NCBI GenBank assembly: GCA_965649765.1
Contig: OZ287761.1
Span: 21,452,001-21,516,000 of the forward strand
Direction of reading: 5' to 3'
Origin: Bispira polyomma
Taxonomy: Eukaryota
DNA: 64,000 nt
Positions within the stretch are counted from its first letter, which is position 1. Each line of letters begins with the position of its first letter. The notes beneath the pieces were generated by a model that saw only the letters and a list, made by a program, of their open reading frames with translations, did no database searches and was not told the origin of the DNA. The position numbers and the translations under genes were made by a program. Below, one piece after another: positions 1 to 64,000 of this stretch.

Positions 1-1099
1 TTTTGGAACAGGTCTGAGTGAAAGGGGGTGATTTACAGGAATATTTTGGCACTGTAGCGGAGGTATGCATTCTAGTCAGTGAACAACACTAATGTGATGT
101 CTCGCACCTATAAAATGTTTGTTTTGTAATTTTGAAATTCTGTAAATTTAAACTTCTGTATTCTCTATGTATTCAGTTTGATGAACTTTCTAATCAATAC
201 TTGTACAGTTAAAGCTTCTAATTTGAACCTCAAAGGGAAAATACTTCTACTTAAGCAGGATTTCAGGCCAAGAAAGGTTTTTCTTTTTTCACCTATATAG
301 AAGGAAGTGTAGCACATTAACAGAGTTCTACTTAAAAGTCTTGATCTTCCATGTAGGAAAGTTTGTCAGGTACTTGCCGTTGGCTGGTGGTTTACAGTGG
401 CTTCAGCACTGGCTTCTTCCACCACTAAATCTGGCCGTCGCGATATAACCGAAGCTGTTAAAAAATGACAGAAAATCAAACGAAATTCCAAATGCTAGTT
501 GTTGGCTTCACAGTCACTTGCATCTCACCTCTAAAAACGGTGGACAGGACCGAAGCTATTGAAAGGGATGCAAATTTGAATCAAATTATAAAGTTTCACA
601 GGCTTTAACTGTATTAGTTGAACCAGTTCTTGTTTCCCCCCAAACTGTTTGGTTAATAGAGATTCTACTGTACACATAGTCACTTGTATACATGTAGATT
701 AGGGATTACACACCACACCAAGAGTAAACAGGTACAGTAAAGCCCTTTGCAGACCAAAGCAATGACACATAATACAAAAAACACGTCTCAGCTTGGCAGT
801 TTACTACCATAACTTCTTCTAGAAACTTTACTACTTTTTGGCTTGTCGCGTCAACTATTGAAATAGATAGCTCAAAGGTCAGAGCACAGTAAAAAGTGAC
901 CTAGCAAGTGTGATTTTAGTGACCATATTAATCCTTTAACCCCTTAGGCTGTTCTCTAGTAGTCCACAGAATTTGTTACTCCCAGATCCTTTGTCTTTAT
1001 TTGTTGCGGTGTGCACACTTTTTTGTGTCTCGTTATTGTTGTGTTGTCTGGTATCAGACATGTGGAAAAAAAATGAAGATGTTATTGGGGCTAACAAAT

Positions 1100-1560
1100 T
1101 GGCAGATACTTTAATTGTAAATATTTCTGGAAGAATATAAAAAGGGCTAAATGTAGTGATAAAAGTAGTGTGACATGTAATATTGATGGTGTCAATGGTT
1201 TGAAAAATATTTGTGAATTATTTGAAAATAAGTATAAATCACTATACAATAGTGTCTCATATGATAAAAGTAAAATGAACAATTTAGAAAATATAGTTGA
1301 TGAGAACTTGGACATATATGTGATCAGGGAAAGTGTTACTCAGATCATAATATTTCTGTACAAGATATCATTAGTGAAAGTAAAAAACTTAAATTAGGAA
1401 AATATGATAGTGATCACATGTATTGTACCAATAATATCAAATATGGGACGCACAGACTATATGTCTTCATATCATTAGCATTTTGTGCAATGTTAAAACA
1501 CTGTGTTATAGCTGCAGAATTGTTAAAATCAACATTTATTCCTATCCCGAAATATAAACA
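1100..1560 (+). mobile_element. Decayed non-LTR retrotransposon ORF2 fragment (region just before the RT core)
   Basis: ICELFENKYKSLYNSV and LYVFISLAFCAMLKH...LLKSTFIPIPK in broken frames. Confidence 0.55.
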
Positions 1561-2704
1561 TGGACACCGACTTGGTGAGTGGCCCCTTGAGACGGTGCCC
1601 CTCTCCTTTCTGTGAGAAAACACCTTTCAGTTCAGCTCTCTGTCAAGTGTTTACGTTAGGAGGGGATTGTTGCGACCCAAGTTCTAATCTTTGGCAAACA
1701 CTTCACCTATATCACATTTCACTAGCAACTTTCTTTAGGCTCTGACTAGTAATCTAAAGTTTGGTGTATATCATATCCTTTTCGGTGTGCCTTCAATTGC
1801 GTATGAGTGGCTCATGGCAAAGACCTAGGGCATTAACATTGTGGAACAGTGTATTAATTATGACTGTGTGTATGTACATTGTGTACATGACATACATACC
1901 TTTCCCTTTAGGTCTGGGTCAAGTAGCTGTAACCCCCACTTATTATTAGCTCAGTGGATCTTCAATGTAAAAGAATGTTTTCAAATGTATCCATGTCAAG
2001 TGTGTATTAAATCATATCTTCAGTGTTCAGCTACACATCCCAATTATACTCTGACATGATACTGTTTTCACAATGCAAAGTTAGAGATTTGCATTCAAAT
2101 TTACACGCATTGGTAGTATCTTCTTCCTGGCTGGGATTCAATGCACTAATTAACCTTTACTTTATTGCACCAGTTAAACTGTACCATAACTGAAGGCTGC
2201 AGATGACCATTTCATTAATTGCATCCTCGATATTCTTTTAGCCTGTTTATGAAGAAAGAACTTTTATTTCAGAGGACACCTCCATTTGAAGTGGGTCAAC
2301 CGGGCCACTATTTATCTGACTATATGGTGAATGCAGAAAAAGCATTTAGTGACTATAAACAAGCCTTTGATTCAGTATGTGTACAATAGTGGGGTGCACA
2401 GAATTATCTAGGTCATGAGCTAAAGTTTTATTACCCATGATTCTTCATGTATACCCTCCTTCCCGTAAAAAAATGTATGTAGTAGCCTCTATATTACATC
2501 ATATATGGTTTGTAAAACAAAAGAGGCTATATTTATTATTTAGTGCAAATTAATGGGGGAAATTCTCGACCAAGGAGGGTGTAAATGACTTTGTATTGAG
2601 AAAACAAAACTTTGCATGACAGAGGGTCAGCTGTATTTCTTTTTTGTAAATGCTTGAATTCTATTCAATCTGAAGTATTAGGCTCCGACAAAGTACCCAG
2701 AGAC

Positions 2705-2915
2705 AGCGGTGGCCTATTGGTTAGAAGTGTGAGCTTCATAATCACTTATCTCTCACCAATATGGGTTCGAATTCCATTTGTTCCTTCATGTATGGGAAAG
2801 TTTGTCAGGTACTTGCCATAGGTTGCTGCTTTATGGTGCCTTCAGCACTAATTTGGGTTACTATTAAATCTGGCTATCGTGATATGACTTAAGTTGTTAA
2901 AAGCGACATGAAATC
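2705..2915 (+). mobile_element. Older tRNA-derived SINE family 3
   Basis: GGTTCGAATTCC B box and GAAAGTTTGTCAGGTACTTGCC...AAATCTGGC...GATATGAC; copies at ~345..490, 8420..8635, 8915..9135, 16785..16915 (-), 16945..17115, 40085..40245. Confidence 0.75.
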
Positions 2916-3599
2916 CATATAAATTCTTAAATTGTGAGCCTTTTCTGACAAAGTACCAAATTTTTAAATCTGTAAGACTATTTTAAAGGAAAGAGTTCTG
3001 TTTTTGCATTGGAATAATAATTCATAATTTGACTTTGGCTTATGTCCAGAAGAATCTTTTAAATTGAGACAACACGTCCTTGTGTTGCTGGCTGAAAGCC
3101 ATGTTAAAATGAATGCTGATAATTACTTTGTTAAGAATGTTCATTTATAAGGTGTACTATGTGCATGTGTTATTAAAGTTGAATTATCTTTTGCCACTGA
3201 GGTTATGTTGGTTGATGATAATTGTCACCTGGCTTGCACAAAAACTGTTTTACTTAAAATGTGGTCAAGGAATAGGGCATGGACCAAGGAAAAATCCATT
3301 AGATTTTTTGAATGGATCTGGGTTGATCACTTAAGCTACTCTTTGCTCTTCTATGTTTAAATCACTGCTGTTTAATGTTTAAATCCGTGGAAGCACTCAC
3401 TGGGCGATACGTCGAAATTGGAGTGAAACCAGGGGTGGGCGATTATATGAGCATCATCAATAAGGCCGTTATGATGTAGGATGCTAACAAACATGTTTAA
3501 CAAACTGCATCATACCAAAACTAATGTGGTTTATTTATGTTAGAAACACTGGACTAAAGTAATATAATATAGATGTAGTAAACAAGGAAAAGTAGTTTT

Positions 3600-4100
3600 T
3601 ATTAGGTAAATAATTTTATTGGGTCATCTTTCTTCGTTGAAGGTGGAGATTCCTCATCCAGAAGGCTATCATCTGTGGTGTGAGTAGTAGGAAGCTTGTG
3701 AAACTTAAGTTTCCAAGCCTGTATACGTCTGGTCTGGTCAGACGTCATCTGCATACAAATGTAGCAGTCCTCAGGACTGGAAGTTACACAGACATCAGCG
3801 CCAAGCCCCTTGTCTCTGCATGTAAGGCAATGACCATGGTGGTCAAAATCGTAGACCTCGTGCCACACTTCGGGGCAATCCTCTGGGAGGAAACGGAAGA
3901 AATCAGTTCGTTTTCCGCCATGCCTCAGTCAAATACTCATAAAAAAAGAAAACTCTATCTTGAAAACGGTCAATATGGTAAATTGGCCGAGCAAAATGGA
4001 GGTCTGTTAAGTCGGACGACCAAAATGAATCTGAGGCGTACAAGCACTAACAGAAGTGACAACACTTCCTGCGCATGCGCGGGCCTCTTTGTCGGTTGAG
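3600..4100 (-). mobile_element. DIRS-like gag N-terminal Cys/His fragment (5' piece of a DIRS retrotransposon)
   Basis: FDHHGHCLTCRDKGLGADVC...CYIC pattern in ORF 3602..3868; CpG-rich upstream segment; boundaries approximate. Confidence 0.55.
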
Positions 4101-4698
4101 AGTAAAAAATTAAGAAACAAGAATAGTCTTTATAAAAAAGACTTTTGGTCGAGCAATTATTCAAAATGAATAAAAGCACTTACTGAGGATAAGGTAAGGA
4201 TATTTATCGCAATAAAAATATATATATCACGTCTGGTACGGGTTTTTGTGTGTAAAATTTGGTGTTTAGGAGCTTCTTGGCTCATTTTTGGGGGGTGGAC
4301 GATAATGCGAGATCGGGCGCTTCCGCGGATGATTTCGGTAATACAATCCCCATAACCAAAGTTACTCCCCCCCCCCCCACCCCCCACTTAGGCCACTGAT
4401 TCATGGCACGTCATTGTATTGTATTGAAATTTTGGATTTTTTAATGCGCCTAATATGGATTACCAATAGAAAAGTCCATAGACATAGCCACGGTCGCAAG
4501 GAAGGATGTAGTGGTGTACGGGGAGGGAACTATGGGGGGAGGGGGGGGGGGGGGTTGTAGGCGAATTCAAAAAAAGTTCAGTTCAAAGCTTTTTTCTAAA
4601 CCCAGATAGGTTTAAGATTTTTGTTCATGCAATCCTTTTACCCTAAAAATCTGTATTTTTAACTGTTGACACTGTTTATTGTTGTTTTTTGTTTACAG

Positions 4699-4769
4699 AT
4701 ACACCAATGGATTAGTGGATGAGATAGAGGTGTGGTATGCCAGTAAAAACTACCTGATGCTGGATAAAA
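4699..4769 (+). CDS. Exon 1 (visible): end of a ConA/LamG-like module, YTNGLVDEIEVWYASKNYLMLDK
   Basis: tttacag acceptor and gtgagt donor; peptide parallels YPVVLFDDVQIWKAK at the end of the next exon; phase-1 end matches exon at 19538. Confidence 0.7.
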
Positions 4770-7700
4770 GTGAGTAAGACACCATGTATGAGGCTATAGG
4801 CTAGAAATGAAATCAAGCTTAAAATACAATATAAATTGGCGTTCTCACAGGCGGTTACCGATTAGAACCTAAGATATCCGTTGTTATTGCGATAATCATA
4901 AATACAGTAGAACCTCTAATAGCTAAGCAGAGCTACTAATAGACTTTTGGTTTGCTCTGTTAATTTACCAAAAAAAAATCAGGACCTAGAACACGTGTAC
5001 AATTCATATACAAATAGTTTAACCTTCTTCTGTCTCTACAAAAGTCTATACAGTTTTCAATTTCTTTAACAGAGTACATATAAGTATCAGTATGGTAAAA
5101 AATTGGTAAAAAAAACTGAAATATTCTGCAGATATATTAGTTTCAGTATTTATATTTTGTTTTTACTGTACATTCATACATAGATATATACATATTGTCA
5201 TATTGCTTATTGCTAAGTATTAATAATACATAGTGCTCTAAACTGTGCTTAAACTAGACAGAAATTCAGCTTTGATTGTCCAAACAAGTACAGATTTTCT
5301 AAAAATCTGCCAGTCAGCTCAATTATTTTATTAAAGGGTTGATATTTTGGTAATTAGAACTCTGTATGGGTGTTTGGATAATGAACTGCATCTACTTTTA
5401 AATTATTTTTCCATATTCTGTGTATGTTTATCAGATTACCTATTCACCAACATTCTTCCACAAATTCTATTAAGGTGTAAACCAGGGTGAACCGTATTCA
5501 CCAAGTTCTTGGTTTTAATCTTAACATTTTGGTCTTTGATTTTGGCTGCAAAGGTTGCCATTTTGGCCTTAGTCTCAGCGATAATAAGAAGAGATCTTTG
5601 CTTAGTGTTATAACCTTGCTTTGTCAACATTAAGCCTTACAGCAGGCAGTCCTAAATATTGTTTTTAGACATGAATGTTGAGCTTTAAAGACCATGACCT
5701 TTTTGTGAAAACGGTCTCAGAGATATTAATGAAAGAAATTTTCATAGATTAAATAGTATTAACGAAATTGTTATGATGAATCAAAAGCACCAGACGTAAA
5801 TTTAAAAAAAAATGCATTTCATTAAACACACCAGAAAAAAATGCTTTATAAAATACTAGTTTTACCGTATTTAATGCTAAAACAGGTGCTGTTTGTAACC
5901 ATATCAGTAAAACATTTTAAAGAGACTTGTGAGAAAATCTTTCAAATATAATGGAAAATCCTTTCTGTGTCTATGTCATATTTCTTTCATTCTTTATTGT
6001 CAATAATATATATAATATTTTTGTGTATAAAAACCATATAAATATTTTTTAATAATATTTGCTGCACACAGTTGAACCCTTTTTAAGTCGAACCTCTGAG
6101 GTCTTTGTTAAAATTTCGGCTGGGCTTTAAGTGGGCCGATGGTCGCTGGTTTACAGTGTAGAATTTTAACCGACTAGTATATACACTGGTTTCTTCCAGC
6201 ACTGAAACTGCCTGTCGTGATATAACCTCCTATACAATGTCTTGTAAGCAACGTTCAATAAACCCAAAATCTAATCATATCAAGGGACTAAGGGGAAATG
6301 TTTCTACCTTTTTTTAATAAAGAAAATACCTTCCTGGATTCTATAGATATTTCTCCATTATAAAAAAGGAAGAAAAATGACTTTGAACAGAGTTCTACTT
6401 AATGGGAGTTGACTGTACTTGTTAGATAGTTATAATAGATAACTTTTTATTATTGCACTGCCTTTAGAAAATACCTTCAGCTTGATATATATGCGTGTGT
6501 GTGTTAGTGCCTATAATAGAAAGCGCTGACTGTCATTTAACATGCAGTACAATTTTGTAAAATATTTTTATATATACCTATTTCATATACATTGTATTAC
6601 CTTTTTTCCTATATAATGCCAATTATGCTTTTAAATTTGATATCCATGACCTTTTTTATCTATTTCATATGTACCGTTTTAATACTATATAATGCTAATT
6701 ATGCTTTTAAATTTGATATCCATGATCTTTTTTATCTATTTCATATGTACCGTTTTAATACTATATAATGCCAATTATGCTTTTAAATTTGATATTATTG
6801 TTCTCTTTATCTATTCCATTTTAAACTTTTTGACTTATATAATGCCAATTATGCTTCTTAATTTGCTATCCTTTTGTGTACCCAGCTTATAACTTGGTTG
6901 TTATCAACTATTTCCCCAATACAATTACTTTGTAGATTTTTCATTTCAGGGTGCCTAATGTGAGCTTATTGTTATAGCTTAAATATATATGGAGCTAATG
7001 TATGCTAAGTGCAGTTACAATGCTTTTGCATGAACTTTGTAGTATGTTAAAATGCCTTGCATTGTAAGTTATGTTGAATGTAATTAGTCAGTGACAGTTA
7101 CTTGCTGATGGTCGCTGGTTCTACAGTGTAGAATCTTGACCGACTAGTACACACTGTATTTTGCTTATGTGCGACAGTGTTAAAACTTCTTTTTTTTCTA
7201 TGCATTTAAATGTATATGGAGCCATTTGCTAATTGTACTTAGAATGCTTTTGTGTTAACTGTCTAGTTTGTCAATGCCTTGCATCTGGTCTTTTGGTCTG
7301 TGGCCTGCCATTGTGTATCTATTTAACAGTTACCGTTTGGGGGAAAGCCCCCCCCTCCCCCCTACCTGTATAGAAAGGTATGTGTCTTGTATTAGAGCAT
7401 AAATAAAGTTTACTGATCTCTGTACCGGGGTCATCTTCAGTGTCAAAAGATGCCTTTTCAGTTAGGCCTGTTGTACATTTTGTTGGGTACCTCGGTGGTG
7501 TAGTGGTCCCACCCCTGCCCATTACCTCTGCAGTTTGGGGTTTGGTTCCTGTCAACACCATTTGGTAGTAAACTTGCTGATAGCTGGTAGTTTGTACCAT
7601 GCCCAAAAAAACACCTTAAGCAATAATGTTTTAGGCACCTTCGATTATCAGATCAAAATTTTGCTCTCCCAAATAATTGTTCTGATAACAGAGACTGTAC

Positions 7701-10700
7701 TTTAGTATACTCTTCTAGTATATATTATGTACACATATCGTAAAAACAAAAACTACACGAGTTTCTAGGAAAACAAAACACACCAGTCAGTACTTGAGTT
7801 ATTAGTAAGGTTTACTTGCGTTATTAGTAAGGCAGAGTGTGGGGGGGGGGGGGGGGTTGATGGTAGGTGATGAGTAATTTGTGTGAGTAATGAAGAAATG
7901 GCAAACACATTCCAGTGGCTGACACCGGTAGATGAGATGATGGTGATGGGCAGGGTCCATGTATTCTTGGAAAGAACACTCAAGCTCAAACTAAATAATA
8001 GTTAGGTTAAATCTTTACATTTAAATATCACAGAATAACCACAGCCATAGTATTGGGCCTGATAACATCCTTAAGGTTTACCAATATATTCAGACATATT
8101 CCTGAACAGTGAAGGTATTTAATATATGTTCTCCTAGATTGAGATTGTTTTGGTAAGACAGCAGTGATGAAGTGATTGCATACATTAATCCAATCTTTAT
8201 TCTCAACTACTATTGAGTCAGTAGGGCTGAACCTTTTGAGTTTGTTTTGAGAATATATGCTGGGCATGAATCAGTAGGTAGCCTTGTTAAGTCGCTGATA
8301 AAATATTGGTCTGTATTTTCTTTAGCTTAGATCACACTTAACTCTTTAAAGTCTTCCTCTCTTTGGTGAGTCCAAACCAATATGTTAATTGTATATTCAA
8401 TTAAAAGTTTAATTTAACCATAGTGAGGGAGATCCTTAAACTTGCTTGCTTCACAATCACTGGCCTCTCACTAATGTGGGTTCGAATCCCCTTTTTTCCT
8501 TCACATGGAAAAGTTTTGTCAGTTACTTGCTGTAGGTCGGTGGTTTTACACATTGTGGCTTCAGCACTGATTTCTTCCACCATTAAACCTGGCTGTCATT
8601 ATATGACCTCAGCTGTTGAAAGTGAATAAACATCCAAGTAAATTCAATAAGCATTAAAGTGCCAATCCTTAAACTTTGTGGTTAAGTCTGAGTTTAGCTT
8701 CAGTTTATTAGAGAATATTTACAGACTCCATAAATTGTTTTCTATGATAGTACTTGGCCAGAAAACAAGACAAACAGTAGAATAGGTGCCTTGTGTTGTC
8801 TTTTTTCAGCCCACACTAAATTTAGTAGACCATAGAAATAAGTTTGTAAAAAAGTGTCTTATTTATTGGATTAGTCAAGCATTTCTTTCCAGTTGCCTTC
8901 TTGGAAAACATTTGGGGCCATGTACTGGCCTGGTGGTTGGTTATAAGCGCCTGCTTCACAATCACTGCCATAATCTAACCGAAGTGGGTTCGAATTACCC
9001 TTTGTTTCTTCATGTGAATCAGTTTGTCAGGTACTTGCTGTAGGTTTACACCGTGGCTTTAGAACTGGTTTCTTCCACCACTAAATCTGGCCATTGTCAT
9101 GACCTAAGTAAGCTGTTGAAAGCGATATATAACCGAAATAGAATAAAAATTCAATTCCTTGAAAAACATTTAGAAGTAAAATAAATCTACAGTCTCATGT
9201 ATGCGATTTGCTAGAGCTCTGGGCCTGTATTCACTAAAGTTCTTATACTAAAGGTCCAGACACACAGAGCCGCATCCGGATCAGGATCCGGAACCGTATT
9301 TATTTAAACTAAATAAAACAGTAGAAGCTGACACACACAAGACGGATCCGTATGCGGATCCGCCGATCCGGCCCGTATAAAATTTACACAGATTTCATTT
9401 CTAATTTTAGGGGATCCGCCAAGCGGATCTCCAGCAAGCACTTGCAAATTCCCGCAAAATTTTAAATACCTTTTACAAATAAAATTGAACAAAATGTCAA
9501 AAAAAACTGGTTTAAGATTGTTTTCAGATACCACAATTGAGAACTTAATTGAGGAAGTGTGTGCTTACCCTTCTCTTTTCGACAAGGCAACTAGAGAGTA
9601 CAGAGATAAAGTGAAAAATGAGGGAATTTCAAAAGGAATTGCCGAAAAATTGGATCTTTTTGGTTTGTGTACACTTTACTCTAGCCAAAATCCTTAGCCG
9701 TTTGAATAAATAGCCATCTAAATAAAAAAAAAAATTTATGCTATCATTTTTTTTAGTGTATAGTTTGTCCTTAATTAAAAATTAAAACATTGTCACATAT
9801 ATTATTAGTACATACATTTTGTTTGACACAAACTACATCTCATTAAATAATATACATTTTAGAAGTATTGAAAAGTAGGGAAAATGTTATGGCCAAAAAA
9901 GTTAATTACCTCAATTTCACTGATAATTATTTTTGTAGTGTTCATATTTTTATAATTACAAAATATATCTAGAAACTTTGAATTTAATATTTTAAAGTGT
10001 AGCAGTTTATCAGTGTTTAAAATGGCAAAAAAGGAACATTCTCTATATCATGTAAATAATCTTCTAGTTGTTCTCTATTATTATATTTTAATCAGTAAAG
10101 TTTGTTTTTTGGCTTATAGAGACATGTGGGGAAAAAAAACATCCAAAATGTAGTGTTTTAATTGTGTTATTTTGAGCAAATGGTAAATGCAACTTACCTA
10201 AGACCTTCAGCAACATGGATTTTATGCAGTTATAACACAAACACAGCCACAAATGTAAGAAATATTGACTGTTACTGATAAGCAGAATACCAAATCACCG
10301 ATAATTTTCGCGGTAAATTTATCGTTTTTGCGCACATTCTGTGCGCATGATTCGGACGGATATTCGGTCCTGTGTGAATTGAATAATTGTAAATCCGTTT
10401 TTGGATAATTATGCCGATCCGGATCCCGATCCGGATGCGGGTCTGTGTGTCTGGACCTTTAGAATAAGAATGTTTGGAATTCACTAAAGTTCTTATACTA
10501 AGAATTTTTGCTTATTCTTAGAAAAATTTCTAAGAATGAGCTTTAATTCTAAGAATGGTCAAGACCTTACTTAAGTTAAGAAAAAGACATAGGGCCATGT
10601 GCACTAAAGTTGTTATACTTAGAATAAGAATCATTCTTATACTTAGAATAAGAATCATTCTTATACTTAGAAAATTTTCTATTCTAAGAATTTTTTATTA

Positions 10701-13700
10701 TCTTTTATTTTTTATAGAATAAGAATTTTCTTAATTTTTCATGCACAAAGAATGCCATGTTTTTTTCTTAACTTAAGTAAGGTCATGACCATTCTTAGAA
10801 TCAAAGCTCATTCTTAGAAAACTTTCTATGAATAAGCAAAAAGTATAAGAATTTTTCTAAGAATAATTCTAAGTATAAGAACTATTCTAAGTATGAGAAC
10901 TTTAGTGAACACAAAAAATTCTTATTCTTTCATCTCTTTACAAAATATCTTTACTGTCTTCTCATGTATACGACTATGATTAGTGACATCTGATGTCTCA
11001 GTGTTTGGACGGAAAAATTGTGTGTGCTAGGTGTTGATTTTCTAAATTTCCAACCGCAAAATGGCCGTCACAAATCACATATACGAGAACATAGGTTAAC
11101 ACTTATTGTTTGTGTTTTATCCACAGACAAAGCTAAATGTTCTGACTTTCTCTGAATGATTAATTTGCGTCAATTCTAGTACACATGTATAGGTAACAAA
11201 GACTGATGTGTCAGTTTTAGGAAATTCTTGTGGTTCCCCCACTTCCCCCAGTTTTCATGATGTCATTCTGGTTATTAAGAAAAAATTGGGTTTCAAAGAA
11301 AGAAAAAACCCATTTATTATAAAGAGCTGAAAAGCCTGTACATGAGATCAGATTACAAATTTCCAGTGATAGTTTTCTCTTAGGTTCAAAAGGTTAATTT
11401 AAACTTTTTAAAACTAGGAACAAAATTGGCTCTAGTAATAGACAAATTTGACTTAATACTGGTTCCTTAGTTACAGAGAGTCTACAGTAGAACCCCATAT
11501 TATCTGAACATGTTGGGAGAGCAAGATTGTGTTTGGATGATAGAAGGTTCGTAAAATAGTAAAGTCATTTTAGTATGAAACAATAGAAAAATTATATAAT
11601 TTTAGGGGAGTGGAAATCTGTTTATGAAATCAACTTTTTGATGAATAGACATTTTGGATAATAGAGGGTCTACTGTAAATACAGGTGTAAATTATATGTA
11701 TCTAGTGATACAATAGATCAATTTAACCAGTTGTACTCCAGTCTGTCAGTAATTACTGCATCTGTGGAATTTGGAGGACAGAAAAACAAACCATCACACA
11801 TCAGTAAAGTAAGGAATCTAAAATTTACCACTGTATCTGAAATTCGCCCCCATGAAAATGTTGTGTTTTGGGTAGAATTGTGGGGTAATATTTGCTGAAA
11901 TTAAGATTTTGCTGACTACTATGCCTTCCTCACCTAAATTCAAGTAATTTTTCGCCAAGTTTTGATTGAATTGGGGTTTGTGGGGTGAAGTTTTTAGGGG
12001 GTTGGTGGCGAATTTCAGATACACTGGCGAATTTTCGGCTCCTTACTCTCTAGATGGTAATATCACATTACAGCCCATTTGAGGTGTTCCATTTCACCAC
12101 ACTGTCTACTTACTTGTAATATATAATCATACATCATACTTATTATATGCCAGCCACCAATAATAAAAAAAATCTGGTCTAAAAGCCATTTTAAAAAGGT
12201 GACAGTTTTTTAATGGTGGTAGCATTAAGTGCCAGGAAAGTCACTTTTTAGACACAGGTCTGTTTTGTATATCAATCTAGTCCCTTTTTTAATTGCCAAA
12301 ATATGGTGACTCAGTTGTTGTTTATATATTCACAAGAGAAAATGTCTTTAATATATCACTTTGATAAGTAGAAATCCTGTTTAAGTAGATACAATTCCTT
12401 CTGGTTCCTTTGAGATTCCAATTAATGGGGTTCTCTCCTATATGTAATAAGGCAATTAAAAGTAAGGTGAGGTGACAGGTATAAGTTCTCCTTTCGCCCC
12501 CCCCCCCCCCCCCCCCCTTCGCCACTGTGAAAGAAATATGGGGGTTATAAGATACAGTGCGTGTATCTATCCCGGGGGTATGCATGGCTTGGATCCTGTG
12601 GGGGCCGATTGCGATCATTTTTGGGGGTGAGTGTAGATTTATATAGATATTTCAGCATTATTAGATAGTTTGTGTCAGGTAGAAAGAAATAATAGTTTAG
12701 CACAACATGGGAGCAAAACCCCCCAAACCCCTTCTTGAACTTTTAAAGTGACATTGGTGACGTCACATATTGGTACCGACTAACTGCATTCTCTAGCCTT
12801 CATTAAATTCTGCAGCGAATGTAGGCAGAAGGGTTTATTTTTGGGTTTTCTTTCATGGCACCTTGGCAGAGTGTGTTCTCTAGGTCTTTATTAAATGTGA
12901 CTTTTTTTAACTCTTAAACCCCTTTAAGTGAAACCTCGAGGGACAAGGAGAAATAGCTCCACTTGAGTAGGACTTCTACTTATCAGGGTAGATTTCAAAA
13001 GGAAATGCCTTCTGTGTGACTACAGTTTGATCTCCACATAAAAGAAATATATTGATTTAACAGAGTTCTACTTCAAGAGGCTTGATTGCAGATTTTAGAT
13101 TTTATGAGTATATTTTACATCATATGCTTTGTGTGATATTACTACACGGTTGTTTGGATATAAAAAATGTTATATAGCCAAATGGAGCCTATAGAGCCAA
13201 TATATTCTATATCTTTATGTTCAATTTATCAACAAATTTATGGGGAGGGGAAAAAATAAATGAAAAAAAGACAAAAAACAAAACCTGAAAACGTAAAAAA
13301 ATTAAATCACACAAGATCAATAGGCATTTGCAGACAGAAAGGCTTGTGCTCCAAGACATTAGTCTTCTGCCGATATATCTACTGTATTTTTTATCCTCTT
13401 CAAATACTATTCAAGACTCCATCTATTCATAAGTTTGGTCATGTAGAGTAAGAAATCTTAAAATTTACCACTGTATCGGAAATTCGCAACCCATTAATAT
13501 TTAAATTAAATCAATAAAAAAAACTGGGCAAAAAATAACTGAAATTTACTTAATTTAGGTAAAGTAAGGTAAAATACTCATAAAAATCTCATTTTCAGCC
13601 AATAATACCCACAATTCTACCAAAAACACAAATATTTTCTATGTGACAAATTTCAGATATAGCGGCAGATTTTAGATTCCTAGACTGTTTTTCAAGTTTG

Positions 13701-16700
13701 TCGAAACACTTATAGAGGGCAAAAAAAAAAAATCAAAGACAAAAGACAAGACATTGAAAGCATCAGATCTTTGCCAAACGTACCAAGTTACACTTCATTA
13801 TGGGTCGTTTCTTTTTCTTTGGTTATTTTTTCCAGAGCCAATTTATGCCAGAATGTCAGACATCTCAAGCTTATATGTGTCTTGGGTCTGTACTGATCAG
13901 ACATGACCCCCCCCTGGTCTGGTGGTTAGGGAGTTGGCAGTGGACTTGCTAAAGGCCAGGGCCCGTATTCTCGAACGTATACTCAGCTTAAACTCATACT
14001 CAACTCAAATATAGGCCATGTGGAAATCATTGTACATGGAAGTAACCTATACTTGTGACCATTCATTTTAATAGAGCTTTTAACCCTGAATTCAAATATC
14101 AAGTCAGATTTTAGATATATTTACGGTATCCAGAGTTATAGAGAATCAAGATTTGAGTTTAAGCTGAGTATACGTTTGAGAATACGGGCCCTGAGCTTTT
14201 TAGTTGTATAGCAACCTCAAAAAACTACCTAGTTGCCCGATTAGGCCAATACCCTGCCCCATGTCTGGATATGACACAAACCGTTTTGCGGCATTGAACC
14301 AAACTTAAACGAAACCAAAAAGGTTAAATTCAATTCATAAGTCAGGACAAATGAATGAATTCAACTAAAACTGAACCAAAAATAGCTCCAATTATAAGTG
14401 AGGACAAATTAATGCACTCAACCAAACTAAGCCAAAAAGGTTAAACTCGATTTATTAGTCAGGACAAATTATTAATGCATTGAACTAAACGTAAACTAAA
14501 CCAAAATTATATTAAGCTCAATTTATCAGCCAGGACAAATTAATGCATTGAACCCAAAAGTAAACTGAACCAATAAGATTAAACTCAATTTATCAGCCAG
14601 GACAAATTAATGCTATAGGAGCGAGTCACACCTAAGATATTTCAAAGTGCTGGAGTATTTACAAATGGTCTTACCTTTGTCCTGACGCCTTAAGCTTTAA
14701 ACCTTTATCTCTAAAATATGTAAAAACTGCCCTACACTCTTAGTGTTTAAGTTTGTGCAAAGTTCACACTAAGCAAAGATATCTTCTTAATGTCGCTGGG
14801 ACTAAGACTAAAATCTTAACATTTAACTTAAAGACCAAAATCTTAGACTTAAGACTAAGTTGAGACTTACGCGCTTTTGTGAATACGGCGGCTGGGTTTG
14901 ATGTCGATGGTATTGTTTGATGTGACAGGTCATTTAGATGATGGTAAAAAACTATGAAAGTCCAATAGGATCTATACTAGACCTGGTGACATTTTTCACC
15001 AGGAATAAATTTCAGCTATTTAATACCCCAGAGCTTGCTGATAGTGAAAATTCATTCCACATGAAATTTTAAATTTATAGATTAATTTTTTTAAACTAAG
15101 AAATGAGCCAAGAATAGGAAAAATTTATGCCACTGAATTTCTTAAAATTGTAATTTAGTGAAATTTTCTTCCAGCCGAAATTCCAACTTATACTGTATAC
15201 AATAAAACATGGCCCTAAAGCAATACATAGAGTCATCTCATATATTCAGGAATAATCTCTGGTAACTTAAAAAACCTTTTGTTTTCTAAAAGATTGAAAC
15301 CACAAATTTTGACAACATCATGTTACAGGACTGTAATTTTATAAAGTCAAAAGAAATAATTATATACCAAAATTTATATTAACTTTAATAACAAAAATTA
15401 TTTAGCTCAAATTTATAGATATATATATATAATTTAGTATGTAGATTTATGGAAAAATGTAAGACCATATACCTAAACATTAAAACAAAAAGTATCTACT
15501 GATGTTTCTGAGGTTGTCACAGTTAGTGTACACACTCACCTTGTGTATAAATATTTAGCCCCCAGGCGAGAGAGGTAGTTTTTTTGTAGTAACAAAAGCT
15601 TCATCATTTGGCTCAGTGCTGTTATGTGGTTAGAAATTCAAAGTAAAATATGTACTAGGTAGTTTTTGACCACAACAAAAAATAAATCTGGCAATACTTT
15701 TAATGAGAACTATTTCAAGTGTTGTTTATTAAAGTGTTTAAATATTTATTTATTTCATTTCCCGCACTCAAAAGTGCATAAATATGAATAATATTACAAT
15801 TACACAGGCTACATGTACATTAAACACACAAGTTGTGCTTTAAAGGAAAGAATTAAAATTAAATGTTGAAAATATAACTGAAACTTTAAGTTAATAATTT
15901 ACAGAAAGTAAAATATGAAAGACAGGCACAAGATAACAGTTAAAATTTTTATAGATGCACAAAATCAGTAACGCGGTAATGTAAGATTATATAAGAGATT
16001 AAGTACCATTATATTACTGAATTGATTAGATTAGATTAGTATATGTGCATTAATATATAATGTACACAACTGCCTGATGTTAAAATTACACACGCAAATG
16101 TGTGCATTTTGATTGCGTAAACTGTACTAACCAATTCCTAACATGTGCAATACAGTAATTTCTCCGTCAGCGGTCATAACGACGAAAAATTACGACACTA
16201 CCTAAGCCAACCCCCTTTAGTAAACAGCCTTAAATATAGGTCACACGACCCCAAATACATGTAGAACAGCTCCTACTCCGAAAAAATGTTGTTAATGCGG
16301 AGTGGAAGCTATACATTCTTAACCCTGTTAGGAATGGGTAGGAATTCTACTTACAAAAATTACAAAAACAATTAAAAAATTTAAAATTTGTACACCAAAC
16401 TAAGAATGCAAAAGTCAACATCCAAATCTGTACAGATTTGAAATTCATGTAAATTAAGTGAGGCTGTCTGACAGACTTCAGTGCCCTAACTAGGCTACCT
16501 TTTGAGTTAGAGTACCTTTTAATAATAAAATTTAAAAAACAAACCATTATATTAATGCAGACAAAAATCACAGACTGACTTGCAGTGGTTAAGCTTGTGT
16601 TTTTAAGACACTAGTCACTAACTAGCCTTGGTCAGGTGTTAAGATCCATAATTTAAATATAAAAAATACATACAGAATGCAAAATAAATTAATGTAAAAT

Positions 16701-19700
16701 CCTATAAAGTCCATAGAAAATAGTCCAGGAAAGTGGGTACCAAAGTAAAATTGTTGTGTTGCTTTGGGTGACTTTGAATTTGGTTAGGTTTTTACATTGT
16801 TTTCAACAGCTTAAGTCATATCACGAGGGTGTCAGATTGAGTGGTGGAAGAAACCAGCGCTGAAGCCACTGTGTAAACCACCGACCCTACAGCAAAGTAC
16901 CTGCACAAACTTTACCCCAAATGAACGAACAAACAAAATTAGCTTCATATTCACTGGCCTCTCACCAATGTAGGTTCAAGTCCTATTTGTTCCTTCATGT
17001 GGCAAAGTTTTGTGAAGTACTTGCTGTACGCCAGTTGTTTACAGTCCTTTAAAACCAGCTTCTTCCAGTATTAAATCTGGCTGTCATGTTGTGACCTGAG
17101 CTGCTGTAAAGCAACTTCTATTGCCCAAATATATTACAAATATAAGTTACTGTTAAGATCCTGTACAGATCGAGTTATTGCTTTTGTGAATGTCTTTTTT
17201 TTTTTTCTTTTTTTTTTTAATATGGATATTTAACATCCACTCTAGTACTTGTTTGGGTTATATTGGGACGGGTAGTTGGAAACGTTTGAGGAAACACTGC
17301 ATACAGTTGATCAAGGTTCTGCACTGAAACCAGTGGCCCACAGTAAGGAACTACCACCTTTCCCACATAGGCATTGACGGGATTCGAACTCACGCCGCCC
17401 AGAGGTGAGAGACCAGTGATTGTGAAGCGCAATGCTTGCTAACCACTAGGCCACCGCGGCCCCTTGTGAATGTCTTAAGAGGCAAACATCTTCTCGGGCA
17501 TTCACAAAATGTCTTAACTTAGTCTTAAGTCCAACACTTTAGTCTTTGATTTTGACCAAAAAGTTTCTGGTGTGAGTCCCAGTGGCAGTAAGAACAGAAG
17601 ATCTTTAATTTTAGGAATAAAAAATACAAACAAGTGTTTTATGCGCATTTTAAACAAACGATGGGGTTGGTGTAATGCACGAAGCAAGAAGGGCTGAGTG
17701 TGTTAATTCATCCCCAGAGATCGTTTAAAATGTGCATAAAACGTGAGTTTAAGCATTTTATTCCTATTCTAAAATGATAAACCCATTATTTTTTATTGAA
17801 ATGAGCCCATGACACCTAAAACTTGTAACTACTACACAGGCGGCTCCATGTTTTGGCTGTTCCGTCATATAACGTATATGACAAAAAAGCTCAGAATTTA
17901 CTCGAGGTAAAAATTTAAATCTAGTATACTTCTATGCTCGATTTAAGCCTAAGACTTGGCCCTGGAGTACTTGTACAAAACAGAGTTCATTTTGCACAGA
18001 TAAAAACAGATGTTTCTGACAGATTTGAGCCTTTACCAGGGCTAAAAGCACAATGACTTGGAGTTAGGCAAGAAAACTAAATAGCTTGTTATTTTAGTTT
18101 AAGGTCTTTTTACATGTCTGTGGTTACGGTAACTTCCAGGAAAGTATATTATCCTGGAACAACAAAAAGAAAAAATGTCAAAACTTTTTTTAATAGTCTG
18201 CTGAGTGTTTTAAGTGCAGATAAGTATACCAAGATATATATGTGTACCTGAGACCTGGTTTGAGCAATAAAGTATTAAGTCACTCACTTCCATGGCAAAA
18301 GAGAGTCCTGAGATTTTCAAAGAGTTCTATATTGCAACAATGATTACAGTATGAGGGTAATATATATATATGTTAATCCATTCCACCTGAGGCCTTTATG
18401 TATATCTGTAATGAAAGATAATTTTTACTTTTAAATTTGTTTTAATCCAACACAACCTTAAATTCTAACATGTTACTTATGTCTAAATTATTCAAATCAT
18501 ATTAACCATATTAAATATATTCTATACTTGCCTAAGTATGTCATAGGTTTTTTATAAAGCCTCCTAAGGATGGCGATCGGGTCACCAAATCTGGAGTTCC
18601 CTGGAACCGTATTCCTGGATCTCGAGCTCAGACTCAACTTAAGTGAAGCCTGTTGGGAAATCCTTTGTACATGGAATAAACCTGTACTTGTGACCATTCA
18701 TTTTAATCAAGCTTTCAGTGCTGAATTCAAATATACAGTCATATTTGAAGTATCTTTACCACACCCAGAGATATTGCGACTTCAGAGACTGAGCTTGAGT
18801 CTGCCTTAAGCTTGATATCTTTCGAGTATACTTCCCTAGGACTCGGAAACATTGTTAAAGAGTTGAGTCAAAATGAGCGTCTTAGAGGATGATTTATATT
18901 TACATAAAACTGCTTCAGTAATGACGAATAATAATAATAATACATGTATTATATATTGAAAAGCCTCAATCACAATCCTTATATCTGTGTTATTGACTGC
19001 TATGTATTTGCTTTTACAAATAAACGTTTCTTTGATATCTGCTTTTTTGCTGCAATTTCTTTCTTTTATTTACAATATTTAAGCCGTTTTGCTACAGTAC
19101 AGATTGCTTTAGCTTTGCTTTTCCTGCAATATTTTTTTTTTTTGAAATTGCACATCAGCGGCTTTGTGTTCGATGGTCTTTATAATAATCACTTAGCACT
19201 ACTCTATATCTGACCCGCTACCTTTAATAACCCTTGCTTCAATACACCCTTGGCCCTATTTTTTACATTGACGGTTGATTTGCCCACATTTACATTTATA
19301 ACCACTATAAACCACTATATAACTATAATTATACCTTTCACACCTGTACCCCCACCTTCACACAGACATCGATTTCATCACCATTTCCATGTACCCGACT
19401 TCTCAGCTTTTTGTACCCTTGCTTCAGCACTCATGGCACCATTTTAATATATTGATATTTTTCCCCACACACCTATAACCACTATATGACCACCATAATG
19501 TTACCTTTCACACATATACCCCCCCATCTTCACACAGACATCGATTTCATCATCATCCCAATGGACGATATCCGTGACGACCGCATCGTGCACCCAGACC
19601 TCCGCATAGACACCTACGGTGGGCCCGTGATCACCAGGGGCGCCATCAATGGAGCCGTCTACCTCAACGGACGGGCCCAGTACGTGGATGGTGGTGAAGG

Positions 19701-22700
19701 GCTTATTTGCAACGGCAACATCGGACAGTGCACCCGCGGACTGACGTTCCGCTACAAGATCCGGCCGCGGGGGTTTGTCAACAACACTTACTACGTCTCC
19801 AGCGGTCCCGTAACGATGTACTACCTCAACGGGAAGATGCACGTCCAGGTACGATCGCCAAATCGTCAGTGGACGACCAGTTTCGACACTTCCACCTATT
19901 TACCAGATGACGCCTGGTCACAATTCGACCTCAGCTGGGAGGACGCGGATGGGCTAAGGATTTTCGTCAACGACCGCCAGGTGGCCTATCAAGCCGAGTC
20001 AGAGCCTTACGACACGGACGATTATGACCCCAAGGCCAGGTTTTACCTGGGGCGGAGGGGCGAGGGAGATGGAGGAGATGGAGATGGGGGTTATCCTGTG
20101 GTACTGTTTGACGACGTCCAGATCTGGAAGGCCAAGAGGGATATCGTGAAAGACAAGTTTCCGGGTAAGAGGGAAAAAAAAACACGGGCGAATAATGACA
20201 GTGGTTATATAACAAAATAAGGCCAATTGTAGGTTAACCTGTGGGGATAAACTGACATCCAAGAGCCACCAGCAGATAAAAAATTGTACTTAAGAAATAT
20301 ATATCGTTCATTATTTTTGTAGTTCTCCTAATTTTGCCAATATGATTTTAAAAATACAGTAAGGAATCCAAAATTCACCACTGTATCAGAAATTCGCCAC
20401 CTGGAAAATGTTGTCTTTTTTGTCGAATTGTAGGTAATATTTAACTGAAAGTTAAGATTTTTATGTCTACTTTGCATTATTTACACTAAATTCCAGTTAT
20501 TTTCCGCCAGTTTTTAATTGATTTGTCTTAAATTTTAGGGGGTGGCGAATTTCAGGTACAGTGGCGAATGTTAGATTCTTTACTCTACAGCAATGGCTGA
20601 GCCTTGTTTGTGATCCCTGAGTGTGAAATCCAAGCAACCAAACTGTTTGTGTATGATAATATTATAAACATGATGCATAATGTGCAAGTATGTATTACTA
20701 GAATACTAATTTGTGTGTGTGTAAATATATAATATATACACCATGGAATGCATCCTGTTACATACCTTGATGTGGTCTTGAGCAAATGACTACTTATCAA
20801 TGTGATGTTAAGGCACAGTTGAATGCATCCTGTTACACACCTTAATGGGGAGCTAATGACTACTTATCAATGTAATTTTAAGGCACAGTTGAAAACCCTT
20901 AAAGTCGATCCTCAAGGGATCAAGAGAAATACCTTTTACTTGAGCAGAAATTCCACTTAAACAGGGGGTAGATTTTTATAAAAGAAAAGATCTTTGTTGG
21001 GGCTGGGGGGAGGGCTAGATGTTTTGTCAACATTAAAAAGAAAAAGCACCTGCAACATACAGTTCTGTTTTAAAAATTGGTTAACAACTGTATTTAACAT
21101 TTGTGTATGAGAGTTTGATTACTAACATATACTTTGCATATTGAAGAATTGTTTTAGTCTATAGTGTTGGGTTAGTTTATATATATCCTTGTTAAATGTT
21201 TTAGTTGCAGGAGCCGCAAAAGCCCGACATATTTCCCTAGTTATGTTAAATTTCTTTTTCATATGGAAAATTTTTAGGTGGCAAATTTCACATCCATTAC
21301 AGCCAGCCTATTGATGGATGTTCAAAAGAGGAGCCTTGCACACAGCTCAGATATGTCTGTTCAGTATTGATCACACAGCAAAAAAAAATATAGAAAATTC
21401 ATTTTTGCCATTTTAACACTGTATTACATATCACTGACAAAAATGCATTCCTTAAGACTTAAGACGTTCCCTATCTGGTGCACTGAATGAGTGCGTTATT
21501 GTACAAAATTAGGCATTCTTTCTTGATAAATAAAAAAAATATACTAAATATATAGAGTAGAACCTCTATTATCCAACCATGCTTGGATCAAGATTATGTT
21601 TGGATAATAGAGAAGTTGATTAAACAGAAGAGAAGACATCTCTGTATAAATCAATAAAGGAAAACATAAATTTGGGAGAGAGTGGAAATGAGTTACTAAA
21701 AATAGAATATTCGGATATTGATAGAAGTTTGGATAACAGAGGTTCTACTGTAGTAGTTTCTCTTTGACGGAGGTTTTTCACAGGTTTATTGTGATCGACA
21801 TTTGTCCAGAAAATTATTGGTTTTAAACAACATTTTTATAATGTTGCCCACTTCATGCATGCCAATATAATAGTATTTAATCCCTTTAATTCATTAATTG
21901 TGTTGTAAATGTCTTCTGTTTCAGCATCATAATGCATATTTTAAATTTTTTCACTGAAAGAGCTATTAAAACCAACGGCAAAATGTGTTATGGTTTATTC
22001 GCATTGATAACAAATGTGTTTTTCTATTCGTAGAATTAGAGTTTAAGAATGAGGTGAAGTTGAACACCTTGGATTTGAAGATTGGTGTAATTTATTAAAA
22101 AAACATACGAATGTTTATGTTATCAACAGATTCTCGATGATCGGAACTGTTTTAGGACCCTGTTCTGATATTCCTTTTAACAATAAAAATTCTTTTGCAT
22201 CTTAGGTTTATAATTACTTTTAAACTACATCAGTCTGTCTAAAATATCAATGAGATGTATCCTCATTATTCTAACAGAAGAACCCACGGTCACTCCGCCC
22301 CCAGTGACCCCCAGACCGACTGTACCACCGGTCAGACCACAAACTAAGTACATCCTGTTAAATGGCAAGTACTGGATCACCTACAACTTCCCCGACCAGG
22401 ACATCTATGACATGTGAGTACAATATAATACAAGTATGAGAGGCCCAAATAATGTGCCCGGAGTAATCACAAAACGTCTAACTGGCGCAAATCTGGGTAC
22501 CCGCGCATTTAGTGTGAACCAATCTTAGAGACCCAGTCTAGCAATATGGCAGCTGATGTAAACCGAATCTATCAAACAAAAATATCTGGGAGAATGTTGA
22601 AAAGGTATAAGGAAAACGCATATTTACTGTAAAAAATAGACCTGAATTATTGTTTTAACAAAGTGAATTAGGATTATAGGCAATAATAACCAGAATACCT

Positions 22701-25700
22701 ACTATGTAATGTGAGTTTTGAAGGCTTTACAAACTGCCGACTACAGGACAATACACTACAGGTGACGACACGGCACTGCACGACAGTACTTTTCATATCA
22801 AACTAGGGCTGTAAGAGTACTTTTTGGTACCTCATTAAAGAATAGAGTAACGAAAATTAGGAAAAGAGTACTCTTCTTTTTTTTTTTGATATCAGAAGTT
22901 TTGTAAATATTGTCATAAAATTGACCTCAAGTGAACACTTAAATAGTAACTTTTAAAGATGAATTATGCAAATTCTGGCTATTTTTATGCTTGAAAGAGT
23001 ACTCTTTGAAGAGTAATGATGAAAGTGACTAAGTTGAAAGTGACATAAAGCCCAAATACATTCAAATTCTTATAGTATAATTTTAGTTTACCTTTTCTCT
23101 TGTTGCCAGTGACAACCCAAGACGTGAGGAGATCCAGTTCCAATTCCGTACTAACCGGACCACAGGGATGCTCTGGTACAGTGGGGATGAGCAGAGGAGT
23201 GCACACCTGGGGCTGAAGGTAAAAAAACCTCTATTATACGAACTGCTGATATATCTGGTAAATAGGTAAAAAAGTCTATTATACAAACTTCTGGTATATC
23301 TGGTAAACAGGTAAAAACCTCTATTATACAAACTTCTGTTATATCTGGTAAACAGGTAAAAACCTCTATTATACAAACTGCTGATATATCTGGTAAACAG
23401 GTAAAAACCTCTATTATACAAACTTCTGGTATATCTGGTAAACAGGTAAAAACCTCTATTATACGAACTGCTGATATATCTGGTAAACAAGTAAAAACCT
23501 CTATTATACAAACTTCTGGTATATCTGGTAAACAGATAAAAACCTCTATTATACAAACTGCTGATATATCTGGTAAACAGGTAAAAACCTCTATTATACA
23601 AATTTCTGGTATATCTGGTAAACAGGTAAAAACCTCTATTATACAAACTGCTGATATATCTGGTAAACAGGTAAAAACCTCTATTATACAAACTGCTGAT
23701 ATATCTGGTAAACAGGTAAAAACCTCTATTATACGAACTTCTGGTATATCAGGTAAACAGGTACAAACCTCTATTATACGAACTTCTGGTATATCAGGTA
23801 AACAGGTAAAAACCTCTATTATACGAACTTCTGTTATATCTGGTAAACGGGTAAAAACTATATATGAACTGCTGGTATATCTGAACACTTCGGGTCTAAA
23901 GGTAACAAAACCTATGTTTTATGAATTGCTGTATATATCTGAACACCTATGGTCTGAAGATAAAAACCTCTATTGAATTAACTTTGAAGATAAAGAGACT
24001 AACACATACTTCGTCTTGATAATAAATTCTGATATAGCAACATAGAACTGTATGATCTAGTACAGTATTGTATTGCTTATTTGCATTTTTCAGCACACCT
24101 TATTGATGCGAGGCATCTTCTAAAGCACAACAACTGAATCAATTTGCAATTCGAGAAGTTGTGCTTTAGAAGATGCCTCGCATCAATAAGACATGTTAAA
24201 TTAATATAATACAATAGAACAATATGATATCAGTATCTTTCTCTCTATTTTCAGAACGGTGACCTGTTGTTTGTGATTGAAGAGAACGGTGAGATTGTGG
24301 ACAGGTTTAGAATCACCCCGTCCAGGCCTCTCACTGACAACGAGTGGCATAATGTGATTATCAAGAGGAACAGGGGACAGGTGAGAGCGTATGAACTCGT
24401 AAAAATATATTAGTTGGTTACATGGGGCTATAGGTTGGATGGTTATACAGTTATTGGCATTACGTGATTATCAAAGAGGAACAGGTGAGAGGATGAACTG
24501 TCGTCTCGCTAGTTTGGTCAATAGTTTACTGATTAATGCAAACCACTAGCTTTCAGCAAGTCTTCTGCTAACTTTTCCCATATACATGCAAGGGGGGCCC
24601 GAGATGTGAACCTGTGACTGCAAAGGTGAGGGATGAGTATGTTACCACTCTACACCATCGAGGCCCTATTATGGCCCTGCCTTCTGTGATTAATTCAAAC
24701 CGCTAAGTTATCTTATTTTTTCTACTGTACAAGCACAGACAACCAGCACCAGTATCTGTCATTTGACCTTAACTTAAAGCTTGTATGTAAGAATGATTTC
24801 ATTAAAATTTGCCCTATTACTGAGAATAAGCGTCTAAATGCTTTCAACCCCAACAGAAAACTTTTGCCTGGAACTGCAGTAATTTCTTTCAGGTAATAGG
24901 TCACAGATAGCTTAATTCACTAAGACACATCACAAAGTAATTCCGGCATTCAATTATAGCTTCAATAATTTCCCTAAATGGGGATGTCTGCTGTACCTAG
25001 CTGTTCCTATTGTGAGCAACTGGAGGGAAAATAATAATATTTTTGCGCATGTCGACTATTAACAGACAGACTCGGGTTCTGGGAGTAACAAATGCCCTCA
25101 ATTGCCAGCTGACAACCTAGGTGTTGAAAGGGTTAAATAGTTTGTCAGCTTGATTACGTAATCGTTGGTATTTCTCAGGTGACATTTGACATTGACGGTA
25201 GACAAAACACCAAGCGTCTGACGAGTGAGGTGATCTTTGTCCCCGGCGACAAGCCTTTCCACCTGGGTGGAAGTTACGGTACTGACAGCATCAAGAGGAA
25301 CTTTGTTGGAAACCTGACAGAGGTTTGTCACTTATGTATAGTTATATACAGTCAAACCCATTTGAGTAGAACTTTCATAACTGGAATTACCTGTTAAGTA
25401 GGAGTTATTTTAAGGTCCCATTACTATACAGTGGAACCCTTAAAGTAGAACTATCTTAAGTACGTTTCCTTTTTATGTGGAGATAATTATGTAGTCACAT
25501 GAAGGCCTTTACTTTTAAATTCCACCCTGTTAACTGGGGAGTGTCAGTCACACTGTGCACCAACGTCTTTTTAAAAAGACAACTCTTGTTTTATTTGATA
25601 CTTTTTACTCTCACTCTCCAGGTTAAGGTCATTACTGGGGGCACAGACATCGACTTGGTCCGCCACTTCCTGTCTGACCCGAGACCCGATTGGATCACTA

Positions 25701-28700
25701 TTAACCAGGGTCAGCTGCCTACCCCGCGACCAGATGAAGTCGGAGTGACCTTCAGAAGTCCTGACGGGTTTATTATACTACCCAGGTACAGTATTTTAGC
25801 CCCCAGCATATACTCATAGGACATGGGTATTGTTTCGCACTCTGGTTGTCCTGATGGATGACCGGGGGCATGTTATTTGAACCCCTTCCCCACCGATGGA
25901 GAGTAATTCCACTATACTGAGGGAGAATACTTTGACACACTTTGATGGCATCACAAATAATGTTTTTTGCAACAACTGATTACATCATTAATGAAAAAAA
26001 AATATTTTTCTTCTATGTTTAAAGGACTGTACCTTATAGACTTTATCCCTCTGTTCAATAATATATTATGTCATTGACTTCTGGCCACAGGGTTCTCCAC
26101 CAAATAAATGCCCCTCCTGATATATAATACTGAGTTGTTGAAAGCTCCATTGAACTGTGCAAATTGATGTTATTTTGTTTTTTATTTAAATTAGGCCCAT
26201 TTTTCATAGAACAATGTTACAGTGTTAGAATTTAGTGATTGTAACTGTCACTTTTTTTCGTCCCCCTCCAGGTGGAGCTTCCTGCGCAGTGGGTCATTGG
26301 AGATGAAGTTCCGTACCCATGAACCTAATGCTCTGATGCTGTACAACGGGGGACAACCGGGCCGCAGCGACTTCATCGCCATAGAGATGTACGATGGGAT
26401 CCCTTACCTGGTGATTAACCTGGGTGAGGAGGTCCACAGATACCCCTTCTCTACAACCAAACTCAATGATGGGCAGGAACATCATCTACAGCTAGAAAGA
26501 ACCGAAAAGTAGGTGGAATCATTCTCTGTCGATATATCTTTTCCTATTAGAATTATATTCCTGGTTGGTTGTCTAGTTGACTGTCTGGTTGGTTTGTTGG
26601 CTGGATGGTTCATTGGTTGGTACCTTGGTAAGTTGCTTTATAATTAAGTGCAGAATGTACAAACTTGTTTATGAAAAAAACACCATTAGTAGGTCCTAAT
26701 TTGCACCTGTATAACGAACTGATCTTTATTCCTCTTTTATACAGTCAAACTAAATGATGGGGCGAGACATTATCTACTCAAGAAGAAGCTTAAAGTTTAA
26801 AAAACTCATAAAATCAGGCATTATATGTAACAAATCAGATGGTAGATTTGAAGTGGTCTTTGTGCAACCACAGACTTTTCCTCACCGGAAATGGATATAA
26901 AGAAGTGTATATTATCTCTACCATTATTTACACAGTCCCTCATTTTGTTTTGTTTTTGTTACACTCTTTCTATAGCAACATCCGTTTGGTCCTGGATGGC
27001 CGCTCCTCACCCTACACCATCCCCGGTAGTTCAAGTAGCCTTGACCTTGGTACCAAGCTCTATATCGGCGGCCATGACGACCCCCGAGTATTGCCATGGC
27101 ACCTGTGGAGCAGGGAGAGCAAGTTCTTTGTAGGCTGTCTGTGGGACGTCAAGGTCAACAACAAACCCTATGACCTGGCCTTCTATGCAAGGTTAGTATA
27201 AAGTCAAGCTCAACACCAAACCCTATGACATGACTTTATATGCAAGAATAGCATAAGGTCAAGGTCAACACCAAACCCTACAACCTTATCTTTTACACAA
27301 GGTGAGTAAAATCAAGGTCAACACCAAACCCCATGACCTGGCCTTTTACACAAGGTGAATATACAGTCAAGGTTAACACCACCCCCCACAACTGTCTCCT
27401 ACCTAAAGTCAGCTACAAAACCTACCACCTGACCTTTGCAAGATCAGTCAAGGTCACTGACAAACCATACGCCCTTTTATGCAGCGTGAGTCAAGACAAG
27501 GTCACATGCATGCTTAGAAATAGGAGGACCTGGGGCTAGATAAAGGCAGATACACAGTTACTTTAATGGCTTAGATGTCACAAATTAAAGTGGCTCTGTC
27601 CTCAGTCATTGGGTCCTATCCACACTTACAGGCGGAAAAATATGGGGACATTGATAAATAGTGTCATCTGCAAGCCTCTATCTTTAGCTTTGCGATACAC
27701 AATGTTTAAAAAACCTTTTGCCCCATGATATCTGTTACTTTGGCCTAGTCAGTGGTTAGTATTCGACTTCAGATCAGAAGGTTTCAGGTTGGATTCTTGC
27801 TGCTGATCTGGAGATTGTACCATCTCCACACAGGTGTATAAATGGTTATTTGGCTGATAATGTTGCTTGGTCTCTGCACTGTATGTGGCAGCATGGCTGC
27901 TTAGGGAGTATGGCTAGTATGAACAACTGGTTGACAGAAGAACCCAGGTTGAGGGTTTAAACCTTACCAGAGCTGATCACTTCACCTTCCACAAATTTGA
28001 ATTGGAAACAGATTACAATTTTAAATAACTTTGTCAATAATGTTGAGCATTAGAGGATGCGTTAATTAGGCGTGTTAGCAATCTATCCTGTCATGTCAGA
28101 CCATAAACATACACACACATTTACATTTACTACAGAGATCAGAACCCACGGTTTGAGAGCATCGTCCCTGGGTGTAGCCCCCAGTCGGAGGAATGTCCCT
28201 CCAAACCCTGCACTCACGGCATGTGTCACGAGACTTGGAGAGGGTACGAGTGTGACTGTACTGATACTCCGTACATGGGAAAAGACTGTGATATCGGTAA
28301 GTACACTCTCATTGGCAAGTATCTCTCGGTGAAAAATCTGACTCCATATTTAAATTCAGTATTGAAAGCTCTATTAAAATGAATGGTCTCAGAAATTGAA
28401 TTTAAAGGTAGACATAACTTCATTTGGCTAGAGTGAACCTAGGCAAAATCTGACTACATATTTAAAGTCACATAATATTCAAGACTCTTTGAAATATTAT
28501 TTATGTGTGTAACTGATACAGAAGCCATCTGATTAATGAAAGAAAATGATAATTATCGAATTTGTAACAACTATGCAGCTTTAAAGAGATTTTCATCGCG
28601 GAATTCAGATTTTGAGATGATTGTGAGTTTAAAAGCTTTGATAAATATGGCCTCTGGATTTTAACTTAGCATACTGAGTTCGGTTGCAGGAAGATACTGT

Positions 28701-31700
28701 GCTTGCAAAGAATACGATTTTTCTATGTATATATAATCTATTTGCAGATGCCCCCGTGTACCTTTTCGAAGGCCAAGATTTAGCCAGAATAAGGTTCACC
28801 CCGACACTCATCACACACACCAACGACATATCTCTACGTTTCAAGACCTTTAAAAAGGACGGACTACTTTTCAAGACATCCGATCAGATCAACGATGACA
28901 CACTACAGCTGTCACTTGAGAACGGGAAAGGTCGATTGGATACCAACCTAGGAGGGGATCAAAAGGTCAGGGTCATTGTATTCTATTGATTTTAATCAGA
29001 AAAAAAAGAGGGCGATTGGATACCAACCTGGTAGGGATCAGAAGAGCAGGGTCATTGTATTCTGTTGATTTACTCAGAAAACAGGAGAGGACGATTGGAT
29101 ACCAACCTAGGATGGGATCAAAAGGTCAGGGTCATTGTATTCTATTGATTTTAATTAGAAAACAGGAGAAGGCGATAGGATACCAACTTAGGATGGGGAT
29201 CAAAAGGTCAGGGTCATTGTATTCATTTTGCTGTTATTTTTCTGACTTCTAAATAACATATTTTCTTGAGTCCTTCAAACGATGTGTTTCTGTGTTATTT
29301 TTTGCTGATTGGATTTTTGTTATATATTTGATTTTCTGTTTTTTAGACGATGTATTTCTGTGACAAATTAAACAACAATGAGTGGCACACACTGTATGTG
29401 AAAAGAAGGGCCGATCATCTGGAGGCCTGGGTGGATAACTGTCCTAAGTCTACGGGTAAGTGTTTTTGTGTGGCTGTGTGTGGCTGTGGTTGTGTGTGTG
29501 GCTCTGTATGTAAAGAGAAGGGCTGATCATCTGGAGGCTTGACTGGACAACTGTGGTTGTCTGTGTGGCAGTGTGTATATGTGAAGACCCAATCATTTAG
29601 AGGCCTGGATTGATAATTGTCTCAATATATCATCTCATTATCGCAAGATTAACTCAACTTAATTACCTCATTTTAACAAGATAGATCTTATGATAACCTC
29701 GTTGTCACAATTGAATTATCTTGTTATAACAAGATAATCTCATTGTTATAAAGTGATTTTGTGGGAATGAGGTAATTAATGTTTGGGCACAAGATAATTT
29801 TGTTACCACAAGATAGAGGGTGTAAACAAATTTGTGTGTCATTAAAGAGGAGCTCTGTAACAATCAGGAAAAAGGTTAATATCAACTAATTTAAAAAAAA
29901 AAATTTTATCAATATTTTTTATTGGTCAGTTGCACATACATTAAAAAATTATGATACATTTTTCTCTGCTTTTAATACAACGAAATAGTCAGCATTGTTG
30001 TCTCATTACAGTCGCCCTCCCTAACTCCGGGTACACACTGGACGTAGATAACATAGTGGTGGCTTCAGAGACAGAACTCGTCCCCTACGACAAGACTTTT
30101 GTTGGAACAATGCAAAACTTCTACTTCAACAAGAACAACCTGTTTGAATACTTTGTGATCAACAAACCAAATGTAAGTATTAATACATTTATTGTAGTGT
30201 CCTAGTTGTTAGGGAGTCAAATACATTTATTGTGATCTCCTAGTTGTTAGGGAGGTGATCAAAAGGTCCCCAGTTCAACTCCCAGTGGGCGAGTTGGTCT
30301 GGTGATTAGAAGGTCCCTGGTTCAACTCCGGTTGGGGCAGTTGGTCTGGTGATCAGAAGGTCCCTGGTTCAACTCCCAGTGGGCGAGTTGGTCTGGTGAA
30401 TAGAACGTTCCCGGTTCAACCCCCCATGGGAAGAAGTTGGTCTGGTGATTGGAAGGTCTCAAGTGCGACTGCTGCTAATGTTGTTAGGTTCATTTTTGGG
30501 TGAGATGTGAACGCGCCATTGTCTACTGATGACGACCCAGGCTATGTTGTAGGACACATGATTGGTTGATTGATTTGGTTGCTGTGGTTTAGAAGATGCC
30601 TTGGGTCAATGAAGCGAGTTAAATGTATGTAATACAACACAATAAGCATATTTTATTATGAAAATTGCACTTTATTTTTCTCAACAATAGCTGTATGTAA
30701 GATGCCATCCCAAACTTACTCGCCAACAAAGAGCTGACCATTGTTCATACCTAATGTTCACTGGTGTTCTTAACGTAGCTTAGAACGTTTCTCTTTATGT
30801 TGCCCAGTGAATTGCACGGCTCCAAACTTACGATTAGCGTCAACTTTACATTTTGTCTTCCTATAGAAAACATTTGGCATGAGACACCCACCCACTTTAA
30901 CAAGGCGACATACAATTCACAATATTTGGTAAATTAGAAGTTTGGGATAACAGAGGTTCTACTGTCATAATCTAAGAGATGTGTTATCATACACAGGCGG
31001 TCACAATAGTGTCCGGGTCATAATAGTGTTTCTTTTGCATTTTTATAGAACTTACTGACGGAAATTAATATGGAAAACACATGCTACTTAATGTCTATGA
31101 ATTAAATAACAGAATACTATATTTTATTTTTGAGAAATCTATGTTTTATACTTTGAAATGTGTGTCGACCAATATTGTGACTTGGACACTATTGTGACTG
31201 TATAGTTATGACTATACGTCATGTGTCTCTTCCCGTAGAGAACTGATGGTATGTGTAACCCGCCCAATAACAAACAAGTGACATAAAATTCACAACATTT
31301 GGTCAATTGGAAGTTTAGTACAATGGAGGTTCTCCCGTCATATAAGACATGTTTTATTGTACTGCATGTCTTCCTGTAGAGAACCGACGGTATGCGAGAC
31401 CCGCCCATTAACAAGGTGACCTACAGAAGTAATGCCAACAACTACGTGGTCCTGGATCCTCTCCAGATGGTCAGCGGGCTGGACATGGCCATGATGTTCA
31501 AGACCCGCCACCCGGACGGCATCCTATTCTTTAATGAGGGAAAAGGTACAAAATAATAATTTCAAATAAATTTATGTTACTGTATTTTTTTTTGATAACC
31601 TGCCAATGCTCTCGCCCTAAACATACTTCCACTTTCAAACGATGTTACAGAGGTATTACACAGTCTGTATACAAGCATAATTAAAATTATTTTAAATTAC

Positions 31701-34700
31701 ACAATATTATGCACGACAATTTACGACAAAAATTTGTTATAATTTGTTTTCCTCAATAAAAATACATAAGAACCTAACTACAACACATTGTAACTTTGGG
31801 AGAGTTTTTTTCAAAATCAAGAATATTTGAAAAAACCGAATTTTGAATGGTAGAGGTTCTCAATGTATGCGTCTATATATTGTTTAATCTTTACAAGGTG
31901 GAGATTACATCACTGCGTACCTGTCCGATGGACACCTGTTCTTTGTTGCCGAGGGCGCACTGACCCGGAAACTGGTGAAGGTCAGCAGTGAGAGGGTGAA
32001 CGACAACAAGTGGCACCAGATCAGGATACGGCCGGATACTCAGTACCAGCCTGTGAGTGATAATTAGAGATGGGACAAGTCAAGTAAGGAATCTAGAATT
32101 CGCCACTCTATCTGAAATTGGTCACCCCTAAAATTTAAGCCAAATCAATAAGAAACTGGCCAAAAATAACTGGAATTTAGGTCAGGAAGCCAGTATAGTC
32201 ACAAAAATCTCAATTTCGACAAATATTACCCGCAATTTTACCAAAAACACAACATTTTACAGGTGGCGAATTTCCAATACAGTGGCAAATTTTAGATTCC
32301 TTACTTTATGAAATCATATTTTTTATGGATGATGATGATATATATATATTTGGTTTTCTGGTTCATTAACAGTAGCAACAATATGACATCAGTATATATA
32401 TATAAGGACAAAATAGAATGTTCATAAAATAGAAGACAGAGGTATTTTTCAGTGGAAAAATAATAATAAATTGTAACTTTAGAGATTGAGGTAAAGGTGA
32501 GAGATTGAGTTTTTAAAGTCACACTGTATTGTGTCAGGGGTCCACGTATACAAAAGTCCGGGAGTCCGAGAACTAATAAAAATCTGAACTACTTTATTGA
32601 ACTTAAAATATATTGGCAAATTTTTATCCCAACTTCAACTAAGACTGCCAAAATGATCTTTAAACAGAAGAAAAGACAGAGATCTCTCATTATTGCGCGC
32701 CTGTTCAGGCAATCCAGCAGACTGCCAACATATTCTGTGAAACATCGACGACTATGTGTCTATATTCTTTTATTTCATCACTCCACAGTACGACCCCATG
32801 AAGCTGGCCTTCATTCTAGACGGCCATGAGGTGCTGGTGGACATTCGTCACTTTGTCGATGACCTTGACCTCACTGACCCCTTGTACATTGGCGGCCTTG
32901 AAGAAGACATGTACCGCACCCTGCCCAACCTCGTCTCCAGCCGCAAGAGCTACTCTGGTTGCCTAGCAACCATGGTCGTCAAGGGAGGACTGGTGGACCT
33001 CTTTAATAACGGCCGTTACAAGAGTCCATTGATCACACAAGGCTGTACTGGTGAGTGTTAAGACAGCAGAACTCTCTAGTGTCAGAACACACGATAGGAG
33101 AGTCAGATCTGCATTCAGGTTGGGATCGTGAGCTTGTAAATACCATTAGTGAGTTTGTAGTTAAGTCTGGGAAACATTCAGGGTTTTTGTAAACAGAGTT
33201 TTTTACCTTATATCCATATGATGTAAATATATTTAAAGTAAACATATTGTTTAAGTAAATTCTGTGCTCCCCTCAGTATGGCTTTTTCCTTTAAAATCTA
33301 CCCTCTTAAATGGGGAAATTCTGGTCAATTTGTCTGGTCTTTTGAGGTTCTAATAAAAACCACCTAAGAGCAACCCCCCAAAGTGGTCTTTATTGACAGG
33401 TGGTCTTCTATAGAGGTTCAATGCCATTAAACATTAATCTTGGGAAATGAAAGTGTTGTCTATATACAGAGGTGGTCTCTCTATAGAGGTGGTCTCTCAA
33501 GCAGGATTGATTGAAAATATTAAGATTTAGAGCCTTTGCAGTCCAATCTCAAGGGAGATCACAAGAAATACTGTACAAAAAAAAATATTTTTACTAGTAA
33601 ATCATTTTAGCTAGTTTTTTGTCAGTGATCTTAATTAGTGAAACAAATTTATTTCCAGTGTAAATTTAAAGTTAAATTTAATCTTTTAACTAAAAATCGG
33701 CGGGTAGTTAAAAATTTGTTCCAGTGAGTTTTCTTAAAGAATTACTACTGTTTTTCCAGTTTAGTATCTACCACTGACAAGTATTTTGGGGAAGATATAA
33801 TTGATAGCTTCTATACTTGCACTTGTATAATGAGTACTTTACCTTTCTATATCTGCAGATGCCACGTCTTACTGTAAAGCGGCCCCCTGCAGTCACTTTG
33901 GCCGCTGTGTGGAGATGCTCAATGGATACCGCTGTGACTGTAACATGACCTCCTTTATAGGGTCAGTCTGTGATGAAGGTGAGTGTAAGCACCCATTGAC
34001 ACGAGAAAAATGGGACTCTAACTTTCACCTCCTGGAACTGCGCTGTTGAACCAATTTTTGTGCAAAATTTGTGCAAAATTTAAAAGCTCCAAAATCCATA
34101 AGGTCCATAAGTCTATAGTATAAAAGCAAGGGTCGTCCTCAAAACAAGGTTTACAGTGCCCTTCAACACTGCTTTCCTCCTTCATTGAAATCTGGCCATT
34201 GTGATATGACCTAAGCTGTTGAAAAGTGACATAAAAACCCAGCTCAACTAAATTTGCAACATCCTACATAGATCCATATTTTTTTCCTGTAATAAGTTGC
34301 CTTTTCTCCTGTACTTTGTTAACTTGTTTAATGATTGATGTTGTGTCCTGTAGTTCCTTATTTCTGTACACAGAAGCCTAGAGGATTACAGATATACGAC
34401 AACAATTTATAATGTGGAAGATCCATATTTCTTCCTACAATAAAGTACCTGTTATCTTGTATTTTTTTGACATATGTTGTACTAGAGTAGAACCCTCTAT
34501 TATCTGACCCTCTATTATCCGACCCTCTATTATCCGACCCTCTATTATCCGATCCTCTATTATCTGACCCTCTCTTATCTGACCCTCTATTATCTGACCC
34601 TCTATTTTCCAAATTTTTAATTTTACGAACTCAATTTCACTTCTCCAAACTTCTATTTCACTCCAAGATGTCTGTAAAATAGAGGTTCTACTGTATTTAT

Positions 34701-37700
34701 TTATTGATTTTGTAGCCTATATTTATTATTTCTGTACACAAAGAGCTACAGAAATATCACTGATGTCAGGCAGGAAATCTATACAGTGAAATGTCCATAT
34801 TTTTTCGATGCATTGCCACGAACGATTAATGCATCGACTTAACAACTAATCGCCTTAGCTTTACTTATTTTTACTATTTAATAATTGATCTTGTATCCTG
34901 TATTTATGAATACAGAGGCAGAAGGCTACAGATATATGAGTGGCGGCAGTCAAGGAATCATGGAGTACCGTTTTGTACCTCCCATTGACACGAGTAGGGA
35001 TGAACTGGCCTTTGGCTTCATGACTTGGCAGCCCAACGGTACTTTGGTACGGGTGGACAGTGGCATATCAGCGGACTACATCGATGCTAGGCTGGTCAGT
35101 TATATCAATACAAAAAATACATTGAAAACCTATCTGGTTTACTCCCGTTATTTCCTCCCTGTTCACTAGTGGGTAAATTGTTTATCGATTTCACCAATAT
35201 TTATTGTTTTGGTCTTTACGTGCCGATATCGATGTGTAATACAAAACACATCAATATCATAATAGACACATATTACACCTTGGGACAACATTTATACAAC
35301 CATTTATAATGATATTTTATGGTTAACACCTTTCGAATAGTGTATGATGACCATTTTATTTCCACTTTTTCTTGTAAACATATTCAGCGGTTCTTACTTC
35401 TGGTTTCATTCGGGCAGATTTTTCGTTTTGCAGATACATTCCAGTTTCTTCACAACTTTCTTTTTATGTTCCGATATTGCCCGATTTTAAAGTAATTTTA
35501 CGTCAGATATCAATTTCCACCAACCCAAATAATTTACCCACTACTATAGAGCCTATTTGCATTTCAAAAAATTCACGGGAGCATTCAAAGTGGTCTTTAA
35601 GTAGGAGTGGACTGACTTTGAGAGTGGTCACTAGTACATGTACATGATTAAACTATTTCCCCCCCTTTCTCTCCCACCAGGTGAATGGCCACGTGGTGAT
35701 GTCGTGGGACATTGGTAATGGCCGTGAGGAGATCAGAGGGGACCAGCGTGGGTATAACGACGGAGACTACCATTACGTCACCTTTGTACGAGATGGCAAA
35801 ACAGCCACGGTCAGGGTGGATGACTACCCCTCTACAACCAAAACCTCAAACGGTAAGCTAATCTAATCTAACTTTTATAGCGGTTATCTCCAAGCTTCTT
35901 TGTAAAACAGATAAGTGAGGAGGCAGTGTCTACATATGCCAAAGCGAATTACAAAGCCAGGTACTACATCAAGCTCCTAGGGGACACGGTAGCCTTGTGG
36001 TTATAATTGTCTTGCTTTAATAACACTGACCTCTCACCTTTTGGGGATCGAATCCCACAAAATTTCCCACTCCTAAAATTTAAGCCAAATCAATAAAAAA
36101 TGGGTGAAAAATCAATGGAATTTAGGTATGTGTTTTGCAAAATAGTCACAAAAATCAGCAAATCTTACTCCACAAATTCAACAAAATAAACACAACATTT
36201 TCTAGGTGGCGAATTTCAGATACAGTGGCGAATTTTCGATTCCTTACTCTCTGGGCAAAAGCAAATTAGAAAGCCAAATTACAAAAGCCAGGGACTACAT
36301 TAAACTCCATGTCATTATATATTAGTGTCTATTTGTTTCAGGTAACAATGTTCTGTTCAGTGATCTAGCTGTCATCAGGGCAGGTGGAACTCGGGATATC
36401 AACAACAACATTGTCAACCCCTTTGACGGCATCATCTCAGGTCTGTACACACGTACTGGTGACCCATACATCCATACTGGGGGCATATCACTTCAATTCT
36501 TAGCATTTTTTTGGGGCCTCAGTCAATCAGATTCTTTGAGAAATATTTTCAGCCAATCAAATAGCTTGAGACAAACATTTAAGAATAAGAATCTTTGTCA
36601 ATACCAGTCCAGATCTGATGACTGATTTTGTGCACAGTTGACTGTAAGTGTTGTTAACAGTGTACCGGTATACCGCATTTTGTTTTGTTTGTACAACTAT
36701 GGCGAGCCCCGCTGTAAACTGCTGTGAATATCATATGTACACACGTGGTGATGACCTATACATATATACTGGGGCCTTATACACAAATATTTTTAGAATC
36801 CAATTCTTGTCTTGGCCTCAATCAGATTGTTTGAAAAAAGATATTTTCAGCCAATCAAATTGCTTGTGACAAAAATTAGGGAGTAAGAATCATTGTGAAT
36901 AGCAGCCTAGATCCAATGACTAATTGTGTGTACACAGTAAATTCTGTATTTAGTTGAATGTCCACTATCCACATGATTTGAATCTAGTTATGGATACAGA
37001 CAACTGATTGGAATTCTAGGAATAAGTAAAATACTTCTAATGTATACTTTTAAATTACACTCTGAAAATATGACAAATATATCAGTTAAAGTAAAAAGGT
37101 AAAAACCCTTTATTTAAATCAAGTAATTTATAATGTGACCCTTCCTTTATCAGATGCCTCGCATCATTAAGTTGCGTTAAAAATTTTAAAAAAATTTCAC
37201 AATACAACACAATATTTCTATTGGGATGTTTTCTCTTTTCTAGGTCTGTTCTTTAACGGGACCCGGTTCATTGACATGGGCGTCATTGACGGTTCACCGG
37301 CCATTGTCACCGGTGGAGACATCATCACAGCCACACATCCATTCAGTGTCCCTCAGTAAGTGTTGTACTATTACCAGTTACCATACAGCAGAAACATCTA
37401 AACAGTGCTACACTTTACTGCCAAAAACTGCTCATCTCTGAGCAGGAGTCAGATTTCCCTTGTCTCCCTCCCAAGTAATAAACCTGGCAGTTGGTGGGTG
37501 TTAAAACAACATCCACTCACTTTCCTGTGGTGCATCTGCTGATTAAAGTCTAAACATGTAATGTATGTGTATTTTCCTTAATGTCCAGTCTTATACAGTA
37601 TAGTGCATGTGTTTGATCACTTTATAACATACACACCATTTTGACGGGGAAAAAATGTTTGGAATAGAATAAACTGTAGTTTTAGTATTTATCTTATTAG

Positions 37701-40700
37701 TAAGTGATCAGCACTAAAGGTTGTATCATCAACAATAGTCATACATTGTATTTAAATTCCTATGATAGAGTACAACCTCTAGTATCCAAACATATTGGGA
37801 GAGCAAGAACTTGCTTGGATAATAAATATGACAAACATGTAATTATAGTAAAAAGGAATACCCTTTATTTAAAAAAATTTTATTTTGTTTTATACAGAAA
37901 TGCTTTTTCTATTTTATACACCTTTCAGTATCCTGCTGAAACTATTCTCCAAATAAACTAAAGCTAAAACTTATACTCAACTCAAATTTGGAATCACTAT
38001 ATTTCTGATTAAAATTTACCCTGTTAAGTAGAACAAATTTCGTTACGGTCTCTTCAGATTTAACTTATAACACAGGGTTAATACACTGTAATTTATTTCT
38101 AGGCCCAAACCGCCCAGTGAACAGCCGCCCGTAGTGACACAACCCCCTGGCGACGGTGTGACGCCAAAGGTCGACCCGCCCATAGTTGATCCGCCTGTAG
38201 TGGATCCACCCGTGGACATCCCCGTACCCCCGGATCATGGTGGGGGTGGGGTAGCTTGGGCGCCCGTCTATGCGGGGCCTGGGGCTCCGGGAGGAGGAAA
38301 TGGAGGCGGTGGAGGGGGAACAGGAGGCGGAAACGGAGGCGGAAATGAGGGAGACCCTATAATAATCATCGGCGGGGATGGAGATGGACGTCAGCCGGAC
38401 GGAATCGCCGTGGCGATGGATCCAGGAGGCGGTGGGGTGGCTCTGTGGGACGGCGGTCAGCCCGGATCGGTGCCGGGGTCGGTTGGTGGGCCTGTGGTAG
38501 GAGCTCAGGTAGGGGCCCCTATAGTAGGAGGAGAGGGAGGATCTAGGGCCGCTGGAGTGGCGGGGGCTTTTATAGGAGTGCTGGTGGCGGCCAGTTCTAT
38601 CATGTGGGCCGTGTACAAGTTTAAGCCGGGTCTCCTTGGAGGAGCAGGAGCGGGAGCGGGCAAAGGAGGGGGTGGAGCCATGAATATCTCATCGCCGTCG
38701 AGTTACAAACTTCTCAAACCCGCGGCTGGTGGTGGCGGAGGTGGCCCGGGCGTGGGCTATACCTACACTGCCGCAGGTGGTGGTAGCGTGGTCGCCATGG
38801 ATATGAATGGCGCACCGCCCAGAGGTGGAGGTGCCTACGCCAAATCCATGTCCTCCTTCGGCACCCAGACGATGCTCGCAGGCGGTGCCTTAAACTCCAA
38901 CGAGTTTGCCAGCACATCCGGCGCTTCGATGAGCGGGATCGCAGGCGTCATCGCTGGCGGTGGGGCTGTTACCAGGGCAACCCAGACGAACCTGTCGGCG
39001 TTCAGCGGAGCTGGAGGCTACGGCTTGGCCAATGCAAATACATCATTATCTGCCAGCTCCATGAACGGCTATTCACATTTCGGGGACAACGCTGCTGCCA
39101 CCTCTACCCTGATGAAGGAATCCTACCACAAGTCCTACTACGAGTCGACCGTGGACGGGAACGTCTACTCGGCGGGCCGTGTAACTTCCGTCGCCAAGGA
39201 CCCAGCACCTGTGGGCTTGACGGAGATCGCGACCCAGACAGTGAGCAATGCGGGTACGCAGACGTTCGACGCAGACGAGGCCGCTTCGGTGACAGGATTA
39301 GGAGGAGGAGGAATGTACTCATCGGGTGGAAGTTACGTGGAGACCGGCTCTCAATATGGCGGTGGTGGTGCTTACAGCCAGACTCTGCCCCACGGTGGAG
39401 GGGGAGGAGGCATGCAACAGCAGAGTTACTACAAGGAGTCGGTATCTACCGTCAACCAGATGAATACTCTACCAGTCTTGCGTCAACAGCCGCAGCTACC
39501 ACCGCAACAACAGCTGCAGCCTGCATATCCACAGGTAGGGGGGTGTTCAGAGAATCTGTACTTAAAAATGGTTTATTATTTATTTGTTGTATAAGCGTTG
39601 TCCTAAGGTGAAATAGGTGTCGTGTATAACATTGATATACTGTTAGTATTTCACACCGATATTCGCACCCAAAAGTCCAAATAATAAATTCAGTGAGAAA
39701 CCTCTATGATCTGAAACATGTTGGGAGAGCAATATTTTGTTCAGATAATAGAATGTCTGTAAAATTGAAGAGGCATTTTAGTTTCAGGGTTTCAGAAAAA
39801 GGCTCAAAACACATTTGTATCAGCTCTCTTTTCCACCTTATCATGCCATCTGATGGTCACGACTGAATCTCCGATCACGAACCTTTACCGTCTACCGGAC
39901 TATGCTCTTGCACACTGACTAGGATATGCGTCATCGATTGTGGCGCTATAAAAGTAAAAACATTAATATTATCAACCAATAGGAAAATGAAAATTTGGGA
40001 AAGTGAAACTGTGTTCGTAAAATCGAATATTTGTATCATGGAGTTCTGCATTGTTAAAAAATTTACCTACTATATGTACTGTACGTGGTTAACGCACTAG
40101 CCTCTCACCTCTAGGGATGTAGGTTCAAAACTTTGCCACAGCTTTATGTGGGAAAGTTGGCAGTTACTTGCTGATGCACTGCTTTCCACCGACCAGTAAA
40201 GTAATGTGTTGTAAGCGACATTAAAACCCCAATCAATCAATCAATGTACCTATTGTTACACCCTTATTTTCCACAGGCAGCGTATGCTGATTCCGGCTAC
40301 CGTGCTGCGATGCAGAACCTGCACATGAATGCCACCAACCTGTTTGGTGCTCAGAGCGCCGAGAACCAGGCCGCGGGATTGATGATGACTTCAGAGGAGA
40401 TACGGGTGGACTGCGCCATGTTGACACAGAATGGGCGCTACGTGGTGACGGGATCCATCTACGGACCCCCACAGATCTGGGACATGAAGGTAAGAAGGGC
40501 ATGTCCAAACCAACACCAATCAGCAGCAGTTAATGTTATCCAAACGATCTCTAGCTCAAACTGAAAGTACACAAGATCTCGGGCTTGAATATGGTCAAGT
40601 TAAAATCTGGCTTCATACACTCCAACCCATTCATGTAGAACTCTGATAAGTAGAATTACCTCTTACTTAAAAGTTATTCTAAAGTCTGATTGCTATATTT

Positions 40701-43700
40701 TGAATTAAAAATTTACTCTGTTAAGTAGGATTCCTGTTGAATAGAACAAATTTTTATGGTCCCTTCAGATTCGACTTAACAGGATGCCACTGTATTTGAA
40801 TTCAGTGAACGGTAACGGAGAACTGTATGTGTATATAACATGTGCAAGGGTCTACATGTAGTCTCCATTGAAGTTAAGTCTGGGTTTAAGTCTCTTTGGA
40901 GAATAACCCGCCCCAGATTCCTATTTTCAAAGCATTTAGTTAAAAAATTTTTAAACACTTCTTTGGAAAATGTAGACTCAATAAGTAATACGTTAGTATG
41001 AATTAATACATTCACCCTTATCAAACTGGGTACCCTGGTCTATTTTTGATGAATTGCTGTATAGTCCCTGGCAGTCGGGGGCCATTCTTTAATTTTGATG
41101 AATGACTATATTTTCTCATCACAGATGAATTACTGTATTTTCTCATCACAGATGAATTACTGTATTTTCTCATCACAGATGAATTACTATATTTTCTCAT
41201 CACAGATGAATTACTGTATTTTCTCATCACAGATGAATTACTGTATTTTCTCATCACAGATGAATTACTGTATTTTCTCTTCACAGATGAATTACTATAT
41301 TTTCTCATCACAGATGAATTACTATATTTTCTCATCACAGATGAATTACTGTATTTTCCATCACAGACCCATGTGCCCATATGTAATTTGTTCTAATGAA
41401 TTACTGTATTCTCTCTTACAGACGGGTGCCCTTGTGCGTCTGATGGAGGGAGATGACATGAGTTCCACTGACCTTCACCTTGCCTGTAATGACAGCCTCC
41501 TGGTCGGTCAAGTGGCGGAGATGACCCAGGTCAACCAGCGGGACATGGCCCGAGGCATTCACCACAGGAAGCTACAGGTGAGTAGTAGCTTTTGTGTGTG
41601 TCTTTGGTCTGGTTTTTAATTGGAATATTTAACTTCCACTTTAGTACTGTTTAGGTTATATTGGGACGGGTAGTTGGAAACGCTGGAGGAAACACTGCAT
41701 ATAGTTGATCAAGGTTCTGCAGTGAAACCAGCGGCCCACAGTGTTGAACTACCACCTTTCCCACATAGGCATCGACGGGAGTCAAACTCACGCTGCCCAG
41801 AGGTGAGAGACCAGTGATTGTGAAGCGCAATGCTTGCTAACCACTAGGCCACTGCGGCCCCGTCTTTGGTCTGATAATCAGTGTTTAATTGATGTACAAA
41901 CAAATTATACCAGAAGAGTAATTTCTGACACTGAATAATGTAATATGGGCGTATTTTCAATATACAGTTTTATAGTAGGGCGAGGTCTTAAACAAGACTG
42001 TAAAACTTGTACAAACCCCCATTTTTTTGTGCTCCAGTTTATGTCTTACTATCAAGGGTGTGTGTTATAACTGTGTAAAATTTTTATGAAGGAATTTGAT
42101 TGGCTGGTCAAATTGCCACAAAGCAAATTGATTAGCTAAAAATACGAAAATTCTAAAAAATGCCCACGCTGATAGGTTTTCTTGCAGTCGTACTTTCACT
42201 GTTTTCTCTCTCCCTGTATTTTTTTTCACCCCTCAGATCTGGGACTTTGACACGGGCACCCCTCTGTACATTACGTCTTTAGCTCATAGTTTTCTCCTAG
42301 GTATTCTCACCGTTTTCTTTCTGCCTGTATTTTTCAGATCTGGGACTGTCCCCCACCTCCTTCTCCCAGCTGGACATGGCCCACAGCTCATAGTTTTCTC
42401 CCAGTCATTCTCTCTGTTCTCTTTCTGCCTTTATTTTTCAGATCTGGGACTGTCCCCCCTCTCCCGGACATGGCCCACAGCTCATAGTTTTCTCCCAGTC
42501 ATTCTCTGTGTATATGGCCCCAGGTATTCTCACTGTGTTGTGTCTTTCTATATTTTTCCTTAGATCTGGGACTTTGACACGGGCGCCCCACTGGACATGC
42601 ACAACAGCGAGTCCTGCACGGCCAGCGCCATGATGAACGACGGTACGCGCATCGTGCTGGGCCGCACAGAGAAGTACGGCAACAGCACCACCATTGTGAT
42701 CTGGGACCTGCTGGGCAACCAGCCTCTCCGCCGGATCCACTACGAGGGCTCCATAGGGTTCGCCGACTACATCAGCATGCTGAAACTGTCGCTGGACAAC
42801 CGCTACGTGATCGCCGGCTTCCAGAACTCCTACGACGGAAAGGCCAACTACCTGATCTTCGACCTCACAGTGGACGACTACACGAGCCACGACCCCAAGA
42901 TTCTATCGCTGGACGCTGTCGCCGAATGCTCCGCCATCTTGGATAACCACGAGGTCGTCACGGGCACGAGGGCCGGTCAACTGACCATCTGGAGCGCCCG
43001 CACGGGCAAGGCCCTGCGTCAACTGGTGTCCCCGGCCCAGCTACCGCTTGGAGGAGGAGCGGCTTCCTTAGGTAGGCCCATGGCGAGGTCGGCCCACACG
43101 CGAGAGGTAAAGGCCGTGGAGCTGTCACATGATCGCCGACTGCTGGTGTCGGTGTCTGCGGACCACACGGTGAAGGTGTGGAACCTGGAGAATGAGCGGC
43201 TGATGTTTACACTGAAGGGACACACTGATGAGGTAAGGGTTATTGGAGAAAGTGTGCACATGTGGTAAAGAATGGATTGTAGGGCGGCAATTAGTAGCCA
43301 TTTTTGTACAAAAATAGCCAGAATTTGAATGATTTTTTGTTTAAAGTTACAAAAAAATATTCATTTGAGGTCAATGTTATGACAATATTTGAAAAACTGT
43401 GAATAGCAAATAAAAAAAAAGTACTCTTTTTCCTAATTGTGTACTCTGAATAGTTCATCGCTCTATTCTTTAATCAGTACTCGATTAATCTTTACAGCTT
43501 TAATGGATTGCACATAATTATTGCTGTGTAAGATAATTTCATTTTTGTTCCTGACGATTTTCAATCCTAGTTCGTCAATCTTTGACTAAAAATACTTTCT
43601 TTAGCAGAAAAATAGCCAATAATAAAAATTTATTTCAGTGAATCTCTCAAAAGTTTTTTTCAAGTACCTGCTTCAAAATTACCGGCCTCTCCACCAAATG

Positions 43701-44205
43701 TCAGTTTAAATTTCAGTTTGTTCCTTTGTGTGAGGAAAGTTTTTGAGAATAATGAAAGTGACATTAAATTCCAAACCTGAGATAATCTAACTTTTAGGGC
43801 ACTTCTCTCCCTGCTAGCAGATTCTAAGTTGTATATGAGGCGGAAAAGGAGCCACAGCAAATTCTATATTGTATTTGTGGTTTTTCCTACACTCAGGTTC
43901 TGTGCTGCACTATTTCCAACGATGACGAGATTCTGGTGACTGGCGGCAAGGACGGCTCCATCCGCCTGTGGCGCCTGCAGACTGGTCAGCACGTCTGTAG
44001 CTTCAACACGGGCGTAGACATCTTCACGGTCAAGATGAGCTCTGACCGCCGCACCGTGGTCGCCCTGGGTGACCGGGAGGGGGCCCGCAAACTCATCATG
44101 TTACGAGTGGTTGTCACAAAGGTGAAGAGTCGGGCGGGAAGTAGGGCCACCTCACCCACCAGTCTACAGTCTACTGACGGAGGATATCACTACTCCCCAT
44201 ACTGA
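4699..44205 (+). CDS. 5'-incomplete 26-exon gene: ConA/LamG-like modules + alpha-neurexin-like ectodomain (5 LNS, 2 EGF) + TM + low-complexity tail + WD40 repeats, ~2170 aa
   Basis: join(4699..4769,19538..20164,22278..22413,23110..23218,24255..24380,25179..25322,25622..25785,26272..26508,26976..27191,28136..28296,28748..28965,29347..29455,30012..30172,31380..31545,31898..32052,32789..33050,33859..33978,34916..35094,35681..35852,36342..36440,37244..37355,38103..39534,40277..40489,41422..41577,42564..43232,43897..44205). All introns GT-AG, all phases compatible, no internal stop, exons much more GC-rich than introns. Confidence 0.85.
6609..6870. repeat. Tandem repeat, ~76 bp x ~3.5
   Basis: CTATATAATGC recurs at 6609, 6685, 6761 and ~6835. 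Confidence 0.85.
8420..9135 (+). mobile_element. Two SINE family 3 copies (8420..8635 and 8915..9135)
   Basis: shared head CTTCACAATCACTG...GGGTTCGAAT and shared body with the 2705 copy. Confidence 0.75.
9252..10458 (+). mobile_element. Non-autonomous PIF/Harbinger-like DNA transposon carrying a MADF exon
   Basis: TIRs AGGTCCAGACACACAGA.CCGCATCCGGATC / GATCCGGATGCGGGTCTGTGTGTCTGGACCT; flanks TAA and TTA; inserted into a CTTATACTTAGAATAAG MITE. Confidence 0.8.
9494..9662 (+). pseudogene. MADF (Myb/SANT-like) DNA-binding domain exon of the Harbinger-like element
   Basis: LIEEVCAYPSLFDKATREYRDKVKNEGISKGIAEKL matches the MADF pattern; the usual Trp positions appear substituted. Confidence 0.7.
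10480..10910. repeat. AT-rich foldback/palindromic MITE complex
   Basis: 10480-10590 is an imperfect reverse complement of 10757-10910 (TTCACTAAAGTTCTTATACT...AGTATGAGAACTTTAGTGAA); internal repeats of CTTATACTTAGAATAAGAATCATT. Confidence 0.75.
11485..11675. mobile_element. MITE family B, Tc1/mariner-type (TIR CAGTAGAACCTCTATTATCC, TA flanks)
   Basis: TA|CAGTAGAACC...GGTCTACTG|TA; other copies at 21555..21750, 34485..34693, ~46660..46840. Confidence 0.8.
11808..12047. mobile_element. MITE family A (TIR AGTAAGGAATCTAAAATTCGCCACTGTATCTGAAATTCGCC)
   Basis: ~40 bp TIRs; other copies at 13447..13684, 20358..20584, 32083..32305, ~36060..36248 (partial), 48038..48274. Confidence 0.85.
13957..14193. 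mobile_element. MITE family C (TIR GGGCCCGTATTCTCGAACGTATACTCAGCTTAAACTC)
   Basis: near-perfect ~38 bp TIRs; copies at 45666..45906 and a degraded one at ~18600..18830. Confidence 0.85.
14291..14613. repeat. Degenerate tandem repeat, ~60-65 bp x ~5
   Basis: recurring AGCCAGGACAAATTAATGCATTGAAC...AACCAAAA...AAACTCAATTTAT. Confidence 0.8.
17197..17463 (-). mobile_element. tRNA-derived SINE, young family 1
   Basis: A box TGGCCTAGTGG, B box GTTCGAATCC, poly(A) tail, 13-bp TSD TTGTGAATGTCTT at 17184-17196 and 17464-17476. Confidence 0.92.
19538..20164 (+). CDS. Exon 2: ConA-like/pentraxin-type LamG domain
   Basis: cacacag acceptor, CCGG|gtaaga donor; GAINGAVYLNGRAQYV..CNGNIGQCTRGLTF..WSQFDLSW...GLRIFVND...FYLGR...FDDVQIW. 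Confidence 0.88.
20358..20584. mobile_element. MITE family A copy
   Basis: same TIRs and internal sequence as 11808..12047. Confidence 0.85.
21555..21750. mobile_element. MITE family B copy
   Basis: GAGTAGAACCTCTATTATCC...GGATAACAGAGGTTCTACTG with TA flanks. Confidence 0.8.
22278..22413 (+). CDS. Exon 3: Pro/Thr linker and start of LNS domain
   Basis: EEPTVTPPPVTPRPTVPPVRPQTKYILLNGKYWITYNFPDQDIYD; ctaacag acceptor (NAGNAG), gtgagt donor. Confidence 0.85.
23110..23218 (+). CDS. Exon 4: LNS (laminin G) domain part
   Basis: DNPRREEIQFQFRTNRTTGMLWYSGDEQRSAHLGLK, with the LNS-type FRT..GML motif. Confidence 0.88.
23219..23880. repeat. 45-bp minisatellite x ~14.5 starting at the exon 4 donor
   Basis: unit GGTAAAAACCTCTATTATACAAACTTCTGGTATATCTGGTAAACA. 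Confidence 0.95.
24099..24190. repeat. Perfect 33-bp inverted repeat with 26-nt loop, formed from two LINE/SINE 3' ends
   Basis: CTTATTGATGCGAGGCATCTTCTAAAGCACAAC / GTTGTGCTTTAGAAGATGCCTCGCATCAATAAG. Confidence 0.9.
24255..24380 (+). CDS. Exon 5: LNS domain part
   Basis: NGDLLFVIEE...LTDNEWHNVIIKRNRGQ, with the D.EWH.V motif. Confidence 0.9.
25179..25322 (+). CDS. Exon 6: LNS domain part
   Basis: VTFDIDG...PFHLGGS...NFVGNLTE. Confidence 0.9.
25622..25785 (+). CDS. Exon 7: LNS-LNS junction
   Basis: VKVITGGTDIDLV...VTFRSPDGFIILP; resembles the neurexin LNS3 start (TF.TPE.FI.LP.W). Confidence 0.88.
26272..26508 (+). CDS. Exon 8: neurexin LNS3-like
   Basis: WSFLRSGSLEMKFRTHEPNALMLYNGG...DFIAIEMYDGIPYLVINLG...LNDGQEHH. 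Confidence 0.92.
26976..27191 (+). CDS. Exon 9: LNS C-terminal part
   Basis: PYTIPGSSSSLDLGTKLYIGG...LPWHLWS...FVGCLWDVKVN. Confidence 0.92.
28136..28296 (+). CDS. Exon 10: EGF-like domain
   Basis: CPSKPCTHGMCHETWRGYECDCTDTPYMGKDC, six-Cys neurexin-type EGF. Confidence 0.93.
28748..28965 (+). CDS. Exon 11: LNS4-like
   Basis: HTNDISLRFKTFKKDGLLFKTS...DTLQLSLENGKGRL. Confidence 0.92.
29347..29455 (+). CDS. Exon 12: LNS part
   Basis: TMYFCDKLNNNEWHTLYVKRRADHLEAWVDNCPKST. Confidence 0.9.
30012..30172 (+). CDS. Exon 13: LNS end
   Basis: TLDVDNIVV...FVGTMQNFYFNKNNLFE. Confidence 0.88.
30254..30645 (+). mobile_element. SINE-like element with a tandemly amplified tRNA-like head (47 bp x 4) and a LINE-like tail
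   Basis: unit GGTGATCAGAAGGTCCCTGGTTCAACTCCCAGTGGGCGAGTTGGTCT at 30254, 30301, 30348, 30395; tail AGAAGATGCCTT...AATACAACACAAT. Confidence 0.7.
31380..31545 (+). CDS. Exon 14: LNS5-like start
   Basis: KVTYRSNANNYVVLDPLQMVSGLDMAMMFKTRHPDGILFFNEGK. Confidence 0.9.
31898..32052 (+). CDS. Exon 15: LNS part
   Basis: GDYITAYLSDGHLFFV...VNDNKWHQIRI. Confidence 0.9.
32083..32305. mobile_element. MITE family A copy
   Basis: AGTAAGGAATCTAGAATTCGCC...GGCAAATTTTAGATTCCTTACT. Confidence 0.85.
32789..33050 (+). CDS. Exon 16: LNS end
   Basis: LDLTDPLYIGGLEEDMYRTLPNLVSSRKSYSGCLAT...ITQGC. Confidence 0.92.
33859..33978 (+). CDS. Exon 17: EGF-like domain
   Basis: CKAAPCSHFGRCVEMLNGYRCDCNMTSFIGSVCDE, neurexin EGF3-like CDC.MTSF.G..C. 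Confidence 0.93.
34485..34693. mobile_element. MITE family B copy with internal 15-bp array (CCCTCTATTATCCGA x ~8, 34493..34610)
   Basis: TIR subrepeat amplified in tandem. Confidence 0.8.
34916..35094 (+). CDS. Exon 18: LNS6-like start
   Basis: DTSRDELAFGFMTWQPNGTLVRVDSGISADYIDARL. Confidence 0.92.
35681..35852 (+). CDS. Exon 19: LNS6-like
   Basis: YNDGDYHYVTFVRDGKTATVRVDDYP. Confidence 0.92.
36342..36440 (+). CDS. Exon 20: LNS6-like
   Basis: NNVLFSDLAVIRAGG...NPFDGIIS. Confidence 0.87.
37244..37355 (+). CDS. Exon 21: LNS6 end
   Basis: GLFFNGTRFIDMG...IVTGGDI. Confidence 0.87.
38103..39534 (+). CDS. Exon 22: Pro-rich and Gly-rich stalk, TM helix (38548..38616), Gly/Ser/Gln-rich cytoplasmic region
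   Basis: 1432 nt GC-rich open exon; AAGVAGAFIGVLVAASSIMWAVY followed by KFK stop-transfer; CCACAG|gtaggg donor. Confidence 0.9.
40277..40489 (+). CDS. Exon 23: start of WD40 region
   Basis: VDCAMLTQNGRYVVTGSIYGPPQIWDMK. Confidence 0.9.
41098..41366. repeat. 27-bp minisatellite x 10 made of the exon 24 acceptor
   Basis: unit ATGAATTACTGTATTTTCTCATCACAG versus real acceptor ATGAATTACTGTATTCTCTCTTACAG. Confidence 0.95.
41422..41577 (+). CDS. Exon 24: WD40 region
   Basis: TGALVRLMEG...RKLQ, joining in frame to IWDF of the next exon. Confidence 0.88.
41612..41861 (-). mobile_element. tRNA-derived SINE, family 1
   Basis: 12-bp TSD GTCTTTGGTCTG at 41600-41611 and 41862-41873; high identity to the 17197 copy. 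Confidence 0.92.
42564..43232 (+). CDS. Exon 25: WD40 repeats
   Basis: IVIWDL, LTIWS, AHTREVKAVELSHDRRLLVSVSADHTVKVWNL, LKGHTDE. Confidence 0.93.
43897..44205 (+). CDS. Exon 26 (terminal): last WD40 repeats and stop
   Basis: VLCCTISNDDEILVTGGKDGSIRLWRL...YHYSPY* (TGA at 44203-44205). Confidence 0.92.
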   Translation, partial: VLCCTISNDDEILVTGGKDGSIRLWRLQTGQHVCSFNTGVDIFTVKMSSDRRTVVALGDREGARKLIMLRVVVTKVKSRAGSRATSPTSLQSTDGGYHYSPY

Positions 44206-44961
44206 GAAGAGAGGCAACGAGAACTACTTATTAAAAAAAAAAAAATTTAACCTCTCTTTCAGTTTCACACCCCTAATGTTGTATTATGATGACCAGTACA
44301 TAGGTGTTCTTACAATACAGATATAGGGTCGTAATAGCGTTCAACGTATATTTCATTTCTTGTCAACAACAAGAAATGGATTTTGTTCAAAATAAGATAA
44401 TGTATTCTATAGTTTATTTTTCAAATTCTTGAACTGGCTAATGTTTGCATTGTTAATTTATTTTAGTTCTTTTAACAACACACATGACATGAGGTATCAT
44501 GCCCTAATTGGTATTTTTATTAACACCCTGAGGCAAGATATTAGCCTGTATTTGCATGCAACAGACGACTGGTCGATTCTATCACAAATTTCTTTTTTAT
44601 GTGGCTAAGAAGAGAAAAAAAATTAATTGGTGTCAGCCAGAAAACAAAATGGGAAACCCATGATTTTTTTAAATGAAATATATAGTAATACAAAAAGACT
44701 TTGACACAGAGCTAAAAGTAAAAATGATATCTTGATATGCCAAAAAAAATACTGCCAATGTACAAGTGGTTTATGCGTAATAATTTTAGAATGGTCATTG
44801 ACTTCAAATGGTGTGTATGTTTTGTTCATCTTTGATGGTGTATATCGATTTTATATACATGTATATCTATATGCATCTAGTTAGATATCGTTGTTCAGTT
44901 AACGTTGTTGTTTTTCTTAACATAGATATTTCATACAGCTGTTGTGTTTACTCTTACAAAC

Positions 44962-45309
44962 TAGGGGTGGGTCGGTACTGGCCGGTATCCTGGAATCGAG
45001 GCAAAAATACTTGCCGAGAGAAAGTAAATATTGCTACCGGGGTTTGGATACCATATACTACATGATGTGGCGGGTAAAACCTTCAATTATGAAAACAGAT
45101 ACAATTTGTTCAGAAGAAAATATAACTCGTCATGCTACATTTCTTGCAGATTTATAACTTTTTATTTTTGCGATTTTATTGAGTGGAAACGTGTGTGTTT
45201 CGTTTGGCGAAACTCCACACTTCCTGTAAATAGGCTGCATTCGATTGGGAAGATACTAGGCACAATAAATTATGTTGACATAAAAAAAACTGGTACTGTC
45301 CCACCCCTG
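44962..45309. mobile_element. hAT-like MITE in the presumed 3' UTR
   Basis: TIR TAGGGGTGGGTCGGTAC / GTACTGTCCCACCCCTG; 8-bp TSD only partly conserved. Confidence 0.55.
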
Positions 45310-45665
45310 CATAAAACATGTCACTTGTTAAAATGAACAAAATACACCACAGTCTAATATATAGATATCTATATATAATTATCGCTCATTTATAACTGTG
45401 CTATGCAATACATACATGTAGATATATTATATAAGTGTAGTAAAATAGTTAGTTTACAAAGAATACTCATTTGTATATTCAATGCTTTGCAGCATGAAAA
45501 CGTTTATAGGAACTTGTGTATATATATATGTTCATGTCAAATATGCATATATTAAACTCCCATATATATCCATTCTAAGTTTAAATCAAGGCATGCTATT
45601 CTACGAAAGAAACTCGCTGCTCAAATTCAGACTCAAATTCAACTGAAGGCTGCATATGTGGAGGT

Positions 45666-45906
45666 CTGGGCCCATATTCGAACGTATACTCAGCTTAAAC
45701 TCATACTCAACTCAAATATAGGCCTTGTGGAAATCCTTGTACATGGAAATAACCAATACTTGTGACCATTCATTTTAATAGAGCTTTCAGCGCTGAACTC
45801 AAATATAGAGTCAGATCTGAGATATCTTTTCTGTATCCAGAGTTATAGAGAATCCAGATTTGAGTATGAGTTAAGGCTGAGTATACATTCGAGAATACCA
45901 ACCCAG
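45666..45906. mobile_element. MITE family C copy
   Basis: high identity to 13957..14193. Confidence 0.85.
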
Positions 45907-48037
45907 TTGTATAAATGGAAATAACCCTATACTTTGTGACCATTCATTTTTAATACATCTTTAAGTGTTGAATTCAAATATACAGTATAACCCTGTTATA
46001 AGTTGAATCTGAAGGGACCATAAAAAAATTGGTTCTACTTAACAGAAAATTCTACCTAACAGGGTAAAATAATTTTACTTTAGAAATATAGCAAATGGGA
46101 CCTAAAAATACCCTCTACTTCGCAGGTAGAATTCTGCTTATATCAGGACCTTTATTCTCGAAGGGACTTAGCCAAGTCTTAGGCTTAAAGGTACACTAAT
46201 TTAAGACTTGACTAAGTCCCTTCGTGAATACAGGCCCAGAGTTATACTACATGTACTCAAAATGGTTTGTTTAACTGTATGCAGTCAGATTTTTACTTTT
46301 ACATCAAATATTTCTTCTCTGTCTCTCAAGATAGGGTGACCATAACATCCAACTTTTCTTCCCTGTCTCTAAAAGTAGGGTGACCTTAAGTAGAGTTAAG
46401 TCTTAAATTTGAGCTTTGAGATTATTTTTTCTTCGGAGAAATACATGCCTCACATGGGCTTTAAGTTGTAGATATAGATAAAATATCCATATTACAATCG
46501 ATTTGGCGTTGTATTTTTGAAGGGGGGGATGTCAATGTAGCTTCAGGTTTTTTTATTCTGAAGATTGTTGTAGATGAGGAGACATTTACAGTGTGTCAAA
46601 GTGTGGACAATCTTTCTTAAAGGGACCATATTTTATATTACAGTTACTGTAGAGACATTAGTTCAAACCTCTAATATCTGAATGTTTCGATTTTGTGAAC
46701 TCAGTTTTCTACTCTCTCCAAAATTTATTTTTCCCTGTGGTTTTGTACAGAATCACCTCAGTCTTCTAATTTATGAACCTTCTATTATCCAAACAAAATC
46801 TTGCTCCAGCAAACACGGTCGGATAATAGAGGTTCTACTGTTCTACTGTCAAACTTTTATTCTCTCTCAACTTCTGTTAAAATACAAATATTTCAGTTTT
46901 ATTTTTTTTTTTTTTTTTCTATTATTTTTATCCTGTGTTCGTTGGATTGTTTTACCACCACGATCGGTTTTTGGTCACCAGCATGACAAAAACGATTAAA
47001 CCGATTTAATATCTGAAATTGGATAGCAGAACGGGGCTTCATGGGCAAATGGGGGAATCCATTAATGATGATTACACCAGAAAAACTACTCAGCCGAATT
47101 ATATAGGAAATTTAGTGGAGGGACGAGTCCTCGGGCTGTATTCGCAAAATGGTCTCGGTCTTGACTTAGTCTTAACTAAATAGACAAGGCATTTTAGTGT
47201 CAAAAACCATTTGAGAAAAAAGAAATAGACAAGAGTATAAATGAGTAAGAAAAAAAAAAATCGAATATGCAGATAATAGAAGTTTGGATAATAGAGGTTC
47301 TAGTGTATGTTGATGCGTTGATTTGTTATTAGGTTGTTTGTTCAAGTTGTTGGTCTTCAAATATGTTGTTTCCTTAAATTTCACCAAATATTTACATGTA
47401 TATATATATATATATATATACGTGTGTCACTCACATTATAAGATATATGGAAACAGTTAGCGCAAAATGAATGTAAAAAAGGCACTACCAAATACTATTT
47501 GAATGGTTTTACTTGAAGGTTTTTTTCGTACTGAGTTCTATTTGTAAATTTGCAAAAAAAAAGAAGATATTTTTCTCTCTCGCCACTATTTTGTGTATGG
47601 AATATGTCATGGTATTCACTCTCAGTGCCTTAAGTGTTGTAAACTTCTTTAATAATAGTACTATCAAATGCTTTAATAAATGTATTTAGTATTTACATAT
47701 ATGCAAACAGTTGAATGAAACCCCTTTTAAGTCTAACCTCATGGGACCAGAAGATATATAATTATGCTTCAGCAGGATTCCCACTTAACAGGGTCGATTT
47801 TATAAAATAAAAAAGGGTCCTTGGGGGACTACAGATTTTTGTCCTCTTTATGAAAAAGGGAAAATCCAACTTAACAGAGTTTCTACTTAAGGGGGTTTAA
47901 TTTCTAACCATTTGATGAGTAGTTCTTGTATTATAAGCATATGTATACCAGCTGTCACTATACAGTGTTCTTTAATATCTTCTTCATCTTTTTTTTTAAC
48001 CTATAATATTAGAGGGTTTTGTTTTACTTTTTAATAG

Positions 48038-48274
48038 AGTAAGGAATATCTAGAGGTCGCCACTGTATCAGAAATTTAGCCACACTCCCCGAAAATTCAA
48101 AGCTAAATCAATATAAACTGGGCAAAAAAATAACTGGAATTTAGGTATACTAAGTAAGGGCAAAATAGTCACAGAAATCTCAGTCAGCAAATATTACTCA
48201 CAATTCTTTTAAAAACACAAACATTTTCTAGGTGGCGAATTTCAGATACAGTGGCAAATTTCAGATTTTTTACT
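48038..48274. mobile_element. MITE family A copy
   Basis: same TIRs as the other copies. Confidence 0.8.
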
Positions 48275-51200
48275 TTTTAATACTTTCACCTGCTGTCGAT
48301 GTGCAATGAGTACATAAAAAAAAAGTCTTGTGATATTTATCTTAATTTATTCGACCAGTTAGTAATATTTTATATCATGCATATATTTATTTACCGTGTA
48401 GTGTATGTGTGCAGCGATTTTTGGGGGGTGGATTTTTAATTTTGCCGGTACCAATATGACGTCTAAACTTAAGTCAATATTTTTTGATCAATTTAAAAAG
48501 CCTTGGTGTAGTTTATAATGCAATTATATAAAAACCAGCTCGAAAATTACAATTAAGTCTAAGTTTCGATTCAGGCAATTTTCTGAGGCGATCAGCCGAG
48601 GGCAATTATTATCGGTTGCATTGATTTATAAGTATCTGTTTGCATGTGAGCAAAACCAATAGGCAGCAGACAATACAAGGCAATTTTTTCAAAACATAAA
48701 AAACAATTGATGATTAGTAATTGCCATTGGACATCGGCTGATTGCTGTCAGACATTGTCAACATTGAAACGTAGCCCTACTAACAATTTTATTCAACAAA
48801 TTTTGTGCAAGTTGGAAAGAAAAAAACGTCTAGGCCAACCAAACGCTATTGGCACCGGTAAAGTGACATGGCTCCAAAGGTTTTATACTTTATTTATAGA
48901 ATGAAAAAGTCAAGCTAGTCTATAGAAAGTCAATCTAGAGAGTATATGAGGGTTTTAGAAATTAGATCAAATGCTGGTTAAAACGGCAAAACAGGATAGA
49001 CGTAAACATCAAATGCAAACAAACATAAATAACCTTGCACTTGTAACTTTAAGCGTAATATTTATTAATATTTTTTTTTTTTTCGCTAAAGTTTTAAAAA
49101 TTAAAAAAAAAGCAGTTTCTTTTATTAAATTCTCACATTTTTTTTATGAACTAATACCTTCTTTTCTTTGCATTTATTTAGCATTTTGTACTTTAAAAAT
49201 ATTTTGTTTTTTTGAATGTACAGAAATATATACATGTATAGATACGCAAGTTTTTTTTTATGGCTAACAGACATCAGTTTTATGTCATTTTATATATTGG
49301 GTGGCAAAGGGTTTTGTACAGGAACAAGTAATACAAGTTGTATACTAACTCTTTCTAATATATAGTTTTCTCTTAATTTTCTCGATTGCATAAATGACTA
49401 CAACGGGAAGAAGCTCAGTTGAATGATAAAATTGTGAGAAGATATTTGGATAAGAGAGATTGTTTTTGTATACAGCATTTTGTGTTGACCTTCTTTCTAC
49501 TGAAACATGTACCATTGTTATATAGTTTATTTTGTGTATTTCTTCAGATTAGTAACAAGTACAAAGTATAACACTTTTAACACACATTAGTTCAGTTTTA
49601 AAACAAATATATACATACGTTAATTTAAACTTTTGATGGTGCTATTTTTTTTATTGACAAAAAGAGTCATAATTACTTTAAAGTCAAATATATGAGTATA
49701 TAGGAGTGTGTTGAGTTTAATATTTTCTATGTTTGGTAAGTGTCTGTATATGGTTCACAGGGTGTTTATAGTGCCCCAATCAAACCCCATTAGTTTTGTA
49801 CGCCAATCCTGGGTAATATCTTAATCAATAAATCCGGTTAAATCTAGAATTGAACTAGGTGTGGGATGGTAGCAAAATGGAACACACCCTCCAGAACAGA
49901 AAGTACGCAAAACCATATCTAAATGATACGTCCGTTTTATGCCTAGAAAATGCTCGAATTTTAATAATTTGCCAGCATAAAACCTATTTTTATGATTCAG
50001 TATAAGTAGTTTATTATTCATTAGAAGTAAAAAATTTGTTTTTTTTTAAAAATTCCGATATTAACTTTTATAGTCCGTCAGCACATATATTGGTCCCTGT
50101 ATCGACAATACCGGCAGCCCTATTTTAAATTATTACTCGTTAAGTATAGTATCTATTTTGGAGAAGTTTGACTTGTTCTCTGGGTATGGGTCACGAGTAA
50201 TAAGGTGTTTTTTTAAGTGTATTAGGGTACTCATAGTTTCAACTTTGAGAAATGAAAAATACAGGCAGAGCATGCCTACTTCCTAATGGAAACGGTCTTC
50301 ACACCAACTTAATTTAAGTCTTATATTCTAGATTTTAAACTAATGAAAAGCACTTCTTTTTTTTTGGACTTCTAAAGTTTTTTGTTGGTTCTCCTCTAGT
50401 TATTGATAATATGTCTATTTTATCAAAAAAAAATCCCCTTTCTTTGATTAAAGAGAGAGTATAGGAATAAACATTGCATTAGTTGAAAATCTGTGCGGAG
50501 GTTACAAAATAACAATACAGCCGCCACTGTCCATAAAAAAATGGGGTTTTCCTTTCACTGGCACGTTCCCAAAGGGTGATCGAAATTCATCTATTGGTTA
50601 AAAGGAGAAAGGAGGGCTTGGGTGTGTGTAATTTGTTACCATTAAAATGGGGAGTGGGGGAGGGGGCAGCTGAAGAATGAACGTTTTGGATTTAAGTAAA
50701 TATGTCCTCCTTTTTAAAACAAATTAATAGTCGACAAAGGGAGTAGGATAGGATTTCTGGTATGAAAATAAATGAAGCTTGTGTTTGTTTCATTGAATAT
50801 TTTCCCTACCCCAAACACACCACCCAAATACCCACAATTCTTACCTCTGTGTGTTTTTTGTTTACTTGTTTGTTTAATAAATCAACAGGGGCAACAATGT
50901 TGGTTCATCAAAGTGCTGTGCATTACAAATTTTTTACTGGTTTTTTTTAAATTGTATTTTTCCCAAACAGTCTTCCAGATGGGTGGGTGTTTGCTAAACT
51001 ATTCTGGTTCTCAAAAAATCATCAGGCCGAGGGATGTTCATATCGCAGTACAAATATTCATTAGGCAGGGTATGATGGTCTGATTTCACACCCAAAGGCT
51101 GCGATGGTTTTGGGGGCATCTCTGATGCTAACTTTATATTATACAAAAAAAAAGCAACACTATATACATGTAGATATACAATTCATTGATCGCTTGGGTC

Positions 51201-53674
51201 TAGGTGGACTAGTGTGTAGATCTAAACCATATATATATATATAGAAGTATGAATATCTGTACATAAACAAGTTGCCATCTGTATTTAAATTGCTTTGTTG
51301 ATGTTTTTAATGTTGTTTCTTTTTTTTTTTTGCTCAGTAATGGTGCTATATTAAATGTTATATTGCATAGTGTACGCACAGTCTCTTCTCAAGTCAGAAA
51401 TGATCAACTCCTTTTGGTCTGAGGTTTAGGGAGTCACCTTTGATTGAATCATCAACACTCTATTTTTTATGAGTATGAGTAAATGTGTTTGTTTACCACA
51501 AACAGTTTAACTGTTGTTTCGTAGTTAAAATCTGAGATGCGTCATCAGAAGAGATCTCACGTAGTTTCTTTGGAAGTAGGAGTTGCAGTCAAACAGGTGG
51601 TCATAATAGTATCCTGGTCATACCAGTTGTCCTTCTTTATTTTGTAAGGCCAGTTAATTCGAAAGGATAAGTTATTGTCTGTAGTTCTGTCTTTTTAAGA
51701 TTGCGCAATAAAGTTCAAAGTAGTTTGTAAAAGATAGTATTTTGTGTTTAAATTAATAAAAAATAATCGACAAACAAGAGTTGTCTTTTAAAAATCACAC
51801 AGACGGACAGTGTCAGAAATATTAATCTGACACCGATCAGTTTGGCCAGGTGTTTTGCTTCCAACCAATCCATGAATGCCTTACATATTATTTCCAACAT
51901 GTTGCCAATATCAGGCAGCGCTTGATAATATTAAACTGACTCCCCTCAGTTTGGCCCGGTCCATTGCTTTCAACCAGTCTATGAAGTGCCGTACATCTTC
52001 TTTCCAACATGGCGGCACCTTCCAACATGGCCGCCCCCATTTACAGAGTGAAAAATATCAGGCTGGGCCTGATAAAAATGGATACAATTATGACCACCAG
52101 GACACAATTGTTACCACCCATGTGTAGAAGTCAAACTTATTTGTGTTAAACTTAGACATAATATATATGTACATAAAAATGTTTGTACATATCTGACATA
52201 ATATGCCTTTATTTGTTATGTTGCTTTTTTTCTACTAGCTTACTATATAGACTAAACGGTGACCAAAACCTTAACATTGAAATCCGAGTTGCAGTTCTGA
52301 CTGAAAAGAGTTTCAAGTCATGACCACCACATGGAAATTATGTATTGATTGATACCGTAGTTTGTTAAATTACTGCCAAGATAAAAAGTAAAAATTTGCC
52401 ATTACCAAGAACAAAAACAGTTGTTGGAATGTACTGTCATTTTGGTTGGTAAATGTACAAGTATTGATGATGCTTTGAACTTTACCGTGTATCATGGTTT
52501 TGTCAACATGGTTGAAATTATATGCTTGGGCGGTAATTTAGTTTCCTACGGTATTCTGATAACTATTGGTGCAGAGATATTTTGATGAACCTATAGTACA
52601 CAAGAATATCTAAGTTATTTGAAAAATTACAAGTTTACCCATTTTCATTAGTATTTATAAATGAGTACAACTGAATGTTAATCAAGAGTATATAACTTTT
52701 CTTTTTTTTGTTGTCAATCGAATATTTCTTTACAAATATATAATTTCATGTGGAACGTCAGATTATGTAATTGTGTTAAATTCTTAGTATAAGTGATTTT
52801 TTTCTTTTTTTTTGTTTGAAAATATATAAACAAAATTGTACATAAAAGTTTTGTAGTAGTGACCATAAAAAACAAAGGTTCTTAAATGTTGTGTAGGTAC
52901 ATTTAGTTAACTGTTCGAGCGCTACTGAGAGATATGACCCCTAATTTGGTTCTTGTTTTGCTTAAAACATATCTTTAGTGAGGGGGCAGAGAGTAGTAAA
53001 TGTACCCATAATTTTTCTTCTCTCTTGACACTTGAATGTATAGGTCAACAAATGCAGACTTGTCTTAGATCTACAAGATTTTCCTCAAAAATGTTATCAC
53101 ATTTTAGCATTTAAGGCTATGGTCGTGATATGACCCTTGGTGTTGAAACACCCCTCTTTAAGATGCCATTGCCCACTGATAATGACTAATGCTATGTTGT
53201 GAAACTATTGCTTCTCTTTAAACAAGTGCCTTAGAGGATGCAATATCAATTTAGTGCTATGTAAATTCTTCCTAATTAAATGGGGCTAAGCAAATTTATC
53301 TGCATTTTGTCATTGCATATGTCACTAAATCCTCCACCGTGGGACCAGTAGTTAGATCTGTTTGCCCCCGTTGTAGATATCCCTTTACTAGAACTGTATA
53401 TAGCAGGGTAACTAGTAAAAGTAGTGGAATCACCAAGAAACACATACTATATACCTGACAAATACTGCAGGATACCGTGTTGTGAATCACTGTATACAAG
53501 GTTTTAGAAGTTTTATGGCAGGAAATACAGTTGTTTAACATCAACAAAGAAATCTGTATTAATGTACAGATTGAAAGATTTTGTCTTGTGCAGTTTGATA
53601 CTGTTATGCTTAGATGCCCAAAGAGAGCTGCATGGTCCATCAGTAACTCCTGAAGCTTATAGTGTCAATTTTAA

Positions 53675-54210
53675 ATCAGGGGTTTGATCCTCGCTGCAGG
53701 CTTAGAGATTGTACCCTTGGACGAGGTACTTCACACAAGGTTGTCTCTCTCCACCCAGGTGGGGCCGTGGTGGCCTAGTGGTTAGCAAGCATTGCGCTTC
53801 ACAATCACTGGTCTCTCACCTCTGGGCGGCGTGAGTTCGAATCCCGTCGATGCCTATGTGGAAAAGGTGGTAGTTCCTTACAGTGGGCCGCTGGTTTTAG
53901 TGCAGAACCTTGACCGACTGTATCCAGTGTTTACTCCAGCGTTTCCAACTACCCGTCCCAATATAACCTACTAAAAGGTACTAGAGTGGACGTTAAATAT
54001 CCAAATTCAAACTCTCCACCCAGGTGGATAAATAGGTACCTGGCTGCTAGTGGCTGTTAGTCTCTGCGCCGTATGTGACAGCATGTCTAGTATGCTCTCT
54101 TAGGCAGCTGAGAGTGAACAATTGTTTAACAAGTGTAACCCAGACTGGGGGTGTAAACTGTGTGCAACGCTTTGAGCTGCCAAGAGGTAGCGCTATATTA
54201 ATGCAAATTT
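53675..54210 (+). mobile_element. Older SINE family 2 (CORE-like centre, LINE-type tail), interrupted by the family 1 SINE
   Basis: CCCTTGGACGAGGTACTTCAC...CTCCACCCAGGT|GGATAAATAGGTACC...CGCTTTGAG...GCGCTATATTAATGC; related copy at ~27741..27963. Confidence 0.7.
53761..54011 (+). mobile_element. tRNA-derived SINE, family 1, nested in an older SINE
   Basis: 14-bp TSD CTCTCCACCCAGGT at 53747-53760 and 54012-54025. Confidence 0.92.
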
Positions 54211-54689
54211 ACAACCATGGGAACAGCATAAGAATAATTTAAATCAATGCTGCCAACTGAAAACAATGTGTACTAAGTAAGGTGAAAACTCTGTGGTGCT
54301 AAATATTGCATCCTTGGATACACCTTGTAAATATATGCAAGAGCTTATATGGGGTCTGGGCAAAATGTAGAATAGCGGCAAATTTTAAGTTGTTTAATTC
54401 TTGTTTAGCTCCTTTCACAGATATAATTTGTGGTCAGACTGTGCAATTTTCTGTAACACATGTCAGTGCTTGCTTATTGTATTTAACAACTGGAAGGTAT
54501 CGGCAATTCTCTAATAAATATATACTGTTTTTTAAACAGCTTGTTTGATTCTTATGTTATCTTATGAAGTTGATGACATACGGCCATGAGTCTGCATAAG
54601 CCTCTACTGTATGTTTCATGTCAACCTATTCTTCTCTGAAACTATACACGTGCTACCAATAATTGTTCATGTCCATAATAATAATAATA

Positions 54690-55470
54690 AAATGATTTAA
54701 CGTGCCCATTCCACACAATATTCACAGACACATCTGCAATTATCAATTTAAATAGTGTCAGAAATTTACAAATAGTTATTTTTGAACGAATGTGATTTTA
54801 GTCTAGATTTAAACATTTCTTTTGAAGTAATCATTCTAACACCAGCAGAGAGTTCATTCTATAGTTTTAGTTGTCCAGCAACTTCAAATAATCTATCCCC
54901 ATACGACATCACTGTTTTGGGGATAAACAGTAAAATAGCTATAATTAATCTTAGTTGGCTGGTAATTGGTTTCACATTAATGATATCAATCAGGTAACTT
55001 GGCACCAATCCATCCAGACATTTAAACACTAGGAAAAATATTTTGAAGTTAATTCTTGCTTGCACAGGTAACCACTGTAGTTCTTTTAGTAATGGACTTG
55101 CAGAAGTCAATTTAATTTTACCCGAGAACCAGCGTTGGTAGACCAAAGAGTAGACTGATTTTCAAGCCTAATTTTGATGTGTACATAAGTCTCTGTGACA
55201 GATCTTGTGAGAAATTTCCATATTTTATACATATTTTTTTAATGATCCCATGAGGTAGAGACGATTCTATTAACATGTGATCTCATCTTCAAGTTGCAGT
55301 GTTTACTGCAGTTTTTGAAGGCACTATGTCTGAATCCTAAATTTTGATGCTGCACATTGAAATGTACTTTGGCTTTTGTTTGGATCCAATGATCACTACT
55401 CCAGTCTTTTCATCATTCAATTTAAGAAATTCATCTATTTCCTCAATTTGTTTTCTAGCATTCAGAGAGG
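54690..55470 (-). mobile_element. Decayed L2/CR1-group LINE 3' fragments
   Basis: FLKLNDEKT and SPLLKELQWLPVQARINFKI...PSYL...YGDRLF motifs. Confidence 0.75.
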
Positions 55471-55477
55471 AATCAAT

Positions 55478-58121
55478 GGGAGTACCAACCCTCCCGCTAA
55501 AAGGGTCACATGATCACTGGTTTACTTCATTATTTTTGTTGTAAAAGAATAACGTGCGGGGTCAGGCGGGAGGGACTCCAAGTATTAAGAAATGGTAAGT
55601 ATTTCTAATAAAAATTAAATTAAAAATAAAATTTTTCAATTTTATAGTGAAATACTACTACGATTTCCTAATAATAGCTGAATCCAGCCTAATTGAATGG
55701 AGGGAATTATTTAACTGAGAACCCCTATGACTTCATCAACAGTGTGCAAGACCTATATACAGAATCCATTACACAACTATGCAACAAGCTTATTACCAGA
55801 GCTTAAAATTATCATGCTGAAAATGTATGTACTTATAGCAACATTAAGCAACATAAGATAAAAAAGCACTGTACCTTCATTTCTAGATGTGTGAAAATGC
55901 TATTGTTATTCTACAGCTTGAAAACTAATGTACAGCATATTCACATATGTACAGCCCAACACCATCGGCAAATGGAAGCATCATGGATTTCCACTCAGGA
56001 ATCAAGCCAACTACAAATACTATTTACAAATCGATATGTCATGCCATTCATCCTGCAAAAATGACAAAAGCACAATATTAAGTTCCAAAGAACATTGTCA
56101 AGGAACATCATAGTATGGATACATGTATATGTAATGAACAAAATTTACCAACTCCTAACACTACAACATGCTATACAGACACAACTGAAGCATTCCACCA
56201 TTATTCCAACAGCGGTCTTTTAGATAAAAGTTAGTAAAAGTATTGTGGGATTTCCAATAACAAGCATTCCAAATCTCATCTAATCACACACCACCTCTAA
56301 AAGCTAAAGAGGCAGCTATAGATCTGATATCATGAGCCTTCTCTTGACAAATTCGCTGTGTCTCACTGATTTCTGATAAGCTAATAAGACAGTCTGCTTT
56401 AACCAAGAGGAAATTGTGACTCTAGAAATATCTCTATTATGACCTTCCTTAATAGCCACAAGTAAGAGTTTCTTATTTTGCCTGAGATGGTTGGTCCTGT
56501 CCAAATAGTATTTTAATGCTCTGACAGGACAAAGCGACCTATCCTGTACTAATGACCACTTGTTTGATAACATTTGGACTATCAGAAGCCAATTGGTACT
56601 TTGCTAAAAAAGCTGGTGATCGACCTCAGACCAATTTTCCTTATAACTTAAGGAACTATGTGTCCAAGAGTGAATCTCACTTCTTCTTTTGCCAGAGGCC
56701 AAAGCCAAAAGAAAGACAGTCTTGTAAGTCAAAATCTTGAGAGATGCCTTGCATAAAGATTCAAAAGGAGCCTTAGTAAGTGAGAGCAGAATCAGAGACA
56801 AATCCCAATTTGGTATGGATCTATTTTTTACTGGCTTATCCCTATAAAAACTGGCAATAAGTCAATTCAAATCCAGACTTTGAGAGAGAGTTTCACCTTT
56901 TCTACCAAGACCATCTACGATAGTAGTTATATATCCTGCAAAAGGAGAGGGTTTTAAGATTTTTTCTCAATCAAAAAAATTAAGGAAATTGGCTATATCT
57001 GGTATAAGGATATTTTAGATGTCCACCCTACTTTCTTCACCCCATTTTGCAAATATTGACCACCTTGACTCATAGATCTTTCTGGATGAAACTCTCTGAG
57101 GTTCCTTAATTCTTTTAGCCACTTCATCTGAAAACTTGTGTGAATCTGCAAGTGTGACTCCAGATGCCAAACATGTAGATTCAGATATTTAGGATTGTTG
57201 TGGAATCTGTTGCTGAATGGTTGTTTCAACAGATTCCACAACAGTGGGAGCCTTATTGGTGGTTTGGTGGACAACTCTATCAGGTCTTAAAACCAGGGCA
57301 TCGGCCACCCTGGTGCAATCATGATCACCCTGCACCTGTAAGTTAACATTCTTTGCACCATCTGGGGTATGAGAACCACTGGACAATAGACATAAGCGTC
57401 CAGATCCTCCCAAGATATGTTCAATGCATCCATTCCCAAGCTTGACTGTCTGGACTGGTGAGACATAGATTGGGAGCTTGAAATTTTGATTTGTCGCAAA
57501 CAGATCGACCAAAGGTTGATGCCAAATGTGACAAATCTTCTGAAAAACCTGAGGATTCAGAGACTATTCGGTCTGAATCACCTTGTCTTTCCGAGACAGA
57601 GCATCTGCCAACACATTCAGATTGCCAGGAATGTGTCTTGCTCTTATCTGGATTCCTCTGGGATTTGTTTATGCCAGAATTCTCCATACAAGAACACACA
57701 ATTCCATGGAATGTGTTCCTCCCTGTTTGTTGAGGTATGAGACTAGAGTGTTTTCTGTGGAAATGAATGTTTTGATTGAGAATCTGATTTTGAAACGCTT
57801 TCAGAGCTTGAAACATTGCTTTTAATTCTAGAATGTTCAGATAAAGCTTTGTTTCAATCTGATTTCACAGACCACTTGCTGTATGATGGTTCAGATGAGC
57901 ACCCCAGCCCTTTTCTGAAGCATCTGTGAACAGAAGTCTGAACTCCTTCTTATGGAGTGGAGCTTGAGAATCCCTTACAGGGACGAAAAGAGCCTCTATG
58001 TTGTCCCCTGGAGTCTTTTGGAGTATCCGGATATCTAAAAGATTCTTTTTTTGGTCTATGTGTTGATGCAAATGAGTCTTTAGACACTCTTGACCACTGT
58101 ATAAAGTTTTGTTGAACCTCA
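55478..58121 (-). mobile_element. Decayed DIRS retrotransposon (RNase H, MT-like region, tyrosine recombinase)
   Basis: LFTDASEKGWGAHL (RNase H), VDLFATNQNFKLPIYVSP, LTYKTVFLLALASGKRRSEIH and LCPVRALKYYLDRT (YR); many frameshifts. Confidence 0.88.
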
Positions 58122-58261
58122 GCTAGCTTGTCAACAGGGAAAGGTAATTAGTGGTGAAGGAGGAATTCCTTAACTTTTGTAGATCATCTTCATTAACATC
58201 CTTCCCACACAATTTGAGATAGTTATCTCTCCTATTCAAACACAAATTCCCTGTCAATGTC

Positions 58262-59484
58262 ATTGTATTGTATTGTACATTTTTAACGCACCTTATTGAT
58301 GCTAGGCATCTCCTAAGGCGCAACATCAGAATCAATCAGCCAATAGAAAAATCGAAAAACATAGCAAAGTCATAAAGATGGATGAGTCAGCGCCCAGCAA
58401 GAGGACTACGGCAGATAGACGAGCCTGAAAAGATAGGTTTTAAGCTTTCTCCTAAAACCGAAAGTGTTTCAAGCAGTCTAAGTTCAACTGGAAGGCTGTT
58501 TCATAACAAAGGGGCGACAACCGAGAAGGCTCTAGATCCAACCCTCTTGGTGTTTTTTTAGAGGAAACAGGAAGTCTTTTTCCCCTCTTAAGGCTGCTGA
58601 AGGAGAGTTTAGTAGCGAGGTAGTGAGGCTGTTGGGAGACAACATCTTTAAAGATGGTTAGGTGCCTTTTAAACCGGATTCGATAGGTATGAAGTGACAT
58701 CAGTACGAATTCCTAAACGAAAGATGACTGTACATAGATAGTTTTGAATGGACTGCAACTTGTTTATGTGGGACTTATTGGCTCCACACAGAAGAGAATT
58801 ACAGTAGTCAAGGCGGCTACTTACAAGAGCATTGGCCACAGTGATAGCAGTATCTAGTGACAGATAATTTCTGATTCTTTTGAGGTCCCGAATGTGATAG
58901 CAACAGGAGCAGCGGATGTTGTAATGAGTGGAAGAAATCAAAATTCAGGGTCGATAGTGACACCAAGTTTTTTGACCTGGTCTGAAGGATGAATCTCATT
59001 GTCCAGCAGTGTGATTGGGAAAAGTGATGTTAAGTATTCACTGTGTTTCCCATTGCCAATTAGGATGAATTCAGTCTTGTCTGGATTTAATTTCAGTTTG
59101 GAGTAGTTCATCCACACCTGAACTGAGGAGAGACAGTCGGCAAGTAAATTCAGGTTGTTTCTGACATTGTGAGTGTTAAGAGAGAGATAGGTTTGAGTGT
59201 CATCAGCATACATGTGATGTTTAACATTGTGATTATTGATGACTGCACTGAGAGGATGGGTGTAGAAGATAAAAAGTAGAGGGCCAAGAACCGATCCCTG
59301 GGGTACTCCGAATGGTAGGTTAAAAGAGGATGAAAAGTGGTCGCCCAATTTGATTTTTTGTGTTCTGAGCAAGGTACAATTGGATACAGTCAAGGACAGT
59401 ATCATTAATACCAAACCACTGTTTTAAGGTGTCAAAGAGTAAGCCATGGTCGATGGTATCAAAAGTTGTGGAGAGATTGAGATG
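58262..59484 (-). mobile_element. L2/CR1-group LINE: RT core to 3' end with (ACAAT)n tail
   Basis: [51 protein letters not shown]; frameshifted. Confidence 0.9.
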
Positions 59485-59501
59485 TATTAATTTTCTTATA
59501 T

Positions 59502-60822
59502 TTACGCTTTAAGATGTCTGTTGATGTTGATCTCCTCCCTGAGTTGAGTTAGTATCTGTCCTAATATATTTTCTCCAAGCCAACAGCTTTCATCCAAAAT
59601 GTCAGGGTCTGCAAGTGATAGTCCATATGAAAAAAAAAACTTGTCTCTCTGATTAGCTTCAACCAATGTCCCTCTGGATGATAGTAGTTTCTCCCTCAGC
59701 TGTGGATTTTGACTATATTTTAGTTGGTTTGGTTTTTTTTCATTGTAGTTTTGGCCACTCTCCTCCATTTGGTTTCATCGATCCCTTTGATACAGTGGGA
59801 TATAGCTATAATGTTCCTGGGCTGTTCAGCTTTCATGACAGCACTAGCTGCAATTTCATCAATCGAAGTGTAGACTTCTCTCTTGTTGGTAATACTGTTC
59901 TGCACAGGAGTATTCAGATTATCCATCATTGAAAGGACTTGGATGAAAGAAACATTCGCGTCCCAAGAAAAAAGCATAATTGCACTGCTTGATAAAGTGT
60001 TCACCTGTAGTGGCCCAGCGTAGTCTCTCTAGCAGTTTATCCAGGTTATCCACAGTGTACTTAACACCATCCAGAATAAGTTTGTTACCTTGTAGGGAAC
60101 ATTTTTTAACACCATTATCCCGTTTTGCAGCTTTCAATACAGGTAAAAAAATCTTTGTTTTTCTTCACTGTATCTGGGAAGTCTTCCCGGACTATATATA
60201 CATTGTTCTTAAGCTTCCAGCTGGCATGCAAAATTATCTCTCGGTCAAGGTAGTAATGAAATCTTACTATATTTGTCGTAGGCTTTCTGGCACTATATGG
60301 AACTGTGTGAGGTGGTCTACCCAGTCTGTGGGCTCTTAATAGTTGAATTTGTTCTACATCCCTTATAGGCAATCTATCCCTGATAAAATCATAAACTTTT
60401 GTTTTTACATCCTTTTTTTGGCGATTCAGCAATACCCTCAAATAGCAGGCTCTCTCTCCTGGAGTACATTTGTAAATTTGTTACTTCTTCTTTTAACTGT
60501 TTTATTGCAGAGGCTTGCTCTTTTGTTTTAACTTCCAGTCTATCCACTTCACCTTCTAGGTTATTGATTTTAGCCTTTAGTTCTGCTTCCACTTTTTTCA
60601 TAGACCTATTTTCAATTTTTATGATGTCCAATTTCTGTATTAAGAAGGAAAAGGCTTTAACAAACCACTTAGGAGCTGTACTTTGCACTTTTAAATTGGT
60701 TCATATTTAGATTTGTCCATATCCACATTGTCTTTATTTGGTGAACAATTGCTATCCATTCTCTTTACTACTTGTTCAGATAATGGGGACACTATATGAT
60801 CATAAGCCCCTCTTTTACTCAT
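59502..60822 (-). pseudogene. LINE ORF1-like protein (coiled coil, RRM, CTD) fused to a C-terminal NADAR (YbiA-like) domain, frameshifted
   Basis: coiled coil then YSRRESLLFEGIAE, RAHRLG, IVRFHYY.DRE.IL, VREDFP; NADAR motifs EQYYQ, KYSQNPQLREKLL..LVEANQRD, GLS, WLGENILGQILTQLRE. Confidence 0.82.
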
Positions 60823-62606
60823 TCTATCACTAAATATAATTTTCAGTCATTACAAAACCAAATTCCAGTTGTAATTGTTACCTGTTTTTCCAGTACATGT
60901 AATATATTTCCTTTGACAGTATTATATCAACTCTAGGATAGCTTATATACCAGTACACACTGCCTGTTTTTACAATACATGTATTACATTTCCTTTAATA
61001 GAACATCAGCATTCTAGGTTAATTTATACTATACCCCCAAGACTAAGTTAATCAATAAACATGACACCCATATGCTTTAATTAGTCTTTCTAAATTCACT
61101 TTGCACTGAACATATATTTTCACTACATATCCGGTACCATAATTTTGCACTGAACATATATTTTCACTACATATCCGGTACCATAATTTGTCACTGATTC
61201 AGGTTATGGTTGCAGGAGATTGTTTTTATTCCTGAACAATCTGTACCTCTCTGGTTTTAACAAGTTCACTTCTTGACACTTTGGTGCTTTCTGTCCCTAA
61301 TTGTTGGTTGTGTATCTTTCTTCTCTTAACGCCTCAGTGCACAGTAATGTGTGTTTAAAAGGTTAAAACAGTTTTCCACAATTTTCCAAATTTTTAGTTC
61401 AAATTTCTCTTTTGTATCTTTTCTCTTCTTACAAAGTAAAAGGCTCAGTATATGCTTTACAATGTACACTTTCAGATGATATCCTATTTTCCATGAACAA
61501 AAGTTTCTAATGTATCTGAAAACACTTTAAAAGCTGAATTTTTTTCAAATTTCACAACTCACAAAATGTGAAATATCTTGTTAAATATAACTACATTTAT
61601 TTTGGATTTGAACATGGGAACTATTATGATTATAAACTTTCAACACCGTTTCCAGAGGAAGAAAAACTAGATCTATTTAGAAAAACATTTTTAATACAAC
61701 ATATATCAAGTTATTTAGTCTGTATATGAAATATAAATGTAGGATATGCATTTAGGCAAACCTATGTGAAAATACGAATATAATTGACACCACAGTATTG
61801 CTCGACACCACAGTATGGCTCAAGTTAACATTACTCTTGTTTTGACATCAGTTTGCAATCTCAACAACTTTATACATCAACTCAACATTTTAAAGCGACA
61901 TCAAAAAATTGCTATGTATTATTCTGATATACCATTTTTTATTATCCCACATTTTTAAAATGTTTTAGGCGTAATATTTATTAACACTAAAAAAAAGTAT
62001 ACATTACCAATATTTTGTTGGTATTTCTGTGAAAATATTATGCAGGAAGTATAATTACTTTTTATAAATATACAGAATTTTTTGTTCTAAATCAACCTGT
62101 GGTGATTCCTAAAAGTCAGTGTGGATACACAACACTTAAACTACTTCAAGAGCTATATATTTACATCTTTACACATATATACATGAATGGGAAAATAAGA
62201 TTTATATCACAACAGCTTCAATATCACAGATGGCAACCTGAGTGGTCACATAACATTATTAGAGCCAGTGAAACAACAGCCCTGTAACAATCTTAGAGCC
62301 AGTGAAACAATAGCTTTAACGCCATTGTTCTATGGGCATTAAAATAGCTAATCTGTATACTGTACACATAACTGACACATAGTATATCAGATGAGGGACC
62401 ACCTCCTAAAGGAACCTTAACCACCCTGTTAACATCGAGTTTACGAAGATAGTACTTATTGAAATTCTATTTTCAATTTTAACCCATGTGACCAGGTCAC
62501 TTTTCATGAGGACCATATTTAGATCTGTTACAGAAAACAAATATCTGGATTATTTCCTAGTGGTAACTAAAATATTCTGTATGACATATATCATTTTCCT
62601 AAAATC

Positions 62607-63183
62607 TTACATCTTGGTTTCTGCTGAAATTGGAGTGGGATATATTTCATCATAAGCTGGTGGCATGGGTATATCAAACTCAGTTTCGTATGCAGGTGGC
62701 TTTGGGCCAGATCTTGCATACTGAAGCAAGCCAGGCTGATCTGGAGGTCCCTGCTCTCTTCCAATGGAGTCAATCTGGCCAGAGGCATTGAATTCCGGCT
62801 GTACTTCTAAATTGTTCACCAAAGCTTGGCGTCCAGAGGTTTGCGTTGTAAACAATTGTTGAGTGGATGGCCTGCTACTTGACTGTGTGGACGCATGGTT
62901 TCCCACAGTATTATGGTGGATGGGGTAACCTGGTCTCAACTCGTGGGCACTGTATTCAGATTCTCTCGATGAGATAACATCACTCTCTACAGGGATAAAG
63001 TGCCGGTTCTGGACTCCGTGGGATATTGCATGTGTGTTACGGCTGTGTTTTGGGGCCTGGTGTAACCGTGTGTTGTTACTGCTGAATACCCCAAGACTAA
63101 CTGTTCCAAAACCCCTCCGCTGAGGCTGGGTGGTGCCATGATGAACACGCTGTTGTCTTTTCATTCTTGCCTTTTTGTTACAC
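62607..63183 (-). CDS. Probable terminal exon: cytoplasmic tail of a membrane protein with two PPxY motifs
   Basis: GC-richer open frame CNKKARMKR...KPPAYE...PPAYDEIY...ETKM*; possible acceptor caaag|G at 63184; upstream exons not identified. Confidence 0.55.
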
Positions 63184-64000
63184 CTTTGACACATACATGA
63201 ATACATGTGTATCAATATTATATTATACTTACATATGAGAAAACCAACACATATAATTATACACAGAGAATATGCAGACAATGTACACATAGTATATGGA
63301 CAGAGAAATATACAGTAATTTAGCAGCATAAAGTGAGTCGATTTTTGCAACTTCGATTATTTTAGCAGTAGAATATAATTTAGTGTAAGTGTAAAATAGT
63401 TTTATTGATGACTCCCAACCCACTTTTGTTACCCTATACATATATACATATATTTATAGCATTAAAAGAATGTTGCTTGAACGCAATGGAGTTTTTGAAC
63501 GTCTCTCGAAATGTTAGGGGTAACCCTTCAAAACTATAACCGCTAAACTTCTAGGTTTAGTAGGAACCACGTGGTAGACTACAGAAAAATACGAAAGAAA
63601 TAGTGTAAAGTGAAACGGTGAATAAATAACAATATCTTCTAAGAAAAGAGAGATCTGGCGTGTCTGATTAAGTATGTAATGTATTGAAAGTTTATGGAAG
63701 TATTTGTCGCTATTTAAAATAGATGTCCCTTTGGAATTAACGAAATAACTTACTTTATTTTGTGTTCGCGAGCGATAATAGGTGTACTAGAAGGATTTTG
63801 TTTGGACCAGTTAATCTAATCTAATCGTACTTTTATAGCGCTTAATCTTTGTACAACAAATTCTAAGTCGCAACTAACCTAAGCATTAATAAAAAAAAAA
63901 TCAGAAATGGGGGACGGATGGTGGTCATAACCAGAGAGACCACAGGGATGGTTGCGATGACTAAGGTGGAAAGGCCTGTTCGAAAAGGTAGGCCTTCAAT

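Follow-up and report, generated by a model that had tools for sequence, protein, structure and literature searches.

Splice junctions echoed in adjacent introns of Bispira polyomma: prevalence, excess at exon ends and a proposed origin of boundary-spanning tandem repeats

The window considered here (the whole stretch of 64,000 nucleotides of Bispira polyomma DNA that was analysed) contains a gene in which splice junctions are repeated, in degenerate form, on the intron side. This raises the question of whether a mutational process is aimed at exon edges, or whether duplications crossing a junction are simply the only exon-touching ones that survive selection. Both possibilities were put forward in the initial annotation, and they lead to different expectations for the frequency of duplication at exon ends and inside introns.

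Echoed junctions of the window gene

The features of the window are presented in Table 1. The host gene was modelled by hand as 26 GT-AG exons, which give a single frame of 2173 residues. Its 5' end was not found within the window; E1 begins mid-frame, at an acceptor, and a search with two homologues found no exons upstream of it. The protein consists of laminin-G and EGF domains, a Gly-rich stretch and WD40 repeats at the C-terminus, and the Gly-rich stretch, read by eye, probably holds a transmembrane helix. The combination of LamG, EGF and WD40 is common to the host gene and the homologues P0001 and P0029. With the exon-nearest sites, the alignment to P0001 is free of gaps at 11 junctions out of the 16 that align on either side.

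Table 1. Positions of the host gene, its echoed junctions and other duplications in the window
Feature	Position	Strand	Details
Host gene, 26 exons in window	4699..44205	+	Hand model; homologues P0001, P0029
Exon 2 acceptor echo (real site 19538)	19230..19400	+	Offset about 170-185, AG intact
Exon 4 donor array	23219..23983	+	About 14 x 45 bp and two distal 58-bp units with 19 exon bases
Exon 5 end and donor echo	24455..24500	+	Offset about 104-110, GT intact, score equal to real donor
Exon 8 end, old echo	26728..26796	+	Offset 288
Exon 9 donor array	27192..27504	+	55-bp unit (44 exon + 11 intron bases), five decaying echoes
Exon 11 donor array	28966..29236	+	79-80-bp unit, three echoes
Exon 12 acceptor echo	29258..29294	+	Offset 66, AG lost
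Exon 12 end, two echoes	29504..29621	+	Decayed donor
38-bp duplication, intron 13	30182..30254	+	Begins 10 bases into the intron, without exon part
Exon 14 acceptor, two echoes	30854..31357	+	Offsets 513 and 141, AG intact, MITE-like end in units
Exon 18 acceptor, two decayed echoes	34327..34806	+	Offsets 550 and 181
Duplicated start of intron 20	36444..36934	+	About 292 bp
Exon 24 acceptor array	40998..41421	+	Ten 27-bp polypyrimidine-AG units and distal copies with exon bases
Exon 25 acceptor, three echoes	42162..42511	+	Offsets 334, 223 and 119, all scoring above the real site
Interior intronic duplication, control	20746..20893	+	70 bp
Other interior duplications, controls	6576-6871, 14291-14613, 30254-30458, 34492-34610	+	

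The exon-terminal 40 nt at each of the 50 junctions were compared with the adjacent intron and with 1152 non-adjacent controls. Ten junctions were matched (acceptors 2, 12, 14, 18 and 25; donors 5, 8, 9, 11 and 12), with scores of 26-68, while the controls reach 24 at the 99th percentile and 28 at most. Two further junctions, donor 4 and acceptor 24, are echoed with exon bases in the distal copies only. The total of 12 out of 50 is identical to the list of about a dozen boundaries drawn up in the initial annotation. The duplications reported there at the intron starts after exons 13 and 20 are also real and essentially intronic, and the events are independent, as had been proposed, the units being unrelated in sequence and different in size.

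The window gene by itself gives only modest evidence of an excess at junctions, which is established by the genome sample described below. Junction-spanning events make up 10 of 24 in this gene against 4.4 expected (p=0.005), 9 of 17 against 5.3 when intron 1 is removed (p=0.04), and 2 of 7 against 0.8 by a strict ungapped method (p=0.2).

The echoes were compared with contigs built from three DNA runs (two samples, one study). These contigs cover positions 24171-25411 (one run from 24311), 25958-28374, 29126-30283 and 31152-32138 with 0-3 differences; among the contigs listed, the echoes at exons 2, 4, 18, 24 and 25 lie outside these pieces. Since read-built contigs span several echoes, the echoes are not artefacts of assembly, a concern that had been raised with the initial annotation. 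The contigs of the window gene are long and unbranched, and the gene appears homozygous in the sequenced sample, although at another locus the contigs have about half the depth of those of the window gene.

It is hardly credible that the copies were made by assembly error, or by insertion and excision of MITEs beside exons. The copies are 5-30% diverged, in addition to the read evidence. MITE-like ends do occur in or near the units of exons 4, 14 and 18, and the initial annotation had named them as a possible cause. However, in a test that covered one end motif and cross-region repeats, interspersed repeat was found in 5 of 60 direct junction units and in 17 of 51 interior ones, and the end motif is found close to 3 of 131 junctions with an echo and 13 of 563 without, so that the proposed role of MITEs is not borne out.

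Excess of duplications at exon ends in the genome sample

The sample consists of 31 gene regions picked regardless of repeats, 19 for discovery and 12 held out. The gene models were produced with our own aligner and are based on homology, not on RNA; ten of ten confident introns agree with the hand model. The counts leave out 24 of 371 confident introns (from two myosin paralogues that are nearly identical) and all non-confident introns, the dropping of which would conceal splice-site shifts.

Over the 31 regions, a copy in the adjacent intron is present at 129 of 783 exon ends, compared with a null of about 0.2-0.3%. The proportions are 102/648 in the discovery set (null 6/3054) and 27/135 in the held-out set (null 2/598), and echoes were found in 17 of the 19 discovery and 9 of the 12 held-out regions. 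Four dynein or myosin regions are without echo (0/26, 0/30, 0/12 and 0/10). Both ends of the exon are affected about equally: the discovery set has 324 donors, 49 of them echoed, and as many acceptors, 53 of them echoed. In this set boundary-spanning repeat units are found at 131 of 694 junctions.

Junction events account for 62 of 117 against 17.1 expected when repeats and arrays are taken out of the null, and for 53 of 131 against 19.1 when derived arrays are counted as interior; the held-out figure is 24 of 33 against 3.8. The density of duplication starts is 1.57 per kb in exon positions -60 to -5 and 0.25 per kb in intron positions 30 to 250. Tandem duplications are thus not equally dense, and over the 31 regions exon ends exceed nearby intron positions 6.3 times (gene-bootstrap 3.9-10.4). 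The ratio is 3.9 (1.9-9.2) for two-copy events and 7.6 (4.6-13.2) for multi-copy events. The repeat masking is based on a 1.3-Mb sample and misses families (locus L145 has an unmasked high-copy element); the far-interior null is therefore too large and the near-field ratio is the safer figure.

Survival alone predicts no excess over intron interiors and is insufficient for an excess of 4-8 fold. A related explanation, in which birth is even and exon-anchored duplications merely last longer, is unlikely. The longer life would arise because the exon copy cannot decay or be deleted and because intron edges turn over more slowly than the transposon-filled interiors. In agreement with this, the masked repeat fraction is 9% at intron edges and 45% deep inside, and purely intronic events at the intron edge are also raised (0.82/kb). 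The lower bound of the two-copy ratio, 1.9, also touches the value of about 2 that retention could give. However, judged from the 1:2 divergence described below, a frozen copy may extend detectable life by some 1.3-2 fold, which falls short of the ratios found overall and for arrays. The excess persists against near-edge intron alone and is no weaker in the most similar copies; in the BLAST set it is stronger (tandem, non-repeat events with a similarity of at least 90%: 30 of 35, 5.6 expected). The young two-copy events (at least 92%) are also in excess, with 7 of 19 against 2.7 expected and 4 of 4 against 0.7 in a second set, which favours a process aimed at exon edges.

Unit geometry, decay and proposed origin

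Unit lengths were determined by diagonal scanning, since BLAST lengths are inflated multiples. The median unit is 52 bp at donors and 63 bp at acceptors, with a median of 3-4 copies. All copies are direct, and inverted ones were found at 0 of 648 exon ends. Acceptor units with fewer than 15 intron nt are absent in both sets, 0/26 (6.8 expected) and 0/10 (2.7 expected), or 0 of 36 combined against 9.5; at donors the corresponding floor is not significant (3 of 45 units below 6 nt, 6.0 expected). Exon-internal duplications number 0 in 97,905 coding bases. Selection thus shapes which duplications persist, the intron part at acceptors being at least 15 bases, and to this extent the survival proposal of the initial annotation stands.

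The copies themselves decay neutrally. Mismatches were counted at 84 of 1112 positions in the exon part and at 164 of 1027 in the free intron part, a ratio of 1:2 that is expected when the real exon copy alone is constrained. The GT or AG is changed in 5 of 96 cases, compared with 17 of 240 neighbouring exon bases (p=0.63). It is therefore very improbable that echoes are kept by positive selection, either because they aid exon recognition as extra signals or exonic enhancers, or because they tune expression through NMD-coupled splicing. The GT or AG is kept in 109 of the 131 nearest copies, a count that is anchored and so inflated, and many echo sites score level with the real one, as such selection would lead one to expect. 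However, besides the neutral divergence of the exon parts and of the GT/AG, the presence of an echo does not go with a weaker real site (p=0.15 and 0.45), and the unit length is random modulo 3 (41/36/44).

Templates other than the neighbouring DNA were also considered. The genomic neighbour continues the copy in 122 of 131 cases, the spliced sequence (weakly) in six, and three are ties; insertion from cDNA or RNA was rejected on this basis. Fifteen copies that appeared to carry a spliced junction retain intron bases on inspection. The free intron part diverges no more than twofold, so that nothing points to an allelic template. A polarity of the arrays towards the exon was suggested when similarity was found to fall with distance in 34 arrays and to rise in 14 (later 24 and 12). 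It was gone in a like-for-like comparison (17 and 18, p=0.92) and was put down to ordinary edge decay.

These results allow us to propose, with a probability of roughly 45%, that the repeats are neutral by-products of short duplication seeded in exons, a splice-signal filter and VNTR expansion. Short duplications would have exons rather than introns as their more frequent starting point, with a birth bias of perhaps 2-4 fold. They would survive only where the copy nearest the exon keeps the whole splice signal, and the surviving units would then expand and contract as VNTRs, the expansion probably adding further bias. Exon definition would select the exon-nearest site for splicing, and NMD would mostly clear stray use of echo sites. 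The likeliest molecular cause may be out-of-register repair or exchange in which the conserved exon serves as the homology anchor, with slippage where such repair meets the variable intron. Against such an anchor stand the lack of any sign of an allelic template or array polarity and the apparent homozygosity of the window gene.

A lesion linked to chromatin or transcription has a modest chance of being the source of the birth bias instead, the subsequent survival filter and VNTR turnover being unchanged. Exon-positioned nucleosomes with lagging-strand flaps, repair of methylated CpG, and R-loops or polymerase pausing at splice sites are the types that can be named. The excess and the geometry would be the same as under seeding in exons. 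Overlaps of -2 to 12 nt at nine cleaner breakpoints agree with such a lesion, although the events readable for microhomology (about nine) are too few for a judgement. Echoed exon ends are poorer in CpG (0.0167 and 0.0224 per base, p=0.0006), but CpG-poor echoes may merely remain detectable longer, and a correlation at the gene level is absent (rho 0.03). The DEAH helicases, of housekeeping type, are echoed at 14/53 compared with 95/632 for dyneins (p=0.048), but intron length is a confounding factor in this difference. If forks ran in a fixed direction, a donor or acceptor bias would be expected within genes, and none is present (p=0.22); GC-rich intron windows are not hot (1.27 compared with 0.9-1.5 events per 100 windows).

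Returning to duplication aimed at exons, the idea of the initial annotation that a mutational process targets exon edges is favoured by the young two-copy events, with the reservation that the two-copy lower bound lies within the range of retention. We would place even odds on a wider statement: that an exon-aimed process acts genome-wide, producing and amplifying short tandem duplications several times more quickly at exon ends than inside introns. It would leave one junction in six with intact decoys, build at most about a tenth of intron DNA, and provide natural experiments by the thousand, with the last AG or the first GT winning over copies of equal or greater strength.

Relation to known repeats, copy number and decoy sites

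The echoes of the window gene and of the genome sample are mirage minisatellites: they span the boundary, are direct, occur at both ends and are unstable in length. In the accessible text of PMC3087553 and PMC3902484, mirages are described in amphioxus Adh3, globins BflGb6 and BflGb9, troponin C and PGBD5, and the former calls the mechanism unclear. As in amphioxus, tandem units cross the exon-intron boundary at either end and often keep GT or AG, and the copy number varies with the reading frame intact; the 10-160 bp reported there for the units overlaps our medians. However, those cases, as far as these sources describe them, are of single genes in cephalochordates, while the present prevalence is that of a lophotrochozoan genome, for which the excess relative to intron interiors has been measured and a floor related to the splice signal has been found.

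A 37-bp VNTR in human F7 IVS7 is similar in that its first unit crosses the exon-intron border; according to the accessible text of PMC1557585, its downstream donors, though functional, stay silent, since the choice falls on the donor lying furthest upstream. It is one locus with donors only, while acceptor echoes are as common here and require the last AG to win, for which F7 IVS7 gives no account. In potato intron gain the end of an intron and the start of an exon are likewise duplicated, and paralogues vary in repeat number. Such duplication is the raw material of the potato introns; here, in the homology-based models, no new intron or exon has formed and the copies remain intronic.

The repeat type is thus already known, and the prevalence, the excess and the acceptor floor are the added measurement. 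In the sources accessible, mirages had been anecdotal, with four genes of lancelets and a single human VNTR as the known cases; here they are common, their concentration at exon ends has been measured, and splice-signal size shapes them. No genome-wide measure of them was found in the literature searched, most subscription journals being outside its coverage, and the accessible part of PMC12783039 contains no description of mirages. It is important to note that the exon bias of duplication mutations in invertebrates, the way in which the spliceosome settles on the exon-nearest acceptor when upstream copies are as strong or stronger, and the share of intron length due to junction arrays become testable in one genome.

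The copy number of arrays changes fast. In three paralogues, mostly 98-99% identical outside the arrays, the copies number 11/23/16, 13/8/12 and 3/4/3, and the suggested route to intron growth is therefore borne out between paralogues. The span from junction to farthest echo amounts to 40,626 of 356,199 intron bases, an upper figure. The suggested turnover of splice sites or gain of introns found no case in the homology-based models. A Rogers-type gain from a duplicated exonic AG|GT segment was signalled in 2 of 415 introns, and both signals were rejected because, read by eye, they are decayed acceptor echoes in short introns.

Banks of decoy splice sites, also predicted by the initial annotation, are present as far as sequence can tell. 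The nearest echo site is intact in 52 of 60 cases, and a frame shift or stop is predicted at 46 of these 52 if used. Mirages can also mislead gene predictors and short-read mappers. In the exon 4 array of the window gene, nine echo donors score above the real donor, and echo sites stronger than the real one occur at exons 9 and 25 as well. Nine echo acceptors of the exon 24 array are in frame, and the four that were translated are all without a stop.

Host gene and its echoed junctions

The window gene consists of 26 exons on the plus strand, and its introns, the shortest of 299 nt, are 100% GT-AG in the hand model, where the joined exons form a single frame of 2173 residues. Single exons matched laminin-G and WD40 in Pfam, together with an EGF match below threshold, and the putative ectodomain of the product would be neurexin-like. 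A named family combining a LamG/EGF ectodomain, a likely transmembrane helix and a WD40 propeller is not known. The LamG, EGF and WD40 layout is shared by two homologues: P0001, an unnamed protein that reaches 64% in the WD40 exon, and P0029, from a bivalve. The model with exon-nearest splice sites aligns to P0001 on either side of 16 junctions. There is no length difference at 11, among them those of exons 11, 12, 18, 24 and 25, and the remaining five differ by 1-4 residues.

Echoes, that is, copies of an exon end and its splice signal inside the adjacent intron, exceed the null at 10 of the 50 exon ends. At donor 4 and acceptor 24 exon bases are retained in distal copies, giving the same twelve junctions as the initial annotation, which had counted about a dozen. 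These two arrays record their history: the exon-containing unit (58 bp at exon 4, about 46 bp at exon 24) persisted at the far end, and the unit that expanded is derived from it and shorter (45 and 27 bp, respectively). An assembly artefact is argued against by contigs built from the reads of one study, perhaps from the same individual as the assembly, which cross the echoes of exons 5, 8, 9, 12 and 13 and one of those of exon 14.

Scored with a matrix derived from 286 introns of the same genome, many echo sites equal or outscore their real counterparts: 8.9 against 6.9 for the exon 4 donors, 16.3 against 9.0 for the exon 9 donor, and 6.9-9.6 against 4.5 for the exon 25 acceptors. Judged by sequence, use of these sites would cause a frame shift or a stop. 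Exon 24 is the exception, with nine in-frame echo acceptors; the four that were translated are stop-free and predicted to lengthen the WD40 region by 27-99 residues. By itself the gene, which was chosen for showing the pattern, has a modest excess over chance (p=0.005 to 0.2, depending on method).

Features of the window
Feature	Position	Strand	Basis
LamG/EGF ectodomain, Gly-rich stretch, likely transmembrane helix, C-terminal WD40 propeller	4699-44205	+	
In-frame echo acceptors of exon 24	41125-41421		
High-copy tRNA-like SINE copies	17230-17470, 41620-41860, 53770-54000		by eye
47-bp array with B-box-like motif	30254-30458		by eye
Reverse-transcriptase-like retroelement remnants	56000-60100	minus	by eye only

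Echoes in genes chosen without regard to repeats

Dynein heavy chain, myosin and DEAH helicase genes were located by family search in the assembly (1.035 Gb, 75 contigs). The best named matches are annelids for a myosin exon, and an annelid, molluscs and a nemertean (66-69%) for DHX35, which makes a lophotrochozoan the probable source. Introns were annotated with a spliced protein aligner written for this analysis, which recovered 10/10 confident hand-model introns and gave stop-free frames. The discovery set comprises 347 introns in 19 regions, leaving out 24 introns of two near-identical paralogues. A further 12 regions with 71 introns form the held-out set. Only three of the 347 introns are under 200 nt, the shortest being 128.

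The pattern is real, genome-wide and strongly non-random, and of a known repeat kind. Echoes were found at 102/648 exon ends in the discovery set, against 6/3054 when paired with introns of other genes, and at 27/135 against 2/598 in the held-out set. The pooled 129/783 divide into 95/632 for dyneins, 20/98 for myosins and 14/53 for helicases. As the query shifts from 20 bases inside the exon to 100, the discovery-set signal drops from 48/646 to 0/456. Echo rates vary among genes (p=0.007) and climb with intron length (rho 0.61). Two dynein regions are echo-free (G000 C6:20.5 Mb, 0/30 junctions; C5:30.3 Mb, 0/42).

With each array counted as one event and uniform placement on unmasked, non-array intron as the null, junction-spanning units and their descendants account for 62 of 117 events (17.1 expected). 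Events whose own unit spans the junction number 53/131 (19.1 expected), and junction events in the held-out set 24/33 (3.8 expected). A near-field comparison avoids most of the transposon-filled interior. Outer edges are densest in the exon's last 5-60 bases, with 1.57 per kb; the intron edge has 0.82, intron positions 30-250 have 0.25 and deeper intron has 0.17. Duplications are therefore not equally dense at random intron positions, and the concentration at exon edges stands, with a near-field ratio of 6.3 (gene-bootstrap interval 3.9-10.4). Junction events are also more often multi-copy than other events (41/56 against 14/31, p=0.012).

Survival, turnover and probable origin

None of the 26 acceptor units directly spanning a junction contains fewer than 15 intron bases (6.8 expected, p=0.0003), nor does any of 10 in the held-out set (2.7 expected, p=0.03), and no tandem duplication lies wholly inside a coding exon in 97,905 bases. 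Both results fit a requirement, which we infer, that a duplication is tolerated only when the exon-nearest copy retains a complete splice signal. Intron content is lower in donor than in acceptor units (p=0.013), and for donors a floor at 6 intron bases is not significant.

The echoes themselves appear unconstrained: mismatch between the nearest copy and the real junction is 7.6% at exon-part and 16.0% at free intron-part sites, the ratio predicted for this case, and neither purging nor protection of GT/AG was detected. The nearest echo site is intact in 52 of 60 direct events, and in 46 of these its use would cause a frame shift or stop. Three myosin-III-like gene copies (L098-L106) on different contigs (G000 C11, C8 and C13), mostly 98-99% identical outside arrays over >20 kb, carry 11, 23 and 16 echo units, so that the same intron measures 709, 1345 and 971 bases. 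Base change is thus far slower than change in the number of echo copies.

As to the cause, the proposed MITE ends found no support, echoes being associated neither with interspersed repeats nor with the MITE end of the window. The copies continue as genomic sequence in 122/131, and inverted copies occur at 0/648 exon ends. Echoes show no tie to GC content or real-site strength and no donor/acceptor bias inside genes. An apparent gradient towards the exon within arrays was gone in a like-for-like test. Echoed exon ends are poorer in CpG, which may reflect more methylation or just longer detectability. Longer detectability of a duplication through its frozen exon copy, probably by up to about twofold, could cover much of the excess of two-copy events at its lower bound (ratio 3.9, 1.9-9.2), but does not cover that of larger arrays (7.6, 4.6-13.2); retention alone is an improbable explanation. 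As it falls short for arrays, we favour a scheme in which both birth and expansion of duplications would be biased to exons, and the survivors would be those leaving the exon-nearest splice signal whole. The likeliest candidate for the molecular cause, at a probability of roughly 0.45, would be out-of-register repair or exchange with the conserved exon as its anchor. Chromatin- or transcription-linked lesions at exons are a distinctly weaker candidate, ranking just ahead of retention alone.

Known systems and further observations

In amphioxus, the minisatellites named mirages have the same structure as these echoes (PMC3087553, PMC3902484). The human F7 IVS7 VNTR is a case on the donor side, where the downstream donors are silent (PMC1557585), and in potato a new intron arose when an intron end was duplicated together with the start of the exon (PMC4974935). 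No intron gain was seen here, with weak signals in 2/415 introns, and the confidence filter would hide shifted sites. The literature searched yielded no genome-wide measurement of mirages; what is new is the measured property in a lophotrochozoan genome, the repeat category itself being already known.

Near-whole exon copies occur in the adjacent intron for 8/811 exons of the dynein, myosin and helicase regions and could be pseudo-exons or alternative exons; one intron carries copies of both its flanking exons. Contig depth is very high at window positions 41408-42068, overlapping a SINE copy region. A DEAH helicase stretch (L145), whose contigs reach roughly half the depth seen for the window gene, has junction arrays of 52-, 39- and 25-bp units in several consecutive introns.

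Follow-up and report, generated by a model that had tools for sequence, protein, structure and literature searches.

A neurexin-like gene with an intracellular WD40 domain in Bispira polyomma is very probably a member of the PHRED-1 family

The window, a 64,000-nucleotide stretch of the Bispira polyomma genome (G000:C14:21452001-21516000), carries on its forward strand a run of 25 exons between positions 19538 and 44205. A splice-site scan by coordinate found an AG acceptor and a GT donor on each exon. When joined by coordinate, the exons gave a single frame of 2149 aa with a terminal stop only; the other two frames contained 99 and 109 stops. The 25 consecutive phase-compatible exons proposed by the sequence-only reading were thus borne out. 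That reading had also singled out a phase-0 junction between donor 39534 and acceptor 40277. Both sites are indeed in phase 0 and the intron between them is 742 nt long, the flanking exons being 21 and 22 by our recount rather than 22 and 23.

The gene model over 19538-44205 proved incomplete at its 5' end. Using full-length homologues as guides in 200 kb of upstream DNA, we found 12 further exons, one inside the window and eleven before it, whose borders were chosen by hand on the basis of phase and homology. The full model comprises 37 exons encoding 3485 aa and begins 45 kb upstream with an ATG at C14:21406937. It is colinear with the proteins P0310 from Owenia (35% over 2612 columns) and P0318 from Patella (34% over 2713), and the added exon within the window showed 50% identity to aa 1281-1308 of P0310. 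The features of the gene are listed in Table 1.

Table 1. Features of the gene; positions are those of the window unless a contig is named.
Feature	Position	Strand	Basis or remark
Exons 1-11 of 37: signal peptide, LNS1, EGF-like Cys-rich segment, LamG3-like repeats 1-5	G000:C14:21406937-21448652		Upstream of window
Exon 12 of 37, 71-nt coding: end of LamG3-like repeat 5	4699..4769	+	AG/GT; phase 2 in, 1 out; fits exon 19538
LamG3 (ConA-like)-type repeat 6	19538..20164	+	29-34% identity to three upstream exons; matches PF13385 repeats of Owenia P0048
7 exons: Pro/Thr linker, LNS2, LNS3	22278..27191	+	Laminin_G_2 E 5e-14 on exon 26272-26508
EGF-like domain (EGF2)	28136..28296	+	PF00008 E 5e-4; repeat of EGF3
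6 exons: LNS4 and LNS5	28748..33050	+	Pfam; matching P0205 stretch against neurexin-1-alpha E 5e-161
EGF-like domain (EGF3)	33859..33978	+	Sequence; repeat of EGF2
4 exons: LNS6 (beta-neurexin-type domain)	34916..37355	+	Exon 34916-35094 matches neurexin-1 LNS6
Large exon: Pro/Gly stalk, TM helix, Gly/Ala/Ser-rich cytoplasmic linker	38103..39534	+	
Single TM helix, then family-wide W-A-x4-K-P-G juxtamembrane motif	38557..38613	+	
Four TQT motifs, candidate LC8/DYNLL sites	38863..39264	+	At 38863, 38980, 39232, 39256
Phase-0 GT-AG intron, 742 nt	39535..40276	+	Missing in two related genomes
WD40 beta-propeller, aa 1741-2122	40394..44121	+	Exons 40277-40489, 41422-41577, 42564-43232, 43897-44205
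Ser/Thr-rich C-terminal tail and stop codon, without neurexin-type PDZ ending	44122..44205	+	Similar Ser/Pro/Tyr tail in P0205

The encoded protein has a type I membrane layout, in the order signal peptide, LNS1, Cys-rich EGF-like segment, six LamG3-like repeats, LNS2-LNS3-EGF-LNS4-LNS5-EGF-LNS6, stalk, TM helix, linker and WD40 domain. From LNS2 onward this is the order described at first (LNS-LNS-EGF-LNS-LNS-EGF-LNS, stalk, one TM helix, low-complexity sequence, WD40), which had overlooked the extra LamG3-like domain encoded by exon 1 of the 25. The signal peptide, judged by inspection, is a hydrophobic segment following the first Met in the upstream exon at C14:21406937. LNS1 was matched by Laminin_G_2 in Pfam (E 4e-19), and the end motif of the LamG3-like repeats recurs at aa 475, 683, 897, 1109, 1318 and 1526 of the 3485-aa model. 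Exon 1 of the 25 is similar to three upstream stretches, and PF13385 matches another. Run exon by exon, Pfam placed Laminin_G_2/1 on exons 7, 8 and 15, EGF on exon 9 and WD40 on exons 24 and 25; no match was obtained for exon 1, the TM exon or exons 22-23 taken singly.

Exon borders have often been duplicated locally in this gene. Degenerate tandem copies of its own splice ends flank several exons (23223-23883, 27148-27392, 28921-29224, 31240, 42237, 42338 and 42442); the last three are extra acceptor copies belonging to exon 42564, the first of them in frame. A 27-nt tandem repeat of 10 copies at 41097-41367 holds nine acceptor-like sites (41125-41341), stop-free and in frame with exon 41422. 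Splicing to these sites would add 27-99 aa within the first propeller blades; they are probably a by-product of duplication.

Downstream of the gene, a LINE-like reverse transcriptase fragment lies on the minus strand at 58941-59423, among further transposon-like frames (57190-60480). A 249-aa open frame on the same strand (62610-63356), with a hydrophobic start, a C-terminal PPAY motif and no Pfam match, is probably the last exon of a neighboring membrane-protein gene. Upstream, frames at G000:C14:21302791-21311906 resemble a DEG/ENaC channel gene by eye. Elsewhere in the genome, an array of at least 14 Laminin_G_3 exons at G000:C5:39917577-40004875 (+) represents another long LamG3-repeat gene.

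The single TM helix spans aa 1376-1394 of the 2149-aa frame, with a best 19-residue hydropathy of 2.11. The roughly 306 aa of low-complexity sequence noted after it were confirmed as aa 1396-1701, that is, 306 aa to the end of the exon (20% Gly, 12% Ala, 12% Ser), and the whole low-complexity linker from the TM helix to the propeller measures 345 aa. Four TQT motifs occur in this linker against 0.11 expected (p ~1e-5, 100000 shuffles). Related sequences have three (L034), two (P0205) and one (L042), and none was found in the linkers of molluscs, Owenia or flatworms among the homologues compared.

The neurexin-like part and the WD40 part almost certainly form one fused gene, a call that for this species is based on comparative sequence rather than RNA. 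In a close relative (L034, ENA ERZ22147071), stalk, TM helix, linker and first WD40 blade form an unbroken genomic ORF, which is 70% identical to the window protein over aa 1224-1772, with the WD40 exon 92% identical; in a more distant genome (L042), the TM helix through the first WD40 blade is likewise one genomic ORF. Because the junction is continuous in both, the 742-nt intron is absent from them, and its gain in the lineage of the window is the simpler reading. Three further contigs of 4.5-5.7 kb (L036-L038, library type unstated) encode everything from LamG to WD40 in a single ORF free of introns, as would be expected of spliced transcripts. LamG, TM and WD40 also lie in one chain in about 25 annotated proteins, which come from gastropods and bivalves, from Owenia and the bryozoan Watersipora, and from Schistosoma and Spirometra; they share W-A-x4-K-P-G at the end of the TM helix, and their WD40 block is 42-63% identical. 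The one-ORF junctions, the intron-free contigs and the homologues together uphold the proposed single gene, whose neurexin-derived product crosses the membrane once and carries WD40 on its cytoplasmic side. A search for RNA runs from this species gave none, and three sequencing runs neither support nor refute splicing over 36300-41000, because their contigs cover the introns like DNA, without splice joints. That a neurexin-like gene should instead end after the TM exon beside a separate soluble WD40 gene is scarcely credible: Met codons in exon 22 just before the propeller would in principle permit an internal start, but the junction is a continuous genomic ORF in L034 and L042, the intron-free contigs carry the fusion, some 25 independent annotations from four phyla join both parts, and a planarian cDNA clone held LamG, EGF, TM and WD40 by itself (bioRxiv 10.1101/131789).

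The C-terminal part had been described as about 450 aa consisting mostly of WD40 repeats; some 382 of the last 448 aa form the propeller. Modeling of the Owenia orthologue predicts a complete eight-bladed propeller: its WD40 block, modeled from an alignment of 29 sequences, gave about 31 strands in eight groups (pLDDT 85.9, pTM 0.85), and the fold is extended by homology to the block of the window, which is 53% identical to that of Owenia without large gaps. The best structural matches of the model were ODA16/DAW1 (Z 34.3), Rsa4/NLE1, TBLR1 and Fbw7 (Z 31-34), all of which we take to be eight-bladed propellers. They share the fold, with an rmsd of ~3 A over ~315 residues, but are soluble proteins of 19-22% identity, and a shared function is not implied. 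An ESM Atlas search returned generic WD40 clusters only. The suggested link to NWD1/NWD2-type proteins did not hold, as PF23586 scored 17 bits against a cut-off of 33, and the homologues scanned gave no match to a NACHT domain.

Full-length homologues were found in Owenia, Aplysia, Patella, Mytilus, Watersipora, Schistosoma and Spirometra. Among these, the proteins of Owenia fusiformis (CAH1790210.1), Patella caerulea (KAK6166927.1), Mytilus californianus (XP_052079469.1) and Aplysia californica (XP_012941838.1, “neurexin-1”) have the same domain order and TM motif, and their WD40 blocks are 49-53% identical to that of the window; unlike the window protein, they have no TQT motifs. In a maximum-likelihood tree of the WD40 block, the window paired with P0205 (98/95) and fell within neither the mollusc group (100/100) nor the flatworms, a placement that suits a non-molluscan lophotrochozoan host, probably an annelid. 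A profile search of the genome with the family WD40 block gave E 3e-84 at the window locus and 2e-14 at the next locus, a generic WD40 piece (C3, L002); because the next match is only at that level, the PHRED-1-family gene looks single-copy.

The length of the ectodomain varies widely across the family. Owenia P0048 has several extra tandem LNS copies (aa 1730-2700) before the last EGF. Short forms of about 1800 aa, from Aplysia, Sinanodonta, a Logan contig and Mya (P0085, P0192, P0193 and P0411, respectively), have their own signal peptide directly before LNS2; the Aplysia entry XP_012941838.1 and several bivalve entries are of this short type. They skip LNS1 and the LamG3 block and may reflect an alternative promoter or a short paralogue; a scan of the intron 20165-22277 found no signal-peptide exon for such a form.

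By sequence comparison, the locus is paralogous to alpha-neurexin. As in NRXN1-3, the ectodomain runs LNS1-EGF, LNS2-LNS3-EGF-LNS4-LNS5-EGF-LNS6, stalk and TM helix, so that six LNS and three EGF-like units stand in alpha-neurexin order; unlike in alpha-neurexin, six LamG3-like repeats interrupt the first cassette of (LNS-EGF-LNS)x3. In LNS6, the Ca2+ Asp of neurexin has a retained Asp counterpart, and the position of neurexin's Ca2+-binding Asn is Ser here and variable across the family. The cytoplasmic side differs further, as alpha-neurexin has a short tail with a C-terminal PDZ ligand (PMC10084454) and the window protein has a tail of ~755 aa with a WD40 propeller instead. The canonical neurexin of this genome is a separate gene (L040, G000:C2:32821000-33001500), whose LNS exons occupy C2:32.86-33.0 Mb and whose short tail ends in EWYV. 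PF01034 matches C2 and C11, where a syndecan tail lies at C11:15346074 (L039), and does not match the window locus.

It is very improbable that the locus is itself the true alpha-neurexin of the animal, binding neuroligin at synapses and extended by a tail. The nearest solved structure to the ectodomain of the closest homologue, P0205, is indeed neurexin-1-alpha (E 5e-161), databases call the homologues “neurexin-1”, and the LNS6 Asp is retained. Against this, the genome has its short-tailed neurexin on C2, the PDZ ending is lacking at the window locus, the LNS6 Asn position is not conserved, and planarian PHRED-1 is a muscle protein whose loss left neuron counts unaffected (bioRxiv 10.1101/131789).

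The sequence-only reading did not recognize the architecture from a characterized family. This claim of novelty fails because the combination of LamG, EGF, TM and WD40 was already published by Adler and Sanchez Alvarado in 2017 (bioRxiv 10.1101/131789; the journal version is Dev Biol 427:165, 2017, according to the reference list of PMC6453901), who named PHRED-1, a transmembrane LamG+EGF+WD40 protein, as a distinct family with 14 homologues, all lophotrochozoan. Planarian PHRED-1 (Schmidtea mediterranea, dd_Smed_v6_4789) is encoded by an 8-kb transcript and has 2536 aa with a signal sequence, six LamG domains, nine EGF domains, a TM segment and three WD40 repeats detected by SMART. The gene is expressed in muscle and induced by wounding within 12 h; a Western blot showed one band of >270 kD, with the antigen on muscle fibres, and RNAi left fibres thickened and mispatterned (bioRxiv 10.1101/131789). 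An independent RNAi study also reported a body-wall muscle phenotype for phred-1 (PMC6453901). Beyond the founding paper and this one RNAi confirmation, no later mechanistic work on PHRED-1 was found in the literature searched.

The window protein shares with PHRED-1 an N-terminal signal sequence, several extracellular LamG and EGF domains, a single TM helix and a conserved intracellular WD40 domain in the same chain, which over ~380 aa is 42% identical to those of Schistosoma and Spirometra and 46-53% identical to those of molluscs and Owenia. All named LamG+WD40 matches in a word-based, non-exhaustive search came from molluscs, an annelid, a bryozoan and flatworms, in keeping with the lophotrochozoan-only homologues of PHRED-1. 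We conclude that the locus is very probably a PHRED-1-family member, linked through the Schistosoma homologues and the architecture, with planarian PHRED-1 itself compared by description. Taken as a whole, the evidence is best explained, with high confidence, by a paralogue of alpha-neurexin, the only PHRED-1-family member found in the genome.

Several features nevertheless set the window protein apart from planarian PHRED-1. It is longer (3485 versus 2536 aa), has three EGF-like units rather than nine, and carries both the TQT cluster in the linker and six LamG3-like repeats between LNS1 and LNS2, the latter common to Owenia and molluscs; eight blades are modeled where the PHRED-1 paper counted three WD40 repeats. 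Schistosoma P0236 shows no evident long LamG3 block. Because flatworm ectodomains differ in EGF number and in this block, function may have diverged.

We lean slightly towards a role as a muscle adhesion scaffold, by analogy with planarian PHRED-1. The long LamG/LNS ectodomain would bind matrix glycans or a partner on neighboring cells, and the propeller, which occupies the place of neurexin's short PDZ-binding tail, would bind peptide motifs of cytoskeletal or adaptor proteins from its flexible tether. It would thereby replace the CASK/PDZ link of true neurexins, and muscle fibres would be anchored and spaced as a result. In the lineage of the window, it is possible, if doubtful, that LC8 joins the linkers of two molecules by binding their TQT motifs. 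LC8 usually anchors on TQT, but the motif does not suffice for binding, and many peptides that contain it fail to bind (PMC6607443). Only tentatively may the disordered linker be viewed as a multivalent platform on which LC8 would dimerize and stiffen the tails and keep the eight-bladed propellers, as a pair, at a fixed distance from the membrane, in a lineage-specific variant of PHRED-1.

A PHRED-1 member might instead act as a signaling receptor, its propeller recruiting signaling or ubiquitin-ligase partners or being cleaved off, rather than as a structural anchor; we consider this main rival unlikely, though not negligible. In vertebrates, neurexins undergo shedding and intramembrane cleavage. 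Eight-bladed propellers such as Fbw7 and TBLR1 have regulatory peptides as ligands, although likeness of fold does not establish function. The induction of phred-1 by wounding would also suit a signaling role, whereas the single large band on the planarian Western blot, the antigen on muscle fibres and the structural nature of the planarian phenotypes argue for the adhesion scaffold (bioRxiv 10.1101/131789).

The locus is a new member of a known, little-studied family. Databases mislabel members of this family “neurexin-1”, an error that can skew neurexin trees for molluscs, annelids and schistosomes. To the family, the locus contributes a complete gene model, a predicted eight-bladed propeller, a LamG3 block common to Owenia and molluscs, and a testable LC8 lead.
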